A DNA stretch of 64,000 bases from Candidatus Kaiserbacteria bacterium (lineage in GTDB: Bacteria; Patescibacteriota; Minisyncoccia; Phycocordibacterales; UBA2100). Below the pieces are notes generated by a model that worked only from the letters and a program-made list of their open reading frames with translations, was not told the origin of the DNA and made no database searches. The stretch covers positions 13,785 through 77,784 of the forward strand of contig JACPLD010000005.1 in the NCBI GenBank assembly GCA_016186765.1, given 5' to 3'. Below, piece after piece: positions 1-64,000 of this stretch (position 1 is its first letter; each line of letters starts with the position of its first letter). Both the position numbers and the translations under genes were made by a program.

Positions 1-140
1 GCCACCCAGCTTAGCCACATGGGCACCATCCATCCGCCTATGACCGCGTCCCATCCGAAAAGGACTCGCGCGAGATGAAGGAGCGCGACAAGCGCGAAGA
101 CGCCGGAGGAAACCTTGAAGTACATTTTCTGGTCTCCCAT
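1..140 (-). CDS. partial hypothetical small membrane protein; the N-terminus lies in the window and the rest runs off the 5' edge
   Basis: The reverse-strand ORF opens MGDQKMYFKVSSGVFALVALLHLARVLFGWDAVIGGWMVPMWLSWV with no stop before position 1. The segment is hydrophobic. Confidence 0.3.
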   Translation of the reverse strand, partial: MGDQKMYFKVSSGVFALVALLHLARVLFGWDAVIGGWMVPMWLSWV

Positions 141-226
141 GATCTTATGAACCATATGAAGTGCCTGATTGATAATCCCTCATTCTAGAATTTCGCCGCT
201 CCCTGTCGAGCGCCTTATCCACCCTA

Positions 227-297
227 TGCGGGTACGGGGAATCGAACCCCGATCTAATGCTTGGGAAGCACTCGTTCTGCCACTAAACTATACCCGC
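227..297 (-). tRNA. tRNA-Gly (anticodon CCC), no CCA encoded
   Basis: The reverse complement GCGGGTATAGTTTAGTGGCAGAACGAGTGCTTCCCAAGCATTAGATCGGGGTTCGATTCCCCGTACCCGCA folds as a cloverleaf: 7-bp acceptor GCGGGTA/TACCCGC, anticodon stem AGTGC/GCATT, loop TTCCCAA, and T-loop GGTTCGATTCC. Confidence 0.85.
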
Positions 298-336
298 CCT
301 CATTGGGTAAAAATCTATCAAAATTTCCAGACTCTA

Positions 337-446
337 GCGAGCGTGCGCAAGCGTTTTGGAGTCTTCGCGCAGGCCGATGAGGCCGAGCGGGAGCAAATTT
401 TCAGCAGAAAATTATGCGACTCCAAAATGATTGTGCACGCGAGCAT
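337..446. repeat. copy 1 of a ~100-nt structured palindromic intergenic repeat; conserved core ttcgcgcaggccgatgaggc..agcgggagcaaattttcagcagaaaattatgcgac
   Basis: The core is near-identical to the copies at 2845-2953, 16290-16398 and 23953-24044. Flanking arms gcgttttggagtc/gactccaaaa are complementary, and there is an inner hairpin aattttc-agca-gaaaatt. Confidence 0.8.
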
Positions 447-448
447 AT

Positions 449-823
449 CTACCACCGCCAAAACGTCTTTCGAAACCATTCGCGGAGGGTGGAAGTTGCG
501 TGGATGGGCGCAGAAGTCGGCCGCTCGACAATCACAATGAGCCCCTCCCCTCTTTCCGCAAATCCGTACTGCTCGCGCAGCGTTTCTTCGAGACCGCGAT
601 CGCTCTCGAGCATTTCGATGTCGGCCGAGAGCTGCTGCTGCCGAGCAAGAAGATCGGCACGCTCGAGCTCAGCTTCCGCCTTGCGCGATGCAGATTCGCG
701 CTCTTTTTGAAACACGCCCCACACTCCAGAAGCAGCAAAGAGCGCGAGAGCGGCGAGCGCAAGGAGGCCGAGGCGCTTCAAAAAAAGCCGTGTGGCAGTC
801 TGTCGCTGGTTTCGTGACCACAT
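449..823 (-). CDS. ftsB: FtsB/DivIC-like septum formation initiator (cell division protein)
   Basis: The 124-aa product has an N-terminal TM helix (LGLLALAALALFAASGVWGVF), a coiled coil, and a C-terminal REQYGFAERGE..IVIV motif typical of the FtsB family. Confidence 0.55.
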   Translation of the reverse strand: MWSRNQRQTATRLFLKRLGLLALAALALFAASGVWGVFQKERESASRKAEAELERADLLARQQQLSADIEMLESDRGLEETLREQYGFAERGEGLIVIVERPTSAPIHATSTLREWFRKTFWRW

Positions 824-896
824 GTTGCAATCTTATCACTGACACGATTTGCATTTTTTCCTATTCCCTATACCCTATTCCCTATCACCTACCCAT

Positions 897-1019
897 ATGA
901 GCTTTCTCTTCGACAAGCGCACGAAAAAAGTCATCAATGCCGCATGGGGAGTCATCGCCGTTCTCATCATCATCGGCATGGTTATCTTCTTCGCCCCCGG
1001 CCTCATATACGGCATCTAG
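897..1019 (+). CDS. possible 40-aa small membrane protein
   Basis: The short ORF MSFLFDKRTKKVINAAWGVIAVLIIIGMVIFFAPGLIYGI has one hydrophobic helix and is convergent with the lepA stop. It is not in the ORF track because it is under 60 aa. Confidence 0.2.
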   Translation: MSFLFDKRTKKVINAAWGVIAVLIIIGMVIFFAPGLIYGI

Positions 1020-2791
1020 CTTTCCCGCACTACTTTAAGAAATACCTCGTGAGGTATTTCTACTCTGCCTCGGGCTAACATTTTTTTCTTTCCGCGCTTT
1101 TGTTTCTCGAGGAGCTTCATCTTCCGTGTCACGTCGCCGCCGTAGAGGTAGCCGGTCACATCCTTGCGAAGCGCGTTTAGGCGGCGCGCCGCGATAATGC
1201 GTCCACCTGCTTTCGCCTGGACCTTCAGCACGAAAAGCTGCCGCGGGAGAAGCTTCTCGAGTTTCTCGACTATCGCTTCCGCTTCAGTCTGAAGCCTTCG
1301 ACGGGAGACGATGCGCGTAAACGCGGGCACGGGTTCCTCCGCAATCAAGACATCGAGTCGCACGACATCCGCCTCGCGAAGGCCGACGAGCTCGTAGGAG
1401 AGCGAGGCAAAACCGCTCGAGATGCTCTTCAGCCTGTCGAAAAATGCTCGCATCAATTCTCTGAGTGGCATCTCTGCGGAGATCCGGACTTTTCCATCGG
1501 GAAGAGTCTCTGTATGTCCCACACTGCCCTCGTGCTCATAGAGAAGCTGCGATATGCTGCCCACGTATTGCGCTGGCGTGATGACATGGACGTTGCTCCA
1601 CATCTCGCGTATCCGCTTAGCCCCGCCGTCGTCCGGAAATCGCGCGGGCGAGTAGACTTCTTCTACCGCTCCGTTGATTCGCGTTACCTCGTAGACAGTT
1701 GTCGGCTGCGTCACCACGAGCGCAAGGCCGAACTCTCGCCTTAGACGCTCGATTACGATCTCGAGATGGAGCATTCCCAAAAAGCCGCAGCGGAAGCCCT
1801 TGCCCATGACGCCCGAGCTTTCTTCTTCATACGAGAGAGAAGAATCGGAAAGACGCAGGCGCTCAAGCGATTGTCGCAGAGAGGGCAGATCGTCCTGCGA
1901 CTCCGGATACACTGAGGCCCAAATGACAGGCGTCGGCCGTAGAAAGCCGGGAAGCGCCGGGGCACCTTCTCGCGCAGAGGTGACCGTATCTCCGACCGAA
2001 GTGACACCGGGCTTCTTTATGCCGGTCACGACGTATCCGATCTCCCCTGCGAGAAGCTCGTCGCGCGGAGAGTAGTCGGGAGTAAGTACACCAACCTCGA
2101 GTGCCTTGAACGATTCTTTTGCCGCCGAGAGTGCCAAGGCCTCTCCCGCGCGTAGCCGACCTCCGAAGACGCGTGTGTATATGATGACACCGCGGTGGTC
2201 CGAATATCCGAAGTCAAACACGAGCGCTTGGGTTTTCTCTCCCGTCGCGGGAGGAGGAATTCGCTCAACAATCGCATCGAGAAGAGTTGCGACTCCCTCC
2301 CCTGTCTTTCCCGACGTCTTGAGAACAGACGATTCAGACACGCTAAGAAGGAGCGCGAGCTCGCTCACTATATCGTCCGTTCGCGCAAGTGGCACGTCGA
2401 TTTTCGACACGACAGGAATGACTATTCTCTTCAGATCTTTGGCGACAGAAAGAACAGACAGCGTTTGGGCCTCCACTCCCTGCGTCGCGTCCACGAGAAG
2501 CACGACGCCCTCAACCGCAGAGAGCGCTCGCGATACCTCGTATGAAAAATCAACGTGCCCCGGCGTGTCTATCAAATTGAGCACGTACTCGACGCCGCCG
2601 TTGTGCCACGTCATCCGCACCGGAGCCATCTTGATGGTGATACCGCGCTCGCGCTCGAGCTCCATGCGATCCAGGACCTGCTCTTGCATCCGCCGCGGCT
2701 CGATCGTGCCCGTTATTTCGAGCATGCGATCGGCGAGCGTAGATTTGCCATGATCGATGTGTGCGATGATGCTGAAGTTCCGTATGTTCAT
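1016..2791 (-). CDS. lepA: elongation factor 4 (LepA), translational GTPase
   Basis: The 591-aa product carries the N-terminal G-domain motifs NFSIIAHIDHGKSTLADR and DTPGHVDF, and the C-terminal LepA-specific region YGGDVTRKMKLLEKQKRGKKKM. Confidence 0.95.
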   Translation of the reverse strand: MNIRNFSIIAHIDHGKSTLADRMLEITGTIEPRRMQEQVLDRMELERERGITIKMAPVRMTWHNGGVEYVLNLIDTPGHVDFSYEVSRALSAVEGVVLLVDATQGVEAQTLSVLSVAKDLKRIVIPVVSKIDVPLARTDDIVSELALLLSVSESSVLKTSGKTGEGVATLLDAIVERIPPPATGEKTQALVFDFGYSDHRGVIIYTRVFGGRLRAGEALALSAAKESFKALEVGVLTPDYSPRDELLAGEIGYVVTGIKKPGVTSVGDTVTSAREGAPALPGFLRPTPVIWASVYPESQDDLPSLRQSLERLRLSDSSLSYEEESSGVMGKGFRCGFLGMLHLEIVIERLRREFGLALVVTQPTTVYEVTRINGAVEEVYSPARFPDDGGAKRIREMWSNVHVITPAQYVGSISQLLYEHEGSVGHTETLPDGKVRISAEMPLRELMRAFFDRLKSISSGFASLSYELVGLREADVVRLDVLIAEEPVPAFTRIVSRRRLQTEAEAIVEKLEKLLPRQLFVLKVQAKAGGRIIAARRLNALRKDVTGYLYGGDVTRKMKLLEKQKRGKKKMLARGRVEIPHEVFLKVVRES

Positions 2792-2844
2792 ACGTGAAGT
2801 ATCCTATCCTAGCAGATGCTGGACATATCGCATTCTAACTACAG

Positions 2845-2953
2845 CGAGTCGGATGCGTGCGGTTCCGGGGTCTTCGCGCAGGCCGATGAGGCTTCAGCGG
2901 GAGCAAATTTTCAGCAGAAAATTATGCGACCCAAGGACTGCACGCATCCGCGA
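2845..2953. repeat. copy 2 of the structured palindromic intergenic repeat
   Basis: It has the same core as 361-420, flanked by the long imperfect inverted repeat ggatgcgtgcggttccggggtc / gacccaaggactgcacgcatcc. It lies between the murJ stop and the lepA start. Confidence 0.8.
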
Positions 2954-2958
2954 GTACC

Positions 2959-4656
2959 CTATTGCGGAGACGACGGCCCGATCTCTTCGGCAGATGCTAT
3001 AGGTTGCGCTTGCGGCAGCGGCGCCCTCCAGAGCCGCCCGCGGATCGCGGAAACTGTCTCCAAGTACTCGCGATTATTGAGAAACGCGTACACAAGTACG
3101 GCCCCGCATATTCCGGCGATGCCACCCGCAAGCCCGCGCAGAAAAACCGAGAGCAGCGTCGAAGATAGTGTAAGCGGCCCCACGAGGGTGAGTGTCGCAT
3201 AGGCGATGATGGCTGCGCCGATGCCCGCGAGGACGGCGTGCATGAGAGAAACCTTTATCAACGAAAAGAATCCTCCGAAACGCTGCTCGAAATGGATCAC
3301 AAGTGCCACCGCTGATGCGACAGAGACGAGCGAAAACGCGATCGGGAGTGCCACGATGGAGCTTCCGGGAACGTCATCGAGCCGCAGTACGCGCTCAATA
3401 AAACTCAGTAGGGCGGTGTCGGATAGGGCGGAGGAGAAGCGCGAAGCGAGAACAAGTGTGAGCCCGGTCGAAAGTATCGCGATGAAAAATGGAACGAAGG
3501 TGCGCCCTGCCGCGTAGTAGGCGCGAGTAAGCAACAAGAGCAGGGCCTGCGCCGCAAGCGAGATGGAGAGGAGCGCAAAAACCGCGGCGGTGAGACGCGT
3601 GTCGGTCCAATCGAAGGAACCGCTTCCGAGAACGACGCGCACGATGTGTGCGCGAAGCACCACAATGAGACCCAGCGCGGGAAGCGACCAGAAGAGTATG
3701 TAGCGCGCGGCAGTCGCAACGTACTCGACGAATTCCCGTGTGCGGCCGTTCGCAAGCGCCGAAGCGAGCGTCGGGAATGCGGCAACAGAGTAGGAAGCGC
3801 CGATTACCGAGAGAGGAACACTTGCTAGATTGAACCCAAAGATGTACACCGCGATAGAGCCCACGGAAAGTCCGGAGGCAAGCGAGATCAAACCCGTGAA
3901 CGTAACTTGATTCATCGAGAGCGTGAGTGCGCGCGGGATTGATATCGCCGCCGTCTGCAGCAGTGCGATACCATCTCTAAACTTTGGAAACGAGCGGAAA
4001 AATCCTTCACCCACGATCGAAGGAAGCTGGATCCCTAGGTGAAGTGAAGCGCCGAGAACAACTCCCCACGCTAATCCCACGATCCCGAGGGATGGGTAGA
4101 GCGCGAGAAGCCCGACAATGATGCCGAGGTTATAGAGGAGAGGCGAGATGGCATACAGTAGGTAGCGTCCACGTGTTTGGGTGATGCTCGCGAGAATGTT
4201 GGAGAGCCCCAAAAGAATCGGTTGCAGGAGCATGATGCGCGAGAGCATCGTAAGGCTCTCGTGGTAGCCAAGTGCCAAAAACTGAGGAAAGAGCGCCGCG
4301 ATGAGAGACGGCGCGAGGAATGCAGCGCCGAGAGAGAGGGCCACCGCAAGCGAACTGAAGCCGAGAACGATCGTGTCGATGTAGTCTTTTTGTCGCTCAA
4401 GCGAGCGGCGCGAGAGCTCAGGAATGAGAATGTAAACAGAGACCAAGGAGCCGATCGTGACGAACAGGAAGTCAGGTATGCGGAATGCCGCGTAGTAGAG
4501 GTCGAGCTCGGCTCCAGCGCCGAAGGTATGCGCGAAGAGGCGATCACGCACAAGTGCCAAGAGCGAGGAGAGGAGTGCAGAGATCGCCAAGACGTACACT
4601 GCCGTCTGCAAACCCCGCACCGGAGAAGCGAGTAGACGGAGGGTTTCTCGCATCAT
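2959..4656 (-). CDS. murJ: lipid II flippase MurJ (MviN family)
   Basis: The 565-aa polytopic membrane protein has more than 12 predicted TM segments and a MurJ-like N-terminus (RETLRLLASPVRGL...AFRIPDFLF). Confidence 0.8.
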   Translation of the reverse strand: MMRETLRLLASPVRGLQTAVYVLAISALLSSLLALVRDRLFAHTFGAGAELDLYYAAFRIPDFLFVTIGSLVSVYILIPELSRRSLERQKDYIDTIVLGFSSLAVALSLGAAFLAPSLIAALFPQFLALGYHESLTMLSRIMLLQPILLGLSNILASITQTRGRYLLYAISPLLYNLGIIVGLLALYPSLGIVGLAWGVVLGASLHLGIQLPSIVGEGFFRSFPKFRDGIALLQTAAISIPRALTLSMNQVTFTGLISLASGLSVGSIAVYIFGFNLASVPLSVIGASYSVAAFPTLASALANGRTREFVEYVATAARYILFWSLPALGLIVVLRAHIVRVVLGSGSFDWTDTRLTAAVFALLSISLAAQALLLLLTRAYYAAGRTFVPFFIAILSTGLTLVLASRFSSALSDTALLSFIERVLRLDDVPGSSIVALPIAFSLVSVASAVALVIHFEQRFGGFFSLIKVSLMHAVLAGIGAAIIAYATLTLVGPLTLSSTLLSVFLRGLAGGIAGICGAVLVYAFLNNREYLETVSAIRGRLWRAPLPQAQPIASAEEIGPSSPQ

Positions 4657-4662
4657 GAAAAC

Positions 4663-6939
4663 CTATCTCCTCGAAGGAGCGAACGGATCGCGACCAGACT
4701 GAATTTTTTCTATAATGTCCGCAAGTGCAGCATCATTTGGATTGGTGAGAGCAACTATCCTCAAGACCCGGAGTGCGTCTTCCTTCCGGTCAAGCCGATA
4801 GTACGAAAGTCCCAAGAGAAAGAGCGCGTTCGCGTAATTTTGCTCGAACGCGACCGCACGCTCGAACGCTCTCGCGGCGTTCTCGTACTCCCCACTTGCG
4901 TAGAGTATCGTCCCGTAGTTGTACCAGCCGAGCGGATCCTGTGCGGCGACCTGTACGACTGCCTCCGCATGCTGTTTAGCTTCCGCTAGCGCGTTCGCGC
5001 GCGCGTGGATCTGCGAGAGGAGAAAGTGCGCGGCGGCGAGATCAGGCTTAATACCGATCGCAGTTTCGAGATTCGTGCGAGCCGCCGTATCGTCGCCACG
5101 CGCAAGATCGAGTTGGGCGAGACCGAGATACGGAAGTGGGTTCGTAGGACTCATCGAAGCTGCCTCGCGATAGGCATCATGAGCCGCCTGTTCCGCTCCC
5201 GAAACACCTGCACCGGCGAGCTCGCCGTAGAGTCGCGCGAGCGTGAGCCAGTTCTGGTAGTCTCGACTTTCAATGTTCACGGCGGCGAGTCCATGCTGGA
5301 TCGTCGCATTCAGTGTCCCTTGCAGCTCAGCCTGCGCCTCCGAACTCCCATCAGATTGGCTTACAAGAGCTGCGAGCTGCAAAAGACCAAGCTCAACACC
5401 TGCACGATGCGCGCGGTCGCTCCCCGGCAAAACGAGAAGTGCGAGCGCGATCGATTTCGACGCCTTGCCGATATCTTGCGTTCCCGAGTAGAGCACGACC
5501 GCGCGATTCACGAGCATGTCCGAAACGAGCGCGCGCGTCGACTGCACACCACCGAAAAGGAGAACGAGGCCCGAGAGCGATAGCACGGAGGCGGCAACTT
5601 TTCCCTTCCAAGATTCCCACGAAAGAGAGAAACGAGAGCGCGAGACCGCGCCCGTGAGGAGCTCCTCTCCGATCATGGCACCAAAGATAAGAAATGTGAG
5701 GAGGGATAGTGCCGGGCCGGGAACGTAGAAGATGTGATAGGTCGTGAGAAAGACAGCAGCGAGAACGAGCGCAGCGCGTATGCGAGAGGCATTTCCCGCA
5801 TCACGAAAGAGCCGCACGAGACGGGAGAGGAGTGCAAGGGTCACGGCGAGCCACGCGACAAGACCCGCTATGCCCGTCGTCACGAAGGAGGTTGGGATAA
5901 AACCAACGCCATAGTAAAAGTCTGTGTTCCAAAATTGCGTCGTATTCACCGAGAGCGGTTTGTAGCGGCCCCACTCGCGAGGAAATGTGTTGGGGCCGGA
6001 ACCGAAGAAAATCTGCGTAGGTTCCGCGAACACTTCGCGACCAATCGCGAAGGTGCCCTGCCACGAAGGTCGCACCTCTACTTGCGTTATCTGAAGCGGC
6101 GAGGGGAGCTTTCGCTGGATAAGCGTTCCCCCGAAGTAGGGAGCAAGCGAAAGGAGCGCAAAGAGGAGAAAGAGCAGGGCGACTCCATGTCCGCCGAAAC
6201 GCGGGCTTGCTGGTTGCGCTCGGAAGCGAAAGAGCGCGTAGAGCAAACTCGCACCTCCGAAGGCAAGCCACACGTCTGCATAGTTGATGACAAGGAGAAG
6301 CGCGAAAGAGCCGAGCGTGACGACAATCCCCACATAGCGCCACGCGCCGCTACAGACCGACGTTGGCAAGAGTATGAGCGAAAGAAAAAGCGCAAGCGAG
6401 AGATAGATGCCAAGATCATGCCAACTGCCGACGATAGAGCTCGCCGGGAATTCGAGCACGCCGCCAAAGGTGAATGTAGGGTACGCAAGATGCACAGACT
6501 GAACCGCGAGCACGACGAGCGTACCCGTAAGAAGAAGACGCAGGGCGAGTGCGGGCCTCTCTCTTTGCGCGCCGAGTACTGTTGCCGAGAGAAAGAGCGC
6601 CGCGTACCAAATTGCGAACGTGACAACCGTGTCCTGCCCACTACCGTCACCAATAAACGATTCCCACGACGGTCCCGCGACGAGTGCAGAAACGAGGTAC
6701 GCAAGCGGAATAAGAAGCGCCGCGATGAGAAGCGGGCTTTTCGGAATATGGAATTCGGAATCCCGTAGAGACATGACGATCCACGCGAGGAAGCCAACGG
6801 GTGCAACAACAACTGCGAGGAGTACCTTCGCCTGTGCGACGCCCACCCATGACACGGGGATAAAGAAAAAAGGAGTGAGCAAGAAGAGGAGGAATGCCGA
6901 CCATCGAGCTACCGCTTCTGCTCCTGCAAAATACTGCAT
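4663..6939 (-). CDS. O-antigen ligase (Wzy_C)-like polytopic membrane protein with C-terminal TPR repeats
   Basis: The product has many TM helices followed by a soluble C-terminal TPR-like region (YNYGTILYASGEYENAARAFERAVAFEQNYANALFLLGLSYYRL). I re-set the start to the internal Met (MQYFAGAE..) because the ORF-track 5' extension to 7023 overlaps the 3' end of RNase P RNA. Confidence 0.7.
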   Translation of the reverse strand: MQYFAGAEAVARWSAFLLFLLTPFFFIPVSWVGVAQAKVLLAVVVAPVGFLAWIVMSLRDSEFHIPKSPLLIAALLIPLAYLVSALVAGPSWESFIGDGSGQDTVVTFAIWYAALFLSATVLGAQRERPALALRLLLTGTLVVLAVQSVHLAYPTFTFGGVLEFPASSIVGSWHDLGIYLSLALFLSLILLPTSVCSGAWRYVGIVVTLGSFALLLVINYADVWLAFGGASLLYALFRFRAQPASPRFGGHGVALLFLLFALLSLAPYFGGTLIQRKLPSPLQITQVEVRPSWQGTFAIGREVFAEPTQIFFGSGPNTFPREWGRYKPLSVNTTQFWNTDFYYGVGFIPTSFVTTGIAGLVAWLAVTLALLSRLVRLFRDAGNASRIRAALVLAAVFLTTYHIFYVPGPALSLLTFLIFGAMIGEELLTGAVSRSRFSLSWESWKGKVAASVLSLSGLVLLFGGVQSTRALVSDMLVNRAVVLYSGTQDIGKASKSIALALLVLPGSDRAHRAGVELGLLQLAALVSQSDGSSEAQAELQGTLNATIQHGLAAVNIESRDYQNWLTLARLYGELAGAGVSGAEQAAHDAYREAASMSPTNPLPYLGLAQLDLARGDDTAARTNLETAIGIKPDLAAAHFLLSQIHARANALAEAKQHAEAVVQVAAQDPLGWYNYGTILYASGEYENAARAFERAVAFEQNYANALFLLGLSYYRLDRKEDALRVLRIVALTNPNDAALADIIEKIQSGRDPFAPSRR

Positions 6940-6959
6940 CGAGGAAGAGTATAGCACAT

Positions 6960-6987
6960 GCAAAATCCCCCTTGCGGGGGATTTTGC
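6960..6987 (-). terminator. GC-rich hairpin immediately 3' of rnpB (possible terminator or processing stem)
   Basis: The sequence gcaaaatccccc-ttgc-gggggattttgc forms a perfect 12-bp stem with a 4-nt loop. It is followed, in minus-strand sense, by AUGUGCUAUACUCUU. Confidence 0.4.
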
Positions 6988-7320
6988 CTGCGAAGTAAGC
7001 CGGATTCTGTCGGGGACAGTCATCTATCTGGGATCGTCGTTGCCGACAACCTCAAGCGGCTCTTCCAACAGCGATTTCAATTGAGAATCACGGTTGGACA
7101 CGGCCTTGCACGCAGGTAGGAATTTTGCCGTTTCATTTTCGCCTTTCGACGAAACCACTCCCGAAGGAGTTCTAGCCTCTCGGCATCGACGTTTCTGTTC
7201 GCATCCCTATCCTCTCGGACGACGGGCGTTACCCGCTACCCTGCTATCCGCCAGCTGGCGGATGCGTGTCCGGACTTTCCTCCCCTGCTTTCGCAGGAGC
7301 GACTGCCTAACGCAGGTGTA
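6987..7320 (-). ncRNA. rnpB: RNase P RNA (bacterial type A-like), boundaries approximate
   Basis: The minus-strand sequence contains GGGGAGGAAAGUCCGGAC (P4 5' strand; E. coli has GGGGAGGAAAGUCCGGGC). It also has GCAGGGUAGCGGGUAACGCC, CAAGGCC, and the 3' block GACUGUCCCCGACAGAAUCCGGCUUAC (E. coli has GACUGUCCACGACAGAACCCGGCUUAU). A P1 pairing CCUGCG/CGCAGG is present. Confidence 0.85.
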
Positions 7321-7354
7321 CAGTATACCAAATTGTGCGCAGCAAACCAAGCAG

Positions 7355-9721
7355 TTAGACAATTTCGCACGTCCCACCCGCGCAGGCCAATTCTTTCGCC
7401 TGCTCGGTTTCGTCGGTGCGTTCGTAGATGATAAGTTTCGAGTAGTCCACCTGTGGGAATTGTGCTACACGTTGCTCGTAGGTTTTCTTATCGATTGCTT
7501 CATAGGGAGCTAAGCGGTAGACATGATTAGAGCGGGGCAGGAACGAAAGGCCGCCGATGATGTCCCAGTTCTCGTACAGCCACGCGACGACTTGCACCCA
7601 CTCTTCTTCTCCCACCGAGATCGTCGCCGAAGGATTATGCTCGGTGAAATTCAATTTCACCGTCTTCCAGTACTCAAGCTGCTCAATTGCCGAGAGATCA
7701 TCCTTGAACACGGAGCCGGCAGGCGCCTTTACCGGAAACTCCAGCACATACGTGTTCGCCTCGCCCGCGACCTGGCCCACTTCAGGGTTATGCGGAACAC
7801 CTTGGTCGCGCACCATCTTGTAGAGCGAGTCGGTCGCAGAGATGCGGATGCGGCGGATGTAATAGTGCGAGTGGCGCGGGTGCACGCCTGAAGAGCAATC
7901 AAAGGTCTGCGATACAGTACCCGAGGGCTTCACGCACGTAATCGAGTGCGACGGATTGATGCCGAAGCGTTTCGCGTATATCTCGTTCGTCTTGAGGGCG
8001 GCCTGCCGCATTTTGCGAAGCGTCGAAGGATTGCGAACTGCCGGGCTGTCCCACTGCCCCGTAATCGAAACCCCCAGCAGCCGCTCGGCTTCGCAATTTT
8101 TCTTCCAGTCCTCCGATATGTAACGGAAATTCGTGAGCGTTGACTGATACGTGCCGAGGAGCGTCGCGAGTTTCGTTTTCCGGACGAGCGATGTTTCCGT
8201 ATCGTATGGACGCGCGATCACCTCTGAGAGATTGCAGAACTGGTGCGACTGCAGAATGATCTCCGCGCATGGGTTTGTGCCGAGCTGACCGATGAACCCG
8301 TTCTTCTTACCGTATTTTTTGCGCAGGTACTCAAGACGCCGTTTGGGCAAGGTCTTGGGAAGTGAGCCGCGGTTGAAGATGCCCCGCTCTCCTGTGCCGC
8401 TCTTCATCAAAGCAACCCATTCGTCCATCAACTCGGCGTTCGTCGGCTTCTCCTCGTAGACAGCGGAGTTGTTGGCGACAGAGCGGTACGGATCGGTGAG
8501 GAAAAATTGCCCCTTTTTGGCGTCGCGGATCTCAACATCGTCCAGGTCCGACAGCGAGATCATTGCCGTGCGGCGCACACCGCCCGCAACGACGCATTCG
8601 CCGATCTTGCAGATGATGTCGTGCGCGTCGATGTTGCGAAGGCGCCTTCCTTGTCGCTTCAAGATCCGCTCACGTGCGAAGGATAGAAGCGAGCGGAGCG
8701 GCTCGGGTCCCGAGGCTTTGCCCCCCATCGTTTTGAGGCGTGCGCCCGCAGGGCGAATAAGCGAGAAATCAAAATCGATGTCTTTACCGCCATACCAGCA
8801 CTTCAGACCTAAGGTGAGTGCATCGCACCAGCCCTCTTTCGTGTCGGCCACAACGTGCATGGGCAACTTTTCTCCGGTTTGCTTTTCGATTTGCGGGAGC
8901 TGCTGAACGTTGTAACTTTCAACGGCGTAGCCGACACCGCAGCCCTGCATCGAGAGATACATGATCTCGGCAAAATCTTCGAGCTTGCGCGGCGCGATGA
9001 AGCTGCAGTTGTAGAAGCATGTGTTGCACTTGCGCGCTGGATCTCCAGAAAATTGCATTGCTCGCATGCTAGGCATCACCTCCTGGTTGAGGATCGCCTC
9101 ACGCACCTCCGCGTATTCACGGGCTTTTAGTTTTTCGCCGAGATTCTCGCGCATGAAATTCACGTAGCGATCAACCGTCTCGATCCACGTCTCGCGGCGC
9201 TGCTCGCTCTCGATCCATCGCGCGTAGGTGCGGAGATACACGAATTCACCCAAAGGGTTATTCTTGAAATATTTTTTACTCTCTTCCGAGAGTTTTCGCA
9301 CGTGCTCCGGCACTTCTCCCTGCTCTTTGCGGATCTTCGAGCGCTCCGCGCGGTACAAAATGTATGCTTTCGAGGTGGCGACGTAATCCGAAAGCATCAG
9401 TTGTTTTTCAACCTCATCTTGGCAACCTTCCACCGTGGGCAAAAAATTCTTATAGGTCTTTGCAATGCGCATCATCTCTCCCGCAACCTTGTGCGCGACG
9501 ACGAGCGCCTCAAGAGGTGTGCCTTCATTGCTCGCTTTCATCGCCTTTTCGATCACCGCGACAATCTTTTGGAACTCGAACGGTACGATGCGTCCGTCAC
9601 GTTTTTGAATTTGCGGGAGATATTTTTTGTACACACGCATCGCGACGCCATCTCCTATGATGCTCACACGCGCCGCAGAGGAGCGCGTTTTCGACCTTTC
9701 CCGCACTGTTGTTTTTGCCAT
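7355..9721 (-). CDS. ribonucleotide reductase large subunit, probably class II (B12-dependent NrdJ-like), with N-terminal ATP-cone
   Basis: The 788-aa product has an ATP-cone (VIKRDGRIVPFEFQKIVAVIEKAM), the NPCAEIIL active-site motif, and a C-terminal CAGGTC cysteine pair. No NrdB partner and no glycyl-radical motif are present. Confidence 0.75.
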   Translation of the reverse strand: MAKTTVRERSKTRSSAARVSIIGDGVAMRVYKKYLPQIQKRDGRIVPFEFQKIVAVIEKAMKASNEGTPLEALVVAHKVAGEMMRIAKTYKNFLPTVEGCQDEVEKQLMLSDYVATSKAYILYRAERSKIRKEQGEVPEHVRKLSEESKKYFKNNPLGEFVYLRTYARWIESEQRRETWIETVDRYVNFMRENLGEKLKAREYAEVREAILNQEVMPSMRAMQFSGDPARKCNTCFYNCSFIAPRKLEDFAEIMYLSMQGCGVGYAVESYNVQQLPQIEKQTGEKLPMHVVADTKEGWCDALTLGLKCWYGGKDIDFDFSLIRPAGARLKTMGGKASGPEPLRSLLSFARERILKRQGRRLRNIDAHDIICKIGECVVAGGVRRTAMISLSDLDDVEIRDAKKGQFFLTDPYRSVANNSAVYEEKPTNAELMDEWVALMKSGTGERGIFNRGSLPKTLPKRRLEYLRKKYGKKNGFIGQLGTNPCAEIILQSHQFCNLSEVIARPYDTETSLVRKTKLATLLGTYQSTLTNFRYISEDWKKNCEAERLLGVSITGQWDSPAVRNPSTLRKMRQAALKTNEIYAKRFGINPSHSITCVKPSGTVSQTFDCSSGVHPRHSHYYIRRIRISATDSLYKMVRDQGVPHNPEVGQVAGEANTYVLEFPVKAPAGSVFKDDLSAIEQLEYWKTVKLNFTEHNPSATISVGEEEWVQVVAWLYENWDIIGGLSFLPRSNHVYRLAPYEAIDKKTYEQRVAQFPQVDYSKLIIYERTDETEQAKELACAGGTCEIV

Positions 9722-9816
9722 ACGTGGAGGTTACTTTATTAAAGGACGTTCATTGTACCCCTGTGATCTGGAAGATTTCTAAACAGCGAGCTGTGGAAAA
9801 CCCACCTCTTCGACCT

Positions 9817-10299
9817 CTAGAGTCGCACAAGCTCTCCAATGCGCACACCGCGCCTTTCGACGAAGCCTGCAGGGAGCTCTACTACGTATCTCGCCTCGCG
9901 TCTCGGAGCAAAGCTTGCAGGGTACGTTTCCGGTGCGACATATTCTTCGATATGCACAATCGCACCATCACGAGAAATCCACAAAATGTCAATGGGGAAT
10001 TCCATGTCTTTCATCCAGAAAGCGTAGCGCCCATCTTCATTGAAGATGAAGAGCATCCCCTCGTCTTCCGCGAGCCCCTTCCAACCGCTCAATCCCCTCT
10101 CACGCTCTTCCGGAGTATCCGCGACGGTAACTCTCACGACACGATCTGCAATCAAAATCGTCGATGACGCAGAAACATTTGAATCACTTGCCGAAAAATT
10201 GTCGGCTACAGGTGTGAACGGAAGGTCGGCGTAGATAAGCGAAATGAGAAACGCACACGCCGCGAGAATAAGCGCGATCGAAAGGGTTCGCCTCATCAC
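9817..10299 (-). CDS. DUF192 (COG1430) domain protein with an N-terminal signal/anchor
   Basis: The 160-aa product matches the DUF192 pattern in VADTPEERERGLSGWKGLAEDEGMLFIF...FWMKDMEFPIDILWI. Confidence 0.55.
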   Translation of the reverse strand: MMRRTLSIALILAACAFLISLIYADLPFTPVADNFSASDSNVSASSTILIADRVVRVTVADTPEERERGLSGWKGLAEDEGMLFIFNEDGRYAFWMKDMEFPIDILWISRDGAIVHIEEYVAPETYPASFAPRREARYVVELPAGFVERRGVRIGELVRL

Positions 10300-10308
10300 G
10301 CCATTAAA

Positions 10309-10713
10309 TCAAAATACGAGAACTATTGCCATTGCGATGAATGACACCAACCAATACAAAGCGTTGATTGCATAGAGTTTGAATGATCTCTGCTCCCAGA
10401 GAACCATACCGAGCATCGTGGGCGCAACGAAACCAGCCCAGCACCAAAAGCCAAGCTCGATCGCCCCGATCACATCAAAAACGCCCCACGCGATGCCGAA
10501 ATAATTCATCACATACGCCGCGAGCATGCTTGCGAGAAGCCCGAAGAACGCCATCAAGGGCATTTGCTTTTTCCCTTTCTCCACTTGCTCAGGAGAAAGA
10601 TTCGCGAGACGCATCCACATGCCGCCAAAGACGCGCGGGTGGTACCAAATGAATCCGATTACGACGGACGCGACACCTGCAAAGAGTATGGGAAGGAACG
10701 TGACTTCGAACAT
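10309..10713 (-). CDS. small polytopic membrane protein (DUF1761-like)
   Basis: The 134-aa product has four predicted TM helices. Confidence 0.45.
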   Translation of the reverse strand: MFEVTFLPILFAGVASVVIGFIWYHPRVFGGMWMRLANLSPEQVEKGKKQMPLMAFFGLLASMLAAYVMNYFGIAWGVFDVIGAIELGFWCWAGFVAPTMLGMVLWEQRSFKLYAINALYWLVSFIAMAIVLVF

Positions 10714-10781
10714 GTGTACATGGTAGCAGGGCGAATGTACGTGTCTATTCTGTCTTGTGCATAAGCTGAGTGGATCCTGCT

Positions 10782-10820
10782 ATACCCCATGAGATGAAAG
10801 AATCTATCTCACGGGGTATA
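10782..10820. promoter_or_regulatory. 14-bp inverted repeat (candidate operator) in a divergent promoter region
   Basis: The sequence ataccccatgagat-N10-atctcacggggtat has one mismatch. It lies between divergent genes 10309..10713 (-) and 10829..11773 (+). Confidence 0.3.
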
Positions 10821-10828
10821 CTTTCTCT

Positions 10829-11773
10829 ATGGCCGCGCCTCTTCGAAAACAAAGAACGCCTGCTTCATCGGAGCCGCAGTTCAAAATCCGGAGTGAAAAT
10901 AAGAAGCTCGATCTCGACGCGGCGAACAACAACGAAAGCAACGAGCAGTTCGAAGATGCATTCTTACGCGACTTCCCACGCTTTACCGCAAATCGCAGCG
11001 ACGTGCGCGCGCTCGCGGCAGTCCGGAGAAAATTCAAGCTCGGCCGCTATCACGATCTCAATATCTTCGTGCTTGCGCACGATCGCGATGTCTCAGCAGA
11101 GCGCGTCTTTGGGAGAGACGAAGAGAACAAGGTTGTCTTCTACAGTACAAGCAAGGCTATAAAAAGGGCGCTCGAAGCGCGCGGCCATGAGGCAAGGAAG
11201 GCAGATCTTGAACAGCATGCCGAAAGCGGACGCGCCGATATCTTCATCATGCTGGATCCGGAAATTTCTGTGACGAAGCGCCTACGCGCGAACATTGTCC
11301 CACGAGGCCTCGTCTTGTGCCGTCTTAAAAACGCAAACTCGCTGCGCGCCTACGGTTACTCATTCAGGGCCATCGTCGACATGAATGGCGGAACTCCCTC
11401 CTTGAGCCGCCACGACGACCCGACGTTCTGGAAGAGCGTCGAGGTCGACTCGGAGGGAGCTTTTCGAGAAGCTTCGAGCGAGCAGAACGAAGGCGTCGTC
11501 ACCTACGAACAGGCAAAGGAAAAGGTGCGAGAAGCAAGAGAGGCCGGCATTCCAGGAATGTCAGAGAACGATGTGTTTGAAAGTTACTCCACGCTCATCG
11601 AGATGGCTGAGGAGCAGAACCGGGGCGCTCTCGAGCGAGGAGAAACGATGCTTTCGTTAACGGCAAAAGTCGGAGAAAAAGAAGTCACAATTAGTGGCAT
11701 CAATGTCGTTCTTCCTACTAAAAAATCGGGGCACGACGACGACATTGTTGTGATGAGAAAGGGCCTGATGTAA
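10829..11773 (+). CDS. hypothetical protein (one of few plus-strand genes in this region)
   Basis: The 314-aa ORF has balanced, charged composition and no recognisable motif. Confidence 0.45.
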   Translation: MAAPLRKQRTPASSEPQFKIRSENKKLDLDAANNNESNEQFEDAFLRDFPRFTANRSDVRALAAVRRKFKLGRYHDLNIFVLAHDRDVSAERVFGRDEENKVVFYSTSKAIKRALEARGHEARKADLEQHAESGRADIFIMLDPEISVTKRLRANIVPRGLVLCRLKNANSLRAYGYSFRAIVDMNGGTPSLSRHDDPTFWKSVEVDSEGAFREASSEQNEGVVTYEQAKEKVREAREAGIPGMSENDVFESYSTLIEMAEEQNRGALERGETMLSLTAKVGEKEVTISGINVVLPTKKSGHDDDIVVMRKGLM

Positions 11774-11792
11774 TCTGGCGCTGCACTCAAAC

Positions 11793-11880
11793 TGGCGGAG
11801 GGTGAGAGATTCGAACTCTCGATGCCTTGCGGCATACCGCTTCTCCAAAGCGGCGCACTAGACCACTATGCGAACCCTCC
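11793..11880 (-). tRNA. tRNA-Ser (anticodon GGA), class II with long variable arm, CCA encoded
   Basis: The reverse complement GGAGGGTTCGCATAGTGGTCTAGTGCGCCGCTTTGGAGAAGCGGTATGCCGCAAGGCATCGAGAGTTCGAATCTCTCACCCTCCGCCA has acceptor GGAGGGT/ACCCTCC, anticodon loop TTGGAGA and T-loop GTTCGAATC. Confidence 0.85.
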
Positions 11881-11907
11881 CAACGCGCTCGTTATATCAC
11901 GTGGATG

Positions 11908-12819
11908 CTACACGCGCATTTGTGTAAGCGCTGCGATCCGCTCCTCTACTGGTGGATGTGTAGAGAAAATCTTAGCGATGAATCTTCCGCCTTGCGCACT
12001 TGCCCTGAGCGAAGTCGAGGGGCCAAACGGATTCGAAATGAATAGGTGCGCGGTGGCGTGGTTTGCCCTTCGAAGAGGCTCAGGGTAAAGCGCGATTTTG
12101 CGGAGTGCACTTGCGAGACCTTCGGGATAGCGCGTGAGAAGTGCGCCGGAAGCATCAGCGAGAAATTCTCGCCTGCGCGAAACCGCAAGCTGAATGAGCT
12201 GCGCCGCGATGGGTGCCACAATGATGGCAACGATGCCGGCAATCAGCAGGATAGGATTTCTGTTGTCGCGATCGCCGTGCCCAAAAAAGCTCATACGCAG
12301 GAAGATGTCGGAGACGATCGCGATGAATCCTGCGAGCACAACCGCGACTGTCATCACCAAGATGTCGCGATTGCCGACGTGTGAAAGCTCGTGCGCGAGC
12401 ACTCCCTCGAGCTCGCTACGCTCGAGTCGTGAGAGGAGCCCTGTCGTCACCGCAACGACTGCATGCTTTGGGTTGCGGCCTGCGGCAAACGCGTTGGGCG
12501 CGGGATCGTCGATCACGTAGAGTCGGGGCTTCGGCAGTCCTGCAGTAATCGCGAGGTTTTCGAGAATGCGATGCAACTCGAGATACTGCTTGGCGTCGGC
12601 TTCCTTCGCACCCGTCGCCGCGAGCGCGACCTTGTCGGAAAACCAGTACGCCGTGATGTTCATGAGAAGCGAGAACGCAACCGCGATGTAGAGAATCCCA
12701 GGATTGTTCACATACCACGCGATGAAGTAGCCGATCGCGATAACCACGACGAGAAAAACCGTCATGAGAAGCCACGTCCGGCGGATGTTTTTACCCTGCT
12801 GTGTGTAGAGCGACGACAT
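11908..12819 (-). CDS. htpX: zinc metalloprotease HtpX (peptidase M48)
   Basis: The 303-aa product has N-terminal TM helices, the HExxH motif in HELSHVGNRD, and the family's C-terminal region. Confidence 0.9.
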   Translation of the reverse strand: MSSLYTQQGKNIRRTWLLMTVFLVVVIAIGYFIAWYVNNPGILYIAVAFSLLMNITAYWFSDKVALAATGAKEADAKQYLELHRILENLAITAGLPKPRLYVIDDPAPNAFAAGRNPKHAVVAVTTGLLSRLERSELEGVLAHELSHVGNRDILVMTVAVVLAGFIAIVSDIFLRMSFFGHGDRDNRNPILLIAGIVAIIVAPIAAQLIQLAVSRRREFLADASGALLTRYPEGLASALRKIALYPEPLRRANHATAHLFISNPFGPSTSLRASAQGGRFIAKIFSTHPPVEERIAALTQMRV

Positions 12820-12825
12820 AGTACT

Positions 12826-13016
12826 TAGCCACTAGGGTATAGCCAATAGGGAAAAACCCACTAGGGTTTAGCCAATAGGGAGGAAATAAGCTTGTTCAGC
12901 ATGCGCATTGTTTCGTCAGTGAGTTGATACACTGCTTTTACCAACTGCACTCCTCTCTGCCAAACAACAAGATTTCGATATGTTTGCATTGCCCTATACC
13001 TTATTGGCTAGTGGCT
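12826..13016. promoter_or_regulatory. short repeat cluster between lemA and htpX: two direct copies plus one permuted/inverted copy of CACTAG-GGTATAG-CCAATAGGG
   Basis: R1 is ccactagggtatagccaataggga at 12828-12851 and R2 is ccactagggtttagccaataggga at 12858-12881, both immediately upstream of the htpX ATG. A third copy of the three sub-motifs on the other strand, in shuffled order (ccctatacc-ttattgg-ctagtgg), lies at 12991-13015. Confidence 0.4.
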
Positions 13017-13569
13017 AAAAGCTCACGCGAACTGGTTCGCGTGCAGCGCCCTCGCTTTCTCCGAGCTGAAAGAATTCGCGTGTCTTGAAGGCAAACATGT
13101 TGCCGATGATATTCGAGGGAAACATTTCGATCGCGTTCTGCAATTCCTGCACGACGGAGTTGTAGAAACGGCGCGCGGCCTGGATCTTGTTCTCGGTGTC
13201 GGAGAGCTCGCGCTGAAGTTCGATGAAGTTCTCATTCGCTTTCAGGTTCGGATAATTCTCTGCAACAGCGAACAACGTCTTGAGCGCTCCCGTGAGCATA
13301 TTTTCCGCAGCTGCATGCTCGGCAACCGTTTGCGCAGCAAGAGCTTTCGTGCGTGCATCCGTTACTTTTTGGAGCGTTCCAGCCTCATGCTGCATGTAGC
13401 CGCGAACCGTCCCAACAAGATTGGGAATGAGATCGTAGCGACGCTTGAGCTGCACGTCGATATCACTCCACGCTTCCTCGCAACGGTTTGTGAGCTGAAC
13501 GAGGCGATTGTATGCCCAGATCGCCCAAACGGCGACCACCCCGACCGCGCCCAAAAGAATCCACTCCAT
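13015..13569 (-). CDS. lemA: LemA family protein
   Basis: The 184-aa product has an N-terminal TM helix and the LemA signature YNRLVQLTNRCEEAWSDIDVQLKRRYDLIPNLV...RFYN. Confidence 0.85.
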   Translation of the reverse strand: MEWILLGAVGVVAVWAIWAYNRLVQLTNRCEEAWSDIDVQLKRRYDLIPNLVGTVRGYMQHEAGTLQKVTDARTKALAAQTVAEHAAAENMLTGALKTLFAVAENYPNLKANENFIELQRELSDTENKIQAARRFYNSVVQELQNAIEMFPSNIIGNMFAFKTREFFQLGESEGAAREPVRVSF

Positions 13570-13641
13570 ACTGCGAGATTATATCATTTCGCGCCCTTGC
13601 TGCGAAGGTCCACGGTCAAGGTAAGACCTTGACCACTTCTA

Positions 13642-16140
13642 CTAGCGGTGCGTCTGCTGCCACTTGATCAGAGCCGCTATGAGATTGACATTCTCCTGGA
13701 AAGTCCCCCTGTACCGCGTAACAGGAGGTGCATAGCCTTCACTCGCGAGGTAGTTGTACAGTTCGCGTCGCTCGGCAATCGACGGCAAGTTTCCTCCCCA
13801 CGCCTGATACGGACTAATAAGTTTGCTGACCTGAGGAACCGCAATCGGAAGTGGCGAGGACGAGGAGGGCAGAGGCACTTGCGGGCTTGGCGCAACGACA
13901 GTGGAGGGCGCCGGTTGTTGAGAAGCCACTCGCGTCGGATTCGGATCGGGCAAAGATGGAGGCGGCTCAAACCTTACTCCCCCAGTACCCCCTGCACTAA
14001 CACCTGCACCTACACGCGTAGTGTCCTGCGCAACAACAGGCTGAGAAGCGACCTCGACGCTACCACTAGCAGTCTGCGGCGGAGGCCCTGTAAGGACTGC
14101 AATTGCAGTGCGTACAGCTGCGGCGGCTGGAGCTGTAGGAAATTGAGGTCGTCCCGCCGCTGCGGCTTCTAGAACTCGTGGGGGTATTGCCGCCGTCACA
14201 TCTAGCACCGATGGTTGGGCACTTGCGACCGTCGCAACGGGCAGCTGGGAGGCTTCAACCATAGCTTGGATAGCGGAGGAATTAGATCTGTTCACTGGAG
14301 CTAACAAGTCCGCTACTTGCCCATAGGAGACCGGTGCATCCGATGCTCGAAACCCCGTAAGGCCATTCATTACATGCTCGATTGCGTCAGCATATTGGTC
14401 TGAATTGTTATATCTTCGGGCAGCCCAATACCGGATTTCCTCGCCAGTGGCATCAGGCCCTAATGAAGGCTGCCCTTTCCGTAATACCTTTCCCTCCCCA
14501 ATAGCCTTCGAATACTCCCCGAGTAAATTCCCGGCGGCTTCGATGTTCTCTGCAAGACTGTAGTTCTTAGGATCACCACCAGCCTCCTTGAGAGTACCAG
14601 CTTGGATCTGAAGCGGACCGTAATTTGTCTTTTCATTTCCCACGTCTGTGCTCGATGGTAAGCCTAGATCATAGTTACTTTCAATTATACTGCCGGCAAT
14701 AACTCGATCAGCGAGATGTTGGGGCGTCGGAAACGCTCGTCGGTCGACTTGGCCTGCTTGAAAAAGTGTTTCCGCGTGCGTCTCCGCGAGTAAACGAGCT
14801 CTTCCCGGACCAGCTTTCAACCAGTTGTCAGTTGGGTTGGGAAATAGCTGCCCGTATGTTCGTGATCCTGCTACCCCGTCGGCAGTTAACCCATTTGCCT
14901 GTTGGTAGGCCTGTAGGGCTGCTGCTGTCTTACTCCCGAATTGTTCGTCTATCGGGCCAGGGTCGAACCCTGCGTCGCTGAGTGCTTGCTGTAGCTTCGT
15001 AACGTCTGCACCGCTGCTGCCGACCCTAAGTGTCTGCGTTGGAGCAGCCGCTCCGCCCTCCGATGGATCAGGCATCCCATAACGGACTGCCATCTTCGTG
15101 TTCGTCAATTCATTCAGAGCACTGAGCGTTTGGGCTGGAAGACAGCCCGCACATGGCTGATAATCCCCAGGCGTGACCAAGTCTTTGAAAAGAGAACCGA
15201 GATCGACCTTGGAAGGATCAAATTTTTCGATCGCTTCTTGCATCGCATTTTGAAGGTTGAGATTTTCAAGCGATTTCATCGCAGCATCCACAGCATCCGT
15301 TGCCTTTTGGACAATTTCGCTTTTCTGGAATGTGCAGGCTACACCGCACGTGGGATCTTCTTCTGCCGCAACAGACGGCTCGCCAAATGTCTTCTCCGGC
15401 AACCCTATCCCCTCAGTCAGACCGAAGCCCGGCGGCAAATTCTTTGTTGGATCTGTTTCCTGCCGAAGTGACGCTGCCTCCTCCTTCAACCCTTCCAATT
15501 GCTCGTTTAGAGAACCCAGATCCACTCCCGTCCGACATTCCCCAGCACCGCAGTTCTGTTCTTTGAAGTTTTGCAGTAGCCTTATTTGCTCATCGAGCTC
15601 TTTTAGCCTTGTGTCCTTCTCCGATTCACTCGGCTCTATGCCTGTCTGCTCAGACCCAAAAGCTTCATTGAGCTGGCCTGCCTGAGAACCTTGGAGGGGA
15701 GTTGTCTGCGCCGGCTCCTTGGAAGCGCTTTCCAATTGTTTGGCAAGCTCCCCCGAATCCTTCGGATCTTTCACTTTAGACGGATCAAATGTCTTTTGCG
15801 TCGGCGCATCAAAGCATTTCGGGCTTTCCCCTACACCTTGTGGTGTGCAGTATGTTACTGCACAGTTACCAGGCTCTAATTTTTCATTGGGGTAGCAGTT
15901 GGCTGCAGTCTTCTCACCACCTCCCCTCACAATGCACGAGGCGCCGACTGGCTTGAAATAAAACGTGCCCTGCTCATCTTTTTTTTGCACGCACTTGATG
16001 CAGTCGTTTGTTACCACGCCTTCCATTGTTGCACTCTCCTTAAGGCACGGGTTCTCCTCGGCTGCGAAGACAATGAGCGGCAAGGAAATCGCAAAAACGA
16101 GTGCCAACGCAAAGGGAGCCACAGCTTTTGTGCTGTACAT
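13642..16140 (-). CDS. large secreted cell-wall protein: Cys-rich N-terminus, PG_binding_1 domain, SLT-like lytic transglycosylase domain, Pro-rich C-terminal region
   Basis: The 832-aa product has a signal peptide, a PG-binding motif (LRVGSSGADVTKLQQALSDAGFDPGPIDEQFGSKTAAALQAYQQANGL) and SLT-like motifs (IIESNYDL...NYGPLQIQ...YWAARRYN). Confidence 0.6.
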   Translation of the reverse strand: MYSTKAVAPFALALVFAISLPLIVFAAEENPCLKESATMEGVVTNDCIKCVQKKDEQGTFYFKPVGASCIVRGGGEKTAANCYPNEKLEPGNCAVTYCTPQGVGESPKCFDAPTQKTFDPSKVKDPKDSGELAKQLESASKEPAQTTPLQGSQAGQLNEAFGSEQTGIEPSESEKDTRLKELDEQIRLLQNFKEQNCGAGECRTGVDLGSLNEQLEGLKEEAASLRQETDPTKNLPPGFGLTEGIGLPEKTFGEPSVAAEEDPTCGVACTFQKSEIVQKATDAVDAAMKSLENLNLQNAMQEAIEKFDPSKVDLGSLFKDLVTPGDYQPCAGCLPAQTLSALNELTNTKMAVRYGMPDPSEGGAAAPTQTLRVGSSGADVTKLQQALSDAGFDPGPIDEQFGSKTAAALQAYQQANGLTADGVAGSRTYGQLFPNPTDNWLKAGPGRARLLAETHAETLFQAGQVDRRAFPTPQHLADRVIAGSIIESNYDLGLPSSTDVGNEKTNYGPLQIQAGTLKEAGGDPKNYSLAENIEAAGNLLGEYSKAIGEGKVLRKGQPSLGPDATGEEIRYWAARRYNNSDQYADAIEHVMNGLTGFRASDAPVSYGQVADLLAPVNRSNSSAIQAMVEASQLPVATVASAQPSVLDVTAAIPPRVLEAAAAGRPQFPTAPAAAAVRTAIAVLTGPPPQTASGSVEVASQPVVAQDTTRVGAGVSAGGTGGVRFEPPPSLPDPNPTRVASQQPAPSTVVAPSPQVPLPSSSSPLPIAVPQVSKLISPYQAWGGNLPSIAERRELYNYLASEGYAPPVTRYRGTFQENVNLIAALIKWQQTHR

Positions 16141-16289
16141 GCATCAAATAGTAACCTGTCGCGGCTCGAATTCAGCGGTGGCACTGTGGACTACCGCGCG
16201 CAAGCCTCACCTCGAACAAATTGCCGTGCTCGATCGGAGCCGAGATACCTGGAGCGAGATACAGATTTTCAGTCTTTTCCCCGCACAAA

Positions 16290-16398
16290 GCGAGCGGGCA
16301 TGAGCGTTTTTGGAGTCTTCGCGCAGGCCGACGGGCTTCAGCGGGAGCAATTTTTCAGCAGAAAAATATGCGACTCCAAAACGCTTACGCCCGCGAGT
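16290..16398. repeat. copy 3 of the structured palindromic intergenic repeat
   Basis: The core has a compensatory change in the inner hairpin (atttttc-agca-gaaaaat versus aattttc-agca-gaaaatt). The arms are gagcgtttttggagtc / gactccaaaacgctt. It lies between the groEL stop and the start of the large secreted protein. Confidence 0.8.
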
Positions 16399-16403
16399 GC
16401 CCC

Positions 16404-18059
16404 CTACATTTCATCCATCCCTCCGCCCATGCCCGCGCCGGGAGAGAGAGGCACTTTCTTTTCAGGAATTTCGGCAACGGCGGCCTCGGTCGTCAAAAGT
16501 ACGGCTGCGGCGGACGCCGAGTTCTCGACACAGCTGCGCGTCACCTTCACCGGATCGATGATGCCCGCCTCGTACATGTCGACGATTGCGCTCTCGTCCG
16601 ACTCGGCGAGCGCATTGAATCCAAATGCGCCTCCTTTCTTCACAACTTCCTTTAAAACAACCGCCGAATCCTGTCGGCCGGCATTTTCGGCAATCTGCAG
16701 CAAGGGCGCAGAGAGCGCCGTAAGAAGAATCCGGTAGCCCACTGTGTATTCGTCGTGCGCTTTCGAGTCTATCCTCTTTGAAAGTTTATCCGCAACGCGA
16801 GCAAGCGCGGCGCCTCCGCCAGGGACGATGCCTTCGGCAATTGCCGCTTTGGTTGCGTTCACGGCATCTTCTATCTTGTCTTTGAGATACTTCATTTCTG
16901 TTTCCGTCGGCGCGCCGACGCGGATCACCGCAACGCCGCCGGAGAGTTTGGCAATGCGCTCCTCGAGTTTCTCGCGATCGAACTTCGAATCTATGCTCTC
17001 CAGCTGCTTCCTGAGCGAAGAGACGCGCGCCTCGATGTCGGCCTTCTTCCCCTTCCCGCCGACGATCACGGTTGAATCTTTGGTGGCAACAACGCGGCTG
17101 GCCGCACCAAGCATCGAGAGCTCGGCATTTTCGAGTTTCGTGCCGAGATCTTCGGAGATCACATGGCCGCCCACCGTGATCGCGATGTCCTGCAGCATTT
17201 CTTTCTTGCGATCGCCGTAGCCCGGGGCTTTGACCGCAAGCACATTGAAGGTTCCTCGAAGTTTGTTCACCACGAATGTGGCGAGCGCCTCTCCTTCCAC
17301 GTCGTCCCCGATGATGACGAGATCTTTGTCGCCACCTTGCGCGACCTTCTCCAAGAGCGGAAGAATTTCCTTGATGGCAGAGATCTTTTTGTCGGTGATG
17401 AGAATGGTAGCGTCTTTGATCACGGCCTCCATCCGATCGGGATTCGTGATCATGTAAGCGGAAACGTAACCCTTGTCGAACTCCATGCCCTCCACGTATT
17501 CGTAATCGATGGCGGTTGTCTGCCCCTCCTCGACGGTGACGACGCCGTCTTTGCCAACCTTCTCAACGACTTCAGCAATTGTTTTTCCAAGCTCTTCAGA
17601 CTCTGCTGCGATCATGGCAACTTGCCGTATGTCGCTTTTGCCTTTGATGGGCTTTGCCATTTTCTTTAGCTCTTCGACAGCATCTTTCGCCGCCGCCTCG
17701 ATACCCCGGCGGACAAGCATCGCATTCGCTCCCAAGGCTGTACGCTTCAAGCCCTCGTGCACGATCGCTTGCGTGAGAACAACAGCCGTCGTCGTGCCGT
17801 CGCCCGCCTTGTCGTTCGTTTTGGTGGCAACTTCTTTCACGATGGAAGCGCCCATGTCCTCAAATTTGTCTTCGAGAGAGATCTCTTTTGCGATCGTGAC
17901 GCCATCGTTCGTGATGGTAGGACCGCCCCATGATTTGCCAAGCGCAACATTCCTTCCCTTGGGTCCAAGCGTCACTTTCACTGCGCCCGCGACGATATCC
18001 ACACCGCGCTTGAGAGCGCTTCTTACATCCTGATCAAAGATGACTTGTTTTCCGGCCAT
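16404..18059 (-). CDS. groL: chaperonin GroEL (60 kDa)
   Basis: The 551-aa product has the conserved AGDGTTTA motif and a GGM-rich C-terminus (GMGGGMDEM). Confidence 0.97.
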   Translation of the reverse strand: MAGKQVIFDQDVRSALKRGVDIVAGAVKVTLGPKGRNVALGKSWGGPTITNDGVTIAKEISLEDKFEDMGASIVKEVATKTNDKAGDGTTTAVVLTQAIVHEGLKRTALGANAMLVRRGIEAAAKDAVEELKKMAKPIKGKSDIRQVAMIAAESEELGKTIAEVVEKVGKDGVVTVEEGQTTAIDYEYVEGMEFDKGYVSAYMITNPDRMEAVIKDATILITDKKISAIKEILPLLEKVAQGGDKDLVIIGDDVEGEALATFVVNKLRGTFNVLAVKAPGYGDRKKEMLQDIAITVGGHVISEDLGTKLENAELSMLGAASRVVATKDSTVIVGGKGKKADIEARVSSLRKQLESIDSKFDREKLEERIAKLSGGVAVIRVGAPTETEMKYLKDKIEDAVNATKAAIAEGIVPGGGAALARVADKLSKRIDSKAHDEYTVGYRILLTALSAPLLQIAENAGRQDSAVVLKEVVKKGGAFGFNALAESDESAIVDMYEAGIIDPVKVTRSCVENSASAAAVLLTTEAAVAEIPEKKVPLSPGAGMGGGMDEM

Positions 18060-18101
18060 ACGAATTAGGTTCTAGGTATTAGGTGTTAGGTTCCAGTAAA
18101 T

Positions 18102-18422
18102 TCATTTAACGACGGCGAGAATGTTGGACTCGGAGATGATGTAGTACTCCTCGTCGCCTATCTTCACCTCGTCGTAGCCGTACTTCGAGAAGATAACGAT
18201 ATCGCCAGCCTTCACCGATACGGGAATGAGATCGCCTCCGTCACCGCGCTTTCCCGGACCAACCGCGATCACCTTCCCACGCTCGGGTTTTTCTTTCTGC
18301 GCAGTGTCGGGAATGATGATACCTCCCGGCGACTTTGTGTCCCCAACCTCCTCTGGCTTCACCAAGACCCGATCTCCAATCGGCATTACGCTAACCTTTG
18401 TTTTCTTTGATTCTTTTTTCAT
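18102..18422 (-). CDS. groS: co-chaperonin GroES
   Basis: The 106-aa product matches the GroES pattern (PIGDRVLVKPEE...GGIIIPD...GKVIAVGPG) and lies directly upstream of groEL. Confidence 0.95.
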   Translation of the reverse strand: MKKESKKTKVSVMPIGDRVLVKPEEVGDTKSPGGIIIPDTAQKEKPERGKVIAVGPGKRGDGGDLIPVSVKAGDIVIFSKYGYDEVKIGDEEYYIISESNILAVVK

Positions 18423-18483
18423 ATCAAAATGAATGCTTAATAAAAATTATTACGAGTTCGCGGAGGAACCGCTTCGAGTGCGT

Positions 18484-18513
18484 ACTATAAATGAAGGGGC
18501 TATTTTGGGTCAA
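18484..18513 (-). promoter_or_regulatory. candidate sigma70-like promoter of groES-groEL
   Basis: The minus-strand sequence TTGACC-N18-TATAGT lies about 60 nt upstream of the groES ATG. No CIRCE inverted repeat was found. Confidence 0.35.
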
Positions 18514-18570
18514 CTTGACTGGAAGCCGAAGGAATTATAGAATGTTGCCGGTAAAAAACCTTGCCGTCGA

Positions 18571-19068
18571 GTGGACGGTATATTTCGAGGAGGAACGATC
18601 ATGCTATCAGGGCCTGCCGCGCTTATGGCGGCACTCTTCTTTTTCGCAGTCACTGTAGCGTGGCTGTTTGTCCGCCAATATTACACGGCGGCAGTGATGA
18701 TGCTTGTGCCCCTGGCGTTTTCCGCACTGTGGCTCAGACCTGAGGAAGTGACGGAGTTGTGGCCGTACTTCGACCCGATCGTCACGGTGTTGTGTATCGC
18801 TCTGCTCGGCGTTCTTGCAGGAGTTATGCTGGTGAGGATACGGAATCTGGTCGTGAGATTCGTGCTGACATTCCTTTTCGGACTCGTCGGCACGTGGGTT
18901 CTCATGCTCGCAATTCATACCCTCCTCAGCCTTATGCTGAGCGGCGAGACATGGGATTCGGCTTTCGACAAGATCTTTCGCCTGCTCACTACAGCCTCAG
19001 AACTCGGCGTTATGACGCTCATCGCCGCGGTTATCGGCGGACTGCTGCTCGCGATACGCCGACACTAG
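18571..19068 (+). CDS. hypothetical polytopic membrane protein
   Basis: The 165-aa product has four or five hydrophobic helices and no recognisable motif. The start is uncertain. Confidence 0.4.
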   Translation: MDGIFRGGTIMLSGPAALMAALFFFAVTVAWLFVRQYYTAAVMMLVPLAFSALWLRPEEVTELWPYFDPIVTVLCIALLGVLAGVMLVRIRNLVVRFVLTFLFGLVGTWVLMLAIHTLLSLMLSGETWDSAFDKIFRLLTTASELGVMTLIAAVIGGLLLAIRRH

Positions 19069-19176
19069 CGCCGACCGAAGAGCCTCTCCTTCTTGGCGGC
19101 GGTCGCGTCTGACGCGACCGCCGCCCTTTCTTTTGACACGTTGACTTCCGCGACCACCTATGCTACATTAGCACCG

Positions 19177-19410
19177 ATGGTTTTTCTCCAAACCGCGCTG
19201 CCCTACGTGCAGATCGTGCTCTCTGTACTGCTTATCGGCGCGATCGTGCTGCAGCGCACCGGGGCATCTTTGGGAGGCGCCTTCGGAGCCGACAACTTCA
19301 GCTCCGGTTTCCACACGCGGCGTGGTTTGGAGAGGACTCTCTTCTATGCTACGATTGTTATCGCAATACTCTTCGTTTTGTCGGCAGTCTTTAATTTATT
19401 AGTAAGTTGA
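19177..19410 (+). CDS. secG: preprotein translocase subunit SecG
   Basis: The 77-aa product from the internal Met (MVFLQTALPYVQIVLSVLLIGAIVLQRTGASLGGAFGADNFSSGF...TLFYATIVIAILFVLSAVF) has the typical two-TM SecG pattern with a Gly-rich loop. The ORF-track N-terminal extension is unlikely to be real. Confidence 0.7.
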   Translation: MVFLQTALPYVQIVLSVLLIGAIVLQRTGASLGGAFGADNFSSGFHTRRGLERTLFYATIVIAILFVLSAVFNLLVS

Positions 19411-19464
19411 CGCTTTCGCGTACTCTCCGCTTCAGCGGAGAGTACGCAGCGCGCGTGACGCGCC

Positions 19465-21276
19465 ATGATTTCTGATTCCCCCACTCCTTCCTCACCCGGA
19501 GAAGACCTCAAAACAAAACTCTTTAGGCACCGGAGCACTCCGTTGCTTCTGCGCTTTGAGAAAACGCATCGTGCTCTCTCTCCCGGCGAGCGCCTTACAG
19601 TTTTCACGCTCGGGAGTCTCCTCGTCTTGAGTGCTCTCGCGATATTTGCAGGCCTCAGCGGCGCTGCGGGCGTAGAGATTCCCTCCCGTGGAGGAACGCT
19701 CTCGGAGGGCGTAATGGGTCCCGTCCGATTCGTGAATCCACTGCTTGCGCTCTCCGGCCCCGACAAGGACCTGACTGTCCTAGTCTACTCTGGTCTCATG
19801 CGCGCTCTGCCCTCGGGAGAGCTTATCCCCGACCTTGCTAAAAGCTACGATATATCGGAGGACGGCACCGTATACACGTTCACTCTGCGCGATGGCATCA
19901 CTTTTCATGACGGAACGCCGTTGACTGCCGCCGACGTACTTTTTACGGTGGAACGCGCGCGAAATCCAGATTTCAAGAGCGCGCGACGCGCAGACTGGGA
20001 GGGAGTCGCTGTCGCCGCACCGGATCCGCGCACAGTCGTGTTCACGCTCCCCCACGCCTATGCGCCCTTCCTTGAGAACACGACGCTCGGCATCTTGCCG
20101 AAAACTTTGTGGAACGACGTATCGGCAGAAGAATTTCCGTTCCATCCCCTGAACACACGCCCCATTGGAAGCGGACCATACCGCTACAAAGATCTGTCTG
20201 AAAACTCAACCGGTTCGATCACACGGTACGAACTGTCGTCATTCAACAACTTCGCGCTCGGCCGGCCATACCTCGAAAAGATTACGTTCCTCTTCTTCCC
20301 GAGCGAGGAGGATCTTCTCGCGGCGTTCAACACCGGAAGAATTGGTAGCATGGCGGGTGTCTCGCCCCTCTCCGTAGAAGATGTCACAAGACACAACACC
20401 ACGATCGCCCGCGCCACACTGCCCCGCACGTTCGCCGTCTTCCTGAACCAGAGCAAGAACGCACTGCTCGCTGAAGGAGCAGTACGCGCTGCTCTCGATG
20501 CCGCGATCGACAAAGAGCACGTCATCGACGAGGTGCTGAAAGGGTTTGGCGTCGCGCTTGAAAGCCCCATTCCACCCCAGCTGCTTGGCTCCATCTCGAG
20601 GGCGGTGCCCGAGCCACTCACGGGAAGCGCCGAAGTAAGACACGAAGAAAGTGGGAAAGCGGAAGATGCGCGTGACATTCTCTCCCGCGGAGGCTGGATC
20701 TTCGACAAAGAAGACAGTGTATGGACAAAGAAAAAGACGACGCTCGAGTTCACGCTCGTAACAGCTGACGAGCCGGAGCTCTCCGCGACTGCAGAACTTC
20801 TTGCAAGCATGTGGCGAGACGCGGGTATTAAAGTAAATGTACACGTCTACCCACTCTCGGAGCTCAACTCCATCGTAATTCGGCCGCGGGAGTATGAAGC
20901 GATTCTCTTCGGAGAGGTCGTCGGCCGTTCGCTGGATCTTTTCGCCTTCTGGCACTCCTCGCAGCGCAACGACCCCGGCTTAAATCTCGCACTCTATACA
21001 AATAGCAAAGCGGATGCACTCCTCACCCGAGCACGCGAAACGACGAGCAGGCGCGAGCGCGTGAGGCTCTATGAGCAGTTCGAAGACATCGTAAAAAGCG
21101 ACATGCCTGCCGTTTTCCTCTACGCACCGGAGTTCATCTATATTGTTCCAGAGGTGCTGCAGGGTGTCGCGCTCGGAGCACTTACCGATCCTTCAGAGCG
21201 TTTTCTCAACGTTCATGAGTGGTATACCGACACCGAGCTCGTGTGGAACATATTTACGAACAAGATTTCAGAATAA
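19465..21276 (+). CDS. ABC transporter substrate-binding protein, family 5 (OppA/DppA-like)
   Basis: The 603-aa product has an N-terminal anchor and SBP_bac_5 features (TLSEGVMGPVRFVNPLLA...DGTVYTFTLRDGITFHDGTPLTAADV). Confidence 0.8.
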   Translation: MISDSPTPSSPGEDLKTKLFRHRSTPLLLRFEKTHRALSPGERLTVFTLGSLLVLSALAIFAGLSGAAGVEIPSRGGTLSEGVMGPVRFVNPLLALSGPDKDLTVLVYSGLMRALPSGELIPDLAKSYDISEDGTVYTFTLRDGITFHDGTPLTAADVLFTVERARNPDFKSARRADWEGVAVAAPDPRTVVFTLPHAYAPFLENTTLGILPKTLWNDVSAEEFPFHPLNTRPIGSGPYRYKDLSENSTGSITRYELSSFNNFALGRPYLEKITFLFFPSEEDLLAAFNTGRIGSMAGVSPLSVEDVTRHNTTIARATLPRTFAVFLNQSKNALLAEGAVRAALDAAIDKEHVIDEVLKGFGVALESPIPPQLLGSISRAVPEPLTGSAEVRHEESGKAEDARDILSRGGWIFDKEDSVWTKKKTTLEFTLVTADEPELSATAELLASMWRDAGIKVNVHVYPLSELNSIVIRPREYEAILFGEVVGRSLDLFAFWHSSQRNDPGLNLALYTNSKADALLTRARETTSRRERVRLYEQFEDIVKSDMPAVFLYAPEFIYIVPEVLQGVALGALTDPSERFLNVHEWYTDTELVWNIFTNKISE

Positions 21277-21286
21277 CGCACATACT

Positions 21287-23143
21287 ATGATGGTACCGGA
21301 CCAACATTCTCACTCGCGCATGGGATCACCCCCGCATACGCGCCCGCGCCCCGGGAGGGGCGCTCTCCGCGGCGCGAGATACGCGCGGCCGCGGCGGCCG
21401 CACGGCGGCCGGCTACGCCTCGAGCACCGCCCCAGCGCCCCGCGCTCGGCTGCTCCCGCGATACCCGAACCAGCGGGAGATACCGTTCGCGTCATCCCGC
21501 TTGGAGGTGTCGAAGAGATTGGCCGCAACATGACCGCTGTTGAGATAGGCCCCGACATCTTCATTCTCGATTGCGGCTTCCAGTTCCGCGAGGAGGAAAC
21601 ACCGGGCGTCGACTACATTCTCCCCAACACGGGCTACCTCGAGGAGCGGCGACACAAAATTCGCGGGCTCCTCATCTCACACGGCCACCTCGACCACATC
21701 GGCGGCATTCCCTACATCATCGATCGCATTGGAAACCCGACGATCTACACCCGCCGCCTCACGGGCAAGATGATACGAAAGCGGCAAGAAGAGTTCGCGG
21801 GAGGCTCGCAGGTCCAGATCCGCGAAGTGGAGAGCGACGAAGTAATAAAGCTTGGGAACGCAACCGTGCGCTTCTTTTCGGTAACGCACACTGTGCCCGA
21901 TTCGATGGGCATCATCATCGAAACGCCGTGGGGAGATGTCGTCTTCACGGGGGACATCAAGCTCGACCACGAGAACGGCGAGCCGACCGAAGAAGAGCAC
22001 CAGGAATTCTCCATCTTCAAGAAACGCAACGTGCTTCTTCTCCTCATGGATTCGACGAATGTCTGGCAACCTGGCTTCTCGATACCGGAATCGACCGTGT
22101 ATCGCACGCTTGAGGGAATCGTCAAAGATTCCAAGGGCCGCCTCATCGTCGCGATGTTCGCCTCGCACTTGGAGCGCCTTATCCGTGTCATGCACTTCGC
22201 AGAGAAGTATGGCAAGAAAGTCGTTATCGACGGCCGCTCGATGCGCACCAACATCGAGATCGCGCGCGAGCTTGGGCTCATCAAGTACAAAGATGACACC
22301 GTGATCGCGGTCGAAGACCTCGGCCACTTCCCGCCGGAGAAGATCATCATTCTCGCAACCGGCGCGCAGGGAGACGAGTTCGCCTCGCTCGCACGCATCG
22401 GCGACAAAACACACAAATATATCCGCCTCACACCAACAGACACAGTGGTCCTCTCCTCTTCCGTCATCCCCGGCAACGAGCGCGCCGTGCAAAAACTCAA
22501 AGACAACCTCTCGCGCCAAGGCGCGCATATCATCACCTACCACGCTTCCGATGTGCACGCCTCGGGCCACGGCAACCGCGAAGAGGCTGCATGGATTCAC
22601 CGGCAGGTCAGGCCGAAATTCTTCATCCCCGTGCACGGCTACCACTACATGCTTCGCGTGCATGCCGACCTCGCTATTGAGCAGGGTGTCGATCCAAAAA
22701 ACATTGCGATCCCCGACAACGGCTCCATCATCGAGATACAAAAGGGTGAGAAGATGGTGAAGCTGCCGATGAAAGCTCCCTCGGAGCTTCGCGTTGTCGA
22801 AGGGCACACCGTGACAGAGCTCTCGGACGTGCTGATGCGCGACCGAAAAGCGCTCGGACAGGAGGGATTTTGCGTCGTCGTGGCAACGATTGATAGACGC
22901 ACCGGCCGCCTTCACAAATCTCCCGACATAATCTCCCGCGGCTTCGTCTACCTCCGCGACAACAAGGAATTGATGGACCAGACGCGCCTCATCATCCGCA
23001 AATCGGTGGAACAGTCGCTTCGCAATCCGCGCTCTGCCGATCTCGACGCCGCCCGCGACGATTTAGCTGAGAGCGTCTCTCGCTTCCTTCTACAGAGGAC
23101 AATGAAGAGACCAATTGTCATTCCCGTAATCGTTTCTGTTTAG
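21287..23143 (+). CDS. rnj: ribonuclease J (metallo-beta-lactamase/beta-CASP) with an Arg/Pro-rich N-terminal extension
   Basis: The core has VRVIPLGGVEEIGRNMTAVEIG, the HxHxDH motif (HGHLDHIGG), and beta-CASP and C-terminal domains. I set the start at the first ATG after the upstream gene; the ~60-aa RP-rich leader is unusual. Confidence 0.8.
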   Translation: MMVPDQHSHSRMGSPPHTRPRPGRGALRGARYARPRRPHGGRLRLEHRPSAPRSAAPAIPEPAGDTVRVIPLGGVEEIGRNMTAVEIGPDIFILDCGFQFREEETPGVDYILPNTGYLEERRHKIRGLLISHGHLDHIGGIPYIIDRIGNPTIYTRRLTGKMIRKRQEEFAGGSQVQIREVESDEVIKLGNATVRFFSVTHTVPDSMGIIIETPWGDVVFTGDIKLDHENGEPTEEEHQEFSIFKKRNVLLLLMDSTNVWQPGFSIPESTVYRTLEGIVKDSKGRLIVAMFASHLERLIRVMHFAEKYGKKVVIDGRSMRTNIEIARELGLIKYKDDTVIAVEDLGHFPPEKIIILATGAQGDEFASLARIGDKTHKYIRLTPTDTVVLSSSVIPGNERAVQKLKDNLSRQGAHIITYHASDVHASGHGNREEAAWIHRQVRPKFFIPVHGYHYMLRVHADLAIEQGVDPKNIAIPDNGSIIEIQKGEKMVKLPMKAPSELRVVEGHTVTELSDVLMRDRKALGQEGFCVVVATIDRRTGRLHKSPDIISRGFVYLRDNKELMDQTRLIIRKSVEQSLRNPRSADLDAARDDLAESVSRFLLQRTMKRPIVIPVIVSV

Positions 23144-23925
23144 GCAATCCGCCACCTCCCTTTCTCGGAAACGATAAGCCCATCCCGCGCGAGCGAAGCG
23201 AGTGCCCTATCGAACTTCCCTATATAGTGGTTTCGTAAACCACTAATATTCTTGCTGCTCGCAAGTGCGCGAATGATTGCGCCGCGGAGTTGGCGGAACG
23301 AGCCCTCGAATTTTGACTGGCGGGTGTAGTGTGCGCTGCGGTGATTGTTGCGAACACCGGAGCGCTTGAGATACGCCCCATAATCCATAAGCGCCCAGTG
23401 CCATTCCCTCCGTCCGCCACCTGGCGGATTGTCCTCCGCCGCTGAGGCTGCCAGTGGAAGAATTTCCGAATCGCTTATTGCAGTCTTTTGCAAAATACTA
23501 GAATAGAAATTGTGGATGTAGGCGGTTCGGATGTTGGTTTCCAAGAGAATGTCGGGTTCGTTGAAGGCAAAGACACGAATAGCACGAGCTGTGTAATCTC
23601 CTACTCCAGAAAGTGCACGGAGTGATTGATAGTCGCGCGGAACATTTCCACCATGCTTCTCAACAACCTCGATTGCTGCGTCACGCAAATATTTTGCACG
23701 TCTGTTGTAGCCCAGCCCATTCCAGACTTTGAGAACGTCGACAAAATGAGACCTTGCCAAATGGCGGACCGTTGGGAACGCCTTCAAAAATTCTTTGTAC
23801 TTCGGGATCACCCGATGCACCTGCGTCTGCTGCAGCATCAATTCAGAAACGAGGATCTTGTACGGATGATTCGTCCGACGCCACGGCAAATCGCGTCGTC
23901 CCTGTTCTTTCCAATAATTCCACAC
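23140..23925 (-). CDS. HhH-GPD DNA glycosylase (MutY/endonuclease III-like, no Fe-S cluster)
   Basis: The product has WYWKEQGRRDLPWRRTNHPYKILVSELMLQQTQV and the HhH-GPD motif (LRALSGVGDYTARAI). The ORF-track extension to 24078 runs through repeat copy 4, so I propose a GTG start near 23925. The exact start is uncertain. Confidence 0.65.
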   Translation of the reverse strand: MWNYWKEQGRRDLPWRRTNHPYKILVSELMLQQTQVHRVIPKYKEFLKAFPTVRHLARSHFVDVLKVWNGLGYNRRAKYLRDAAIEVVEKHGGNVPRDYQSLRALSGVGDYTARAIRVFAFNEPDILLETNIRTAYIHNFYSSILQKTAISDSEILPLAASAAEDNPPGGGRREWHWALMDYGAYLKRSGVRNNHRSAHYTRQSKFEGSFRQLRGAIIRALASSKNISGLRNHYIGKFDRALASLARDGLIVSEKGRWRIA

Positions 23926-23952
23926 ACCGGAGCGGAAGGAAGCGAGCGGCAG

Positions 23953-24044
23953 CGCGTGTGTTCGAGGAGACTTGCGAGTGCGACGGCGCGAGCGGGAGGA
24001 AATTTTCAGCAGAAAATTATCCGTGCTCCCAGAACACATACGCT
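23953..24044. repeat. copy 4 of the structured palindromic intergenic repeat (more diverged)
   Basis: The core gagcgggaggaaattttcagcagaaaattat is conserved. The arms are gcgtgtgttcg / cagaacacatacgc, with ggag...ctcc closing. Confidence 0.7.
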
Positions 24045-24058
24045 GCAGCGAGCGACCA

Positions 24059-24748
24059 TTAAAGCTCATACACCACATCCTTTCGCTCTACGACCAACTT
24101 CCACTTCATCCGTTTCGCATAGCGATATAAGTTCATATTGGGATTGAAGCAAATAGGCTGCGCGACCATCTCGAGAAACGGTATGTCGCTTTCGGTGTCG
24201 CCCACGCCGATCGAAGAGACAAGCGTGAGGTTTTCTTTTTCGACGGCGCGTTTGAGGATCGCAGCCTTGTTGAGAATGAGATGCTCCTCCAGCATTTTGC
24301 CGGTGAACAATTCCTGTGGACCTATTTCGTACACGATGCCGTACGCTTTATTGAAACCCATGCGCGGGCAAAACTTGTCGAGCACGGTTTTTGGCGAATG
24401 TGACACAGCAAGGAGATAGTAGTCTTTCTTCTTGAGATCTTTGATCAAGTCACGCGTGTATCGATAGACGCGCTTCCACTGCTCTTCGACGACCTTCTCG
24501 GCGGCATCCGCAAGAGCCCCGTAGTGAACGCCCTTGAGGTACTTGTTGAATGCTTGCACGACTCCCCCGATGTACTCTTGGTAATCGCCTTCCCTGTTGA
24601 GCCATTTTTCGTATTCGCGTCCGTAAACCTGACGCGCCTCTTTTGGGAACGCACCATCTTCTATCAGCGTATTCACAAGCTGTATTAAGAGACTCGACCG
24701 AAAGATGGTTCCATCAACGTCAAAAACGGCCACACGCTGCTTTGCCAT
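24059..24748 (-). CDS. HAD-superfamily hydrolase (HAD-IB / phosphoserine phosphatase-like)
   Basis: The 229-aa product has motif I VAVFDVDGTIF, and the gene body carries the later HAD motifs. Confidence 0.7.
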   Translation of the reverse strand: MAKQRVAVFDVDGTIFRSSLLIQLVNTLIEDGAFPKEARQVYGREYEKWLNREGDYQEYIGGVVQAFNKYLKGVHYGALADAAEKVVEEQWKRVYRYTRDLIKDLKKKDYYLLAVSHSPKTVLDKFCPRMGFNKAYGIVYEIGPQELFTGKMLEEHLILNKAAILKRAVEKENLTLVSSIGVGDTESDIPFLEMVAQPICFNPNMNLYRYAKRMKWKLVVERKDVVYEL

Positions 24749-24801
24749 CGCCCTATCCTATCAAGTTTGCCCGATATGCGCTGGTGCCTTAGAGTGGCTA
24801 G

Positions 24802-25878
24802 GTGAAGCAGAAAATTACGGTGGGCATCCTTTTTGGCGGAAAGTCTGCTGAGCACGAAGTCTCCCTGCGTTCGGCAAAGAGTGTCGGGGACGCGCTCGAC
24901 AAGAAGAAATTCGACGTCGTTTTTATCGGCATTGACAAAAGCGGACGGTGGCTCCCGCCGACTCAATCGCGCAAACTGCTCGCTTCCGCACCTGCACTAC
25001 ACATACAAAAAAGAGAAGGAAGCGTTGCACTCTCGCCTAGCAGTGAGGGAATGCTAGAGAAGGATGGAAAGCCCTCGAGAAAAATCAACGTGGTGTTTCC
25101 GGTCTTGCACGGCCCATTCGGAGAAGACGGTACCGTTCAGGGACTTTTGAGACTTGTCGATGTCCCTTTCGTCGGTCCCGACGTGCTAGGCTCTGCAATT
25201 GGCATGGATAAAGAGGTGGCAAAGCGGCTCTTACGCGAAGCCGGAATACCGGTGGGAAAGTTTCTCGTCCTTCGTGCGAGCGAAAAGCTCTCTTTTGAAA
25301 CTGCTGCCCGCTTGCTTGGTACGCCACTCTTTGTGAAGCCTGCAAACCTTGGGTCATCCGTAGGAGTCGCGAAAGTCCGCACTAAGGCTGAATTCAAAAA
25401 GGCGCTCAAAGACGCATTCCGATTCGACTCGAAAATACTGGTAGAAGAATTCATCAAAGGCAAAGAGATTGAGGTTGCCGTCCTCGGCAACCGAGATCCC
25501 AAGGCATCTCTCCCCGGCGAAGTAATTCCTTCGCATGAGTTCTACTCATACGAGGCAAAGTACCTAGACGAACATGGAGCGCGTTTGGAGATTCCCGCAA
25601 AGCTTCCGAAGAAAATACAGCGACGCCTCCGAGAGCTTGCCGTGAAAACGTTCAAAACGCTCTGCTGTGAAGGTATGGCACGTGTCGACTTTTTCGTGAC
25701 GTCACGGGGTAGAGTGTACGTGAACGAAATAAACACGATCCCCGGCTTCACCTCCATCAGCATGTACCCGAAACTCTGGGAGGCGTCCGAGATCCCGTAC
25801 TCAAAGCTCATCGAGGCCCTCATTCGCCTCGCGATCGAACGCTTTGAGAAGCAGGCCAAGCTGAGGACATCCCGTTGA
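24802..25878 (+). CDS. ddl: D-alanine--D-alanine ligase
   Basis: The 358-aa product has a GTG start and shows KITVGILFGGKSAEHEVSL, the ATP-grasp fold, and the C-terminal EINTIPGFT. Confidence 0.9.
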   Translation: MKQKITVGILFGGKSAEHEVSLRSAKSVGDALDKKKFDVVFIGIDKSGRWLPPTQSRKLLASAPALHIQKREGSVALSPSSEGMLEKDGKPSRKINVVFPVLHGPFGEDGTVQGLLRLVDVPFVGPDVLGSAIGMDKEVAKRLLREAGIPVGKFLVLRASEKLSFETAARLLGTPLFVKPANLGSSVGVAKVRTKAEFKKALKDAFRFDSKILVEEFIKGKEIEVAVLGNRDPKASLPGEVIPSHEFYSYEAKYLDEHGARLEIPAKLPKKIQRRLRELAVKTFKTLCCEGMARVDFFVTSRGRVYVNEINTIPGFTSISMYPKLWEASEIPYSKLIEALIRLAIERFEKQAKLRTSR

Positions 25879-26538
25879 TCAGGCCGTAGGCCATCTTTTT
25901 GCGGCGGGAGACCAGAGCCTCGTGAGCGGATGCTTCGAGCAATCGTGCATACGAGCTGGGCAGACATAGCGGCCATAGAGGACAAGGCCGTTGTTGACGT
26001 ACTTCCAATCTTTTTTGGGGATGAGCGCTTCGAGGTCGTGCGAAATTTTCTTGAGATCCGTTTTGTCCGAGAGATCGAAGCGATACGCGAAGCGCTTCAC
26101 ATGCGTGTCTGTCGGGATCCCTTCCCAGACGTCGTAGAGTTCGCCGAGGATGACGTGTGCGGTTTTATAGCCGACGCCGTGCAAGGCCTGCAGTTCTCTT
26201 CCTGAGCATGGCACTCGCCCGCCGGAATTTTTTACCACATCCTTGGCCGCTGCAATGATAGCTTTCGTTTTGTTCCTGAAAAACGGAATGGAAGAGATCT
26301 CCTTTTCGAACACGCGCGGCTTGGCCTGAGCGAAGTCGAGGGCTGTCTTGTACTTTTTGTAGAGTGGTTTGGTAACTCGATTCACCACTTTGTCGGTGCA
26401 TTGCGCCGAAAGAATCACCGAAACAACAAACTGGAACGGTGTATTGTAGCGTAATTCGCTCCTTGGCCTTGGATACACACGCTTGAGATACGCAACAATT
26501 CTTCGTGCACGCGCTCTGCGCTCTCCCACCTTGCTCAT
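25879..26538 (-). CDS. nth: endonuclease III-like HhH-GPD glycosylase
   Basis: The 219-aa product has the HhH motif (LQALHGVGYKTAHVIL) and a partial Cys cluster (CPARMHDC). Confidence 0.8.
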   Translation of the reverse strand: MSKVGERRARARRIVAYLKRVYPRPRSELRYNTPFQFVVSVILSAQCTDKVVNRVTKPLYKKYKTALDFAQAKPRVFEKEISSIPFFRNKTKAIIAAAKDVVKNSGGRVPCSGRELQALHGVGYKTAHVILGELYDVWEGIPTDTHVKRFAYRFDLSDKTDLKKISHDLEALIPKKDWKYVNNGLVLYGRYVCPARMHDCSKHPLTRLWSPAAKRWPTA

Positions 26539-26987
26539 TGCACGACGATGGGAAACTCTACGGAATCCTCAAGCTCTGGGAGCCCGGATGGATTGTCTTT
26601 GAGAAGCACGAGATTCGCGGGACCGGAATAGTCTTCCACCTCTACCTTTCCCTCGAACGACACGAATTCGGTCGTCATCCAGTTGTCGGCTGTCTGGGCG
26701 ATTCCACCTCCGACATTGTTGTTCTCGGGATCGCGCACCTGAAGTGGGAATGACGCCCCAAAAAACCAGCTTCCTCGCGCCTGCCCCGCTACGCGAAACG
26801 TCCGCGGGACACTCTCGTGAGAGAGAGGACTCGTGACGATGACGTTCTCCGAAACAAATGGCTCTGTCGTTGTAGCTCCAGGAGTCGGTGTGGGAGCAGG
26901 CGTCGGAGAAGGAATGGCGATGAGCGCTGCGCCCAAAATGACAACGATGAACAGAACGACAATAGTGATGATAAGCTTGAGTTGCAT
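26535..26987 (-). CDS. secreted Gmad2 (immunoglobulin-like) domain protein
   Basis: The 150-aa product has a TM/signal helix, a PTPAPTPTP linker, and a Gmad2-like domain (VPRTFRVAGQARGSWFFGASFPLQV...EFVSFEGKVEVE). The 366-aa ORF-track version extends out of frame over the yvcK-like gene and is rejected. Confidence 0.6.
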   Translation of the reverse strand: MQLKLIITIVVLFIVVILGAALIAIPSPTPAPTPTPGATTTEPFVSENVIVTSPLSHESVPRTFRVAGQARGSWFFGASFPLQVRDPENNNVGGGIAQTADNWMTTEFVSFEGKVEVEDYSGPANLVLLKDNPSGLPELEDSVEFPIVVQ

Positions 26988-26994
26988 ATGCACA

Positions 26995-27939
26995 TTATAG
27001 CTCCGAAATGGTCTTTGCAATTTTTGCGGAGTCGTGGCGGGCAATGTCGGCCTCCGAGAAAAAATCGCCAGTGATGATTTTTTTGGCGTACTCCGAAAGC
27101 TTGTCGTCGCACTGTATTGGATACTTTCTCTCCTTCTCATAGGCCGCGACGAGCTTCGCCTCCATTGGTGAGGTATTGCAGATGGCGTAATCAAATTTTT
27201 GAAGACCGCTATACGAAAGCACGGCGTCGGCGATGTCGGAGGCAACGTAGCCGTTCGTCTCTCCCCACTTCGAAAGGAGATTGCAGACGAACACCTTCTT
27301 CGCACCGCTCTGCAAGAGCGCTTCACGCATCCCCTCGACGAGCAAATTGGGAATGACCGAGGTGTACGGATCTCCCGGCCCGATGATGATCGTGTCTGCT
27401 TTCCCGATCGCTTCGGCAGTTTCTTCAAAAAGTTTCGCCGGAGGGTCGAGGAATACTTTCTTGATAGACTTGCTCCCGTCGTGCTTGGGAACGTCGATGT
27501 TCGTTTCCCCGACGATTTCCGTTCCATCCTCCAGAATTGCGTGAAGGTTGGAGTTGTCGAGAGACACCGGCAAGACTTGCCCCTTGATGTCGAGAAGCTC
27601 GGAAGCCTTTCTGATCGCTTCGATGTCGCTGCCATAAATGGACGAGAGCGCTGCGAGAAAGAGATTGCCGAAGCTATGTCCTTTTAGCGTGCCCCCATTC
27701 TCGAAGCGAAAATTGAAAAGTTCACGGAGGATCTCCGCACGCTTTCCTTCGGAGAGCGCTACGAGCGCGCGGCGGATGTCACCTGGGGGGAGAATACCAA
27801 ACTCGTCTCGAAGCACTCCCGAGGAGCCACCGGAGTCGAACATTGAGATGACGGCAGTGATCGAGAAGGGATACTCTTTGAGGCCACGCAAGACGACATA
27901 GCTTCCCGTGCCACCACCGATCGTAACAACACGCTTCAT
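26995..27939 (-). CDS. YvcK/CofD-like (UPF0052, gluconeogenesis factor family) protein
   Basis: The 314-aa product has MKRVVTIGGGTGSYVVLRGLK...AVISMFDSGGSSG. Confidence 0.85.
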   Translation of the reverse strand: MKRVVTIGGGTGSYVVLRGLKEYPFSITAVISMFDSGGSSGVLRDEFGILPPGDIRRALVALSEGKRAEILRELFNFRFENGGTLKGHSFGNLFLAALSSIYGSDIEAIRKASELLDIKGQVLPVSLDNSNLHAILEDGTEIVGETNIDVPKHDGSKSIKKVFLDPPAKLFEETAEAIGKADTIIIGPGDPYTSVIPNLLVEGMREALLQSGAKKVFVCNLLSKWGETNGYVASDIADAVLSYSGLQKFDYAICNTSPMEAKLVAAYEKERKYPIQCDDKLSEYAKKIITGDFFSEADIARHDSAKIAKTISEL

Positions 27940-28074
27940 TCTCGGCAGTATTGCACAGGCGAAGCGACCCTGCTACGATGTATCTACTGGCGAGTGTTGC
28001 GAGTGCAGTACGAAAGCTAGCTTTCGTATGGCCGAGCTGAGGAGCCAGAAATCTCGCTTGCGAGATTTACAACT

Positions 28075-28175
28075 GAATATCGTATCAAGAGTGCGGCGAA
28101 GGAACTGGCCTTACGACCCGCCGGCAACCCTCGAAAGAGAAGGTGCCAATTCCAGCCCGTATGGGAAGATACTTT
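28075..28175 (+). promoter_or_regulatory. SAM-I (S-box) riboswitch aptamer upstream of metK
   Basis: GTATCAAGAGTGCGGCGAAGGAACTGGCC..CCGCCGGCAACC...AAGGTGCCAATTCCAGC...AGATAC matches the S-box consensus (AUCAAGAG, GGAGGGACUGGCC, GGCAACC, AAGGUGCCAAUUCC). It is closed by P1 GUAUC/GAUAC. Confidence 0.8.
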
Positions 28176-28182
28176 ACCAATA

Positions 28183-28211
28183 ATCTCCCTTCGGGGAGAT
28201 ATTTAGTTTTT
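28183..28211 (+). terminator. riboswitch expression-platform intrinsic terminator
   Basis: The hairpin atctccc-ttcg-gggagat is followed by tatttagttttt, immediately before the metK ATG. Confidence 0.7.
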
Positions 28212-28213
28212 AC

Positions 28214-29266
28214 ATGTTTCATTTACTGCAGCGTTATACGACCGAGAGCGTCACCTCGGGACATCCCGATAAGGTGTGCGATCAAATATCCGATGCCGTA
28301 CTCGACGCCTGTCTCACGCAGGATCCAAAATCGCGCGTCGCGGTTGAGTGTCTTGGGAGTCATGGCACGCTCCTTGTGGGGGGTGAAGTGACAACGAGCG
28401 CGAAAGTAGACTACGAGGCGATCGCGCGGCAGGTGTATCAAGACATCGGCTACGAAAACGATCTCGACATCTTGGTACGCGTGGCTGAGCAATCGCCCGA
28501 TATCGCTCTCGGCGTCGATAAGGATGGCGCGGGAGACCAAGGTATCATGTACGGCTATGCAACGGCAGAGACGCTGCAATACCTTCCTCGAGGTGTCGTT
28601 GCCGCGCACGCGCTCGCGCGGCATCTCGAAAAACTGCGTCGCGACGGCACGCTCCCGTGGTTGAAGCCCGATGGAAAAACACAGGTAACGATCCAAAACG
28701 GAGCCATACTCACAGCACTCACATCGACACAGCACGCTGAAGACGTTCCGCAGGAGGAAATCCGCGAAGCGCTTATCGAATATCTCTTCCGCCCGGTGCT
28801 CGGCTCGATCGAAGGAGTAGAAATACTCGTCAATCCCACGGGCAAATTCGTCCTTGGTGGATTCACGGCCGATGCCGGACTCACCGGGCGCAAAATTCAA
28901 GTGGACACCTACGGTGGCATCGCCCCTCACGGCGGAGGCTGCTTTTCTGGAAAAGACCCGACAAAAGTGGACCGCTCGGCCGCATACATGTGTCGATTTG
29001 CAGCAAAAAATCTCGTTGCAAACGGCTACGGGAAGAAAGTGCTCGTCTCTGTCGCCTACGCGATCGGCCGAGCAGAGCCGGTGATGATAGAGGCATTCAA
29101 CGACGAAGACAAAAATCTCACATCGCTCGTCGTGAAGCACTTCGACTTCCGTCCGCGCGCTATCATCGAGCGGTTGAATCTTCGCCGGCCGATCTACCGC
29201 GAAACCGCCGCCTACGGCCACTTCGGTGTTCCCGGAAGACCTTGGGAAGAGAGCATAAAGATTTAG
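28214..29266 (+). CDS. metK: S-adenosylmethionine synthetase
   Basis: The 350-aa product has ESVTSGHPDKVCDQISDAVLDA, GAGDQG, and DTYGG...GGGCFSGKDPTKVDRSAAY. Confidence 0.92.
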   Translation: MFHLLQRYTTESVTSGHPDKVCDQISDAVLDACLTQDPKSRVAVECLGSHGTLLVGGEVTTSAKVDYEAIARQVYQDIGYENDLDILVRVAEQSPDIALGVDKDGAGDQGIMYGYATAETLQYLPRGVVAAHALARHLEKLRRDGTLPWLKPDGKTQVTIQNGAILTALTSTQHAEDVPQEEIREALIEYLFRPVLGSIEGVEILVNPTGKFVLGGFTADAGLTGRKIQVDTYGGIAPHGGGCFSGKDPTKVDRSAAYMCRFAAKNLVANGYGKKVLVSVAYAIGRAEPVMIEAFNDEDKNLTSLVVKHFDFRPRAIIERLNLRRPIYRETAAYGHFGVPGRPWEESIKI

Positions 29267-29269
29267 GCC

Positions 29270-29313
29270 GCCCGCCTTCGCGTGGCCGAAGCCTCGCTTC
29301 GGCGAGGCGAAGG
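29270..29313. terminator. GC-rich nested hairpin between convergent metK and glmS (possible bidirectional terminator)
   Basis: The sequence ccttcgcg-tggccgaag-cctcg-cttcggcga-ggcgaagg forms a nested hairpin. Its U-tracts are weak. Confidence 0.35.
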
Positions 29314-29360
29314 CCCGTGGGAAGAAATCATCAAAATCTAGTAGCCGGCGGGGCACGCCG

Positions 29361-31199
29361 TTATTCCACTGTCACCGACTTAGCAAGATTTCTGGGACGG
29401 TCGACGTTGTAGCCTTTATTACGGGCAAAATAGTAGGCGAAAAGCTGGAGCGGGATGACAGAGAGAATGGGCATGAGCATTTCAAGAGTCTCGGGAACGT
29501 AGAGCACGTCATCGGCGACTTTTCCAATTTCCTTATTCCCCTCTGTAGCAATTGCAACAACAGGTCCTTTCCGCGCCTTTATCTGCTGAATGGCGGAAAA
29601 AACTTTTTCGTAGACGGAATCTGAAGGCGCAAGCGCCATCGTGGGGAACTTCTCATCTATCATCGCCAAGGGGCCATGCTTCATCTCCCCCGCCCCGCAG
29701 CCTTCTGCGTGAATGTAGGAGATCTCTTTCAGCTTCAGCGCTCCTTCAAAGGCGACTGGATAATTGTATTTGCGTCCGATAAAGAGAAAGTCTCTTGCTT
29801 CCGAATATTTGCGAGCCAGTTTTTCAATCGCTCCTTTCCCTTTGAATATCTTCTGCGCTTTCGCGGGGAGCGCTTTCAGCTCTCTTGCGATCTTCTTCCC
29901 CTCAGAGGGCTGCATGCCGCGTTGTCTCCCCAAAAAGACAGTGAGAAGTGTTAGTGCGACAAGCTGTGAGACGAACGCTTTCGTGGAAGCAACACCGATC
30001 TCGGGGCCGGCGTGGTTGTAGACGCCTGCGTCAGTCTCGCGTGCGATCGTCGAGCCCACCGTGTTCACGATGCCGAGCGTGAGTGCCCCACGGCGTTTCC
30101 CTTCTCGAACGGCCTCGAGCGTGTCGAGTGTTTCTCCCGATTGCGAGATTGCGAGCACAACCGTCTTTTCGTTGATAACCGGTTTTCGGTAGCGGAATTC
30201 GCTGCCGAGCTCAACCTCGACCGGAATGCCGGCATGTTCCTCGAGCATGTACTCGCCTACCAATCCTGCGTAGTAGGCAGTGCCGCAGGCAACAATGATG
30301 ATGCGATCTATTTTTGCGAGCTGTTTTGCAACTCCCTCCAAACCACCGAGTTTCGCGAGTCCCTTTTCGGGAATAAGCCGACCACGCAGCGTGTTCTCGA
30401 TGACCTCTGCTCCCTCCATGATCTCTTTGAGCATGAAGTGCTCATAGCCCCCCTTTTGCGCTTGCTGCGCAGTCCATTCGATCTCCTCCGGTTTGCGTGA
30501 GACACGGCTCCCCTCGAGCTTGTAGACGGTGTGCGTATCGGGCGTAATGACAGCGACTTCCCCGTCTTCGAGAAAAATCACCTTCTTTGTGTGCGGAAGG
30601 ATGGGCGATGCGTCAGAAGCGATGAATCGCTCATGCTTGCCGACGCCGAGCACGATGGGAGAGCCCATGCGCGCGGCGATCAGCTTCTCCGGCTCTCCTT
30701 TGTACTGGATCGCCATGCCGTACGTGCCACGTATTTCTTTGAGAGCTGCGACAGCAGCTTTTTCAAATCCGCCTTTGGCGGATTTCGCTTTCTTGAGCTT
30801 CTCCTCAACGAGGTGCGCGAATACCTCGGTGTCGGACTCGGAAACGAACGTATGTCCTGCTTTCGTAAGTTTGTCTTTCAGCTCCTTGAAATTCTCGATA
30901 ATGCCGTTGTGTACGATCCAGATCTCACCCTGACAATCCGAGTGCGGATGCGCGTTCACTTTCGTCGGCTCACCGTGGGTCGCCCAGCGCAGGTGTGCAA
31001 TGCCACTTTTGCCATTAAATTTTTTCGGGACTTTCTTTTTGAGCTCGGCAACTGCACCCGGTGTTTTTATGCTCCCGCTCTCGGGCGTAAAAATTCCCGC
31101 GGAGTCATAGCCGCGGTACTCGAGCGACACGAGCCCCTGCAAAAGGACTTTCCCCGCGTCTTTACCGCTCTTTCCCGTGTATGCAAATATCCCGCACAT
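29361..31199 (-). CDS. glmS: glutamine--fructose-6-phosphate aminotransferase
   Basis: The product has MCGIFAY with the N-terminal catalytic Cys, two SIS domains, and a C-terminal ..VDRPRNLAKSVTVE. I set the start at the MCGIF methionine. Confidence 0.95.
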   Translation of the reverse strand: MCGIFAYTGKSGKDAGKVLLQGLVSLEYRGYDSAGIFTPESGSIKTPGAVAELKKKVPKKFNGKSGIAHLRWATHGEPTKVNAHPHSDCQGEIWIVHNGIIENFKELKDKLTKAGHTFVSESDTEVFAHLVEEKLKKAKSAKGGFEKAAVAALKEIRGTYGMAIQYKGEPEKLIAARMGSPIVLGVGKHERFIASDASPILPHTKKVIFLEDGEVAVITPDTHTVYKLEGSRVSRKPEEIEWTAQQAQKGGYEHFMLKEIMEGAEVIENTLRGRLIPEKGLAKLGGLEGVAKQLAKIDRIIIVACGTAYYAGLVGEYMLEEHAGIPVEVELGSEFRYRKPVINEKTVVLAISQSGETLDTLEAVREGKRRGALTLGIVNTVGSTIARETDAGVYNHAGPEIGVASTKAFVSQLVALTLLTVFLGRQRGMQPSEGKKIARELKALPAKAQKIFKGKGAIEKLARKYSEARDFLFIGRKYNYPVAFEGALKLKEISYIHAEGCGAGEMKHGPLAMIDEKFPTMALAPSDSVYEKVFSAIQQIKARKGPVVAIATEGNKEIGKVADDVLYVPETLEMLMPILSVIPLQLFAYYFARNKGYNVDRPRNLAKSVTVE

Positions 31200-31204
31200 A
31201 CCTG

Positions 31205-31483
31205 TCACACGAAATGACCTGATCGCAGGCCATTCGGTATTCGTCGCTTGAGCGCAGTACGCGCTCCGGCAGAATGCTTAAGATTATGTTCCCTCTGCTT
31301 CGCATCGGCCTGCGATACATACGCTTCGTAGTACAGCAGATCAAATGGTGCCCGAGGCTTCGTCGATTTACTCGGACGACCGATTTTGCCGTTATGTTCT
31401 AAAAAGCGCCTGCGAAGATCGTTCGTGTACCCTGTGTACAAGCGACTATCTCGACGACTTTTTATGACGTAGACGTAGAACAT
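31205..31483 (-). CDS. GIY-YIG nuclease superfamily protein
   Basis: The 92-aa product has FYVYVIKSRRDSRLYTGYTNDLRRRFLEHN. Confidence 0.8.
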   Translation of the reverse strand: MFYVYVIKSRRDSRLYTGYTNDLRRRFLEHNGKIGRPSKSTKPRAPFDLLYYEAYVSQADAKQREHNLKHSAGARTALKRRIPNGLRSGHFV

Positions 31484-31570
31484 AACGAGGTCATTTCGTG
31501 TGTACAGGCATAGCCATTAGACGGACAATGTAGCACGATTGTTGGAAAATCTGGAGCTCGATTTGGAGGA

Positions 31571-32677
31571 TCAGGCGTCTGGGTATGTTTCTTTGATCTC
31601 TCTTGCTAAGTAGGGGTTCCACATGGCGCCAGTTGCGCTCATGACGAGGTCTGCTCCCGCCTCGCGATACTCTTTGAAATCCTTCGGCGTCATGACACCG
31701 CCGACGCCGATGATCGCGTAGCGCATGCTAAGCTCATCGCGCAGACGCTTGAGTCGGCGCACCATGTCGAGACCTGCCCACTTTATCGCGCGCCCACAGA
31801 TTCCGCTCCTTACCCTATGTGCACCGGGAAGTGCCTGTGTCCCGTCGGGATTGACGACAGGAGCGGGGATTGTGTTGATTGCCGAGTAGCCGTCGACAAT
31901 GCTGCCGGTTTCCTTTACAAGCTCCCGCAATTCATTTTCCCCGAAATATGCCAGCTTCGCGACAAGCGGCGTGTCGCCGATTTTATTCTTGATCGCGTCT
32001 GAAACAATTTTCACTTTCGGTACATCGAAACACAGGAGCTGGGCGGCACCTTCGTTCGGGCATGAGAAATTCACCTCAACCACACGAACGCCGGCATCTT
32101 TCATCATCTGCATGCCGTTTGCCCAGTCATCGATGTAGTCTTGATGCGAAAACCCATCCCACTTCGTTCCTTCAAAACTACACATGACGAGTTGGCCCGG
32201 CTTCGCGTATGCCACAGCATCGGCGAGATCTCTCATCCAGACTTCTGGATCGTATGAGGGATTGCCGAAAGAGTTGGTAATCGAAAGTGGCTCTTTGTAT
32301 TCGTCTCGCACAACGATAGACTTTTGCGCGCGCTCGATCGTGAGATCGCCTTCAATCTCAGCGCCTAGAACATTCGGCCATTCGTTGCACTTCCGAATGC
32401 GACTGCGAACTGTCTTGTGAACAGGAACATCAAATCCTTTGTCGAGCGCTGCCATAACAAATTTTCCATTCAGGAGTGGCCCTGCTGGGATCCCGATTGG
32501 ATATGAGATTTTCTGTCCCAAAAAATCAAACCGCGGCACGGCCATCGGGAGCTTCACGCCATCTTGAAAATCCCCGAAAGGTCCCTTCTCCCAATTCTCA
32601 TAGTACGTTTTTGCTGGATCGTAGAACGGCGTACGGAGCATCGCGTTGAGTATAGACCTGCCCTCAAAGCGGCTCAA
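31571..32677 (-). CDS. dihydroorotate dehydrogenase-like TIM-barrel flavoprotein (DHOD/DHPD family)
   Basis: The 368-aa product has PIGIPAGPL, FSCPN and IIGVGGV motifs. I cannot assign the exact substrate. Confidence 0.55.
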   Translation of the reverse strand: MSRFEGRSILNAMLRTPFYDPAKTYYENWEKGPFGDFQDGVKLPMAVPRFDFLGQKISYPIGIPAGPLLNGKFVMAALDKGFDVPVHKTVRSRIRKCNEWPNVLGAEIEGDLTIERAQKSIVVRDEYKEPLSITNSFGNPSYDPEVWMRDLADAVAYAKPGQLVMCSFEGTKWDGFSHQDYIDDWANGMQMMKDAGVRVVEVNFSCPNEGAAQLLCFDVPKVKIVSDAIKNKIGDTPLVAKLAYFGENELRELVKETGSIVDGYSAINTIPAPVVNPDGTQALPGAHRVRSGICGRAIKWAGLDMVRRLKRLRDELSMRYAIIGVGGVMTPKDFKEYREAGADLVMSATGAMWNPYLAREIKETYPDA

Positions 32678-33294
32678 GCGGCCTCGGTGAGCGGAGTCGC
32701 TTCCACGCGGTTCCTCCCGGCCTTCTTCGCATGGTAGAGGGCGGCATCCGCCTGCTCATACAGCCAATTGAAATTCAGGGACGTAGCGGTCTCGGCAATG
32801 CCGATGCTCGCCGTTACTGGTTCGCCATCCGGCCGTTGCACGGAAGTCTCGATGTCGGCGCGAATGGCTTCCGCCCGCCCGGAAACGGCACCATTGGGAT
32901 TCACCATGCCAATAGCAAACTCCTCGCCTCCCAACCGCCCCACGATGTCCGACGAACGCTCGATGTGCTTTTTCAGAACGGCGGCAACCGACCGCAGCAC
33001 CTCGTCGCCCGCAGGGTGCCCGAATGTGTCATTGATGGATTTGAACCTGTCGATGTCGACGATAAGCAGCGAAACACTCTCCAAACCCGTATCTCCCCTG
33101 CGTTCTCGCTTGAAGCCCTCGAGGATGGCATTCACTTTCTGCTCGAACGCCCGGCGATTCAAAAGACCAGTGAGTGCATCGGTGGACGATTTCTCCTGGA
33201 GATCGCGTACTCGTCCTTTGAGTTCTTCCGCACGCCACTCGAATATTTTCGCTTTTCTTTTCTCTTTCGAGAAATCCGGAGCGCCTCTTTCCAT
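32674..33294 (-). CDS. minimal GGDEF-domain protein (diguanylate cyclase-like) with a short N-terminal coiled coil
   Basis: The product has TGLLNRRAFEQ...LLIVDIDRFKSINDTFGHPAGDEVL...RLGGEEFAI. I set the start at the internal Met (MERGAPDF), because the 313-aa ORF-track version overlaps the sortase gene by about 200 nt. Confidence 0.7.
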   Translation of the reverse strand: MERGAPDFSKEKRKAKIFEWRAEELKGRVRDLQEKSSTDALTGLLNRRAFEQKVNAILEGFKRERRGDTGLESVSLLIVDIDRFKSINDTFGHPAGDEVLRSVAAVLKKHIERSSDIVGRLGGEEFAIGMVNPNGAVSGRAEAIRADIETSVQRPDGEPVTASIGIAETATSLNFNWLYEQADAALYHAKKAGRNRVEATPLTEAA

Positions 33295-33409
33295 GAGGCT
33301 AGTATAGCGCGGGTCGCGGCGCCGCAAATATCGGCGTTCGAGGACTGTTTGACCCGCCGGCTGGCGGGGAGTTCCGCAGAATGCAGATATTTGCGGCGCG
33401 AAGCAACCT

Positions 33410-34036
33410 TCAACCGGAAACAAGTTCGGCGTACACGACGAGCCGCTCGTCGTAGCTTCGCTCGCTCTGAAGCCACTTTCCGCTGCAGGTGATGAGGTTG
33501 AGGCGCGGCAAGTCGCTTCGAGAAAAGAGCACCTTGAGGGGAACAAGCGTGTACGGATACCTCTGTATCTCGACGACCCTGAAATGCAGCTCTTCCCCGT
33601 CCTGCGCTTCGACAAAGATATCGTCGCCGATCCTCATCTTGTCGAGCTCTTTGAAAACTCCCGGAAGTCCGAGAGCGTTATCGACATGCCCTGTAACGAC
33701 CGCGCTCCCCGTAAAGCCGGGGGTCGTTCCGTACTTGTACCATCCCACATCGACAAAATTGCTTGGTGCCGCCATGTTCCCCTTTGCATTTACTCCTACG
33801 TGCTGAATAAATGCATCGATTTCGAGCGACGGCACGCGAAGGCGAGCAGGTTGATCTTCGGGCAACGCTCTCTTTTCTTCCGGCACCTGCTCGATCTCGG
33901 GCACCGGGACTTCGGTATCCGGCGAGTACCAAAGTGCTCCCATGAGCGTGTCGGCAAATACGGCAAGCGCAGCGAGCGTTACGATACCCGCGCTAATCTG
34001 CAGCGCATACCTCCGAATACCTATGCTCATGGACAA
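33410..34036 (-). CDS. sortase family transpeptidase
   Basis: The 208-aa product has an N-terminal TM helix, the TGHVD motif, the catalytic LITCSG, and a downstream conserved R. Confidence 0.8.
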   Translation of the reverse strand: MSMSIGIRRYALQISAGIVTLAALAVFADTLMGALWYSPDTEVPVPEIEQVPEEKRALPEDQPARLRVPSLEIDAFIQHVGVNAKGNMAAPSNFVDVGWYKYGTTPGFTGSAVVTGHVDNALGLPGVFKELDKMRIGDDIFVEAQDGEELHFRVVEIQRYPYTLVPLKVLFSRSDLPRLNLITCSGKWLQSERSYDERLVVYAELVSG

Positions 34037-34099
34037 AGGGCATCACCCTTCGCCCGGGATTCTACTGCGATATGTGAGAGCTGTACACGTAGGGCTCGG

Positions 34100-34375
34100 T
34101 CAGTCGGGTATCGTGCACGTGCCATCGCGGAAAAGCGCCCACTCTTCGCACACGCGTCCGTCGGGCATGTGGCACAAACCGATCTGACCTTCTGCCTCAT
34201 CAACGATCTCAAGAGTTCCCCCGAGGTTGACACAATTCGTCGACGCGGGATTTGCGATTCCCATCATCTCCTCCTCTGTATCACTTCCCGCTTGCGGATA
34301 CATCTGCGTGTAGTACACGAGGCCGCTAATAACGATGATCACAATCGCGATCCACATCCATGCCTGTTTGGACAT
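34100..34375 (-). CDS. DUF333 (putative hemolysin-like) small secreted protein
   Basis: The 91-aa product from the internal Met (MSKQAWMWIAIVIIV...) has NPASTNCVNLGGTLE...GLCHMPDGRVCEEWALFRDGTC. Confidence 0.6.
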   Translation of the reverse strand: MSKQAWMWIAIVIIVISGLVYYTQMYPQAGSDTEEEMMGIANPASTNCVNLGGTLEIVDEAEGQIGLCHMPDGRVCEEWALFRDGTCTIPD

Positions 34376-34380
34376 ACTCG

Positions 34381-34551
34381 CTACTTCATCCGCACGCCCT
34401 TGAATGCCTTCCCCTTCTTCGCCATTTGGTCCATGAAGCGACCGTCTTTGTTGTTCACCTTCGTCCAGCGCTTGTTGCGGCCGGAAAGAACCTGCGATCG
34501 ATATCGCACTTCGCCCTTGCGGCCGTGCCCTTTTCGCGCATTGTGTGCCAT
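34381..34551 (-). CDS. small basic protein (56 aa), possibly ribosome-associated
   Basis: The product MAHNARKGHGRKGEVRYRSQVLSGRNKRWTKVNNKDGRFMDQMAKKGKAFKGVRMK is very Lys/Arg-rich. I could not match it to a specific ribosomal protein family. It is not in the ORF track. Confidence 0.3.
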   Translation of the reverse strand: MAHNARKGHGRKGEVRYRSQVLSGRNKRWTKVNNKDGRFMDQMAKKGKAFKGVRMK

Positions 34552-34589
34552 ATGTGTATTTTACCGCGTCCGAAAAAACAGCAAGTACG

Positions 34590-35144
34590 TTATCCACCGG
34601 CTTGCCACGTCGATATGAATTCGGGCTGGACGAAAAACCCAAGTATATTGAGGAAAAGGTTGTCGCGGATGGAAAATCCGACGAAGAGCTCGAGTCCTAT
34701 CCCGAGTGCGATGATCGCAAGAACAGGCAGACGCCATGCGAGCACGAATCCGAGCGTTTCTCCGAGCGTGTCGACAAGCGAATTGATGATGCTATCGCCC
34801 ACGTAGCCTTGCGCGAGTGCCTGCTGCCGGTAGTGCTCAATGAGCCACGGCGTATTCTCGACTATTTCCCATCCCACCTCGATGCCGAGCGCAATAAGAA
34901 ATCTCGTTGCGACAGGCATGCGCGGAAAAAAATACCAAAGCGCGAGGTAGAAAAGGAAGCCATGAATGATGTGCGAGAAGGTGTACCAATCCGTAAGGTG
35001 TTGCGAATTGCCGCTGCCGAGCACGGCGCCTTCCCACAGCTTCACGTATCCGCATTCGCAAATGGCAGGCTGTCCAAAAAGAAAAAGTGCGAGCGCCTGT
35101 GTCGCCAAGAGAAGTGCCGAGAGTATTACGACATTCTGAAGCAT
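34590..35144 (-). CDS. hypothetical polytopic membrane protein
   Basis: The 184-aa product has five or six TM helices. Confidence 0.5.
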   Translation of the reverse strand: MLQNVVILSALLLATQALALFLFGQPAICECGYVKLWEGAVLGSGNSQHLTDWYTFSHIIHGFLFYLALWYFFPRMPVATRFLIALGIEVGWEIVENTPWLIEHYRQQALAQGYVGDSIINSLVDTLGETLGFVLAWRLPVLAIIALGIGLELFVGFSIRDNLFLNILGFFVQPEFISTWQAGG

Positions 35145-35312
35145 TAGCCAAGGAAGGAGCCAACAGTGACACCGACCGCTATTGCCACACCTGAAAGCAG
35201 CCCGACGGTCGAAACCAGACTATCCTCGACACCAAAAATGAAATTCCGAAAATACGTCGCCTGCATCAGGAAATCATAGCATCGTCTCCAATACAGATTG
35301 CACCGAGGAACC

Positions 35313-35729
35313 TTATTGTGTCAGGTCGCCGCAGGCGACGTAGATGTCCGCTTCTTCGGAAGATTTGTGGACATTGAGCGCAAGCGGAAGTTGCGCGAGG
35401 AGCGCATCGAGCGAAACATCAAGTGTCGTTTCGGAAACGCCATCGACAGGGAAGGTCAGCGGATACACCACGCCGCCGATATTCGCGCAGGAGCCCGAGT
35501 GAATGTGCGCCGGTTGCACTATGCCTGACGGTGCGTCGGTAAGGTCAAGCTCCACGAGAGTGCTTCCATCCATAGCAGTAAGCGTGGCCGTCCCGGACAT
35601 CCCCGAATCATTCTGGGCGCTCAAGGCAACGACGATAGGCTGTGAAGAACCTCCGGATTGGCTCATGTACAAATAAATTCCCCCGACAACGACGACTGCA
35701 ACGATGACCCAAATACCTATATTTTTCAT
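35313..35729 (-). CDS. secreted CHRD-like domain protein
   Basis: The 138-aa product has a signal peptide and a CHRD-like AHIHSGSCANIGGVVYPL motif. Confidence 0.5.
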   Translation of the reverse strand: MKNIGIWVIVAVVVVGGIYLYMSQSGGSSQPIVVALSAQNDSGMSGTATLTAMDGSTLVELDLTDAPSGIVQPAHIHSGSCANIGGVVYPLTFPVDGVSETTLDVSLDALLAQLPLALNVHKSSEEADIYVACGDLTQ

Positions 35730-35838
35730 ACCATGCGTTTATAAGTAGTAATAAATATACGCCTTCATTCGACGTTTTTACTATAGCACTGCGGCCTCAG
35801 GTCAACCAAACAGCATTAAATAACTTCCGCAACGGTTT

Positions 35839-36018
35839 TCATATTCCTATCCCCACTACTACCCTGCCGATTAGTTTCGCCATTTTCCGTCTCTCACTCC
35901 GAACATCCATACACCATGCATGACCCTTCAACTCAATTAAAGCTTCGAGGTACTTTTCAAGCGCTTTCCGGAAAGTGTTGCTATCAGGTATACGAGTTTC
36001 TTTGTCGATCGCCCTCAT
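35839..36018 (-). CDS. possible 59-aa ORF at the edge of the island
   Basis: The product is MRAIDKETRIPDSNTFRKALEKYLEALIELKGHAWCMDVRSERRKMAKLIGRVVVGIGI. It is AT-rich and sits just below the ORF-track size cut-off. It may be a remnant or a small regulator. Confidence 0.2.
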   Translation of the reverse strand: MRAIDKETRIPDSNTFRKALEKYLEALIELKGHAWCMDVRSERRKMAKLIGRVVVGIGI

Positions 36019-36055
36019 TCCCCGATCCTTGATCGAATCGAAGAATTGTCAAGCC

Positions 36056-37165
36056 CTATAGCTTGGAGAACCCGAGATCTTGGCCAACGGGCTTGACCTT
36101 TCCATCACTAACTACAGCGACGCCTAGCTCAAGTGAGTTGATAAAATTGACATACCCTTTATCGCCAGGCTCACGAGATGGAACTAAAATTCTATACTCA
36201 TCTTTAAATTCGATGTTCTTCTCGTCCTTAAATTTTCTGATGTCGAAGTAGTTATACTCAAAAAGCTGAACTATTCCCTTGCGTGCTTGAGATCTAAAGT
36301 TCTTACTCTCTGTACTTTTTACCTCGAAAAGGAACGAGCGTTTTCCGTTATGCGCAAATAAGTCAACAAACTCATTCGAGAGAGTGTTGTAACCTTTTGC
36401 TCTAAAGACATCGATAAGTTGCTGAACTATCGAATAATGTGTTGATTCGGCCCGAGCAAGAATGTCGTTATCGCGCTTAACGAGAGAATAGGGTTTTGTG
36501 ATGATTCGCTTGTTCACTTCCTCTAAAAACCTAAGAGAAGCAGCATGACGTAATGTTTCCGTTGCATTTTTCACTTCAAAGAAGTCTGACGGCTTCTCTT
36601 CGACCGTGCCACGTGTTGAGTGTCCTGAGTAAAGATAGAGGGGCCTCTTTTTGAACAAAATCTGTTCTGCGACTTCTCGTGAGACAGAGGAGAAGCTCCC
36701 CATCTGCGGAAATCCTCGAACCTCGGATATTGGTACGCGACCAGAAACAAGCTGATCAACAAGTCTCGACGTTTGTGTATCATTACTTGGAGTTGGTGAC
36801 TCCCATATGGCAGGATCGGGCAATTCGCTAAACAAATAAATTTCGGTTAGAGGTATCAGCAATGGCCATCGGTTCTCGTTGTTCTTTATTTCATAGTGCC
36901 ACAAATTGTTGTTTTTCTTGGAGAAATGGAAGCCGACTACGCCGATTCCTATAATTCCGGAAGTGGCATTTGGAAATGCCGATGCCTGCGGCCCCGTGCT
37001 GTGAATAAAGAAAATGTCTCCTGTTTGAATTTTCTTCCATCTTTCTCGATGACTTTCCTCGAGTCCCCAGGTCATGTATTTGACCGCGGTCAACCAGTGC
37101 TCGGGTGGGCCAGTAAATCTGAAAAATTGCTTCGTATCAAGCGCAGGAGTAAAGTCTGCATTCAT
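36056..37165 (-). CDS. EVE/PUA-like domain fused to a PD-(D/E)xK nuclease domain (predicted modification-dependent, Type IV restriction-like endonuclease)
   Basis: The N-terminal 130 aa (EHWLTAVKYMTWGLEES...GDIFFIHSTG...SGIIGIGVV...RWPLLIPLTEI) fit the EVE/PUA-like fold pattern. The C-terminus has D...ExK (VDLFAHNGKRSFLFEVKS...QLFEY). The start overlaps the MazG-like gene by 4 nt (ATGA). Confidence 0.5.
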   Translation of the reverse strand: MNADFTPALDTKQFFRFTGPPEHWLTAVKYMTWGLEESHRERWKKIQTGDIFFIHSTGPQASAFPNATSGIIGIGVVGFHFSKKNNNLWHYEIKNNENRWPLLIPLTEIYLFSELPDPAIWESPTPSNDTQTSRLVDQLVSGRVPISEVRGFPQMGSFSSVSREVAEQILFKKRPLYLYSGHSTRGTVEEKPSDFFEVKNATETLRHAASLRFLEEVNKRIITKPYSLVKRDNDILARAESTHYSIVQQLIDVFRAKGYNTLSNEFVDLFAHNGKRSFLFEVKSTESKNFRSQARKGIVQLFEYNYFDIRKFKDEKNIEFKDEYRILVPSREPGDKGYVNFINSLELGVAVVSDGKVKPVGQDLGFSKL

Positions 37166-37512
37166 AGTTTGCTGTACTTTGTGTATTTCCCTTTCGACTT
37201 CTTCACCGGATATCTCTTCGCGTTTTTCTCCATCTTCTTCTCAAAAGCTTTGCCTAGATCAATGCCGAGGTCGTGGCTCATGGTAAGCACCCAGTACAAA
37301 ACATCTGCTAGCTCCTCTCCAATCTCTTTTTTGTGCGCTTTGACATATTTCTCAATCTCCGCCTTTGTCGCTTTCCACTGAAAATGTTCGAGCACTTCCG
37401 CCGCCTCAAGAGTGAGGGAAAGAGCCATATCTTTCTGGTTGTGGAATTGTTTCCAGTTTCGCGCATCCCGAAACGCGATAACTTTCTTCTGAAATTCCTT
37501 AATATCAGCCAT
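37162..37512 (-). CDS. MazG-like all-alpha nucleoside triphosphate pyrophosphohydrolase
   Basis: The 116-aa product has RDARNW...LSLTLEAAEVLEHFQW...EELADVLYWVLTMSHDLGIDL, matching the MazG/HisE-type NTP-PPase domain. Confidence 0.65.
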   Translation of the reverse strand: MADIKEFQKKVIAFRDARNWKQFHNQKDMALSLTLEAAEVLEHFQWKATKAEIEKYVKAHKKEIGEELADVLYWVLTMSHDLGIDLGKAFEKKMEKNAKRYPVKKSKGKYTKYSKL

Positions 37513-37523
37513 CGCCTAGGACT

Positions 37524-37540
37524 ATCCCACAAATCTTCAT
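37524..37540 (-). promoter_or_regulatory. 17-nt motif ATGAAGATTTGTGGGAT lying 11 nt upstream of the MazG-like start codon
   Basis: An identical 17-mer, with a similar TTTG extension, lies at the same 11-nt spacing upstream of the next gene at 38272-38288. Confidence 0.35.
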
Positions 37541-37585
37541 GTTTGACTATTTCTTGCCAATCCAATTCAAGTTGGCCATGTAATG

Positions 37586-38260
37586 TTAATGGGGTTTGCT
37601 CAGATTCTTTGCAATTTCAGTTAGACTTTCAAGAATCTTTTCAGGTATGGTATTTGCGTCTGGTTTATGTTCTGGTCTAGCGCAGAGGACTTCTATCACT
37701 TCGTCTAGGAAGCGTTCTTTTATAACAGCGTCATCCGTCGAGGTAAATATGTTGTGATAAGCCTGCGCCATTGCTTTTCGATTCGCAAAGTCAATCCGTA
37801 GTTTATTGAAATGCGAGAACTGGCGTAATGAAAATACGAGTGCAGTAATAGTCAGAAAATTAATTATGTGATATTCGATCTTGTCGTACCAAAGTTTTCC
37901 CTCTCCTAACCACAAAGACACTGCGAACGAAACTGCAACAGCGACAAAAGAAATAATTGAGTATTTGAACCACTTTGTAGCATCACTCTGATATTCTGAT
38001 TCCTGGTCTTTGTATGCTTGTGCTAGTTTCTTTAATTCTCGATCGTTAAGTTGATCTTGTTTTTCAGAAACACTTTCCTTCAATTTCTCTACCTCGGCTT
38101 TGGCCGCATCCAAGTCCGCTTGCAGCGCTGCTTTCTCAGTAGCGAAAGTGGTGTCTTTGTTTGCCAGATCCTGTACACGCTGAGTTTCCTTGAGGCTTAT
38201 TTCGCCTTTCAGCGTGCTTATTTGAGTCTCCAGGTCTGCTCTACTTGACTTTTTTGCCAT
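37586..38260 (-). CDS. coiled-coil protein with two central TM helices (SLATT-like 2TM effector candidate)
   Basis: The 224-aa product has an N-terminal ~100-aa coiled coil, TM1 YSIISFVAVAVSFAVSLWLG, TM2 IINFLTITALVFSL, and a C-terminal helical region. Confidence 0.45.
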   Translation of the reverse strand: MAKKSSRADLETQISTLKGEISLKETQRVQDLANKDTTFATEKAALQADLDAAKAEVEKLKESVSEKQDQLNDRELKKLAQAYKDQESEYQSDATKWFKYSIISFVAVAVSFAVSLWLGEGKLWYDKIEYHIINFLTITALVFSLRQFSHFNKLRIDFANRKAMAQAYHNIFTSTDDAVIKERFLDEVIEVLCARPEHKPDANTIPEKILESLTEIAKNLSKPH

Positions 38261-38271
38261 GAAATCGAATC

Positions 38272-38288
38272 ATCCCACAAATCTTCAT
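38272..38288 (-). promoter_or_regulatory. second copy of the ATGAAGATTTGTGGGAT motif, 11 nt upstream of the coiled-coil/2TM gene start
   Basis: It is an exact 17/17 match to 37524-37540 at identical spacing to the start codon. Confidence 0.35.
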
Positions 38289-38416
38289 TTTGCCTAGCCC
38301 TTCGGAGCTTTAGCGAAGTAGGGGGGAACTCAGAGTCGGTGGCGCATCACTGGCATGACGCGCAGAAAAAGAGAGCGTAGAATGAGGGGTATTAGTAGGT
38401 AACAAAACCCCTTACT

Positions 38417-38641
38417 ATGAAAAAAGCTCTTGGGGCAGGCATTGTAGGTTCTCTCCTCTTTGGGGGAATAGTACTCGCGAATTCACACAAGGTGCAGGTA
38501 TGTCACCAGACGAGCGCGGAGAACAACTCAGTCGTGCTGATCAACGTCGCTGCAAAAGCCGTCGACGCGCACCTCGCTCATGGCGACACACTCGCAACGG
38601 ATGGTAACTGCGACGGTAACGGCAGTGGCGACCCGAACTAA
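38417..38641 (+). CDS. small secreted hypothetical protein
   Basis: The 74-aa product has a signal peptide and a C-terminal CDGNGSGDPN. Confidence 0.35.
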   Translation: MKKALGAGIVGSLLFGGIVLANSHKVQVCHQTSAENNSVVLINVAAKAVDAHLAHGDTLATDGNCDGNGSGDPN

Positions 38642-38645
38642 CTCA

Positions 38646-38954
38646 TCAGATTTCGAGAGTGAACGTGATGGTGTCGCCTTCGGAGATGCCTTCGGCGCGG
38701 CGGATGGATGCTTTGAGCGGCAGGAGGTAGGTGCCGGAGCGCTTGTCGGGGAAAATGGAGGTCTTCCACTTCGTCTTCCCCATCGTCACGGTCACCCGAA
38801 GTGATCCGAATCCCCTCTTGTGACTTCCATGTCTCTCCTTGATCTCCTCCGACAGCTTTTTATCGACATGCGCAAAATGCCAAGCTCCCTGCTCGCCCGG
38901 CCAGAGCCACACCCTCGCCTTCACCCTGTACTGCTTCATCGCAGCTTTTTGCAA
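38646..38954 (-). CDS. DUF1905 domain protein
   Basis: The 102-aa product has WHFAHVDKKLSEEIK...GSLRVTVTMGKTKWKTSIFPDKRSGTYLLPLKASIRR. Confidence 0.55.
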   Translation of the reverse strand: MQKAAMKQYRVKARVWLWPGEQGAWHFAHVDKKLSEEIKERHGSHKRGFGSLRVTVTMGKTKWKTSIFPDKRSGTYLLPLKASIRRAEGISEGDTITFTLEI

Positions 38955-39241
38955 AATGCTAGAATGTGCTCGGCTCGTGGCGTAAGGCGGTGACGTACAT
39001 GAGGGCCGTCGCTGCGCTTCATAAGAAGCCCCGCGATCGCCATTTTTCTGACGTGATCAGATGCGTTCTCATAGCCCATATGGAGACGTTCGGCAATGTC
39101 GTTCACAGAAAGCTCGGGCTGGCGCTTTAAAAGATCCAGCATCTCGAGGCGACGATGATTGGCAAACCCCTTCACGATACGCTCGAGCTTTCGGTACTGC
39201 CCTGCCATACTGATATCGTACCCTATTGCAGTCTTTTGCAA
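38936..39241 (-). CDS. ArsR/SmtB-family HTH transcriptional regulator
   Basis: The 101-aa product has a winged-helix region HRRLEMLDLLKRQPELSVNDIAERLHMGYENASDHVRKMAIAGLL. Confidence 0.7.
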   Translation of the reverse strand: MQKTAIGYDISMAGQYRKLERIVKGFANHRRLEMLDLLKRQPELSVNDIAERLHMGYENASDHVRKMAIAGLLMKRSDGPHVRHRLTPRAEHILAFCKKLR

Positions 39242-39262
39242 AACACTAGAATATAGAATAGA

Positions 39263-40132
39263 TCAATCGCGGACGAGGACTTGTGTGCCGATGTCGGCCC
39301 ACTCGTAGAGAGTGCGGGCTTCTGCAAGCGGGAGGTTCACACAGCCGTTGGACCAACGACGACTGAAACTATTGTGCCAATAGGCACCGTGGATCACGCC
39401 GCCTTCGTTCGTGAAGTAGAGGTTCCATGGAACTCCTGGAAGATCATAATACTTTTCGCTAATTCCCGGCAGCGGACCTTGCATGTAGCGTGTCGGCGTT
39501 TTTTTGTAGACGGTGAAGTTGCCGCGCGGCGTCGGCGTGAGCTCTATTCCTGTTGAGATCAGAACTTCGATGAAAAGCTGCTCGTCTTCATAGGCATAAA
39601 GCTTTTGCTCCGAGCGATCCACGATGATTCGCTTCGTCGTTGATGCTTGTCCACCTGCCTGCGCAGGCAGGTCGAGCTCGCGAACACCATCGGCATAAAA
39701 ATGCCGCACATCCGATGCCGCGACATACTGGTTCCACACGACGCGCTCCGGATAGCGAAGTGGCTCGTCGAAGACGACTTTGTACCAAAGATGCAGCTCG
39801 TCAAGCGCAGCGCCTTCAACCTTCAGGACGATTCCTTTTCGCAGACGATTGACTATCTTGTATTCCTCGCCTGGTCCCGCACGCGAATACACGCATTCCC
39901 CCGCGTACGCGTAATTGCATCCCATCTCGATCTCTACGTACTCATACAAAGGCGAAGGTGGAACAACTTCGGCGTGAGCTTGCACAACGATTTGCGGCGT
40001 CGCGGATACATCAGGACCATCAGAGGGGCCTGCCTCCGTAGGGAGAAATAGCCACACGAGTGATGCGAGTGCAACGGCAAGGATCGCGCCTGCCGAGAGA
40101 GGAGAGAATCGAATAGTGCGCATCAGCTCCAT
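39263..40132 (-). CDS. L,D-transpeptidase (YkuD domain) with N-terminal anchor
   Basis: The 289-aa product has the catalytic motif HGAYWHNSFSRRWSNGCVNL. Confidence 0.8.
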   Translation of the reverse strand: MELMRTIRFSPLSAGAILAVALASLVWLFLPTEAGPSDGPDVSATPQIVVQAHAEVVPPSPLYEYVEIEMGCNYAYAGECVYSRAGPGEEYKIVNRLRKGIVLKVEGAALDELHLWYKVVFDEPLRYPERVVWNQYVAASDVRHFYADGVRELDLPAQAGGQASTTKRIIVDRSEQKLYAYEDEQLFIEVLISTGIELTPTPRGNFTVYKKTPTRYMQGPLPGISEKYYDLPGVPWNLYFTNEGGVIHGAYWHNSFSRRWSNGCVNLPLAEARTLYEWADIGTQVLVRD

Positions 40133-40178
40133 TTCTGCATTGTATGCAGGTGAAGCAGCAGAGCCAAATTGTTCGACG

Positions 40179-40790
40179 CTATTGGCTCAAAATGAGAGAG
40201 TCGCGGACCTCGTTGAACGACTCGAGGAGTGTCGTGCGGTCGAACTCCTGTACCGTGCCCGGCTCATAGTTGCCGATGTTGGTCGAGTGCAGAAGATAGC
40301 GCACAGCAGTGCAGGGCTTTGAGCCGATGAGCGCATAGACCTGTTCTTCGTAGATGTTACCCGCAGCAGCGCCGGTTGTCGTTGCGACGGAATAGGTCGT
40401 GGTGCCGACTGTAAGCTCAAATGCTTTAACGTTTGGAACGATGTAGATGTCGCCGGTGCAGTTCTTCGCACGCGGAAGCCATTCGACTGCAATGTACGTA
40501 TTAGAAGAAAGGTTCGTGCCCTCTGCCGCACTCGCTGGTATCGTGAAGCTCACACCCGCAATTGGCTTCCCCTCGAACTGATCGTACGTGTAGGATTCGT
40601 CGAGCGTAAAGTTGCTCGGATACTGAATTGAAAACGTTGAGGTCGCATACGTGCTCATCGTGGGCACTGCGGATGGTGTGGGCGAAGGAAGCGCTGCGGT
40701 ACCAAACGCTTGCCATGCATAATAGCCGCTAAGTGCGATGAGAATGATAACGATTGCACCGATAACGTATTTCGCCATCGCCTTCATCAT
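40179..40790 (-). CDS. secreted hypothetical protein
   Basis: I set the start at MMKAMAKYVIGAIVIILIAL, a signal/anchor. The product has a Thr/Ser-rich segment. The 239-aa ORF-track extension is unlikely to be real. Confidence 0.45.
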   Translation of the reverse strand: MMKAMAKYVIGAIVIILIALSGYYAWQAFGTAALPSPTPSAVPTMSTYATSTFSIQYPSNFTLDESYTYDQFEGKPIAGVSFTIPASAAEGTNLSSNTYIAVEWLPRAKNCTGDIYIVPNVKAFELTVGTTTYSVATTTGAAAGNIYEEQVYALIGSKPCTAVRYLLHSTNIGNYEPGTVQEFDRTTLLESFNEVRDSLILSQ

Positions 40791-41420
40791 GGCACAAAAG
40801 TCTCCAACACGTTTGGTTAGAAAACAAAGAAAAACACTTGTCCACAGAGTGGGTGGGGAACGGCTTGTCCGGCAACGCGGCAGGCTATAATGACCCAAAA
40901 CGAAAAGGTGCCTTGGCGGGCACCTTTCGCCGTTTCATTCCACTCCCCTAGTCGTTGAGTCGCCTTCGCCCTACAGAGGGACAAGCGTCCTTCGGGCAAG
41001 GAGGGCTACCAAACCCCTTTACGTCCTCATGTTCTCGCCTGCGTCGGGAATGAACATCGCTCCGTCGGCTGGAAGCTCGAGAAAGTTTCTTTCTTCTCCA
41101 CCCTTGTCGGAGAAGAAGAACCGCCACCCCTCTTGCCACTAGGTCAAAGAATCTCCAGAACCTCTTGAGGCGGTGTTACCCGCTACCAAAGACTTTGAAG
41201 ACCCCGCCGGAGCCCCTGCACGCGCTGCCGCTTCGAGTGCGGCTTCCGCGCAGAGAGAGTGGTGTGGCGATCTTGCGACCGCCACACCGTCGAAAATTCT
41301 AGCAGAGCTGTTTCGGCGTCAAATCAGTAGACATGCCCGAGAATTGTGGAGAGTGGGTGGATAGGCGGTGGATATCAACAGGCCACGCTTTCAGCCTCAA
41401 AATACGGATATAATTCAGCT

Positions 41421-41645
41421 ATGAACCAACAACTATTGATCGGGGCTGTTATTGGAATAATCGTCGGCGCGGTCGCAGGATACTACTTCGGCTACGACAA
41501 CGGGTGGGAAAAGGCCGTCGCATCGCTGGAATCCCAAAATACTGAAGCGGAAGCGGTGAACCCATTCGAAGACGTGACGACAAATCCTCTCAAAGACGTA
41601 AAGACGAATCCATATCAGGACGTGAAGACGAATCCGTTTGAATAG
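41421..41645 (+). CDS. small single-TM protein with tandem DV(K/T)TNP repeats
   Basis: The product is MNQQLLIGAVIGIIVGAVAGYYFGY..., with a C-terminus NPFEDVTTNPLKDVKTNPYQDVKTNPFE containing four NP-repeats. It lies directly upstream of the Cys-rich repeat protein. Confidence 0.45.
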   Translation: MNQQLLIGAVIGIIVGAVAGYYFGYDNGWEKAVASLESQNTEAEAVNPFEDVTTNPLKDVKTNPYQDVKTNPFE

Positions 41646-41681
41646 CTTCGAGCTGCAAGCTTCTAGCTTCTAGACAAATAC

Positions 41682-43568
41682 ATGAATATAAAAACACTGA
41701 TAGCAACGACTGCAGCGGGAATACTGTTCGCAGCCGGTGTTACGTTTGCGCAAGAAGAAAACGTCACCTTCCCTATTCCGGAATTAGGTGGTTGTGAATC
41801 GAAGGAAGCGTGTCACTCGTATTGCGAAGACTCCGCCAATCACGAGGCGTGCATCACCTTTGCCGAGAAGAACAACTTGATGAGCGAGGACGAGGTTGCA
41901 ATCGCGCGCAAGATCGGGAGCGCAACGGGCCCCGGAGGATGCGTGGGCCTGCAATGCAAAAATTACTGCGACGATGACGCGCATATTGATGAGTGTCTCG
42001 CCTTCGCCGAAGAGCACGGCATCATTCCACCGGAGGAGATCGAAATCGCAAAAGAGGTGCGCACAAAAGGCGGGCCGGGCGGATGCAGGAGCGAGCGGGA
42101 GTGCCGTGCGTACTGCGACGCGGAGGGACATTTTGAGGAGTGCCTCGCGTTCGCGGAGAAACACAATTTGATACCGAAAGAGGAATTGGCGATGGCCAAA
42201 AAAATGGGCGACAAGCCGGGGCCGGGGGGATGCCGGCGCGAGGCGTGCAAGACATACTGTGAAAATCCTGCGCACATGGACGAGTGCATCAACTTTGCCG
42301 TTGAGAACGGATTCATGAGCGCGGAGGAGGTGGAGATGGCCCGCAAGATGGGCAACAAAACCGGCCCCGGCGGATGCCGAGGCGAAGCGTGTCGCACCTA
42401 CTGCGACGACCCCGCACACATGGAAGAGTGCATCAATTTCGGGCTCGAAAATGGCTTGATGAGCCCGGAAGAAGCCGAACGCGCGAAAAAGTTCGGCAAC
42501 AAGCCCGGACCGGGCGGATGTCGCGGAAGGGAGTGCGAGACGTACTGCAAGGATCCGGCTCACATGGACGCGTGCATCGCCTTTGCGGAAGAAAACGGCA
42601 TGATGTCAAAGGAAGAAGCCGGGCAAGCGCGGAAGATCGGTAACAAGCCAGGACCAGGAGGCTGCCGTGGGCAAGAGTGCCGCACCTACTGCGACGATCC
42701 CGCCCACCAGGAGGCCTGCATGCAGTTCGCGATTGAAAACGGCCTTATGAGCGAAGAAGATGCCACCCGCATGAAAGAAATGGGCAACTTCGAGGGACCC
42801 GGCGGATGCAAGGGAGAGGAGTGCCGAACGTACTGCGATGACCCGGCTCACATGGAGGAGTGCCGCGCGTTTGCAGAGGAGCGCGGGTTGCGTGGTCCAC
42901 GCGGCGGACCGGGGCCGGAAGGAATGAAGGGCCCCGGTAGCTGCTCGAGTCCCGAAGAGTGCCGAGCGTACTGCGAAAGCCATCCGGACGAATGCGGAGG
43001 CGGCTTCAAACCGGGCGAAGGGCCCGACCATTCCGTCGGGCAGGAGCGTGCGATTGAGATGCGTGGATTTGAAATCCCGCCAGGACTCATGGAAGAGTGC
43101 AGACAAAATCCCGAAGCGTGCCGGCAGCGTTTCCAAGAGCAAGGCGGCATGGGAGAGGAAGCTCAGCACATGAACAAGTTCCTCGGCCGGCCGGAAGGGA
43201 AACCGTACCAGCCCGAAGGGATGATGCCACCTGAAAGCTTCCGTCCACCCGATGGACAGCAGCATCCCGAGTTTCAGCAGCAGCAGTACCAGCAAGAATA
43301 TCAGCGGCAATATGAGCAACAGTACCAACGACAGTTCGAGCAGCAGTACCAGCAACAATCGCAGCAGTTCATGCCACCGCCTGGCGATCACCCGCCCGAA
43401 GGAGGAAGCTTTGCCCCGCCGCCCGATGGAGGAGGAATGATGCAACCTCCACCCGATGGTGGAACATTCGAGCAACCTCCTCCCCCACCACCTTCTGATG
43501 CACCGCAAGCAGCAGCCTCGAGATTCGTCGCTTCAGTGCTCTCGATTTTCTTGAGTCTGCTCCAGTAG
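41682..43568 (+). CDS. secreted Cys-rich, Met-rich tandem-repeat protein (10 x ~42-aa repeats) with Q/Y-rich and P/G-rich C-terminal regions and a hydrophobic tail
   Basis: The product has a signal peptide. The repeat unit is GPGGC-x4/5-C-x2-YC-xD-x-AH-x2-EC-x2-FA-x-ENG-hMS-xEE-x3-A-x-K-h-G-xKP. Each of the 10 repeats has 4 Cys and a conserved His. The C-terminus has QQQYQQEYQRQYEQQYQRQFEQQYQQQ, a PPPD/GG-rich segment, and a final VASVLSIFLSLLQ. Confidence 0.7.
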   Translation: MNIKTLIATTAAGILFAAGVTFAQEENVTFPIPELGGCESKEACHSYCEDSANHEACITFAEKNNLMSEDEVAIARKIGSATGPGGCVGLQCKNYCDDDAHIDECLAFAEEHGIIPPEEIEIAKEVRTKGGPGGCRSERECRAYCDAEGHFEECLAFAEKHNLIPKEELAMAKKMGDKPGPGGCRREACKTYCENPAHMDECINFAVENGFMSAEEVEMARKMGNKTGPGGCRGEACRTYCDDPAHMEECINFGLENGLMSPEEAERAKKFGNKPGPGGCRGRECETYCKDPAHMDACIAFAEENGMMSKEEAGQARKIGNKPGPGGCRGQECRTYCDDPAHQEACMQFAIENGLMSEEDATRMKEMGNFEGPGGCKGEECRTYCDDPAHMEECRAFAEERGLRGPRGGPGPEGMKGPGSCSSPEECRAYCESHPDECGGGFKPGEGPDHSVGQERAIEMRGFEIPPGLMEECRQNPEACRQRFQEQGGMGEEAQHMNKFLGRPEGKPYQPEGMMPPESFRPPDGQQHPEFQQQQYQQEYQRQYEQQYQRQFEQQYQQQSQQFMPPPGDHPPEGGSFAPPPDGGGMMQPPPDGGTFEQPPPPPPSDAPQAAASRFVASVLSIFLSLLQ

Positions 43569-43573
43569 TGAGC

Positions 43574-43969
43574 TTACTTCTCCTCCAAATCAAGGCAGAC
43601 TGAATTGATGCAGTAGCGCTTCCCCGTTTTTGTCGGCCCATCGTCAAACACGTGCCCAAGATGCGAGCCGCAGCGCTTACAGGTGATCTCTACGCGGCGC
43701 ATACCGTGTGATGTGTCTTCCATGTACTCAACCGAGTCGGGAAGTGCATCATCGAAACTCGGCCAACCTGTCCCCGAGTCGAACTTTGCACTTGAGTCAA
43801 AGAGCGGGTTCCCGCATGCCGCGCATGCATACGTCCCATCTGCTTTCTCGTGAAGGTACTCTCCTGTAAACGCAGGCTCCGTCCCCTTCTCCCGCAACAC
43901 GCGGTACTGTTCGGGTGTAAGTACTTTTTTCCACTCTTTCTCGCTTTGAGGCATGGGATGTTGTGTCAT
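43574..43969 (-). CDS. msrB: peptide methionine sulfoxide reductase MsrB
   Basis: The 131-aa product has the [13 protein letters not shown] CxxC motif, GWPSF, and the catalytic [21 protein letters not shown]. Confidence 0.9.
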
Positions 43970-44034
43970 GCGCTAACTATAGCAAACCGCGCCCCGCAAA
44001 CGCGGGACGCAGCATGCGTATCGAATAATGTCCG

Positions 44035-47000
44035 CTAGTACCCTGTGGTGGTTGTCGCAGTTGTCGTTGCGGTGATAGTCACACTCACGGTTGCCGTTGT
44101 TGTGCTTGTTGATGAGGTACTTGTTGCTGTTTCCGGAGCTGCTTGCGGTGAGCTCGTCGAAATCGAAGTCGGCGCCGGAGTCGGCTCGGACGCAGGCGCA
44201 GGAGCCGGTGTCGTGGTATTTGCCGCAAGCCACGCTGCGAGAACCTCGTTTAGTTTTGCGCGCGTCATGGACCCGATATTCCCGTAGCCCGCGTCACCCG
44301 GTTTTGCGATACCATGCTTCTCCTGGAATTTTTGGATCGCCTTCAACGTGAGCCGTCCGAAGAGTGTCGTCTCGCTCCCCGGCGAGCCGTCACCCGCCTC
44401 CGCGATGCGCGTGTCGGCATCGGTGTTGAGGACGACTTGCAGGAGCTTCACATCATCTCCCGACGAGCCGACCTTCAGCGCGCGGACGAAAGTGCCGACA
44501 GAAACTGCGGCGTTTCCGCTTTGGGTTTGTCCTTGCGGAGAAGCTTCGGGCGCGGCAACGCCGCTGCCGAATATTTCGCCGATCCTCGCGCGCGTCTTCG
44601 GGCCGAGCGTGCCGAAGCCTTCTTCGCCCGGTCCGGCTATGCCGTACTTTTGCTGGAACGCCTCGACTGCCGCTCTGGTAAGCGCACCGAAGTAGCCTGT
44701 TGCGTCGACGCCAAGCAGTGTCTGGAGGCGCGACACATCACTGCCACGAGAGCCTTGCGAAAGCCGAGCCGTAAACAAGGCATTTGCACTTCCCGGCGCC
44801 GGTGCAGGCAGACTCGAAGCATCTGCCGCTTGAGCTGCACCTTCGGCACCTGTGGTGAGCGAAGTCGAACCAAAGAGCTCGTTGAGCTTAGCGCGTGTCA
44901 TAGGACCGACAATGCCAAATCCTGCATCGCCCGCCTTCGCAATACCGTGCTTCATCTGGAATGATTGCACTGCCGCTCGGGTCAGCGGCCCGAAGTACCC
45001 TGTTGTATCGACACCGAGCGCTTTTTGCAGACGCGCGACGTCGGCATGCCTAGAGCCCTGCTTGAGAAGAACCGCGAAGCGAGCCCCGCCGAGCGGAGCG
45101 GCACCTGAAGCGCCCGTGGCAACGCCGAGGTTTTGGTCGACGTACGTAACAGTGCCATCAGGATAGATGATCTGTGCCTTCGCGATTGTCGCGGTCGGCT
45201 GCGCGATACTGCCTCCTCCTCCACCACCACCGCCTCCACCGCCACTGCTGCCACTGCTTCCGCTACTGCCACTACTGCCGGAGCTGCCCGACGATTGCGC
45301 GGGCGCGATCGGCGCGAAATCGGAGAAGTGAGAAACGTTCGCGGTGAGCGTGTTATTCGTCGTATCCACGGTCGTCGAGAGCATGTCGTAGGCTTGCGTC
45401 GCGTCGTTCCACACACCAAGCTGCAGGTCACTCTCCGAAGTCCCGCTCGGGATGTCGGCCTCTGTGTACGGAACAACAACCGTGACCTCATCATTCAAGG
45501 TTTTTACGGGCTGTCCCGAGGAATCGACCGCGCTGATCGTGACGGCGTTCTTCGAGAGGACGCTTCCGTTCGCAATAGCTGGAACGGCGGTGTTTGCCTG
45601 CGTCTTTACCGTGCCGGCGTTCGAGCCCGTGCCCAAGGCATTAGCCGGAATCGTGAGCTTGAAGGTGCTGCCGATGTCGGAATTGGTGACGAAGCCGCCT
45701 GCCGTGGGCGTAATCGTCTCCTGTCTCTCGGCCGTCAGCGTGAATCCAGATATTGCCGAGAGTGTGATGTTCTGATTGCTCTGAGATGCGCTCGTGGTAT
45801 CTGCGGTCGTGTTCCCCGTATAGCCGATCGAGCGCGCGGTGACCGTCCACGAACCGGGCGAGACACTGAGAGAATAGGCGCCCGCAGAATCGGTTTGTGC
45901 GACCGCGAATCCCCCGGAGCCGTTCGTCGCATCGACGAACGCGCCCGAGACACCGGTGCCGGAGAGCGAGACGGTACCGGAGATCGTCCGTGAGGCGGCT
46001 TTCAGAGATACGCCGGAGGGCGTTGTGTCGCCGGTGACGGTAACGCTCAAAGGAGCGAGCAGAATGTAGCCGGGTTTATCGGCACGAATCTGGTAGCTCC
46101 CCTTCGGCACGCGGATCGAATACTGACCCTCGCTATTGGTCTGACCGCCGATACTGATGACATTCGTTTGCCCGGTCGGCGTTCCCGTCAGAGAAACGAA
46201 CGCGTTATCTATTGGCGCGTCGGCTACCACGCCGCCCGTGATGGTGTAGAGCTGCGGCGCCGTGTAGGTAATGGTCTGCGTCGAATTGACGCTCGCGGTC
46301 GAGCCGATAGGACCGAATGCAGGATGCCCTGCGCGGATCGTGTAGGTGCCGGGCGAGAGCGTGAGCGTGTAGGTGGCGTTCGCGCCTGAACTCGTGCTCT
46401 CGCTCGTGCCGTTGCCGCGGCCAGAAGAAGTGCGCGCGTCCACATAGGCCCCCGTTATTGGATTCGTGCCGTCGGTGAGTTTGACGGTCACGGTGATGGG
46501 GGCCGCAAGCGCGCAGTTGTTGCTGTAGCTTGTCGTATCCGCGGTAGAGGTGACGTCGATCGGGGTCGAATCGCCGATTCCCGGGAAGAAGCAGGTGAGA
46601 GTGTAACTTCCGGCAGGTAGTTTCAGTGTGTACACGCCGTCTGCATCAGAGACACCCATGTTGCCGCCGTTCGCTCCTTCGGCATGTACCATGACGCCCT
46701 GCACCGCCGTTCCCGCCTTTGTGGTCGTTCCCGTGACCGTACCGAGCGAGAGATTTTGAGCAGAGAAGTCCTGTCCCGAGAGCGAAGAGCCCGAAACCGT
46801 CACGGTCTTTGCTCCCAGTTTGCCGAATCCGGGTGCGTATGCCTCGATGCGCCAGACGCCGTTTGTGACGTAGAGCGTGTACGCGCCGTTTGCATCCGTC
46901 GGCCCGCCGACGAAGTTCTGCTGTCCGCCACCCACTGGCGTCGTATCTGCGGCAGAATTTACCTTTCGGCCTCCGACGCCCGAGTACGAAATTGCATTAC

Positions 47001-50000
47001 CATTATTGTCTTTTACGGTGCCGGAGATAGTGAGTGTGGAAGCGGTGCCAAGCTTGAAGGAAAGGGTGGCAGGAGTATTTGCGCCGCTTGAGGGAACCGT
47101 AATCTGCTGGTCGGGAACGCTCGGCATGCCGGGCTTGAAGACACCGACGAGGTAGGTACCTGCGACTACATTAATGGAGAAAGCGCCGGAGGTATTGGTC
47201 TGTCCGCCGGACCCGAAGCCAAGATCAGAGGTGGAGCCGCCGGAGGAAGAGGTATTCGAGATCGGACGTGCAAAGACTCCTGCGTTTGATACAGCATTGC
47301 CGGCAGAATCCGTAACAGTGCCCGTGATGGTTTTATCAGCCGAGGAGAGCGTGAAGTTCACGCCCGTGACATTCGTCGTGGTTGCGATCACGGTTAGGTT
47401 CGGCGGCGGCATGAAGGTGAACGTCGGTGGTGGTGGAGGCGCACCACCGGGAATGAAGTGCGAATCGGGCATTCCGGGTCCGACACCCACGCTATAGGTT
47501 GTGCTCGTCGAAATACGCAGCGAATATGCGACAGCACTTCCGGTCATGGTCTTCGTGGTCTTCGAGAAACCCATGGAGGAAGCCGCGAAGATATCGACAG
47601 AGGTCCCGTTCGGGCCCGTGACGGCGCCACTAAGCGAGATAGTGCTGCCGCCACCCGTCACGATGATGTTCTTCGTGAGGTTTGTCGCGGAAACCGTAAA
47701 TGGCTGCGGTACAGAATTGTAGGTGACGGTCGAGGAGGCGGACGCGAGAGATCCGGGATCGATGCCGACCATGTAGTCACCGTCCGAGAGCTGCGTGAAC
47801 GTGGCAACACCAGTTGAGTTAGTCGTCGTTGAGTTACCTCCGGCCGCGGGCGAGAAGAGGAAGACTTTCACCGCGGCAATGCCCTCACCTGCGTTCACGG
47901 TGCTGTTCGCGTTCGCATCGTTGAAGACGTTTACCGTGAGAGTGCGGCTGCCCGCTTGCCCGAGGAAGAAGGGTGAGGTAGTTTTTGTCTCAAGGATCGC
48001 GCGGTTATTCGCGGCCGTGTCGCGCGTCTTGATGTCGCCTGTGTAGCCCGCGCTTGAGGGCACCGTCGAGTTGATGATACCGGTAAGCTCGATACAGATG
48101 AAGGCGTTTGCGCCTGTCGCGGTACCCGCCGTCGTGATCGTGACGGTGCCCGCGTCGACATTTGCGGAAGCAGTCGCGATCGTGGGGACTCCCGCAAACT
48201 GGTTGCCGTTGATGTCGGCATTACAAAGCGAGCTGGCGGCAGCGGTCGTAGAGGCGCGCGTGACGTCAAAACCAGAGGGGAAGGTAACGATGATCTGGCC
48301 GCCAAGCGGTATCGAAGTTGCGGCGAGGAAGTTGAGGCGATAGTCGGAGATTGCGCCCGCGATGCGCGTCATCGGCATGAGCTGTGTCGGGTTCATTCCT
48401 TGCATGCTCTGGTCTATCGTGCCGGTTCCGGGGCCGAGCTGGCCGCCGGTTGTCGAAGAATTTTGCACGGTGCCGACCGCGATGTTGCCTGCCGGCGTGC
48501 CTGACGTCGAGATGCCGTTCCCCGCCAAGTCCTGCACGGGCGTTGCCACCGTCACTTTGAATTGACTGCCGCTCGAGAGCGAAAGCCCGCTGATACGTGC
48601 GGTTTTCGTCTGACCGTCGTAGGTAACGGTCTTCCCACCGAGGCCAATGGAGGTGCCGATTGGGCTCTCGAGGGTGTAGTTGGCGATGTTGTCCGCCGCA
48701 TTCGGTCCGCCACCGACTCGCATGGTCTCTGAAAATGTGATGGCGATGCCGAAATTGTCGGCGCTCGCGAACTGGACGGAGGGCGCCGATGTGTCAGCGA
48801 TCGCGGTCGTCGTCGCGAACGTCGTTGACGTCGCAGTAAGGCGATTGCCCGAAAGATCGGCGGGGCCGGTGAGTCCGGCACCGACAGTGAACTTGTATCC
48901 GGTACTTGCGGAAAGTGCGGTCGAAGGAGCAAACGCGGCCGAGCGACTCTGTTGGTTGTACGTGACGTTGCCCGTGACAGCCGTGTCGCCCACCTGCGTG
49001 TAGAGCTTCAGCGTCGTGCTGCTCACCGTGGAGGGGTCCATGTCCTCGGAAAAGCCTGTGGTGAATACCTGCCCGAGTGAGATATTGGTCGAGTTGTTTG
49101 CGGGGTTCACGCCGAGCACCGTGGGCGCCGTCGAATCAGTGCCACTACTCGTGCGGAAGTAGAGACGGTACTCCTGCGGCAGCGAGATATTGTTGGTACT
49201 CTGTGCGGTCGTTAGGACTTGCACCACATAAGCGGAGTTGGCACCGAGGTTCGAGATCGACGTGATCGTGAGAGTATTGGTGCTCGTGGCATAGGAATTC
49301 ACTGCGCTTATCGCGCCGCCCGGCTGGCCGTTCACATCGGTCATGAGCTTCACGACCGCCGTATTCGTGACTGCATTTTCTCCGCCATCGCTCTTCATCG
49401 CGACCGAGAAGGTCAGCTTGATAGGCGCATTGATGGGGTGGTTTTGCGAGCCTCCCTGCGGCTGGCTGCTCTGTACGTAGGGAGGTGAGATGTTGGTTCC
49501 GCCCGTCCCGCCAGTCGTGAATGAAAGTGTCTGGTTCGAGGCGAGGGGATTGCCTGCCGAATCCTTGACGCCGGTCGTCGCGGTCACCACGTAGGTAGAG
49601 GACGTCGCGAGGTCCGTCGACGCGTTGTCCAAGCGAAGCGCTGTCGAGGTCGCGCCCGTCGCGCCGTTCGAGACAAGATGGAATTCGTACGCGCCGGTAT
49701 TCGAGCCACCCGCGGTGACCTTCCCGAAGAGCATGTCGCCCAGTGAGAAGGCAGTCGCATCCTGTGCGCCTGAGTCAACCGCACCATTTGCCGATGTCGT
49801 GATCTTTGCGAGAACCGAATTTTGCAAGAATATCGGCCGAGTAGCGGCACTATCGAGACGAAGTGCCGAGCTCGTGCCGGGATTGGCACCGGAGCCGAGC
49901 ACGCCGTTTATCGTTTCGCCGATCGTGACAAGGTGCCAATCGTAGACACCGGTATTGTCTGCACCGCTCACGATCGCCGCAAACACGAGATCGCCCGCGT

Positions 50001-51363
50001 TGAACGTGGTCGTCGCGGTGAGCGAACCGGAAGCGTCGAGTGTCGAGGTCGCTGACGGTAGTATCTTCGAGAGCGTCGTCGAAGCCGGGAAGGTAGGCGC
50101 GGCGTTCGCGAGGTCGAAACGCAGGTTCGAGCTATTGATGCTTGCACCTGTTTTTACGATGTGCCAGTCGTACTGGGTGGTCACCTGGTTCGTACTTGCG
50201 TTCGTGACCACGAGGTCGCCCACACCCAGCGGGCTCCCCGTACTCGTCGTCGTCGCAAAGAAGGGCGTGGTGAATTTCGTGATTTGGGAGGGGTTGAAGA
50301 GCGCATTGCCGTTGATGGCGAACGTTCCCGAGGTGAGAACGCTGTTCGTGACAACGCCCACGACAGGCGGGAACGTGCCAAACTGAAGATATACGATGTC
50401 ACCATAGGCAGGGGTCGTGTAGGCGCCCTGCGGCGTGATAGCGTTCGTGCTCGATACGGAGAAAAATCCGGTAGAGGCGGTCGTTACCTTTGCAAACTTG
50501 CTGCCGGCGGCGTAGGTGGGAGGGCTTGAGGCAACGATGTCGAAACCATCGGGAAAGGGGCGGACCGCCGCGCCCACGGCGGAGCCATTCTGGGTAAAGG
50601 TGATGTTGGTCGAATTCAGTGTAGATTGGTCGAGATTCTCGCTAAAGCCCATGTGGATGAAGGTCGAAACGGGTACGTTCGTGGAGCCGTTTGCAGGGCC
50701 CGTCGCGTTTGTGTTCACCGTGGGCGCTATCGTATCGACGGTTATAACGTCCGTTTGAAACAAGGTTGGGCCGGGAGCGACCGCGCCGTTCCAGCCAATG
50801 CCGCCCGGAATCATTTGCGCCTTCAGGGCGTGTCCATTCACTGCCGTGGGAGAGCTCGTGATGACAACAAAATAGTCGTTGCCGGCGTTCGCCCCCGCGT
50901 TGTCGGTCGGAACTGTCTCGGCAGTAGCAAAGGTAAGGGTCGTTGTCGCGTTCAGGCCATTTGCACTTGAGACCCATCCGGGCGCACTCAAAAGGGGTAT
51001 CACGTCGTCGGCGGCGTCGAAGCTTCCATTCGTTCCGCCCGCGGCATCATCGCGGTAGATTGCGATTCCCGTGGAGGTCGCGGCCCCAAGTGTCGCAATA
51101 TCAGTCGTTGTGCCGGAAGCAGAAAAGATCAATCCAATGGTCGTCGAGGCGAGCGTCTCCGAATCTGAAACGAGGTTGAATCCGATGACTGCGGTCGCGA
51201 CAGAAGAAGCCTTGATGGTTTGATTAGGGCTGGTGAGCGAGGCGGCAGCGTTCGTCGCAACCGCTGCATGCACGTAGAGTGCGTATCCAAAGAGAGAAAC
51301 GAAAAGCACGAGAACTGAAATAGCAAAAACGACGCCGTGGCGGCGCACGAGTGAAAGACCCAT
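44035..51363 (-). CDS. giant (2442 aa) cell-surface protein: N-terminal anchor, many Ig-like/beta-rich repeats, SGSSG/poly-Gly linker, four C-terminal PG_binding_1 domains, and a Thr/Ser/Pro-rich tail
   Basis: The product has an N-terminal TM helix (VVFAISVLVLFVSLFGYALYV) and about 2000 aa of T/S/G/A/V-rich repeats. The linker is SSGSSGSSGSSGSSGGGGGGGGGGG. Repeated motifs such as LQKALGVDTTGYFGPLTRAAVQSFQMKHGIAKAGDAGFGIVGPMTRAKL are typical of PG_binding_1 domains. Confidence 0.8.
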   Translation of the reverse strand: MGLSLVRRHGVVFAISVLVLFVSLFGYALYVHAAVATNAAASLTSPNQTIKASSVATAVIGFNLVSDSETLASTTIGLIFSASGTTTDIATLGAATSTGIAIYRDDAAGGTNGSFDAADDVIPLLSAPGWVSSANGLNATTTLTFATAETVPTDNAGANAGNDYFVVITSSPTAVNGHALKAQMIPGGIGWNGAVAPGPTLFQTDVITVDTIAPTVNTNATGPANGSTNVPVSTFIHMGFSENLDQSTLNSTNITFTQNGSAVGAAVRPFPDGFDIVASSPPTYAAGSKFAKVTTASTGFFSVSSTNAITPQGAYTTPAYGDIVYLQFGTFPPVVGVVTNSVLTSGTFAINGNALFNPSQITKFTTPFFATTTSTGSPLGVGDLVVTNASTNQVTTQYDWHIVKTGASINSSNLRFDLANAAPTFPASTTLSKILPSATSTLDASGSLTATTTFNAGDLVFAAIVSGADNTGVYDWHLVTIGETINGVLGSGANPGTSSALRLDSAATRPIFLQNSVLAKITTSANGAVDSGAQDATAFSLGDMLFGKVTAGGSNTGAYEFHLVSNGATGATSTALRLDNASTDLATSSTYVVTATTGVKDSAGNPLASNQTLSFTTGGTGGTNISPPYVQSSQPQGGSQNHPINAPIKLTFSVAMKSDGGENAVTNTAVVKLMTDVNGQPGGAISAVNSYATSTNTLTITSISNLGANSAYVVQVLTTAQSTNNISLPQEYRLYFRTSSGTDSTAPTVLGVNPANNSTNISLGQVFTTGFSEDMDPSTVSSTTLKLYTQVGDTAVTGNVTYNQQSRSAAFAPSTALSASTGYKFTVGAGLTGPADLSGNRLTATSTTFATTTAIADTSAPSVQFASADNFGIAITFSETMRVGGGPNAADNIANYTLESPIGTSIGLGGKTVTYDGQTKTARISGLSLSSGSQFKVTVATPVQDLAGNGISTSGTPAGNIAVGTVQNSSTTGGQLGPGTGTIDQSMQGMNPTQLMPMTRIAGAISDYRLNFLAATSIPLGGQIIVTFPSGFDVTRASTTAAASSLCNADINGNQFAGVPTIATASANVDAGTVTITTAGTATGANAFICIELTGIINSTVPSSAGYTGDIKTRDTAANNRAILETKTTSPFFLGQAGSRTLTVNVFNDANANSTVNAGEGIAAVKVFLFSPAAGGNSTTTNSTGVATFTQLSDGDYMVGIDPGSLASASSTVTYNSVPQPFTVSATNLTKNIIVTGGGSTISLSGAVTGPNGTSVDIFAASSMGFSKTTKTMTGSAVAYSLRISTSTTYSVGVGPGMPDSHFIPGGAPPPPPTFTFMPPPNLTVIATTTNVTGVNFTLSSADKTITGTVTDSAGNAVSNAGVFARPISNTSSSGGSTSDLGFGSGGQTNTSGAFSINVVAGTYLVGVFKPGMPSVPDQQITVPSSGANTPATLSFKLGTASTLTISGTVKDNNGNAISYSGVGGRKVNSAADTTPVGGGQQNFVGGPTDANGAYTLYVTNGVWRIEAYAPGFGKLGAKTVTVSGSSLSGQDFSAQNLSLGTVTGTTTKAGTAVQGVMVHAEGANGGNMGVSDADGVYTLKLPAGSYTLTCFFPGIGDSTPIDVTSTADTTSYSNNCALAAPITVTVKLTDGTNPITGAYVDARTSSGRGNGTSESTSSGANATYTLTLSPGTYTIRAGHPAFGPIGSTASVNSTQTITYTAPQLYTITGGVVADAPIDNAFVSLTGTPTGQTNVISIGGQTNSEGQYSIRVPKGSYQIRADKPGYILLAPLSVTVTGDTTPSGVSLKAASRTISGTVSLSGTGVSGAFVDATNGSGGFAVAQTDSAGAYSLSVSPGSWTVTARSIGYTGNTTADTTSASQSNQNITLSAISGFTLTAERQETITPTAGGFVTNSDIGSTFKLTIPANALGTGSNAGTVKTQANTAVPAIANGSVLSKNAVTISAVDSSGQPVKTLNDEVTVVVPYTEADIPSGTSESDLQLGVWNDATQAYDMLSTTVDTTNNTLTANVSHFSDFAPIAPAQSSGSSGSSGSSGSSGSSGGGGGGGGGGGSIAQPTATIAKAQIIYPDGTVTYVDQNLGVATGASGAAPLGGARFAVLLKQGSRHADVARLQKALGVDTTGYFGPLTRAAVQSFQMKHGIAKAGDAGFGIVGPMTRAKLNELFGSTSLTTGAEGAAQAADASSLPAPAPGSANALFTARLSQGSRGSDVSRLQTLLGVDATGYFGALTRAAVEAFQQKYGIAGPGEEGFGTLGPKTRARIGEIFGSGVAAPEASPQGQTQSGNAAVSVGTFVRALKVGSSGDDVKLLQVVLNTDADTRIAEAGDGSPGSETTLFGRLTLKAIQKFQEKHGIAKPGDAGYGNIGSMTRAKLNEVLAAWLAANTTTPAPAPASEPTPAPTSISTSSPQAAPETATSTSSTSTTTATVSVTITATTTATTTTGY

Positions 51364-51505
51364 ATGATTATTAATGAAGCGTATAAAAAATGCTCTTACT
51401 TATTGCGGCACACGCGACGACGAGCGCCTAATGCGCTCATTATAGGCACGGTATCGCTGCACTATTCGCCGACAAGAGCAAACCTGTGTATAGCCGAATA
51501 TGCCG

Positions 51506-53017
51506 TTAGAGTGTCTGCAAAAGTGCGTTCAGTTGCGCGCGGGTAGCGGGACCAACTGTGCCAAACGCAGGATGTCCTTTCTTCGCGATACCGTACTTCT
51601 CCTGAAACTTTTGCACTGCGCGCTTGGTGAGTGGGCCAAATCGGGTCGTTTCACTTCCCGGCGAGCCGGCGCCGCTCACTGCGATCTGTGTCGCCGCATC
51701 GGCGTTCAGTATCATCTGCAGTGTGCGCACGTCTTCGCCGATGGAGCCGAGCGAGAGGCCGCGCGCGAGCGGAGCGCGCGCGGGCGCTTTCGCATTCGTC
51801 GCGAGCACATTCCATATATTCGGGTCCTGTCCGCCGTCAAGTTTGAAAATTGAGACGCCGCGCACGCCGAGGCGCTTTGCGAGCTCAACCTTCTGCCGCA
51901 CGGATTCCGCGTCGGGCCAGACGACGTAGCGGAACGGCAGATTTGAATTGTACGTTTGCGCATAGGCGGAAGCAGCGAGCGCGGTCGAAAGTCCCGAGAT
52001 CGCCTGCGCAGAGAGCGATGATGTTGCGACACCCGAGGGAGTCGAAGTGGAAGTCGGCGCATAACTAAAGGCAAGCTCGCCCCACGGGGTGCGGTACGGC
52101 GTGATGCCTAACTTCTCTGCGAGCGGGATCGCATAGCCGGGATTGAATGTCCAAAGAATTTTGTACAAATATTCGGGTCCTGCGTAGGCGGTCACATCGT
52201 ACTCATAGCCGTAGGTCGGAATGCCTATCATGAGCTTATTTTTAGGGATATCTCGGGCAACAAGAAGAATAACTTTCTCCACCCACGCCGGATCTCCTAC
52301 CGGCGCGTAGAGCTGAGAGCTCGAGGCATACTGCGCGGCAAGTTTCAGGTCGATGCTCTGCTGATCGTACGCCATGATACGCACGCGGTCGCAGTACTTC
52401 CCGATCGCCTTGAGGTCGTTCGCGTACGTGGTCGCGTCAGGCGGCGGTGTGGTGCCGTAGTAACGATCCGCGAGAGGCGTTCGCGATTCGATGCTGCACA
52501 TGAGCCACTTATCCTTGAGGCGCATCTTGAGCCCTTTCAAAAACGTAGAGTAGTAGTCTCTCGTCTCCGCCTTTTTCCCCTCAAAGTCGATATCGATTCC
52601 ATCGAACCCGCTCTCTTTTACTAGGTTTGCGAGTGTATCCTCAAGCGCGATGCGCGATTGCGTATTGCTCAAAAGTGTGTGAACGAGCTCACTGTTTGAA
52701 GTCATGACCGTCGGGATAAAGCGGATATTTTTACTCTTTGCTTCAGCTCGAAGCGAGAGCCACGGCTCTTGGTCGATGAGGCCGTTGTCGATAAGTGCAC
52801 CGTCTTCTACGAGCGTATACACGAACGGGTTCACCTCGGTGAGCGTGGAAATATTCGGGAGCACATCGGCAGTGCCTGTCGCCGCTCTCCAGTACGGGAT
52901 CCATCCAGAGACTTCGAATGACTTCTGCATTGCTGCTTCTGCGGAAAACGGCACGAGCCCCGCCGCTGGCAATGCGAGCAGAAAAACAACAGTAAAGAAA
53001 GTTCTCACCCTGCACAT
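51506..53017 (-). CDS. secreted glycoside hydrolase family 18-like enzyme with a C-terminal PG_binding_1 domain
   Basis: The product has the GH18 catalytic motif FDGIDIDFEG and the N-terminal SGWIPYW. The C-terminal motif LQMILNADAATQIAVSGAGSPGSETTRFGPLTKRAVQKFQEKYGI resembles those of the giant protein. I set the start at the signal-peptide Met (MCRVRTFFTVVFLLALPAAG). Confidence 0.7.
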   Translation of the reverse strand: MCRVRTFFTVVFLLALPAAGLVPFSAEAAMQKSFEVSGWIPYWRAATGTADVLPNISTLTEVNPFVYTLVEDGALIDNGLIDQEPWLSLRAEAKSKNIRFIPTVMTSNSELVHTLLSNTQSRIALEDTLANLVKESGFDGIDIDFEGKKAETRDYYSTFLKGLKMRLKDKWLMCSIESRTPLADRYYGTTPPPDATTYANDLKAIGKYCDRVRIMAYDQQSIDLKLAAQYASSSQLYAPVGDPAWVEKVILLVARDIPKNKLMIGIPTYGYEYDVTAYAGPEYLYKILWTFNPGYAIPLAEKLGITPYRTPWGELAFSYAPTSTSTPSGVATSSLSAQAISGLSTALAASAYAQTYNSNLPFRYVVWPDAESVRQKVELAKRLGVRGVSIFKLDGGQDPNIWNVLATNAKAPARAPLARGLSLGSIGEDVRTLQMILNADAATQIAVSGAGSPGSETTRFGPLTKRAVQKFQEKYGIAKKGHPAFGTVGPATRAQLNALLQTL

Positions 53018-53057
53018 AGAAAGGAAGACGGATATAGTGTACCAATCTTGCGCGACA

Positions 53058-53867
53058 CTATAAACTCTCGGCAGTGTATCGTGCGATCTGACCATTGCGG
53101 ATCACTGTTCTGTACACCCACGCGAACACGCCGTATGCGCCGAGAGCGTACACTACTACGAGTGACATGCCGACGACAACATCCTGAAACCCAAATGTGC
53201 CCCCGATAAGCACGCTGCGCATGCCCTCGAACACGTAGGTCGGTGGAAGCAGATACGCGATTGCCTGCATCCACGATGGAAGCGTTGAAACAGGGTAAAA
53301 CACGCCCACCACCGGCCCTAAAACAGCTGCGATCGGCCACGTGAACCACTCCGCCGAAGGACCAAGTCTCAGAACAATCGCGGCTGCAAGAATGCCGAGC
53401 GAAACGCCGAAAAGAAACAAGATAAGAAGAAAAGGAACGAGGGATACGCCAAGAATAAATATGGAGAAGCCAAAGAACAGGAATGCGAGGAAGGCCACAA
53501 CGACAAAAACGACGACGCTCGTGACGATCGTCGAGACAACAAATCCTCCCACGTACTCCGAGAGCTTCAGGGGTGTAGCAAAAATGTTGAGGAAATTCCT
53601 CGACCACGAATCCTCAAGGAACGCCATCATAACACCCTGATGCACGCGGTTTAAGAAGCCCCACAAGAGCACTGCTCCCAGGAGCGCGAGAGCGATACTA
53701 AACGATGTATTTCCGATATCGAACAGGTACTCTGAGAGAAAACCCCAGAGCACGAGATCGATGAGCATCCATGAGAACATTTGAAAAAAGCGGCTCGGAT
53801 TGTCCCGATAGAGGTACGTTTGCCTCACGATGATTGCGTACATGCGCTTCAGGCTCATAGGCATCAA
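53058..53867 (-). CDS. ABC-2 type transporter permease
   Basis: The 269-aa product has six TM helices and is translationally coupled to the upstream ATPase gene. Confidence 0.75.
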   Translation of the reverse strand: MMPMSLKRMYAIIVRQTYLYRDNPSRFFQMFSWMLIDLVLWGFLSEYLFDIGNTSFSIALALLGAVLLWGFLNRVHQGVMMAFLEDSWSRNFLNIFATPLKLSEYVGGFVVSTIVTSVVVFVVVAFLAFLFFGFSIFILGVSLVPFLLILFLFGVSLGILAAAIVLRLGPSAEWFTWPIAAVLGPVVGVFYPVSTLPSWMQAIAYLLPPTYVFEGMRSVLIGGTFGFQDVVVGMSLVVVYALGAYGVFAWVYRTVIRNGQIARYTAESL

Positions 53868-54601
53868 AGTTCGAGCGAGAGAGGTTCCCGTGCGATAGTG
53901 ATGAAAAGTTCTTCGAGATTCGACTTGCCATGCTCCCCTGCAAGTGTCTTCGGGTCACCCTCGAGGAGAATATTGCCATGCGAGAGGAAGAGTACCCGAT
54001 CGCACACGGCTTCCACCTCGTGCATGTTGTGTGACGTCCACAAAACTCCTCCAGTATCACTCCTCGCGTATTCCGTAATTCTTTCCCGGACTGTGCGAGC
54101 CGAAGAAGGATCGAGCGAGGCCGTCGGCTCATCAAGAAGAAGCAGAGGAGGACGATTGAGCATCGCTTTTGCCAACCCCACACGCGTTTGCTCTCCTGAC
54201 GAGAGCACGCCGCACTTCATCTCTGCAAATCGAACGAGGTCGAACTCTTCAAGGAGTTCTCTGACCCTCGTCTCGACACGTGACACACTGTAGAGAAAAC
54301 CGAATATGCGGAGGTTTTGCGCAACAGTGAGGTTGCCCGGAAGTTGCGCGTACACGGCGGCAAAATTCGTTCGCCCCATGGCTTCGCTGCGACGTTTCCC
54401 AACATCAATGCCGTCGATCAGGATCGAGCCTGCGCTCGGCTCTAAGACGCCGAGTATCATATTGATGGTCGTCGTCTTCCCTGCCACGTTTGGTCCCAAA
54501 AGCCCCACGATCTCGCCGCGTCGGACGGAAAACGATACATCATCTACCGCACGCACGCCGCGATAGGTTTTTGAGAGATTGGTGACTCCGAGAACCGACA
54601 T
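53864..54601 (-). CDS. ABC transporter ATP-binding protein
   Basis: The product has Walker A GPNVAGKTT, the signature LSSGEQTRV, and Walker B LLLLDEPT. I set the start at the internal Met (MSVLGVTNLSKTY), because the ORF-track extension overlaps the HAD gene. Confidence 0.85.
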   Translation of the reverse strand: MSVLGVTNLSKTYRGVRAVDDVSFSVRRGEIVGLLGPNVAGKTTTINMILGVLEPSAGSILIDGIDVGKRRSEAMGRTNFAAVYAQLPGNLTVAQNLRIFGFLYSVSRVETRVRELLEEFDLVRFAEMKCGVLSSGEQTRVGLAKAMLNRPPLLLLDEPTASLDPSSARTVRERITEYARSDTGGVLWTSHNMHEVEAVCDRVLFLSHGNILLEGDPKTLAGEHGKSNLEELFITIAREPLSLEL

Positions 54602-54608
54602 CGGACCA

Positions 54609-55247
54609 TTATGCACCCGTGAAGTACCGAGATACAGCGGAAGGAATCTCGTCCAGTTTCTCGACAACGCAGAACGGTTCGCCTTTCTCAAGCGTCTCAC
54701 GGGAGTGAAAACCCCACGAGACACCGATAGCGCCCACGCCAGCGGCTTTGGCCTCGCGCATGTCACCCAGTGTATCTGTGATAAAGACGCACTCGGACGC
54801 CGCAGTACCATATTTCTCGAAGACCATGTGTACTTTCTCGCGCTTCCCTGTATGCACATCGGCTCCCATCACCTCGGAAAAGTAACGGCCGATGTGATGC
54901 TTCTCCAAAAAGCCCTGTATCGGACTCGTGATAGTTGAGGAGATGATGATGAGAACGTACCCATGCGAAAGTTTCTCAATGACTTCGCGCATGCCGGGAA
55001 AAAGTTGCGCGCGCTCTTCGAAGGCCGGCGTGAATATGCTGAACCAGTCGAGATCGTGACAGCATTCCGGTCCGTGTACACGCGACATAAGAGCCTCATA
55101 CCTTTCCCATGCATTTCCTTCAAACACGCTATGAAAATCATTCTCGGTGAAATAAGGACATAGCTTCTGCGCGGTCTCGAAGCCGACAGAATACGAATCG
55201 GCAATTACGCCATCGAAATCAAAAAGCACAAAATGCCGCTTTCGCAT
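54609..55247 (-). CDS. HAD-IA family hydrolase (phosphatase/beta-phosphoglucomutase-like)
   Basis: The product has motif I FVLFDFDGVIADS and, later, TDTLGDMREAKAAGVGAIGV. The start is set at MRKRHFVLFDFDGV. Confidence 0.7.
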   Translation of the reverse strand: MRKRHFVLFDFDGVIADSYSVGFETAQKLCPYFTENDFHSVFEGNAWERYEALMSRVHGPECCHDLDWFSIFTPAFEERAQLFPGMREVIEKLSHGYVLIIISSTITSPIQGFLEKHHIGRYFSEVMGADVHTGKREKVHMVFEKYGTAASECVFITDTLGDMREAKAAGVGAIGVSWGFHSRETLEKGEPFCVVEKLDEIPSAVSRYFTGA

Positions 55248-55367
55248 GCGGCGCAGTATACTCCGTGAGATAGGTAAAGCCGCCATCTCGCGGGGTGTAT
55301 CGTCGCAAAAGAGAGGAGAGCCCACACCGCTAAGCGGTATGGACTCTCGGGTCACTGCAGGTTGCTG

Positions 55368-55757
55368 TCATCGGAGCGCCAATCCAATAGTCTGGAAGTG
55401 CGCGTAGACGTTGGCCATAACTTCGAGGGCGCGCAATCTCATTACGAGATTTTCGCGATCGACCCTCAAAGCAGGGACGTAGCCATCGCGCAGCAACAAG
55501 ATATTAGCGGCCATCGACCGCATATGATCTGCGTGCCTGGCGAGTGCATACTCGTCGTCTTTGAGCTTGTTTGTTAGCTCTCGGCTGAGAGCATGCGCGG
55601 CGGGTTCCGCGCGATTCGCAAACGACTCGAGTTCCTCGATGCCTTGAGGCCCGAGGATCTCCTGCTTCATCGCTACTTCAAAGCCCGCCGCGAAAGCGAC
55701 CTTCGACAACGCCCTGATGCAGGCATCAAAAGCGGGGTTGTAACTACACATGTCCAT
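55368..55757 (-). CDS. hypothetical protein
   Basis: The 129-aa product is predicted alpha-helical and has no recognisable motif. Confidence 0.35.
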   Translation of the reverse strand: MDMCSYNPAFDACIRALSKVAFAAGFEVAMKQEILGPQGIEELESFANRAEPAAHALSRELTNKLKDDEYALARHADHMRSMAANILLLRDGYVPALRVDRENLVMRLRALEVMANVYAHFQTIGLALR

Positions 55758-55865
55758 CCTCCTCTTGTGTTAGAGAACAGTGCTACGGGGACGCCGTAGC
55801 GCGTTGACACCCCAATCTGGCAGAATTATACAATCAAATTCTCCAGCTGTAAACCTTGAACACCC

Positions 55866-55926
55866 ATGCCAGCTTCTTTAGCTTCACGCATGTCGCCCAA
55901 GGTGTCGGTGATAAAGATGCGCTCAG
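55866..55926 (-). pseudogene. ~60-nt fragment homologous to the 3' part of the HAD-IA gene (remnant of a duplicated paralog)
   Basis: It is about 80% identical to 54742-54800 (gccagcttctttagcttcacgcatgtcgcccaaggtgtcggtgataaagatgcgctc versus ccagcggctttggcctcgcgcatgtcacccagtgtatctgtgataaagacgcactc). It would encode ..FITDTLGDMREAKEAG.. but has no complete reading frame. Confidence 0.5.
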
Positions 55927-56888
55927 CTGATCTTCAATCTATTTCCCCCGCCAAAGAGAAGCAAGAGCACGACAGCTGCGAAGTGCGGCAGGTGTCCCGC
56001 GAGCTCTATCGGCCCCAAGACAAAGAGCGGGACCGTGAAGAAGATCGCGAGCACGAGCGCGTTGAGGCGCGTCACGATGCCGAGGATAAAGACGAGACCG
56101 AGAAGCGATTCAACAGCACCCGCCGAGAGCGTGAACAGGTAGTCAGAGTACCACTCGAAGCCGAGAAGCTGCATGAAGTTCCAGTGGTGTTGCGCGAGAA
56201 AGTTGATGCCGAGCTCCGGGCGCAGGATTTTCTCCGAAAAACCGAGAACAAGGAGTGTTGCACCGGTGCCAATGCGCAAGAGCGGCAAAGCGTATTCGTG
56301 GTAGCGTCGTGTGAGGTGCGCGAGCGCACGCCACGGCACGAGGCTAAAGTAATCGCTCCCCATGATGAGGATAAAGAGCGCCGTCGAAAGCACCCACACG
56401 TCCTCGAGCATTGCAACGACACCGGCTACCGGAAAAGAAGCGATCCAAAGCAAAGCGAGGCCCACTGCCGCCACGCGCGCGTAGATGCCCGCGAGAAACG
56501 CAATTCCGATAAGTATTTGGAGGACAACGAGCGTATACGGTATTCCCGATTCAATCGTCAGATTCGGCGAAAAAAGATAGCTGTGCGTTCCCGCGATGAC
56601 AAAGAATGCCCCCGCGATCATCGAGAAGGTGGATGCCGCTCGCGTGTAGGCGTGGTCGCGCCTCGGGTGGAGGAACGAGAGTTGGAACATCCCTCGCCGC
56701 TCGAGATAGATACCGATCGCGACGATAATGGCGGCGACGACCGCCCACACGGTGAGATAGAACGTGGTCGGCTCGCTCGTTTCGTGCAGCGGCAACTCCC
56801 CCTCTGCAAACCATCGTGTGTGCGCGAGCGCAAGCGACGGCGCGAGCAGTGCGAGAACAGCGGGCCGCAATCCAACTCCGATGTGCAT
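55923..56888 (-). CDS. hypothetical polytopic membrane protein
   Basis: The 321-aa product has 8-9 TM helices. Confidence 0.5.
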   Translation of the reverse strand: MHIGVGLRPAVLALLAPSLALAHTRWFAEGELPLHETSEPTTFYLTVWAVVAAIIVAIGIYLERRGMFQLSFLHPRRDHAYTRAASTFSMIAGAFFVIAGTHSYLFSPNLTIESGIPYTLVVLQILIGIAFLAGIYARVAAVGLALLWIASFPVAGVVAMLEDVWVLSTALFILIMGSDYFSLVPWRALAHLTRRYHEYALPLLRIGTGATLLVLGFSEKILRPELGINFLAQHHWNFMQLLGFEWYSDYLFTLSAGAVESLLGLVFILGIVTRLNALVLAIFFTVPLFVLGPIELAGHLPHFAAVVLLLLFGGGNRLKIS

Positions 56889-56957
56889 CTACCAATCCTA
56901 CGTCGGATCGAACGAGCCGGTTCAGGTTTTCCACATCAGCGCTCCGCGAGCAACACT

Positions 56958-57332
56958 CTACGCGAGAGCGAGGAGAAACAGTGCTGCGCCAAGCAATGCC
57001 ATGTTCTTGAGGAACATCTGCATGTCCACCATCTTCATGTTCGGGTCATCCACCTTCCAGAAAGCATGCATGATAGGCGTGATGACAACGAGAAACGTAG
57101 CAATAAGGAGAAGCGAGATCGTTGCGTACACGTCGAAGATGACACCGAGTCCTGCGAGGACGATGACGATGCCCGTGACGATCGTCGAGAGCTGCGGCAT
57201 GGGCGCACCCTTCATTTGCGCGTAGGCCGTCATGTCCTTGAGCTTCATAAAATGCATCATGCCGCCAACGACGAAGAAGCCGCCATAAAGAATGCGACCC
57301 ACGAGTTCGAATACCGGTATGAGTTGTTCCAT
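56958..57332 (-). CDS. DoxX family membrane protein
   Basis: The 124-aa product has 4 TM helices in a DoxX-like pattern (ILYGGFFVVGGMMHF...). Confidence 0.65.
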   Translation of the reverse strand: MEQLIPVFELVGRILYGGFFVVGGMMHFMKLKDMTAYAQMKGAPMPQLSTIVTGIVIVLAGLGVIFDVYATISLLLIATFLVVITPIMHAFWKVDDPNMKMVDMQMFLKNMALLGAALFLLALA

Positions 57333-57394
57333 AAAAATGCCAACGAGCAGTCCTGATAATTACCCACCGTATACCTTCTCGCCTAATTAACACG

Positions 57395-57550
57395 CTATCT
57401 GGGAACGGCTTCCTTGATTATCTCGAGATTGCACGACTTGTGCTCCTTGCACCACGCCTCGCAGCGATTGGCAGTCTCTTCCTTGGCATACGCAAAACCG
57501 CACTCCTCACACTGGTAGAGAACTTCCCTATTCTTGATTTTTCTAACCAT
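57395..57550 (-). CDS. possible 51-aa zinc-ribbon protein
   Basis: The product MVRKIKNREVLYQCEECGFAYAKEETANRCEAWCKEHKSCNLEIIKEAVPR has CxxC...CxxxC. It is under the ORF-track cut-off. Confidence 0.3.
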   Translation of the reverse strand: MVRKIKNREVLYQCEECGFAYAKEETANRCEAWCKEHKSCNLEIIKEAVPR

Positions 57551-57697
57551 ACCAGAAGTCTTTGATCACCAGCTATGTCCCGCATCCGCAATCACACGTG
57601 CCATCCTCCTTGTGCTCATGACCGCACATCGTGCACGTGCTTCCGCCTTTGTCTTTATCCTCCATAAGCAAGATTATTATCCAATAATGGTTCGACC

Positions 57698-58705
57698 TCA
57701 CTTGTAAAGTTCCGTTCCAGGATGCGCGGCGGCCCAGGCAAACCAGAATGAACTGAATGGATTCACGCGCTCCTCCCCTCTTTGCGTCTTCTTGAAGACT
57801 CGCACAACATCGAGTTCCTTGTCGTGACGAAGTACAAACGTCGTTCCTTCGAACGTGTCGATAACCTCTCTCTTCACCTTCACCGCCTCGACGCTATATG
57901 CCTTCGCTTTTCCATTGACAACCAGCCCGAGGACAAGTGCATCATTGGGAAGCTGCATGTCGGCCGGACGCGCGAGCGAGAGCGCGAGGGTTGTGGCTGA
58001 AAAGTAATCACCGTACGGATTCGTTCCATAAAAACGCGCTGCTCCTGTTTCGCGAGAGAGCACCTCACCGCTGGGAAAGTTCTTCTTCCAATCGCCATAC
58101 ATAGCCTGATCCGAAGAGAGCAACGAAAGCTTCGTGCCTGTCATTTCTCCAACAATTGCCTCACCCAAAATTTGAGACCATAGACTATCTGTCCTGCGGT
58201 CATACATCACTAGATTCGAATTCCAAAGCTTTCCTGAAGTGCCAAACTCAACGCGCTCACCGTTGACAATCGGATCAAACACGAATCCGGTGAGACAGAG
58301 CGGACAGAACGTAACGAGTATCCGCTTCCCATTCACCGTGTCGTTGACAATCTCGTGCCAAACCAGGATCTGATAGGGGTAGAACCGATGTACATCTCCA
58401 TCGGAGTACGCGATGCCCGGCTCATCGTCTTTGAGCCAGCTTTCTGCATCTTTGACGGAGACGAATTTCGGATTGTCGATCGAAGGAATGCCATCCTTCG
58501 GCGGACCGCCCGAAACAATTTCCTCCAATGGGACACTATGCTTCAAACCATTGGTGATGCTGACCGCTCTTGTGCTTGTAGCAAAAAGTGACGTCTCACC
58601 CGACGGTTCTTTGAGAACAGATTCATTGCTTATCAGGCGTTGATACATAAGTAGAGATACCGAGGCCAGCGCAAGAACGAGAATGACGAGTGCTGCGCGG
58701 TTCAT
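57698..58705 (-). CDS. DUF3179 domain protein (secreted/anchored)
   Basis: The 335-aa product has a signal anchor and PKDGIPSIDNPKF...FCPLC motifs. Confidence 0.65.
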   Translation of the reverse strand: MNRAALVILVLALASVSLLMYQRLISNESVLKEPSGETSLFATSTRAVSITNGLKHSVPLEEIVSGGPPKDGIPSIDNPKFVSVKDAESWLKDDEPGIAYSDGDVHRFYPYQILVWHEIVNDTVNGKRILVTFCPLCLTGFVFDPIVNGERVEFGTSGKLWNSNLVMYDRRTDSLWSQILGEAIVGEMTGTKLSLLSSDQAMYGDWKKNFPSGEVLSRETGAARFYGTNPYGDYFSATTLALSLARPADMQLPNDALVLGLVVNGKAKAYSVEAVKVKREVIDTFEGTTFVLRHDKELDVVRVFKKTQRGEERVNPFSSFWFAWAAAHPGTELYK

Positions 58706-58714
58706 AGGGCCCGG

Positions 58715-58963
58715 CTACTTCGCGTGGATATCGAGCCACTTTTGGAGAGCTACTTTGTTGAATCCCACAACGACCTCCTGCCCCAAAAGAATGACGGGTA
58801 CGCCCATTTGCTGAGATTTCTCTATCATTTCTGCGCGTGCAGCTGCATCCTTCGCAACATCTTTTTCTTCATACGAGATGTTGTTCTCTGCGAAAAATTC
58901 CTTCACCTGCTTACAGTACGGACATGTCGGGGTTGTGAAGATGGTGACTTTTTCTTGTTCCAT
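58715..58963 (-). CDS. glutaredoxin-like protein (NrdH/Grx family)
   Basis: The 82-aa product has the active site TPTCPYCKQVKEF. Confidence 0.8.
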   Translation of the reverse strand: MEQEKVTIFTTPTCPYCKQVKEFFAENNISYEEKDVAKDAAARAEMIEKSQQMGVPVILLGQEVVVGFNKVALQKWLDIHAK

Positions 58964-59000
58964 ATGTTTTAGTTAGTAATAAGCTGATAATCCACTCAAT

Positions 59001-59303
59001 TTATCCACAGATTGCCTTTTCGAGATTGTCCATGAATTTGTCATGCACAAGCCGATAGCAGATTTGCACGCCCATGCGCTCCGAGGTGACGAGCCCCGTG
59101 TCTTTCATCATGCGCAGGTGGTGCGAGACGGTGTTGAGCTGCGCGCCGATACTCTCCGCGATATCGGAGACGCACCCCTCGCCGTACTCGAAGAGAAAGC
59201 AGAAGATCCGTATCCGCGTCTCGTCACCAGCGATCGAGAGGAGCCGAGCTCGCCGAACGAGGTCTGCATCAAGCACGATTTTCCGATACGTTGTTGTAGG
59301 CAT
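59001..59303 (-). CDS. ArsR-family metalloregulator
   Basis: The 100-aa product has an HTH (RIRIFCFLFEYGEGCVSDIAESIGAQLNTVSHHLRMMKDTGLV) and a Cys pair in the DNA-binding helix. Confidence 0.7.
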   Translation of the reverse strand: MPTTTYRKIVLDADLVRRARLLSIAGDETRIRIFCFLFEYGEGCVSDIAESIGAQLNTVSHHLRMMKDTGLVTSERMGVQICYRLVHDKFMDNLEKAICG

Positions 59304-59405
59304 GAACTATTCTTATACTTCAATAATATTAGAAGTATTAGCTGAACTGGGCATGAAGGTCAAGCCCTGTCCGCGGTTCCAAATGTTTTCTGCTTGCCTG
59401 TCAAC

Positions 59406-60629
59406 CTAATGCCCTCCGCCCATCTCGATCTCACCCTTGAATATCGTCGGGTCCGCTTCACCCTCCACACGGAGAACGCCCCACGCGCCACGATCAAGGC
59501 GCGCGAGAGCGTGATCGACGAGTACATAATTCCCCGGCACTTCGAGACCAAACTCCACAATAGATGCGCCGCCTGCGGGAACGATCGTGCTCTGGACATT
59601 GCGGTGCGGCTCGGAGCCAATTGCCGCCTCGGGATAGACACTATCGAAGATCTCGCCTATCACGTGGAATGAGGAAATGAGATTGACGCCGCCGTTCCCC
59701 ACAAAGAGCCTGACCTTCTCACCGACATTCGCCGACATCTTTCCGCTCAAGCCCCCCGTGCGACCATTAAAGACCACGTACTGGGGTTTTCCGCCCAACA
59801 TGCTCTCTGCATCAAATATCTGGATCCCTTTTTTGCCCAAGTTTCCGGTCGTGTAGAACTCACCCTGCATCACGTAAAATTCTTTATCGACCTTGGGCAA
59901 TCCTTCTGCAGGTTCTACGAGAATGAGACCGTACATTCCGTGGGCCATGTGATTCGCCACGTTTGGATGCGCGCAGTGGTACACGAAGAGACCGGGATTG
60001 AGTGCTTTGAACGTGAGTGTCTTCGATTCGCCGGGCGCAACATTCGTCGCAACCGCTCCCCCGCCGGGGCCGGTTACCGCGTGAAGATCGATCGAGTGAT
60101 GGTGCAGGCTCGTTGGGTCGTTCGTGAGCGTGAGGCGCACCGTGTCCCCCTCGCGCACCCGCAGGAATGGTCCAGGCACCGTGCCATCAAACGTCCAGTA
60201 ATTGAGGTACACGCCCGGTGCCATCTCCGCAATCACTTCTTTCGTCGTAATCTCTATATCAACCGTCGCGGACTCCGTGCGCTCTATGGGCGGCGGCACA
60301 TCTGCCGGATCGTGCGCAATGTCGGAAGGTCGCTCGAAATTCCCGATCTTCCTGAAGAATTGCAAGACGTTCCCAAACGGAAGGACGGGCCCTTCCGCGG
60401 GACCGAACGTTTTGAGGAAGAACGGGTACTCGAATCCGTGCGGAAGCCCCTGCGGAACGTAGAAGAATATAGAGACGCCGAGAAACACGACGAGGAGCGA
60501 AACTGCCATCCATTTCGAATGGAGTTTGCGCAACACAAGGTATATGAAAATGCCCGCGGCAACGTATGCAATGAAGAGACCGAGAGTTTGTACGAAGACG
60601 TACGAGAGAAGCGTAGCTATCCAATCCAT
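59406..60629 (-). CDS. two-domain multicopper oxidase, copper-containing nitrite reductase (NirK)-like, membrane-anchored
   Basis: The product has N-terminal TM helices, a type-2 Cu motif (HHHSIDLHAVTGPGG) and a type-1 Cu motif (YHCAHPNVANHMAHGMYGLILVEP). Confidence 0.7.
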   Translation of the reverse strand: MDWIATLLSYVFVQTLGLFIAYVAAGIFIYLVLRKLHSKWMAVSLLVVFLGVSIFFYVPQGLPHGFEYPFFLKTFGPAEGPVLPFGNVLQFFRKIGNFERPSDIAHDPADVPPPIERTESATVDIEITTKEVIAEMAPGVYLNYWTFDGTVPGPFLRVREGDTVRLTLTNDPTSLHHHSIDLHAVTGPGGGAVATNVAPGESKTLTFKALNPGLFVYHCAHPNVANHMAHGMYGLILVEPAEGLPKVDKEFYVMQGEFYTTGNLGKKGIQIFDAESMLGGKPQYVVFNGRTGGLSGKMSANVGEKVRLFVGNGGVNLISSFHVIGEIFDSVYPEAAIGSEPHRNVQSTIVPAGGASIVEFGLEVPGNYVLVDHALARLDRGAWGVLRVEGEADPTIFKGEIEMGGGH

Positions 60630-60693
60630 GGCGTTATGTGCATTGTCGCATAGCGCGGCGCCGAGTACAGCCGGCGCCGCGTCAACCTGTTAG

Positions 60694-61116
60694 TTAGTCG
60701 AAGCGAAGTTCGATTTGGTCACCGTCGCGCATGATGTAGTCGCCGTATTCCGTATTCGAGACGCCGTTTACGGTCATCCGCATGTTGGAGCCAAAGGAAC
60801 GCATGTCTTTGCCCCAGATTTCGAAGAATCGGCCGAGCATGACATCTTTTGTGCGGGCTACACCCTGAAATTCGAGGTGAATAATCGGAAGGTCGTCGTG
60901 CGTATGCATCGGCGCATGCACCGCGCCAATGCCGACGTTTTGAGGAATCTCAATTTTTTCTCCTTTGACATATATCTCAAGGCGCGGATGCCAATGTATT
61001 CCCACCCCGACAACATCGGGATCGTTCGGCAATGTACCGCTCGGTTTTGGAAGAATAAAGATGGCCCCAAGAGCTAGAACGACAAGTGCGCCAATTGCAA
61101 TAAAGAATATTTTCAT
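60694..61116 (-). CDS. secreted hypothetical protein
   Basis: The 140-aa product has a signal peptide and is His-rich (HWHP..HAPMHTHDD), so it may bind metal. Confidence 0.4.
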   Translation of the reverse strand: MKIFFIAIGALVVLALGAIFILPKPSGTLPNDPDVVGVGIHWHPRLEIYVKGEKIEIPQNVGIGAVHAPMHTHDDLPIIHLEFQGVARTKDVMLGRFFEIWGKDMRSFGSNMRMTVNGVSNTEYGDYIMRDGDQIELRFD

Positions 61117-61120
61117 ACGT

Positions 61121-61696
61121 TTAATGATTTACGTGATCACCGGCTCCGCCGCAGCCGTCTGAGAGGTTCCAGACCTCGGTCACTTGTTTGCCGGTGAATC
61201 CATATTTTTGAATGAGTAATTTTCCTAGGCCTCCGTATACGAACCACCGCCAGCACCTGCAGCAGCAGGGACCCTTTTCGTCCGAGTTCTGCATCGCGTA
61301 GTCGTACGCTTTTTGTTCCTCCGCGGTAAGTTCAACGTCGTAGTACGCCTTTAGCTTCTTCGCCAAAGAAGCGTCAATGTCATACGGATCCGGCGGAATT
61401 TCAGGAATGTTCTTGAACTTCTGTAGTCCCGTGACCTGCTCTTCGTACCGATGAGGATCCATCGGAGAGCAGCACGAGCCGATAAGCCGCGCTGAATCCG
61501 ACATATCGTCGATCGAGTCGGCAAACGCGGCAGAACACGATGAGTTGCCGCTTTTACTTAAGACGTCAAACCTGGCTGCAAGAGCCTCATCGGCGATGAA
61601 TGCCAATGGCGCTTTAGATGTTGCGCTGAAGTAGTATGCGCCGCCAATGAAGAGCGCCGACACTACAACAGCGATTTGTAATTGTTTACTGTTCAT
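61121..61696 (-). CDS. secreted Cys-containing hypothetical protein
   Basis: The 191-aa product has a signal peptide and CC/CCC clusters (GSCCSP, GPCCCRCW). Confidence 0.4.
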   Translation of the reverse strand: MNSKQLQIAVVVSALFIGGAYYFSATSKAPLAFIADEALAARFDVLSKSGNSSCSAAFADSIDDMSDSARLIGSCCSPMDPHRYEEQVTGLQKFKNIPEIPPDPYDIDASLAKKLKAYYDVELTAEEQKAYDYAMQNSDEKGPCCCRCWRWFVYGGLGKLLIQKYGFTGKQVTEVWNLSDGCGGAGDHVNH

Positions 61697-61705
61697 GAGA
61701 TCGAT

Positions 61706-62254
61706 TTAGTTTTTGCACACAAGAGGATTAGTAATTTGTTTCGCGAGAAGGACAATAGAAATGGCGAGTAACACAACCCCGAGTATCCCGAATTCCCCGC
61801 CTCTGAGCGGCAGAAGGAAGAGTGCTCCCGCTGCTCCGAAACTGGAAAGAATACTTGTAAGTAGGAACGATCCGCACGCAGCGCATCCGATTCCGAAGAT
61901 GCCGCTTGTCATTCCTGCGAATCCCGCGGTCATCATGGTGCCCTTCGCCGCTCCGATTCTTCGCTTCCAATAGTAGATCATCATCGCCACGTTCACGCCG
62001 AAGAGAATCGGTATCGCAATCGTGTACAGAGCCGAGAGCACACTGAAGTTGGTGCTAATGGAGGTGAGAAGCGTTAGGGGCAGCGAGATCTTTTGAGATA
62101 CACTCGCGGCAGGATCCCCAATGATCTGCGCGATGAGCCCGAGATTCGGCATCCAGACGGTCATGGCGAAGGCGATGAGCGCAATAAGAATCGCGACGAG
62201 TACGTACGCAGGTCTTCGGAACACGATTGTGAGCGCACGTACGATCATACTCAT
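61706..62254 (-). CDS. hypothetical polytopic membrane protein with an in-membrane CAACG motif
   Basis: The 182-aa product has 5 TM helices and overlaps the dsbA-like stop. Confidence 0.4.
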   Translation of the reverse strand: MSMIVRALTIVFRRPAYVLVAILIALIAFAMTVWMPNLGLIAQIIGDPAASVSQKISLPLTLLTSISTNFSVLSALYTIAIPILFGVNVAMMIYYWKRRIGAAKGTMMTAGFAGMTSGIFGIGCAACGSFLLTSILSSFGAAGALFLLPLRGGEFGILGVVLLAISIVLLAKQITNPLVCKN

Positions 62255-62985
62255 TTCTCTTGCAACGCAAGTTCAAGGAGCTGCTTAACGGCCTCATACG
62301 GCTGCGCGCCCGAGAGCGGATACTTCTTTCCGCTCTTTGCAATGACTATACTCCACGGCGTACCGTTGCCGCCTGTCGAAAGCGCGTTCTGATAATCCTC
62401 CTCAACATGCGCGGCGTATTTTCCGCTCGAAAGGCAAGAATTGAAGTTTGCGACGTCGAGACCAACATACTGCGCGATCTTCGGAAGCTCTGCGGGATCG
62501 AGATTGTTGTTTGATGGAGTGACTTCAAACAGCCGGTCCACATACGCCCAAAACGCATCGTTCCCGCCGAGCTCCGCGGCGCACTCGGTTGCCTCGGCTT
62601 CCTTGTCCGCCTTCGGATGAATGTTGTCGAGTGGAAAATGGCGATATACCCATGCTGCTTTTCCGCTCGCACCGTATTCGTCCATAACCCGCTGCATCGT
62701 CGGGTGGAAGCTCTTGCAGAAGGGACACTCGGTATCTGAATACTCTATGATTTTCACCGGTGCGTCTGGATTACCACGAATATGATCATCGCTCGAGATC
62801 GCCCGCATCTCTTCGAGGTTTCCAGCCTCTGCCGCAGGCGGTTGCGTACCATCCGCAATCCCGCTTCCACGGTTACCAAAGTACACGGCTCCCGCAATTA
62901 GCGCTCCCGCAACGACGATTGCGACTGGAATCGATAGATTGGTGTTTCTCCATCCGGTCTCTGCACGTTCAGGACTACTCTCCAT
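62251..62985 (-). CDS. DsbA-like thioredoxin-fold thiol:disulfide oxidoreductase
   Basis: The 244-aa product has a signal anchor and the active site CPFCKSF. Confidence 0.8.
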   Translation of the reverse strand: MESSPERAETGWRNTNLSIPVAIVVAGALIAGAVYFGNRGSGIADGTQPPAAEAGNLEEMRAISSDDHIRGNPDAPVKIIEYSDTECPFCKSFHPTMQRVMDEYGASGKAAWVYRHFPLDNIHPKADKEAEATECAAELGGNDAFWAYVDRLFEVTPSNNNLDPAELPKIAQYVGLDVANFNSCLSSGKYAAHVEEDYQNALSTGGNGTPWSIVIAKSGKKYPLSGAQPYEAVKQLLELALQEK

Positions 62986-63400
62986 ACCAGTCCCTCTGCC
63001 AGTTTTTCATTTGCTCGATCTCGCGCGTCTGCGCCGAGATGATATCTTCTGCCATTTGCTTTATCTCGTCGTGCTTTGCGCTTTCGAGCGCGGCGCGTGC
63101 CATGTCGACAGCTCCCTCATGATGAACGATCATCTCTGCGATGAACGCGCGATCGAACTCATCGCCCGAAAGCCCTTCGAGATTTTCCGTCATGCCATGC
63201 ATTGCCTCTTCCATCTCCATTGAGCCGCCGCGCATCATGCCACCGAGGCCCATCATGTTCATCATTCCCCCGCCAAAGCCGCTTCCTCCCAGCGCGAGCC
63301 CGATGACAAGCCCGATGAGAAGCGTGAGGAGTCCGATAATGAGAGTATTGTTGTTCACGTTGTCCATAGTCGTTGTTGTTACGAACCTGCTAACGGGCAA
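62975..63400 (-). CDS. DUF305 domain protein (often in metal-resistance clusters)
   Basis: The 141-aa product has FDRAFIAEMIVHHEGAVDMA. Confidence 0.65.
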   Translation of the reverse strand: MPVSRFVTTTTMDNVNNNTLIIGLLTLLIGLVIGLALGGSGFGGGMMNMMGLGGMMRGGSMEMEEAMHGMTENLEGLSGDEFDRAFIAEMIVHHEGAVDMARAALESAKHDEIKQMAEDIISAQTREIEQMKNWQRDWYGE

Positions 63401-63420
63401 AAATGCCTGAGGTCAAACGA

Positions 63421-63786
63421 TTACGGAGCCCTGCGATGAAGAATACCGCCCGAGAAAAGCTCCTGCATGAGCGTCGGTCGCTCGGGTGTACGCCTGCGCA
63501 GTCGTATGCGCTCGAAGCTTCGCTCCGGGAGCGAATGCAGATCCCACACGCGCGAAAAGGCTAGCGCAAGCGCAGCGAGCACGAGCAACTCCGCGAGAAT
63601 GCTCGAAAAGGCGATTTGCCAATGATTCAAGTGCTCGAGAATGGAGCTCGCGCAGAGCGCCGTTTGACCGAGCATAAAAGGACAGCCCATCTCGGTATGC
63701 ATTGGGCCCATGAGTGCGAATGCTCCAAAGAGAGCCACGAGCACAAACAGCGTCAGTGCGAGAAGTGCATATGCGCGGAGCTCCAT
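63421..63786 (-). CDS. hypothetical membrane protein
   Basis: The 121-aa product has 2-3 TM helices and a CPFM motif. Confidence 0.35.
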   Translation of the reverse strand: MELRAYALLALTLFVLVALFGAFALMGPMHTEMGCPFMLGQTALCASSILEHLNHWQIAFSSILAELLVLAALALAFSRVWDLHSLPERSFERIRLRRRTPERPTLMQELFSGGILHRRAP

Positions 63787-63888
63787 ATGCGCAGTCTATC
63801 ATCTCCGCTCGCGCCGCCACAATGCCGCAAATGGCAAGGTAAGACCTTGCCATTCAGAACTAAGGATTTACTAAGGATTTAAAGCGAT

Positions 63889-64000
63889 TGCCGGCGCAAA
63901 AGGATGGCATTCAAGGCGACGATCACAGTCGAGAGCGACATGAATACCGCTGCGAGGGCGGGCTCAAGAAGGATGCCGTACGAAGCAAGAACACCTGCCG
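63889..64000 (-). CDS. C-terminal end of a heavy-metal (copper)-translocating P1B-type ATPase; the gene continues beyond the window
   Basis: The reverse translation ...[39 protein letters not shown] matches the last TM helix and the end of CopA-like ATPases. Confidence 0.6.

Follow-up and report, generated by a model that had tools for sequence, protein, structure and literature searches.

A family of branched intergenic repeats in CPR bacteria with a fold conserved on one strand only

Results

A repeat in four intergenic spacers

The window (the whole 64-kb stretch of Candidatus Kaiserbacteria DNA analysed here) contains four copies of a repeat of approximately 110 nt, all on the plus strand and spaced 2.5-13 kb apart (Table 1). 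As the original prediction had it, each copy lies just 3' of a minus-strand gene: a DivIC/FtsB-like gene (a call based on a weak Pfam match), murJ, groEL and a HAD hydrolase gene. The right end of the element is separated from the stop codon by 3-9 nt in all four cases. The downstream neighbours are a tRNA gene, lepA, and genes for a peptidoglycan-binding protein and a DNA glycosylase.

Pattern scans, a covariance model and folding all support the existence of the four copies. A 30-nt core pattern (up to three mismatches) finds three of them versus 0.00 expected in shuffled sequences, and a scan with a 14-nt hairpin motif recovers all four. When run over the whole 64 kb with filters off, the covariance model retrieves exactly these copies, which score 81-91 bits; no other match exceeds 15 bits. 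They fold alike, with z-scores of -5.8 to -9.1. Their locations had been given correctly, but the folds define slightly wider extents (those of Table 1). The near-identical core that had been proposed for all copies holds for copies 1-3, which are 84-95% alike over the aligned core blocks and differ in their outer arms, but not for copy 4, which represents a different subfamily with a diverged hairpin A region (83% over a 41-nt core). Alignment and folds also uphold the claim that the arms differ in sequence yet remain self-complementary, and the paired substitution reported in copy 3 is real (an A-U to U-A swap in the inner hairpin relative to copies 1 and 2).

Table 1. Coordinates of the four repeat copies, the predicted parts of copy 1 and the flanking features in the window
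Feature	Position	Strand	Details
tRNA gene	227-297	-	Flanks copy 1
Copy 1, whole element	337-444	+	Fold -63 kcal/mol, z -9.1; model match 339-443, 91.3 bits
Copy 1, outer stem, 5' arm	337-363	+	Predicted fold
Copy 1, basal GC-GA-GC	337-342, opposite GC-GA-GC 439-444	+	Tandem G·A loop
Copy 1, hairpin A	365-392	+	5-bp helix UUCGC/GCGGG, U·G pairing first; internal loop GCA/GA; 4-bp GGCC/GGCC; variable loop
Copy 1, hairpin B	393-417	+	GCAAAUUUUC [AGCA] GAAAAUU-A-UGC; AGCA loop 403-406, bulged A 414
Copy 1, outer stem, 3' arm	418-444	+	Predicted fold
DivIC/FtsB-like stop codon	449-451	-	Flanks copy 1
lepA start	2791		Flanks copy 2
Copy 2	2844-2955	+	81.1 bits; AGCA loop 2913-2916
murJ stop codon	2959-2961	-	Flanks copy 2
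Copy 3	16290-16398	+	90.3 bits; AGCA loop 16357-16360
groEL stop codon	16404-16406	-	Copy 3 lies 5 nt past it
Copy 4	23942-24053	+	81.8 bits; junction GGAGAC...GUGCUCC; hairpin B base pair G-G/C-C
HAD hydrolase stop codon	24059-24061	-	Copy 4 lies 5 nt past it
HhH-GPD glycosylase gene			Copy 4 lies upstream of it

The element is not a canonical terminator, as already suggested: in the four window copies no U-tract follows it on either strand. The plus-strand tails read GCGAGC-AUAUCU and similar, and the minus-strand tails GCUCGCU-AGAGUC, -GUAGUU, -UUGUGC and -UCCUUC. A terminator scan lists no element as a whole hairpin, the sole overlap being a chance 5-bp stem inside copy 3.

The family and its common architecture

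Further members were gathered with pattern scans and the covariance model, which gives a family total of 70 copies (61 distinct) in Kaiserbacteria, other Parcubacteria/Paceibacterota and Saccharibacteria. The 53 unique copies obtained from genome and metagenome scans have an identical fold. Across the family the element is approximately 105-150 nt long. Its outer stem comprises 15-41 bp, with a median of 25 bp, and frequently includes a symmetric G·A purine loop close to the base; its apex is a tight three-way junction bearing hairpins A and B. Hairpin A has a G(N)A/GA purine internal loop and a terminal loop free to vary in sequence; its first pair is U-G in 43 of the 60 distinct copies, and the pairs of its helix covary (GC/CG swaps). 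Hairpin B carries an AGCA-type tetraloop and a bulged A. Mean column identity is 65%; invariant columns are confined to the core, the arms being the variable part.

The basal GC-GA-GC is kept in Kaiserbacteria-type copies, while those of the L054 type have GC-GAA-GC on both arms. What looks like a GCGAG...GCGAG 'direct repeat' is part of the fold (GC-GA-GC/GC-GA-GC), and in L054-type copies it is internal to a longer stem.

None of the window copies matches any of the 4227 models of Rfam 15 at the gathering score. At E <= 10 the only match to copy 1 is to a generic hairpin (MIR6297, 17.8 bits versus a cut-off of 114), and the elements in seven further loci have no match at E <= 1. The repeat had not been recognised as a known RNA family, and these searches, which yield no curated match, agree. 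It is a previously uncatalogued family, so far found only in CPR/Patescibacteria, and by the usual criteria it qualifies as an orphan structured RNA motif defined by covariation.

Selection on structure and its strand

Selection on structure had been proposed from the window copies; the family as a whole, together with a set of six orthologous copies lying between the same two genes, makes the case far more strongly than four copies could. Paired cells amount to 94.6% versus 71.0% after shuffling, and double changes occur in 30 of the 32 pairs. The covariation score is 0.614, compared with 0.19 for shuffled alignments and 0.07-0.10 when pairing partners are slid. None of 500 shuffles reaches any of five covariation measures, and the slid-partner controls are 6-9 times lower. 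Within the orthologous set, nine of 45 pairs are compensatory, with G-U intermediates on one strand only, the GGGAG strand. Random mutation of the arms in copies elsewhere would have counted against selection on structure; these copies keep their pairing, an outcome that favours structure.

The two strands are not equivalent. Folding of the GGGAG strand gives 184 G-U pairs and 12 A·C mismatches, against 41 and 67 for the complement. It is the more stable strand in 50 of 53 copies, by a mean of 11.5 kcal/mol, and DNA folding parameters give a difference in the same direction. The GGGAG strand is the plus strand in the window, antisense to the abutting genes, as it is in most copies of the family.

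The fold is therefore under purifying selection on the GGGAG strand only, so that the functional molecule should be a single-stranded nucleic acid of that polarity. The conserved U·G pairs, the G-U share (approximately 8% of pairs), the loops of sheared-GA type and the AGNN-like loop indicate that this molecule is probably RNA; single-stranded DNA of the GGGAG strand fits the folding data equally well. Pairing on one strand argues against a plain mRNA hairpin, a terminator or the neutral decay of a palindrome. An mRNA-stabilising element, one of the options originally offered, is also disfavoured because the selected strand is antisense to the genes.

Placement relative to genes and promoters

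As in the window, the element directly follows a stop codon in most loci. In approximately 21 copies no more than 25 nt separate the 3' end from the stop codon of a gene on the opposite strand, to which the six-member orthologous set is additional; only six copies abut a same-strand gene. Gene calls in loci outside the window were made with a crude longest-ORF method. In the six-member set the element fills the spacer (approximately 130 nt) of two co-directional genes, starting 6 nt after the stop codon and ending 12-17 nt before the start codon.

Read by eye, the sequence beyond copies 2 and 1 shows -10-like boxes, belonging to the following unit, at distances of 5-17 nt (TAGAAT, for example, 5 nt from copy 2). 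By the same kind of reading, TATAAT lies 6 nt away in L132 and the rnpB promoter approximately 35 nt from an element in L019. Because of these boxes and the identities of the neighbouring genes, the copies look like elements at transcription-unit boundaries, and their earlier placement inside operon spacers is doubtful.

Occupancy of orthologous sites

The murJ/lepA junction that houses copy 2 has orthologous copies in L132 and in L092 (with a truncated left arm), and L019 retains only a left-arm remnant there. Copy 3, behind groEL, has an ortholog in L138, and L137, L139 and L140 lack the element at this site; relatives without it have a short plain hairpin at the same spot. Hairpin B of the L138 copy is GC-rich (GCGUCCCGCG/CGCGGGA-A-CGC), having been completely re-paired with G-C, and keeps the AGCA loop and the bulged A, further evidence of selection at a fixed site. 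Copy 4 has an ortholog with degenerate arms in L010/L126, and the copies most closely related to it follow the RNR gene in L019 and L132.

The repeat is probably of use to the cell, since it fills whole spacers in compact genomes and persists at orthologous sites.

Discussion

We tentatively favour, at somewhat less than an even chance, the view that these repeats constitute a new family of structured boundary elements, acting at transcription-unit ends in CPR bacteria as a single strand, probably of RNA. The element would fold in GGGAG-strand transcripts that approach the neighbouring gene from its 3' side, whether these arise as divergent or pervasive antisense transcripts from an adjacent promoter or by read-through from a convergent gene. 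It might then act as a polar, factor-recognised barrier resulting in termination, processing or stabilisation, with the conserved three-way junction as the putative recognition site of the factor. The family has reached numerous sites, and single copies are lost or decay one site at a time, like REP-type repeats. Some results count against such a transcribed barrier. No sigma-70-like promoter is present on the GGGAG strand beside any window copy, no U-tract follows the element on either strand, the spacer of the six-member set is so tight that an antisense promoter could fit only within coding sequence, and the truncated copies, solo-arm remnants and empty sites of relatives show the element to be dispensable.

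The alternative that survives best, which we think unlikely, is that the repeat is non-autonomous mobile DNA moving via a single-stranded DNA intermediate, of REPIN or IS200/IS605-derived type. An enzyme supplied in trans would recognise the folded GGGAG strand at the junction, and strand-specific pairing would reflect transposition competence. This accommodates a dispersed, multi-copy family with subfamilies, in which truncated copies and solo-arm remnants occur, the element has no promoter or terminator of its own, and strand-specific folding holds with DNA parameters. It also accommodates occupancy that differs among close relatives (GroEL 86-93% identical) and the wholesale swapping of hairpin B at orthologous sites, which suggests conversion between copies or re-insertion. 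Also in keeping with mobility, the seven L054-type copies, approximately 90% alike and three of them from one metagenome, lie in unrelated flanks; no target-site duplication is visible around them, however, and the family includes no identical or near-identical copies. Variable arms around a conserved centre are moreover the reverse of REP, REPIN and MITE anatomy, in which the enzyme reads conserved ends, and old orthologous copies that remain approximately 95% paired, with wobbles on one strand only, would require site selection or constant conversion. In IS200/IS605-type elements the active strand lies on the lagging-strand template, which, assuming the usual gene-strand bias, is the sense strand for co-directional genes, the opposite of that seen here. 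Two weak tests for an enzyme were also negative: a tblastn search of approximately 1.1 Mb of incomplete genome sequence with an approximate IS200 TnpA query gave nothing better than E = 1.2, and the 30 window proteins scanned include no member of a transposase family and so no Y1 transposase. The REP/RAYT and MITE-like origins originally put forward are both unsupported, the former on anatomy, the latter because conserved terminal repeats and target duplications are both absent.

Could the element instead work in the sense transcript? Its reverse complement still forms a hairpin (-40 to -50 kcal/mol), which would then end transcription or bar the way to 3' exonucleases just after the stop codon, the role proposed for REP hairpins and for terminators without a U-tract. 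Copies do lie 0-12 nt after stop codons at transcription-unit ends, the complement strand of the window copies folds well (z-scores -4.2 to -6.4), and relatives lacking the element have the plain hairpin behind groEL. Canonical U-tract terminators, in addition, are no commoner across 1-20 kb than in shuffled sequence (26 found versus 22.4 expected). We nonetheless consider this quite unlikely. On the sense strand the wobbles become A·C mismatches and the purine loops pyrimidine loops, an asymmetry opposite to that expected from known coding-strand mutation biases, and motif polarity does not flip with gene orientation. There is no U-tract, a plain hairpin function leaves the conserved three-way junction without a reason, and in L138 a separate GC-rich hairpin follows the repeat behind groEL. 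In the six-member set the next gene starts so soon beyond the element that transcription must read through it.

Independent genes for trans-acting small RNAs, each with its own promoter and releasing a two-hairpin RNA of approximately 55 nt from a long processing stem, would explain the RNA-like conservation (stems that vary, loops and bulges that do not, and a closing U·G pair), the core shared across phylum-level CPR groups and the coexistence of subfamilies in one genome and between genomes, like ancient paralogues. They are improbable, however. Neither promoter nor terminator is found, similar copies have nothing in common in their flanks, the gaps to the adjoining genes are as small as 6-17 nt, individual copies are dispensable, and the tight stop-codon placement and fixed orientation would lack an explanation.

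Returning to the boundary-element reading, a more ambitious form of it, rather unlikely in our estimation, is a strand-specific CPR device (a three-way-junction RNA or template-strand DNA), located at the 3' ends of genes in antisense orientation and recognised by a factor conserved in CPR bacteria, that would stop or process transcription entering genes from behind; or else the repeat may serve as substrate for an enzyme not yet described, one that reads a branched fold of a single strand and not terminal repeats. We know of no described bacterial counterpart of a polar, U-tract-independent, factor-dependent insulator.

CPR/Patescibacteria represent a large share of bacterial diversity and are ultra-small, with tiny genomes and few known regulators. 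To our knowledge, hardly any non-coding element has been reported from this group. The motif is well supported, is common to Parcubacteria and Saccharibacteria and is ready for inclusion in RNA family catalogues and for use in annotation and as a lineage marker. Selection on the antisense strand is not explained by ordinary terminators, mRNA stabilisers or known REP/MITE repeats. Solving the role of the repeat could reveal how CPR bacteria delimit transcription units or handle antisense transcription, or a new enzyme specific for single strands. Even were it only a REP-like selfish repeat, no family of that kind had been described in CPR before, although its general interest would then be modest.

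Comparison with known systems

REPs and REPINs are similar in being short palindromic extragenic repeats, mostly at gene 3' ends and in tens of copies per genome, which are long-lived, vertically inherited and fold as a single strand, with copies gained, lost and decaying. A REP, however, is 20-40 nt long with a GTAG or CGTC tag and conserved arms read by the enzyme, and a REPIN consists of two inverted REPs around a less conserved spacer. The CPR repeat has no such tag, its arms vary and covary, and it is the central three-way junction that is conserved. Its copies are 60-95% alike and span phylum-level groups, whereas REPs form a near-identical population around a master sequence. REPs also come with a dedicated Y1 (HUH) transposase, encoded once per genome and usually REP-flanked; no RAYT turned up in the approximately 1.1 Mb searched here. 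For a MITE, conserved terminal inverted repeats, target-site duplications or a parent IS would be expected, and none is seen.

Integron attC sites are also imperfect palindromes (approximately 60-140 nt) directly behind stop codons and in a single orientation; the strand that functions in folded form is the bottom one, antisense to the gene, structure is maintained despite sequence variation, and a branched apex is possible. The R''/R' boxes (RYYYAAC...GTTRRRY) are absent from the CPR repeat, the ends of which read AGCGAGC...GCGAGY. It is flanked by syntenic housekeeping genes (groEL, murJ, lepA, RNR) and not cassettes, with no array and no integrase, and the apex is its most conserved part but the least conserved in attC.

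Intrinsic or 'I-shaped' terminators likewise place a stable hairpin a few nucleotides past the stop codon where a transcription unit ends, the spot at which relatives have their plain hairpins. The stem of the repeat is 3-5 times longer and is not followed by a U-tract, its branched core is conserved, and its pairing is selected antisense to the gene that would be terminated.

ERIC, Correia/NEMIS and other MITE-like elements are scattered through transcribed intergenic DNA as imperfect palindromes of 100-150 bp, and their hairpins, when transcribed, can be RNase III substrates or affect the expression of neighbouring genes. Unlike the CPR repeat they have conserved terminal inverted repeats (and Correia TA target duplications), are restricted to a genus and lack covariation and a strand-specific wobble pattern.

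A retron msr-msd is a single ncRNA locus that has a1/a2 repeats and a branching G and neighbours a reverse transcriptase gene. The repeat is multi-copy beside housekeeping genes, and no reverse transcriptase domain occurs among the window proteins scanned; all that the two have in common is a long hairpin under selection on the strand that complements the transcript.

Finally, orphan motifs of the Rfam RF03xxx type resemble the repeat in being defined only by covariation and conserved loops, and the multi-copy, antisense-biased distribution of the CPR repeat is unusual for cis-regulatory motifs.

The window copies and their fold

The original prediction of a common core in four intergenic stretches was borne out. 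A 30-nt core pattern with up to three mismatches gave 3 finds against 0.00 expected, and a pattern search located the inner-hairpin motif TTTTCAGCAGAAAA in all four copies, which a repeat finder also grouped independently (families D3, D5 and D7). With all filters off, a covariance model run over the whole 64 kb returned exactly four matches, all on the + strand and scoring 81 to 91 bits, and no further copy above 15 bits. Repeat-finder matches at 29458 and 48223 were rejected as extra copies: they lie within coding sequence and lack the core. The table lists the copies together with other features of the window and of the numbered loci (L004, L019 and so on) that we collected from genomes and metagenomes for comparison.

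The window copies adopt one common fold (z-scores -5.8 to -9.1). Its outermost layer is a 2-bp closure (GC/GC) followed by a symmetric GA/GA loop; next come a stem of about 22 bp and a three-way junction, with hairpin A and hairpin B (GCAAAUUUUC-AGCA-GAAAAUU-A-UGC) at the apex. We call the strand whose pairing is kept the GGGAG strand; in the window this is the + strand.

The conserved features are structural and not sequence-level. The 5-bp helix of hairpin A opens with U·G pairs (U-G is the first pair in 43 of 60 copies), and beyond it lie a G(N)A/GA purine loop, three to four covarying pairs and a loop that varies freely. In hairpin B the retained features are a bulged A on its 3' side and its loop, mostly AGCA (variants are AGUA, AGCG, AGUG, AACA and GACA). 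Its stem is fully replaceable, passing from A/U-rich to G/C-rich at L122, L132, L139 and the orthologous groEL site in L138; architecture and bulged A are unaltered in these variants, as is the AGCA loop in L138 and L139. Since orthologous and paralogous stems swap to G-C with loop and bulge kept, the A+T-rich segment is not a promoter, an IHF-type site or another double-strand protein site. At the stem base GC-GA-GC faces GC-GA-GC in Kaiserbacteria copies; in the L054 type, a second lineage, GC-GAA-GC faces GC-GAA-GC inside a further 5-bp helix. The GCGAG motif is paired within the stem, so that what looks like a 'direct repeat' belongs to a purine loop inside the fold and is no target duplication.

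A hammerhead, twister or other self-cleaving ribozyme was dismissed: the copy 1 loop GAUGA is not conserved, only one or two junction bases are unpaired and no ribozyme model matches. A small peptide or type I toxin was likewise rejected on inspection, the sole reading frame, in copy 1, being lost in copies 2 to 4.

Element copies, sites and other features. Extents of copies 1 to 4 are taken from the fold; the first four promoter entries are our own reading of the sequence.
Feature	Locus	Position	Strand	Remarks
Copy 1	window	337-444	+	
Copy 2	window	2844-2955	+	
Copy 3	window	16290-16398	+	
Copy 4	window	23942-24053	+	
-10 box TAGAAT	window	5 nt from copy 2	gene strand	
-10 box TAGATT	window	17 nt from copy 1	gene strand	ahead of tRNA
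-10 box TATAAT	L132	6 nt away	gene strand	
rnpB promoter TTGATT-16-TACATT	L019	~35 nt away	gene strand	
murJ-lepA site				full in window and L132; L092 copy with left arm truncated
murJ-lepA site	L019	1865-1885		left-arm remnant AGCGAGCCGGGCGTGAGC only, next to murJ stop
RNR-rnpB site				filled in L019 and L132; empty in window
ftsB-tRNA site				filled in window; tRNA inverted in L092
ftsB-tRNA remnant	L092	6055-6066		CCGCTCGCT, directly before inverted tRNA gene
groEL site				filled in window and L138; empty in L137, L139 and L140
HAD site				filled in window and L010 only
Ddl site				filled in L137 only
Plain G+C-rich hairpin	L138	11790-11830		CGCAGCCGCCC-AAGT-GGGCGGCTGCG; separate, ~40 nt past the element behind groEL
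RNase P RNA gene	window	6981-7318	-	37 nt after stop of class II ribonucleotide reductase (RNR); no terminator found between the two
Likely rnpB promoter TTGGTT-17-TATACT	window	within 7319-7357		starts 4 nt after RNR stop
SAM riboswitch	window	28079-28175	+	62 bits; immediately upstream of metK (28214-29266)
30-nt repeat TATTGCAGTCTTTTGCAAAATACTAGAATA (family D8)	window	23476-23505, 38937-38966, 39224-39253		80-97% identity; two copies just upstream of adjacent small ORFs 38646-38954 and 38936-39241 (-); could be a shared promoter or operator
Low-G+C island	window	36001-38000		0.43 against ~0.55 elsewhere; ORFs without Pfam match; may be foreign DNA
Six tandem 144-nt (48-aa) Cys-rich repeats	window	41913-42863	+	in ORF 41682-43568 (628 aa, no Pfam match); 64-76% DNA identity to reference copy
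12-nt Gln-rich repeats	window	43279-43365		after the Cys-rich repeats
Giant ORF, 2442 aa	window	44035-51363	-	in locally G+C-rich stretch (0.59-0.61)

Distribution of the family

The GroEL of the window is identical to a protein that NCBI assigns to Candidatus Kaiserbacteria bacterium. Scanning species-representative genomes with the pattern GGGAGNAANTTTTCAGCAGAAAA gave 13 true copies and 2 chance matches; the true copies belong to Kaiserbacteria (6), Saccharibacteria (5), the 'Parcubacteria group' (1) and Paceibacterota (1). When combined with looser pattern scans of metagenomes, these searches identified at least 62 loci with the element and at least 53 unique copies. The fold is shared by all 53, with an outer stem of 15 to 41 bp (median 25) except in L092 and L108, where it is truncated or broken (9 and 4 bp). 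In Saccharibacteria the junction bears one additional hairpin. A covariance model, R1, found at least 70 copies in the collected loci, 61 of them distinct, and its gains include second, more diverged copies without the search pattern (L074:481, L065:6133, L122:8259 and L132:7911). A control search of 74 loci outside the family yielded one additional true copy (L021) and otherwise weak matches of 19 to 30 bits, which arise because these loci had been chosen for a hairpin-B-like pattern.

The loose pattern also caught a perfectly palindromic repeat, GGGGGAGAAACTTTTC-TAGA-GAAAAGTTTCTCCCCC (L070, L085, L101, L124, L130, L131 and others). This is a separate family, unrelated to the element, and recurs in human-gut and other metagenome contigs.

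The element had not originally been recognised as a known RNA family, and no Rfam 15 model fits it in the window or in 11 loci, at gathering or permissive thresholds. It was not found in the literature by topic or by literal sequence, and the single match among viral contigs is unrelated. The element is a new family of structured elements that extends across the candidate phyla radiation (CPR; Patescibacteria).

Selection on one strand

The claim of selection on structure stands, with covariation far above both controls. In a model-based alignment 94.6% of pair cells are standard-paired, compared with 71.0% after shuffling, and in 30 of 32 pairs both partners have changed. Covariation scores 0.614 in the real alignment, 0.19 after shuffling and 0.07 to 0.10 with partners slid, and none of 500 shuffles reached any of the five measures used. 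An independent MAFFT/RNAalifold run gave a concordant picture.

The two strands are not equivalent. Folding the 53 unique copies to minimum energy gave 184 G-U pairs and 12 A·C single mismatches on the GGGAG strand, compared with 41 and 67, respectively, on its complement. The GGGAG strand is the more stable in 50 of the 53 (mean gap 11.5 kcal/mol), a preference that keeps its direction under DNA parameters, and it is this strand that bears the U·G pairs and the conserved purine loops. A neutral palindrome or cruciform would predict symmetric strands. Mutation bias is rejected as the origin of the wobble asymmetry: the ratio, about 15:1, far exceeds known strand biases, and deamination, to judge from its known bias on coding and leading strands, would produce an asymmetry of opposite sign. 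A control in which ordinary gene-end hairpins of these genomes were compared for stability on the sense and antisense strands was discarded, 70-nt windows being too noisy for a clean statistic. As real terminators should, the clearest U-tract examples (after the window genes that end at 55368 and 44035) favour the sense strand. These results show purifying selection on the fold in one of the two strands, at fixed orthologous sites too.

Position and orientation relative to genes

Annotation agreed with the flanking genes originally named (DivIC/FtsB-like, MurJ, GroEL and HAD hydrolase). Their stop codons lie 3 to 9 nt from the element's right edge, and every copy is antisense to the gene that ends there. 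On the downstream side lie a tRNA, lepA, a peptidoglycan-binding protein and a glycosylase. The copies had been placed inside operon spacers, which is doubtful: by our reading, -10 boxes of the next unit lie beside copies 1 and 2 and beside elements in L132 and L019. The elements therefore appear to mark transcription-unit boundaries, with the exception of the L004 set described below. A promoter scan found no sigma-70-like promoter on the GGGAG strand adjoining any window copy. As originally stated, the element is not a canonical terminator, a U-tract being absent after it on both strands. The genome does contain sigma-70 promoters of the ordinary kind, along with a few canonical terminators, for example at 19095-19125 and after the genes ending at 55368 and 44035.

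Across the collected loci, where genes were called crudely as longest ORFs, an opposite-strand stop lies within 25 nt of the element 3' end in about 21 copies, and a same-strand stop lies within 25 nt of its 5' end in 6; three of these 6 sit between convergent genes and show both arrangements. Direct reading shows an orthologous set of six (L004, L011, L048, L050, L097 and L112) to be antisense. Here the element begins 6 nt past a stop (...FIIKFT-stop) and ends 12 to 17 nt short of an ATG (MSELFA...), both on the opposite strand, and both reading frames are backed by synonymous differences between species. In this set 9 of 45 pairs show compensatory changes, with many wobble intermediates (C-G/U-G, G-U/A-U/G-C), all on the antisense strand. 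Orientation is more mixed in low-GC Parcubacteria copies; the polarity of the motif itself is not flipped in any copy. The element thus sits at the 3' ends of genes and tends to be antisense to them.

Evolution at individual sites

Syntenic relatives were identified by blastx and GroEL look-ups. The murJ-lepA site of L019, considered as an empty site, proved to be a deletion remnant. The solo arms left in L019 and L092 suggest that the palindromes promote deletions and inversions. In the loci with an empty groEL site, just a short plain hairpin without a U-tract lies right after the groEL stop. Copy 4 resembles the copies at RNR sites in other genomes more closely than it does copies 1 to 3 of its own; the subfamilies therefore predate these species. 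The family disperses, persisting for long at some sites and being lost or decaying at others.

No target-site duplication or target motif was found, filled and empty RNR-rnpB, groEL, HAD, ftsB-tRNA and Ddl sites being too diverged for junctions to be defined. There were no identical or near-identical copies, and weak tests found no transposase or reverse transcriptase.

Possible function and comparison with known systems

We infer that the selected molecule is RNA because of the U·G/G-U usage, the sheared-GA-type loops and the AGNN-like loop; single-stranded DNA of that polarity is the other option. Most observations are best accommodated by a putative polar boundary element. It would fold in GGGAG-strand transcripts heading toward the 3' end of the abutting gene, which might come from divergent firing of the adjacent promoter, pervasive antisense initiation or read-through from convergent genes, and it would be recognized via its conserved junction. 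Such a role would account for where the element lies, which way it points, why it has no promoter of its own, why single copies are dispensable and why the core is conserved. L004-type sites, which have no obvious source of GGGAG-strand transcripts, argue against it.

A mobile repeat of the REPIN type, moving as single-stranded DNA, would explain the dispersal and turnover, but its anatomy, the selection at fixed sites and the strand expected all misfit. A hairpin acting at the 3' end of the sense transcript would suit the position, but the strand asymmetry contradicts it. Small RNA genes acting independently would need promoters, and none was found; the packing is also too tight for them.

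The family resembles several known systems: REP/REPIN repeats in lifestyle, integron attC sites in having the folded strand antisense to the preceding gene just past its stop, and orphan structured RNA motifs in the type of evidence. Each of these misses at least one tested defining feature. In kind, we class the element with the structured repeats interspersed in bacterial genomes or with the orphan RNA motifs.

Follow-up and report, generated by a model that had tools for sequence, protein, structure and literature searches.

The window, by which we mean the whole 64,000-nt stretch analysed here (Candidatus Kaiserbacteria contig JACPLD010000005.1, GCA_016186765.1, positions 13,785-77,784), contains a low-GC island with three minus-strand genes. 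The ORFs of 369, 116 and 224 aa called in an earlier, sequence-only reading of this DNA were all present, and the features of the island are as follows.

36056..37165 (-): reader-nuclease, 369 aa (ORF; 406 homologues)
36611..37165 (-): N-terminal reader domain of the reader-nuclease (about aa 1-185)
36056..36580 (-): C-terminal PD-(D/E)xK nuclease domain of the reader-nuclease (aa 196-369 and stop codon)
37162..37512 (-): MazG-like, DCTPP1-type all-alpha dNTP pyrophosphatase, 116 aa (PF12643 and PDB matches)
37162..37165 (-): four shared nucleotides, ATGA, in which the MazG-like gene stops and the nuclease gene starts (ORF coordinates)
37524..37540 (-): 17-nt element ATGAAGATTTGTGGGAT, whose end lies 11 nt before the start codon (ATG) of the MazG-like gene
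37586..38260 (-): coiled-coil membrane protein, 224 aa, a divergent DUF6161 relative
38272..38288 (-): 17-nt element, second copy, whose end lies 11 nt before the start codon (ATG) of the 224-aa gene
35839..36018 (-): 59-aa ORF inside the low-GC stretch, an uncertain gene (RHH_3, E = 0.004, below cut-off)

The island had a GC content of 39-47% when measured in 400-nt windows and 41-46% when measured by gene; outside it, neighbouring genes had 52-57% and the window averaged 55%. The low-GC island described previously was thus recovered, although its contrast with the flanks (given as 35-40% against 58%) had been overstated. The foreign-looking composition agrees with the proposed horizontal acquisition, and the island looks horizontally acquired. 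No flanking tRNA was found in or next to it and no convincing terminal repeats; Rfam gave no match within the island, and a promoter and terminator scan yielded no useful excess over shuffle expectation. Apart from the three genes, the island held only the 59-aa ORF (45.6% GC), for which a homologue was found in 0 of 32 nuclease-centred loci, and a cognate methyltransferase was absent from the operon. The 17-nt element occurred in identical copies before the MazG-like and 224-aa genes and nowhere else in the window, so that operon and 224-aa gene have a common 5' sequence element in this genome. It was kept with one mismatch in a second locus (L001); as a family-wide signal it was rejected, being confined to Kaiserbacteria loci and one Wildermuthbacteria locus.

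Domain architecture of the 369-aa and 116-aa proteins

The motifs by which the 369-aa protein had been recognised (HWL, WG, GDIFFIHS, GIIGIG, D...EVK and QxxEY) were all found and were invariant across its family, as were residues H243, D268, E281, K283, S284, R295, Q300 and Y304 of the nuclease domain. The best 120 of the 406 homologues were 67-86% identical to it; such identity across CPR classes fits a housekeeping gene better than one caught in an arms race. Curated HMMs (Pfam, NCBIfam, PADLOC) gave nothing above threshold. The closest were NCBIfam PRK00809 (E = 1e-3, 18.8 bits against a cut-off of 139), Hjc (E = 0.0085, 16.5 bits against 21.1) and PDDEXK_9 (E = 0.075, 13.5 bits against 25.5); Pfam EVE (PF01878) did not match at E <= 1. 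The EVE or PD-(D/E)xK HMM match that the sequence-only reading had looked for was thus missing, no Pfam model reaching its cut-off. Searches of the PDB with phmmer returned chance Dcp2 matches only, and a profile of the C-terminal domain against PDB sequences returned a marginal Hjc match (E = 0.025) and a spurious ATG9.

In structure prediction, the N-terminal domain adopted an EVE/YTH-like fold of the PUA superfamily. The C-terminal half was poorly modelled in a full-length AF2 run (pLDDT < 50); the fold reported here comes from a domain-only AF2 run that used a deeper alignment, and consists of a PD-(D/E)xK core (alpha-beta-beta-beta-alpha-beta) with an intact D...(D/E)xK motif. We regard the two predicted folds as real despite the sub-cut-off HMM scores, and the earlier description of a reader-nuclease fusion, of the sort known among Type IV enzymes, holds on both folds and on the catalytic motif. 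Relatives of the reader domain were fused to McrB-type GTPases that also bear MrcB_N, and one protein (P0211) combined the nuclease module with a canonical Pfam EVE domain, others with AlwI-N and MTaX1 domains. The 369-aa protein probably reads and cuts modified DNA. The fold by itself does not discriminate between a DNA and an RNA reader, or between 5mC and 6mA.

Fusions of EVE, YTH or PUA domains to nucleases have been shown experimentally to be modification-dependent restriction enzymes for 5mC, 5hmC and g5hmC DNA, with TspA15I, VcaM4I and CmeDI as EVE/YTH-like-HNH examples and YenY4I as a PUA-like-PD-(D/E)XK example (Lutz et al. 2019, PMC6765204). The window protein differs from these in having no detectable Pfam EVE membership, in belonging to a distinct family of predicted PD-(D/E)xK nucleases (D...ExK...QxxxY), and in its obligate, translationally coupled DCTPP1-like dCTPase partner, which is never mentioned in that study or by Bell et al. 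(2020) in their survey of EVE domains. Unlike McrBC, including archaeal McrB with YTH/EVE-like N-domains, the operon has neither a GTPase nor McrC, and its nuclease is fused directly to the reader. END nucleases and CMoRE were set aside, having different architectures and no dNTPase.

The MazG-like identity proposed for the 116-aa protein was upheld by both relevant Pfam models, PF12643 (E = 1.4e-17, 64.2 bits against a cut-off of 27) and PF03819 (E = 2.5e-8, 34.5 bits against 22). Its PDB matches were 4qgp (E = 3e-18) and DCTPP1 (E = 1.2e-15), with 34% identity to DCTPP1 over the aligned stretch. The metal ligands E36, E39, E67 and D70 (ExxE...ExxD) correspond to E63, E66, E95 and D98 of DCTPP1 and are invariant in the clade; F14, W20, F23, H24, W46, Y73, W74 and Y101 map onto the cytosine pocket of DCTPP1, and ligands and pocket residues alike are invariant or at least 90% conserved in the clade. 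Seven of nine alignable pocket residues were identical to DCTPP1, the other two being aromatic replacements; on the DCTPP1 residue list of Trp47/Trp73, Phe41, Phe50, Ile101, Tyr102, Tyr129, His38 and His51, six of the eight alignable were identical and two were aromatic replacements, while His38, one of two proposed cytosine selectivity filters, fell outside the aligned stretch. Judged by sequence, then, the 116-aa protein is a true MazG-like enzyme that probably has a nearly complete DCTPP1-type cytosine pocket, and it would hydrolyse modified dCTP to the monophosphate.

It shares with mammalian DCTPP1 (RS21-C6) the PF12643/PF03819 assignment, four identical metal ligands, the two tryptophans that sandwich the cytosine and the majority of the pocket residues, but is 116 rather than 170 aa long, has no alignable counterpart of His38 and, whereas DCTPP1 is a stand-alone housekeeping gene, is prokaryotic, mobile and the first gene of nuclease operons. 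The likeness to phage T4 gp56 dCTPase/dUTPase is one of superfamily (all-alpha NTP pyrophosphatases) and of likely cytosine nucleotide substrates; in structure as in sequence the clade is nearest to cellular enzymes of the DCTPP1 type, and it is essentially absent from viral contigs, where one distant match (39% identity) was found.

A mobile two-gene operon

The MazG-like gene adjoined the nuclease in 32/32 nuclease-centred loci and was present with it in all 35 non-redundant other loci. The 4-nt ATGA stop/start overlap from which translational coupling had been deduced was confirmed at 37162..37165, and 11 of the 13 junctions listed showed the same -4 overlap. The two proteins also co-diverge (Mantel r = 0.52, reached by 0 of 5000 permutations). 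The pair had a lower GC content than its flanks in 26 of 29 loci, and the nuclease was patchily distributed, occurring in 27 of about 185,000 species; hosts were CPR, DPANN, Omnitrophica, Elusimicrobia and Aminicenantes, with enrichment of CPR and DPANN. A phage origin was rejected, the nuclease being found in none of 2.9 million viral contigs. Most neighbours of the pair were defence or mobile genes, among them SoFic, PDC-S01, DRT/AbiP2, NYN, Mrr_cat, DpnI and methylases. Of 28 loci, 2 had C5 cytosine methylases no more than about 2 kb away from the pair, which would be awkward if any 5mC were a target. The conserved unit is thus a mobile two-gene operon, MazG-like gene then nuclease, sometimes with RadC.

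The sequence-only reading held that the genes form no named defence system, and this was borne out for the pair, which fits no PADLOC model: in PADLOC-DB v2.0.0, no family matched the nuclease or the MazG-like protein at E <= 1. Literature searches found no relevant paper combining EVE, MazG and restriction, DUF2075 and MazG, or MazG and Type IV restriction. The pairing of a MazG-like enzyme with a reader-nuclease is therefore undescribed in PADLOC and in the literature searched.

The MazG-like clade itself comprises more than 5,000 proteins at E <= 1e-10, and its commonest partners were Nhi-like DUF2075 helicase-nucleases (39 of 67 loci), some of them on Bacillus cereus-group plasmids. With the MazG-like gene again upstream, the clade was also coupled to reader-HNH proteins, reader-NOV_C (PD-T4-1-like) proteins and separate McrB-N-type (MrcB_N) readers; a weak mREase_IV match also occurred among its partners. 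Since the clade partners several nuclease effectors, the window operon is one member of a wider family. The window effector, unlike the Nhi-like partners, has no helicase or DUF2075 domain, and hhalign found no significant relation between the profile of its C-terminal domain and the N-terminus of the DUF2075 partner, so that the two nuclease modules belong to different families. To our knowledge Nhi-like proteins do not depend on modification; because they are the commonest partner, the function of the dCTPase may be broader. Nhi and Nhi-like proteins, which combine an N-terminal nuclease with a DUF2075 helicase, were each reported as a one-gene system (Bari et al. 2022, Millman et al. 2022), and MazG is not mentioned in the Millman preprint. 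Their coupling to the clade shows the dCTPase to be a shared accessory of DNA-targeting defence effectors.

Proposed function and its alternatives

On balance we favour, by a little, the view that the operon is a modification-dependent, Type IV-like restriction module in which the nuclease has an obligate partner that clears modified dCTP from the pool. The EVE/YTH-like domain would flip out and recognise a modified base, with a C5-substituted cytosine as the likeliest candidate, whereupon the PD-(D/E)xK domain would cut the DNA; the co-translated MazG-like enzyme would hydrolyse the matching modified dCTP. We infer from this a defence phenotype that could arise in two ways. In self-protection, modified nucleotides from degraded foreign DNA or from outside salvage would be kept out of the host chromosome, which would otherwise, carrying the modified base, become a substrate of its own nuclease; in attack, the enzyme would starve phages whose DNA is made from a pool of modified dCTP. 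Self-protection is more likely to be the primary role, and the two may coexist. That the pair might have two targets, DNA with modified bases and the pool of modified dNTPs, had been suggested before, and fits the DCTPP1-type cytosine pocket conserved in the MazG-like protein.

Type IV enzymes of the reader-nuclease kind are treated as single-gene systems. If restriction lets modified nucleotides re-enter host DNA via salvage, the obligate dCTPase would reveal a hidden cost of such systems and how it is paid. It would also be a bacterial counterpart of the role of DCTPP1 in protecting mammalian methylation patterns. With a clade of this size ahead of several defence nucleases, the principle would reach well beyond CPR bacteria, and it is testable in tractable hosts; the new reader domain and compact nuclease are candidate tools for detecting modified bases. 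A broader proposal, which we advance only tentatively, is that the dCTPase marks widespread undescribed modular immune operons in which translational coupling ties the sanitising or starving of the nucleotide pool firmly to DNA-targeting effectors that can be exchanged for one another, namely the reader-nuclease of the window and the other clade partners named above. The modified base would then be hit both as nucleotide and as polymer, and the dCTPase would solve a problem of modification-dependent restriction that has yet to be recognised, autoimmunity through salvage of modified nucleotides.

The pair might instead serve genome maintenance, the dCTPase cleaning non-canonical or modified dCTP and the reader-nuclease, in some cases with RadC, nicking host DNA at the incorporated base. 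The logic resembles that of RdgB with endonuclease V, or of MutT with MutM/MutY, and such a module would be especially useful to salvage-dependent organisms with small genomes, such as CPR and DPANN. In 11 of 35 loci the operon contained or adjoined a gene for RadC, which has traditionally been associated with DNA repair, the gene order being variable, and MutT adjoined a related module on a Priestia plasmid; the very high sequence conservation of both proteins, the precedent of DCTPP1 as a housekeeping sanitiser and the CPR and DPANN enrichment point the same way. We nevertheless think this unlikely: rarity and foreign composition make the nuclease unlike a core repair function, most neighbours are defence or mobile genes, the other partners of the MazG-like clade are defence-type nucleases, and the reader domain has its relatives within restriction proteins of the McrB type.

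Published dCTP deaminase and dGTPase systems stall phage replication by depleting nucleotides, and the MazG-like enzyme could likewise act mainly by destroying canonical dCTP, or several dNTPs, during infection, with the nuclease as a second, independent effector. Coupling to Nhi-like helicase-nucleases argues for a role independent of a modified base, and DCTPP1-type enzymes hydrolyse dCTP itself (PMC7162842). Against this, a Pfam search of the 116-aa enzyme found no sensor or regulatory domain, and unregulated loss of dCTP would be costly because the enzyme is constitutively co-translated with its partner; moreover W20, the counterpart of the DCTPP1 pocket residue Trp47 that adjoins C5, is conserved with the whole hydrophobic pocket, which fits the C5-modified substrates of DCTPP1. 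We therefore hold depletion as the main function to be improbable.

The 224-aa membrane protein

The 224-aa protein has a charged N-terminal region of about 85 aa followed by a strong hydrophobic segment (101-119) and a weaker one (127-145), so that of the two TM helices previously assigned, one is strong and the second only weakly indicated. The SLATT-like label did not survive: no SLATT family matched the protein (Pfam, E <= 1), and SLATT was absent from the 25 families most often matched by 14 members of its family (E <= 0.1). DUF6161 matched 4 of the 14 family members (best E = 4e-6), although not the window protein, and the family profile found nothing meaningful in the PDB.

The sequence-only reading had expected the three genes to co-occur in other genomes and had cast the 224-aa protein as the membrane effector of the pair; a three-gene system of EVE-nuclease, MazG-like enzyme and two-TM coiled-coil protein, the last acting in abortive infection, has in its favour the shared low-GC stretch, the window-unique 17-nt element before two of the genes and a homologue directly downstream of a RadC-MazG-nuclease operon at locus L034, but is very improbable and largely refuted by co-occurrence counts, since the family accompanies the pair in only 1 of 35 other loci and is missing from the remaining 34, its position relative to the pair differs between window and L034, and it shows no SLATT match. 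The 224-aa protein is instead a DUF6161-like product of a separate island gene and not a conserved part of the module. Members of its family of 16 that occur without the pair adjoin other restriction and defence genes, namely a Type III-like Mod/Res pair, HEPN_AbiV, or LexA with a C5 methylase.

Gene layout and the low-GC island

Three ORFs were confirmed on the minus strand where the sequence-only reading had placed them, accompanied by a smaller ORF and a repeated element:

36056-37165, minus strand: ORF, 369-aa reader-nuclease gene
37162-37512, minus strand: ORF, 116-aa MazG-like gene
37586-38260, minus strand: ORF, 224-aa gene
35839-36018, minus strand: 59-aa ORF just downstream of the nuclease gene, within the low-GC stretch (45.6% GC)
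37524-37540 and 38272-38288, minus strand: identical copies of the 17-nt element ATGAAGATTTGTGGGAT

The claimed overlap was also found, the stop codon of the MazG-like gene overlapping the start codon of the nuclease gene in the four bases ATGA. The source of the window is a Candidatus Kaiserbacteria (CPR/Patescibacteria) genome, and homologue searches returned HYW60_03845 and HYW60_03855 (NCBI) at 100% identity to the 369-aa and 224-aa proteins, respectively. The drop in GC was real but smaller than claimed; values per 400-nt window were 39-47%, against 55% for the window as a whole, and the island genes were each 41-46% GC versus 52-57% for neighbouring genes. The 59-aa ORF gave a sub-threshold match to RHH_3 (ribbon-helix-helix; E = 0.004) and had no homologue in 32 related loci; it may encode a small regulator, or be no gene at all.

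Both copies of ATGAAGATTTGTGGGAT end exactly 11 nt 5' of an ATG, one that of the MazG-like gene and the other that of the 224-aa gene, and no further match was found in the 64-kb window with up to 3 mismatches allowed. A copy with 1 mismatch lies 5' of the MazG-like gene of another Kaiserbacteria locus (L001), and one with 2 mismatches lies 5' of the 224-aa homologue in a Wildermuthbacteria locus that lacks the pair (L035). ATGAAGATTTGTGGGAT may be a common 5' element that acts in regulation or translation.

Conservation of the pair and its neighbours

The MazG-like and nuclease genes form a real and conserved pair. The MazG-like gene lay directly upstream of the nuclease in 32 of 32 nuclease-centred loci, the two were found together in all 35 non-redundant loci, and the -4 ATGA overlap was present at 11 of the 13 junctions listed. 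Pairwise distances of the two proteins were correlated (Mantel r = 0.52, reached by 0 of 5000 permutations), and in 26 of 29 loci the pair had a lower GC content than the flanking sequence, the difference reaching 20 points. Nuclease homologues numbered 406, the best 120 of which (67-86% identity) spanned Kaiser-, Doudna- and Paceibacteria as well as further groups of the CPR; of ~185,000 species in the GTDB set, only 27 had the nuclease, with hosts also in Omnitrophica, Elusimicrobia, Aminicenantes, Firestonebacteria and one DPANN archaeon. The viral contigs searched for the nuclease contained none.

The 224-aa protein had been proposed as a third component, a SLATT-like protein with two transmembrane helices. 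Its family, of only 16 members, was missing from 34 of the 35 pair loci, and the three genes thus co-occurred in one. Elsewhere its members adjoin a Type III-like Mod/Res pair, HEPN_AbiV, or LexA with a C5 methylase; in L034, a member follows a RadC-MazG-nuclease operon, and the island there also holds NYN and Mrr_cat. The protein had no SLATT match, its hydrophobic segments comprised one strong and one weak, and 4 of 14 family members matched DUF6161. Given this co-occurrence, these neighbours and the missing SLATT match, the three-gene system was rejected; what the earlier reading had observed largely stood, but its interpretation failed in the third component. In L035 (1665-4118), an 817-aa protein without a Pfam match is encoded between the Wildermuthbacteria 224-aa homologue, which it directly follows, and a HEPN_AbiV gene. 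This protein may act in defence as an uncharacterised partner of the DUF6161-like family.

Among third genes, a RadC-like JAB gene (PF04002 plus UPF0758_N) recurred most often, in 11 of 35 loci (L008, L017, L020-L023, L027, L028, L034, L057 and L078) either 5' of the MazG-like gene or between it and the nuclease. This recurrence in or beside the operon suggests that RadC, MazG-like protein and nuclease constitute a real three-gene variant. Other neighbours were those typical of defence islands: SoFic, AAA_14/DUF4143 (PDC-S01), DRT/AbiP2 reverse transcriptases, NYN, methylases, DpnI and an X-HNH protein. In L005 (4112-9391), a divergent Pif1 helicase lies upstream of the pair and a 232-aa X-HNH protein and a 499-aa reverse transcriptase (RVT_1) lie downstream; the same X-HNH protein adjoins the pair in L007, L010 and L017.

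The reader-nuclease and its predicted dCTPase partner

The EVE and PD-(D/E)xK assignments of the 369-aa protein had been made to depend on significant HMM matches, and by that measure they would fall: Pfam gave only Hjc (E = 0.0085) and PDDEXK_9 (E = 0.075), each below cut-off, NCBIfam gave PRK00809 (E = 1e-3), and PADLOC gave zero matches. A deeper alignment of the C-terminal half, obtained by exhaustive profile search after a poor initial model, revealed that H243, D268, E281, K283, S284, R295, Q300 and Y304 were invariant among relatives at 20-42% identity, together forming an hD...ExK...QxxxY signature. Reader and nuclease are both mobile modules: the reader recurs within McrB-type AAA_5 proteins that also bear MrcB_N, and elsewhere the nuclease follows a canonical Pfam EVE domain, an AlwI-like N-terminus or a methylase-associated domain. 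The McrB-type proteins (P0161, P0202, P0233 and P0258), all large, are restriction GTPases that carry two distinct reader domains in tandem.

Experiments have demonstrated that comparable EVE/YTH/PUA-nuclease fusions cut 5mC, 5hmC or g5hmC DNA (PMC6765204). The predicted reader-nuclease half of the pair is a new addition to this known kind of enzyme, divergent in sequence. Its obligate partner, a predicted dCTPase, and the reuse of that partner with Nhi-like and other nucleases are not described in PADLOC v2, in Lutz et al. 2019 (PMC6765204), in the Millman 2022 preprint or in the 2025-2026 END and CMoRE nuclease papers, and Bell et al. 2020, in their survey of EVE gene contexts, have 0 mentions of MazG, pyrophosphatase or RadC. 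Full-text searches, which covered a minority of subscription-journal papers, yielded no description of the dCTPase partner or of its reuse either, so that a prior description is possible; the pair is apparently an undescribed variant of modification-dependent restriction.

The 116-aa protein passed Pfam thresholds for MazG-like PF12643 (E = 1.4e-17) and MazG, and among solved structures it was closest to 4qgp, a pyrophosphatase from A. fulgidus (E = 3e-18), followed by mammalian DCTPP1 (E = 1.2e-15). The cytosine pocket of DCTPP1, set out in a 2026 structural paper (PMC13291643), was transferred by HMMER alignment, and the numbering is valid because each named residue was found at its expected position. 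Identical residues (DCTPP1 first) were F41/F14, W47/W20, F50/F23, H51/H24, W73/W46, D98/D70 and Y129/Y101; in place of I101 and Y102 the window protein has Y73 and W74. Metal ligands E63, E66 and E95 aligned with E36, E39 and E67, and His38 fell beyond the aligned stretch. The mapped pocket and metal positions were invariant or at least 90% conserved across the MazG-like clade. With this pocket conserved, the predicted substrate is dCTP or C5-modified dCTP.

Variable effectors of the MazG-like clade and proposed roles

The MazG-like family far exceeds that of the nuclease, numbering over 5,000 proteins at E <= 1e-10. Of 80 metagenomic loci sampled around MazG-like genes (57-83% identity), the 67 with enough downstream sequence were scored; the gap to the downstream gene was -4 to +5 nt in most.

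Genes immediately downstream of the MazG-like gene in 67 scored loci
DUF2075/Schlafen-group-3 helicase: 39
EVE-like nuclease: 5
Proteins with one common N-terminal domain, ending in HNH or NOV_C/DUF3883: 4
RadC: 3
Other or none: 16

This commonest partner, the DUF2075 protein (600-790 aa), starts within a few nt of the MazG-like stop (L037 and L040-L119, 39 of 67 informative loci; plasmid loci L121 and L122) and carries an N-terminal, nuclease-like RIDF...ELK motif and, in some cases, a C-terminal S24 peptidase; this nuclease plus DUF2075 layout is that of Nhi and Nhi-like proteins, which were published as single-gene defence. The NOV_C form matched PD-T4-1 (E = 2e-24) and PDC-S36. The N-terminal domain of the HNH/NOV_C proteins has a WG...W.K.Q.GD...LW...N.WP signature in common with the window reader, although profile similarity was weak (hhalign E = 2e-4, 47% probability for L044; not significant for L070).

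We reasoned that the pair is probably a variant of modification-dependent restriction, with a plausible two-level mechanism. The role ranked first is self-protection, in which the dCTPase would destroy modified dCTP, derived from degraded foreign DNA or from salvage, before it could mark the host chromosome for the cell's own nuclease. Such a role would explain the strict translational coupling, the near-absence of the dCTPase from viruses, its use with several different modification readers and, its target being a small molecule rather than a phage protein, its very high conservation. Ranked second is an attack on hypermodifying phages through their modified dNTP pool, as proposed from the sequence alone; it would be compatible with self-protection. 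A repair-type maintenance module, favoured by the link to RadC and by high conservation, ranks third, and plain dCTP depletion fourth.

Annotated plasmids confirmed the pattern of MazG-like protein plus effector. Priestia aryabhattai plasmid NZ_CP083270.1 (L121, 3349-7255) encodes, in this order, MutT, an MrcB_N (McrB-N-type) protein, a MazG-like protein and a DUF2075 helicase, the MrcB_N and MazG-like genes overlapping by 4 nt, with genes for a restriction endonuclease and for a Type I R-M system flanking the operon; MutT here would place a second nucleotide-pool sanitiser beside the module. On Bacillus cereus-group plasmids, MazG-like and DUF2075 genes adjoin an HNH protein. We conclude that the window operon is one member of a mobile operon family, in which the first gene constantly encodes a predicted DCTPP1-type dCTPase and the second varies among DNA-targeting effectors.

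In L039 (3845-5825), insertion of an IS element (HTH_Tnp_1 and rve transposase genes) truncates the DUF2075 partner at the P-loop, an example of effector inactivation.

What the first reader, a model, noticed from the sequence alone, without database searches (positions are those of the whole stretch)
41421..43969. Secreted protein of ten tandem four-Cys/one-His repeats, unusually Met-rich, convergent with msrB and preceded by a small NP-repeat membrane protein
ORF 41682-43568 encodes a signal peptide followed by ten ~42-aa modules of the form GPGGC-x4-C-x2-YC-xDxAH-x2-EC-x2-FA-xENGhMSxEE...KhGxKP, 40 Cys in all. Methionines occur at fixed positions in each repeat and again in the tail (GGMMQPP, GMMPPES). 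After the repeats come a prion-like Q/Y/E-rich tract, a PPPDGG-rich tract and a hydrophobic C-terminal tail. Its stop is 5 nt from the stop of a convergent msrB (Met-R-sulfoxide reductase). The gene just upstream (41421-41645) is a single-TM peptide with DVKTNP x4 repeats. The Cys spacing (C-x4/5-C-x3-C-x8-C plus His) suggests a disulfide-stabilised or metal-binding mini-domain that I do not recognise. I speculate the Met-rich composition next to msrB makes it an oxidant-scavenging or Msr-maintained surface protein.
Basis: partly seen in the sequence, partly recalled or inferred. Interest (0 to 1): 0.65.

Follow-up and report, generated by a model that had tools for sequence, protein, structure and literature searches.

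The report
Cys-repeat rod protein with NPF partner
This is a real exported protein built from nine small, four-cysteine helical modules, and across Patescibacteria it is always encoded with a tiny membrane protein ending in NPF repeats. This is an undescribed two-gene envelope cassette, and its msrB neighbour is largely incidental.

Summary

- **No known relative.** The module matches no Pfam, NCBIfam or PDB entry by sequence or by fold. It nevertheless defines a large Patescibacteria-only family of 1,748 clusters at 50% identity.
- **Predicted structure.** AlphaFold predicts it confidently (pLDDT 89) as a rod of three-helix units. Each unit carries four invariant Cys, most likely forming two disulfides.
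- **Conserved partner.** The strongest finding is the upstream gene (41421-41645). It encodes a single TM helix and a tail of 3-5 NPx motifs ending in NPF. It precedes the Cys gene in 77 of 77 testable loci, at a median gap of 4 nt.
- **msr linkage is not conserved.** msr genes lie near the cassette in only 3 of 56 lineage clusters, which is a marginal enrichment. Met-richness is not a family trait (median 2.2%). The window's MsrB has no export signal.

I interpret the pair as a two-component envelope scaffold in which the NPF tail tethers the rod. That mechanism is inferred, not shown. Interest is moderate: the domain and cassette are new, but the function is unknown.

The parts
41421..41645 (+). 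Partner gene: 74-aa bitopic membrane protein. It has a short N-terminus, one TM helix, a linker and a C-terminal tail of four NPx motifs ending ...KTNPFE.
   Evidence: ORF; called as a 74-aa gene on the query's own public contig. A homologous gene lies immediately upstream of the Cys gene in 77 of 77 loci with enough upstream DNA. The alignment shows invariant P48, N63, P64, N71, P72, F73.
41433..41495 (+). TM helix of the partner (aa 5-25, LLIGAVIGIIVGAVAGYYFGY), with a Gly-zipper and a C-terminal aromatic belt.
   Evidence: Weak Gly-zipper Pfam hit. The aromatic belt G-Y-[FY]-[FY]-W is conserved in the partner alignment.
41559..41642 (+). NPx-repeat tail of the partner (aa 47-74: NPFEDVTTNPLKDVKTNPYQDVKTNPFE). 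It contains a 24-nt x 2.8 DNA tandem repeat at 41569-41635.
   Evidence: Every partner ends in NPF plus 0-2 residues and carries 3-5 NPx motifs (mode 4).
41646..41681 (+). 36-nt spacer between the partner's stop and the Cys-gene start. The two genes are in the same frame and on the same strand.
   Evidence: Family-wide the median spacer is 4 nt, and 43 of 62 are 10 nt or less, which suggests an operon and translational coupling.
41682..43568 (+). Cys-module protein gene (628 aa plus stop).
   Evidence: There are 2,293+ homologs and 1,748 clusters at 50% identity containing the module.
41682..41750 (+). Sec-type signal peptide (aa 1-23, predicted cleavage TFA|QEE).
   Evidence: Read from the sequence. 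No signal-peptide predictor was available, so the cleavage site is inferred.
41769..41795 (+). Conserved mature N-terminal motif FPIPELGGC (family pattern [FY]P[IV]x[EQ]Lxx-C).
   Evidence: Present in 217 of 242 family proteins.
41787..42890 (+). Eight full 48-49-aa modules (aa 36-403). Consensus: xGPGGC[RK]Gx(x)EC[RK]xYC[ED][DN]Px[HN]x[ED]EC[LIVF]xFAExxG[LF][IM]xxEEAxRA[RK]K.
   Evidence: HMM domains with i-E 1e-16 to 1e-26 and the consensus. AF2 gives three helices per module, pLDDT 89 and pTM 0.65, and pLDDT 87.5 for two modules.
42927..42995 (+). Ninth, shortened 4-Cys module (aa 416-438, GPGSCSSPEECRAYCESHPDEC).
   Evidence: Weak HMM hit, E 0.007. The regex finds a C-x5-C-x3-C-x6-C pattern. 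AF2 places a helix at model residues 401-410.
43098..43121 (+). Two-Cys remnant (aa 473-480, CRQNPEAC).
   Evidence: Cys positions.
43278..43367 (+). Q/Y/E-rich low-complexity tract (12-nt and 24-nt DNA repeats).
   Evidence: Present in close Kaiserbacteria-type relatives but not family-wide.
43368..43517 (+). Pro-rich (PPPDGG-type) spacer.
   Evidence: Sequence. P-rich tails are common across the family.
43521..43565 (+). C-terminal 15-aa hydrophobic/amphipathic segment (RFVASVLSIFLSLLQ).
   Evidence: A similar ...[FL][FL]A[ST][IV]L..F..LF[RQ] ending is seen in roughly three quarters of the 61 sequences inspected. It is too short for a classical TM anchor, and no LPXTG motif is present.
43574..43969 (-). 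msrB (131 aa, SelR domain only, no signal peptide). It is an adjacent, convergent neighbour and not part of the conserved cassette.
   Evidence: Adjacency occurs only in the window's close relatives (L001, L033, L045) and in two other, differently arranged lineages.

Best explanation
Genes 41421-41645 and 41682-43568 form a conserved, probably co-translated two-gene envelope cassette that is specific to Patescibacteria (CPR).

**The large gene.** Its product is exported by Sec. It folds into a fairly rigid rod of about nine 48-aa three-helix modules.
- Each module is locked by four invariant cysteines, most likely as two disulfides. From the helix-hairpin register I infer the pairing C1-C3 and C2-C4.
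- A disordered Q/Y/E- and Pro-rich spacer follows the modules, then a short amphipathic C-terminus.

**The small gene.** Its product sits in the membrane by one N-terminal helix. It exposes a short tail with 3-5 NP[FLY] motifs that always ends in NPF.

**Proposed mechanism.** I propose that the NPF tail is the membrane-proximal tether or ligand for the helical modules. Together the two proteins would build a structural scaffold or stalk in the wall zone or on the cell surface. In some lineages this scaffold also displays Kazal or lectin domains.

**Shown versus inferred.**
- Shown here: that the gene is real, the family, the module anatomy, the confident helical model, the invariance of the four Cys, and the obligate gene pairing.
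- Inferred: export and topology, disulfides rather than metal, NPF-module binding, and a scaffold function.

The msrB neighbour is a lineage-specific juxtaposition and not part of the mechanism.
For: - **Gene and family.** There are 2,293+ homologs, all from Patescibacteria and all unnamed. An exhaustive profile search finds 1,748 clusters, 906 of them at E<=1e-30, and the top-listed members carry 5-12 modules each.
- **Module.** 952 of 953 complete HMM-detected modules keep all four Cys. F27, A28 and Y14 are conserved. AF2 gives pLDDT 89.1 and pTM 0.65 for nine modules, and 87.5 and 0.64 for two. C1 lies in a loop, C2 and C3 are spaced i/i+4 in helix 1, and C4 lies in helix 2.
- **Extracytoplasmic, oxidising context.** The protein has a signal peptide. 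About 20% of relatives carry Kazal domains, and one carries a ConA-like lectin domain. CPR genomes are enriched in MdbA-like oxidoreductase and VKOR (bioRxiv 10.1101/335083).
- **Against a metal site.** There is no CxxC knuckle. The His position is H in about 62% and N in about 33% of modules, and it sits at the N-terminal cap of helix 2.
- **Partner.** It is present in 77 of 77 testable loci. The reciprocal test gave 3 of 3. The median spacer is 4 nt, and the C-terminus is always NPF plus 0-2 aa. NPx count correlates with module count (rho 0.46, p 5e-4). The tail is the most conserved part of the partner.
Against: - There is no experimental or structural evidence that the NPF tail binds the modules.
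- No natural fusions exist, and I could not run a complex prediction.
- The partner's topology is ambiguous by charge, because both TM flanks are often basic.
- Disulfide versus metal is not resolved. The Cys are never lost in pairs, and I had no access to model coordinates.
- The rho=0.46 correlation is not corrected for phylogeny.
- The window holds no Dsb or VKOR gene.
- Some relatives lack the P-rich tail and C-terminal motif (for example P0088), so anchoring by that end is not universal.
Confidence: 0.5

Rival explanations
1. Secreted host-interaction or defence factor. In this reading the modules themselves are the active units, for example protease-resistant binding or inhibitor modules, or an adhesin stalk used in the epibiotic lifestyle. 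The partner would serve only for export or retention.
For: - Kazal protease-inhibitor domains and a ConA-like lectin domain are fused C-terminally in relatives.
- Proteases (S41/PDZ, HtrA, M10) or type IV pilus genes neighbour the cassette in some loci.
- Weak 'defensin-like' Pfam hits occur at the N-terminus of two relatives.
Against: - The neighbours are heterogeneous and none is conserved.
- The defensin-like hits are marginal and span the signal peptide.
- The query has no Kazal or lectin domain.
- Strong, uniform conservation of every module across thousands of sequences fits a structural role better than a fast-evolving host-interaction factor would.
Confidence: 0.2
2. Metal-binding array. 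Each module would use its four Cys (plus or minus His) to coordinate Zn, Cu or Fe, and the protein would act as an extracytoplasmic metal buffer, store or redox relay.
For: - Four invariant Cys per module plus a frequent His.
- One relative has a weak Cu-binding_MopE motif, located outside the modules.
- A multicopper-oxidase-like gene lies elsewhere in the window.
- These organisms often live in anoxic groundwater, where disulfides are harder to maintain.
Against: - His is replaced by Asn in about a third of modules.
- There are no CxxC knuckles. The Cys sit on alpha-helices (i/i+4) and in a hairpin register typical of disulfide-stapled helical hairpins.
- The Sec signal, rather than a Tat signal, argues against a cofactor inserted in the cytoplasm.
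- The modules co-occur with classical disulfide domains (Kazal) in the same chains.
- The MopE hit is below the Pfam threshold.
Confidence: 0.12
3. The Met-rich exported protein would be a sacrificial oxidant sink, or a surface protein kept reduced by methionine sulfoxide reductase, and this would explain the msrB neighbour.
For: - The query is 4.5% Met, about twice the family median.
- msr genes occur within 2 kb of the cassette in three differently arranged groups. None occurs in the 449 kb sampled at 2-10 kb (P about 0.02).
- In L040 the neighbour is an MsrA-MsrB fusion with an N-terminal membrane anchor, next to a family member with 5.1% Met.
- Precedent exists in MrpX/YedY (PMC4436054).
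Against: - Linkage is seen in only 3 of 56 clusters (2 of 37 at 60% identity). It is absent from close relatives of the query.
- Over the 0.62 Mb sampled, three msr loci compare with about 0.6-1.2 expected, which is marginal.
- The msr-linked L029 protein has only 1.5-1.7% Met, and Met content does not differ between linked and unlinked clusters (p=0.19).
- The window's MsrB and L029's MsrA and MsrB have no export signal. The window has no MsrA and no exported Msr.
- msrB is convergent with the Cys gene, so it is not co-transcribed.
- MrpX is 20% Met and co-operonic with an exported reductase.
- The Met positions are not conserved.
Confidence: 0.07

Closest known systems
Disulfide-stapled helical hairpins (CHCH domain with twin CX9C/CX3C; plant alpha-hairpinins with CX3C...CX3C)
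   Same: Both are small helix-turn-helix units whose helices are pinned by two disulfides, using Cys spaced about one helical turn apart. Here C2-x3-C3 lies in helix 1 and C4 in helix 2.
   Different: - The pattern here is C-x4/5-C-x3-C-x8-C, with C1 in a preceding loop. It is not a twin CXnC.
- There is a third helix, and the units form tandem arrays of 5-13 in an exported bacterial protein.
- There is no sequence or fold match.
- The resemblance comes from general knowledge and was not detected by any search.
Gram-positive rod-like surface proteins built from tandem three-helix modules, with a Pro-rich wall-spanning segment (protein A / GA / FIVAR-type architectures)
   Same: A signal peptide, an array of three-helix modules of about 45-60 aa, and then a Pro-rich low-complexity spacer and a hydrophobic C-terminus.
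   Different: - There is no LPXTG sortase motif and no long TM segment with a basic tail.
- The modules are Cys-stapled, whereas those families are Cys-free.
- There is no Pfam match.
- An obligate small NPF-repeat partner is present, which those systems lack.
Eukaryotic NPF motif / EH-domain recognition
   Same: The partner carries repeated Asn-Pro-Phe-type short linear motifs in a disordered tail. Pfam's only weak hit to the tail is the Rabosyn-5 'NPF' repeat model (E 0.013).
   Different: - EH domains are EF-hand pairs without Cys, and nothing EH-like was detected in the Cys protein.
- The setting here is extracytoplasmic and bacterial.
- Binding has not been tested.
MrpX / YedY(MsrP) sacrificial methionine system (PMC4436054) and exported MsrAB systems of streptococci and Neisseria
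   Same: An exported protein with above-average Met lies next to a methionine sulfoxide reductase gene. In one relative (L040) the reductase appears to be membrane-anchored.
   Different: - MrpX is small, 20% Met and co-operonic with a Tat-exported reductase.
- Here Met is 4.5%, MsrB is cytoplasmic and convergent, and linkage occurs in only 3 of 56 lineages.
Kazal-type inhibitor domains (PF00050/PF07648)
   Same: They are disulfide-rich extracellular modules that occur in the same polypeptides in about 20% of relatives.
   Different: Kazal domains are C-terminal add-ons in some relatives. They are absent from the query, and the repeat module itself is not Kazal.

Membership tests
Any curated protein family (Pfam-A, NCBIfam) | Significant profile-HMM match | tested here: not met
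   The 628-aa protein has 0 families in Pfam at E<=0.1 and 0 in NCBIfam at E<=1. Long relatives show only add-on Kazal or Laminin_G_3 domains.
Any solved structure | Sequence, profile or fold similarity to a PDB chain | tested here: not met
CHCH / twin-CXnC helical hairpin | Two CX9C (or CX3C) motifs, one on each helix of a hairpin | tested here: not met
   The pattern is C-x4/5-C-x3-C-x8-C. There is only one CX3C, and C1 lies in a loop.
MrpX-type sacrificial Met-rich protein with Msr | Very high Met content (about 20%) in a small exported peptide | tested here: not met
   Met is 4.5% in a 628-aa protein, and the family median is 2.2%. MrpX values come from PMC4436054.
MrpX-type sacrificial Met-rich protein with Msr | Reductase exported to the same compartment and co-transcribed | tested here: not met
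   The window's MsrB is 131 aa, has no signal peptide and is convergent. There is no other Msr in the window. The exception among relatives is the L040 MsrAB, which has an N-terminal anchor.
MrpX-type sacrificial Met-rich protein with Msr | Conserved gene linkage across homologs | tested here: not met
   msr genes lie within the flanks in 3 of 56 clusters at 70% identity, or 2 of 37 at 60%.
LPXTG sortase-anchored surface protein | C-terminal LPXTG motif, TM helix and basic tail | tested here: not met
   The C-terminus is ...AASRFVASVLSIFLSLLQ. It has no LPXTG, only 15 hydrophobic or amphipathic residues and no basic tail.
Structural Zn/Cys4 or Fe-S domain | Conserved ligand set with CxxC knuckles or a ferredoxin-type spacing; metal present | tested here: inconclusive
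   The four Cys are invariant, but there is no CxxC. His swaps with Asn (about 62% / 33%), and the Cys sit on helices. Metal content cannot be tested here.
NPF-motif / EH-domain system | EH (EF-hand pair) domain that binds NPF peptides | tested here: not met
   NPF-type motifs are present in the partner, but no EH or EF-hand match is found in the Cys protein. Binding cannot be tested with these tools.
New 'GPGGC four-Cys module + NPF partner' cassette (defined here) | Tandem modules of about 48 aa with 4 invariant Cys, plus an immediately upstream TM/NPF-tail gene | tested here: met
   The query has 8+1 modules and the partner 36 nt upstream. The pattern holds in 77 of 77 testable loci.

The most novel reading that the evidence does not exclude
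The cassette could be a previously unrecognised, Patescibacteria-wide two-component envelope system. A new disulfide-stapled three-helix repeat domain would recognise NPF-type short linear motifs on a dedicated membrane tether, as a bacterial, extracytoplasmic analogue of eukaryotic NPF-EH recognition. Multivalent rod-to-tether binding (3-5 motifs against 5-13 modules) would build a defined layer or spacer of the unusual CPR cell envelope. In some clades a Met-rich variant would double as an oxidant buffer serviced by an exported MsrAB.
Probability: 0.2. Interest if true: 0.8.

Novelty: new variant of a known kind. Interest (0 to 1): 0.55.

Why it matters
Patescibacteria (CPR) make up a large share of bacterial diversity, and their envelope and attachment biology is mostly built from proteins of unknown function.
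- This cassette is widespread: 1,748 clusters at 50% identity carry the module, and every one of the ~250 family members I inspected carries several.
- It is strictly paired with a partner gene, confidently foldable and completely unannotated. That makes it a tractable entry point.
- It offers a new domain family to define, with no current Pfam or PDB counterpart.
- It offers a testable protein-peptide interaction between the NPF tail and the helical modules.
- It is a candidate structural component of the CPR envelope.

The work also shows that the eye-catching msrB adjacency is mostly incidental, which stops a wrong functional label from spreading.

Tried and rejected
- **Locus finding with alignments.** I solved this with the single protein and with a tight 8-sequence module alignment.
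- **In-cis docking.** I tried to model the NPF tail onto the modules by translating 41541-42647 as one chain. The two genes share a frame, but the two stop codons blocked it. No complex prediction was therefore possible.
- **Partner search.** A single-sequence search with the partner found only 12 hits. A profile search found 121 hits, all small and stand-alone.
- **Rosetta-stone fusions.** I looked for fusions of partner and Cys protein and found none.
- **Paired Cys loss.** I looked for loss of Cys in pairs to infer disulfide connectivity. The Cys are essentially never lost.
- **DNA-level signals.** There is no DNA-level tandem repeat for the modules, no sigma-70-like promoter hit, and no clean intergenic terminator between the convergent genes.
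- **General redox enrichment.** AhpC/redoxin, glutaredoxin, TrxR-like, DsbA and DoxX genes appear sporadically near the cassette in 7 of 56 clusters. That is roughly my rough estimate of chance, and the genes are heterogeneous and cytoplasmic, so I did not adopt this idea.
- **Defensin-like and MopE hits.** The hits in relatives are marginal or lie outside the module, so I rejected them.
- **Literature.** Searches found no description of the GPGGC module or of the NPF partner in CPR.


Full report

Yes. ORF 41682-43568(+) encodes 628 aa.
- It starts with a Sec-type signal peptide (MNIKTLIATTAAGILFAAGVTFA|QEE).
- It continues with tandem Cys modules, then a Q/Y/E-rich tract (12-nt DNA repeat at 43278-43357) and a Pro-rich PPPDGG tract.
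- It ends in 15 hydrophobic residues.

The stop lies 5 nt from the end of a convergent msrB (43574-43969). That gene matches SelR at 3e-52 and TIGR00357 at 3e-54. The upstream ORF 41421-41645 encodes 74 aa with one TM helix and four NPx motifs, part of which is a 24-nt x 2.8 DNA repeat.

- There are 38 Cys, not 40.
- The period is 48-49 aa, not about 42.
- There are nine 4-Cys units, not ten. Eight are full (HMM i-E 1e-16 to 1e-26) and one is shortened (aa 416-438, E 0.007). A 2-Cys remnant follows.
- Met is 4.5%.

TRF does not detect the modules at DNA level. They are therefore ancient repeats kept similar by selection on the protein.

**2. What is the module?**

It matches nothing curated or solved.
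- Pfam and NCBIfam give no hit.
- PDB gives no sequence or profile hit.
- Foldseek finds nothing for a 9-module model (best E 1.1) or a 2-module model (best E 2.6, TM<=0.35).
- BFVD, the library of predicted viral protein structures, gives nothing.

The module nevertheless defines a big family.
- There are 2,293+ hits in the word-indexed database. All named ones are Patescibacteria: Kaiser-, Wildermuth-, Azam-, Sung-, Kuenen-, Niyogi-, Jorgensenbacteria and Paceibacterota. All are annotated 'hypothetical'.
- The exhaustive profile search finds 1,748 clusters at 50% identity, 906 of them at E<=1e-30.

The consensus over more than 800 modules is xGPGGC[RK]Gx(x)EC[RK]xYC[ED][DN]Px[HN]x[ED]EC[LIVF]xFAExxG[LF][IM]xxEEAxRA[RK]K.
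- With an HMM that does not force the Cys, 952 of 953 complete modules keep all four.
- The 'His' position is H in about 62%, N in about 33% and R in about 3% of modules.

AlphaFold2 predicts the array confidently.
- It gives pLDDT 89.1 and pTM 0.65 for aa 24-445, and 87.5 and 0.64 for two modules.
- Each module has three helices. C1 sits in the loop after the GPGG turn, C2 and C3 are spaced i/i+4 in short helix 1, and the [DN]-P-x-[HN] box caps helix 2, which carries C4 and the conserved F-A. Helix 3 carries the EEAxRAKK stretch.
- A pTM of 0.65 over nine modules suggests that the modules pack into a continuous rod rather than beads on a string. This is an inference, because I had no access to the coordinates.

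**3. Disulfides or metal?**

Several points favour two disulfides per module (inferred, not shown).
- The protein has a Sec signal, not a Tat signal.
- There are no CxxC knuckles, and the Cys sit on helices in the register typical of stapled hairpins. C2 and C4 are roughly equidistant from the turn, which leaves C1-C3 as the other pair.
- His swaps freely with Asn.
- Classical disulfide domains (Kazal) lie in the same chains in about 20% of relatives, and a ConA-like lectin domain lies in one.
- CPR genomes are reported to be enriched in MdbA-like oxidoreductase and VKOR for secreted proteins (bioRxiv 10.1101/335083).

The window itself has no Dsb or VKOR gene, and metal binding is not excluded.

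**4. The conserved partner**

In the first 27 loci, a small gene lay directly upstream on the same strand in 26. The exception was at a contig edge. After the metagenome scan, the tally is 77 of 77 loci with at least about 440 nt of upstream sequence. All 6 'missing' cases have less than 240 nt.

As a reciprocal test, I took three partner hits found by a partner profile. Each has a Cys-module gene immediately downstream.

The partner family has the following anatomy.
- A short, often basic N-terminus (MKK...).
- One TM helix ending in a G-Y-[FY]-[FY]-W belt.
- A variable linker.
- 3-5 NP[FLY] motifs (mode 4), always ending in NPF plus 0-2 residues.
- The tail residues are the only invariant ones.

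Over 63 non-redundant pairs, the median spacer is 4 nt and 43 of 62 spacers are 10 nt or less. NPx number correlates with module number (rho 0.46, p 5e-4, not corrected for phylogeny). No fusions of the two proteins exist.

Other family constants are the mature N-terminal motif [FY]P[IV]xEL..C, present in 217 of 242 proteins. In about three quarters of the sequences inspected there is also a short amphipathic C-terminus ...[FL][FL]A[ST][IV]L..F..LF[RQ].

**5. The msrB question**

My first samples suggested that there is no linkage.
- msrB was adjacent only in L001, a 69%-identical syntenic relative, among 17 genome loci.
- It was absent near P0030, P0088, P0024 and P0093. It was absent near the Met-rich P0032 and P0036, and near the 58%-identical P0001.

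Later data made the picture less clean, and I report that.
- L029, an independent lineage, has msrB...msrA directly upstream on the same strand, amid AhpC, CDGSH, EncFtn and rhodanese genes. Its Cys protein is 38% identical to the query.
- L039/L040 have a fused MsrA-MsrB of 382 aa with an N-terminal membrane anchor. It lies 1.1-1.9 kb upstream on the other strand.

At lineage level, msr genes lie near the cassette in 3 of 56 clusters at 70% identity, or 2 of 37 at 60%.
- All of these occurrences lie within 2 kb. None is found in the 449 kb sampled at 2-10 kb. With 173 kb sampled at 0-2 kb, this gives P=(0.278)^3, about 0.02.
- Over the whole 0.62 Mb sampled, three msr loci compare with roughly 0.6-1.2 expected, which is marginal.

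- Met content is not a family trait (median 2.2%, IQR 1.2-3.6; the query's 4.5% is reached by 19% of members).
- The query's recurrent Met positions are generic positions in the family.
- The msr-linked clusters have 5.6, 1.5 and 5.1% Met, against a median of 2.8% for the others (p=0.19).
- The window's MsrB, and L029's MsrA and MsrB, lack any export signal.
- The window has no MsrA and no exported Msr.
- msrB is convergent with the Cys gene.
- The precedent, MrpX, is 20% Met and co-operonic with a Tat-exported reductase (PMC4436054).

My verdict is that linkage is sporadic, and that a weak lineage-specific association is possible but unproven.

**6. Mechanism I commit to (confidence about 0.5 overall)**

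I interpret the cassette as a two-component envelope scaffold.
- The rod is exported and disulfide-stapled.
- The small protein is a type-II-like membrane tether. Its extracytoplasmic NPF tail binds the helical modules multivalently.
- The P-rich spacer and the amphipathic end give reach and a second membrane or wall contact.
- In some clades, Kazal or lectin domains are displayed on the scaffold.

The shown steps are the family, the module anatomy, the confident helical model, the Cys invariance and the obligate, tightly spaced gene pair. The inferred steps are the topology, the disulfides, NPF-module binding and the structural role.

**7. Comparison and novelty**

The protein works like known disulfide-stapled helical hairpins (CHCH, alpha-hairpinins). 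It also resembles Gram-positive rods of tandem three-helix modules with a Pro-rich spacer. It fails every membership test for these families:
- The Cys pattern is different.
- There is no LPXTG motif.
- There is no profile or fold match.

The NPF tail recalls eukaryotic NPF-EH recognition, but no EH-like domain is present.

I found no paper that describes the module or the partner. I rate it a new variant of a known general kind, namely exported, disulfide-stabilised tandem-repeat envelope proteins. Its domain family and its obligate partner are undescribed. There is about a 0.2 chance that it represents a truly new envelope system.

**8. Context**

The window is an ordinary Kaiserbacteria-like chromosomal stretch. 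It carries LepA, MurJ, RNR, GroEL/ES, RNase J, Ddl, GlmS, YkuD and PG-binding proteins. A 2,442-aa Big_5 / CarboxypepD_reg / PG_binding surface protein lies next to msrB.

Noticed in passing
L040:7372-8520 (-) and L040:7004-7372 (-): A relative's locus encodes a fused MsrA-MsrB (382 aa) with an N-terminal hydrophobic anchor, so it is probably extracytoplasmic. Directly downstream is a 122-aa membrane protein with a 'CC' motif (SLCCVAPIVV), which could be an electron-transfer partner. Both lie about 1-2 kb from a cassette member with 5.1% Met.
   Followed up: partly
L029:2391-8945: An oxidative-stress island surrounds the cassette in one lineage: AhpC/redoxin, zf-CDGSH, msrB, His_Phos_1, msrA, then the cassette, then EncFtn/rubrerythrin-like and rhodanese genes. 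The Cys protein there has only about 1.5-1.7% Met.
   Followed up: partly
window 44035-51363 (-): A giant 2,442-aa predicted surface protein lies just beyond msrB. It has 4 Big_5 Ig-like domains, 5 CarboxypepD_reg domains, an SdrD_B-like domain and C-terminal PG_binding_1 repeats.
   Followed up: partly
window 36001-38300: GC content drops to 0.43 against about 0.53-0.59 elsewhere. The region contains a 224-aa coiled-coil plus TM protein (37586-38260) and ORFs with no Pfam match (for example 36056-37165). It may be foreign DNA.
   Followed up: no
window 38417-38641 (+): A small 74-aa predicted secreted protein with Cys and His residues (…CHQTS…HLAHGD…NCDGNG…) has no Pfam match. It lies next to DUF1905 and ArsR/MarR-type HTH genes.
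   Followed up: no
window 57698-60629 (-): A DUF3179 protein (3e-82) lies near a 407-aa protein with multicopper-oxidase domains (Cu-oxidase_3 and Cu-oxidase_2). This is unusual oxidative or copper chemistry for a small CPR genome.
   Followed up: no
window 32674-33615 (-): A GGDEF diguanylate cyclase (3.6e-38) is present in this CPR-type genome fragment.
   Followed up: no
L018:10717-14575: In one Parcubacteria relative, type IV pilus genes lie directly downstream of the cassette on the same strand: a PilB-like T2SSE, a PilC-like T2SSF and an N_methyl pilin. A PilT-like ATPase lies nearby in L020. This arrangement is not seen in most loci.
   Followed up: partly
P0141 (1,431 aa), P0134 (1,555 aa), P0172 (1,062 aa), P0030/P0057: Long family members append further Cys-rich, S/T/G-rich repeats, Kazal domains or a Laminin_G_3 (ConA-like lectin) domain after the module array. 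The array may therefore serve as a stalk for variable C-terminal cargo.
   Followed up: partly
L028:5267-7228, L030:5272-6714: A divergent subfamily alternates the GPGGC modules with variant units that start 'GIKPP[AS]C' and with degenerate 2-Cys units (…ACDEYCGTHMEEC…). This shows that the module can diversify within one protein.
   Followed up: no
L011 (contig CAZRZS010000005.1): One cassette-bearing contig is labelled 'uncultured Gammaproteobacteria'. Several others are labelled 'Candidatus Saccharibacteria', although their best protein matches are Parcubacteria or Kaiserbacteria. These are probably binning or labelling artefacts.
   Followed up: no
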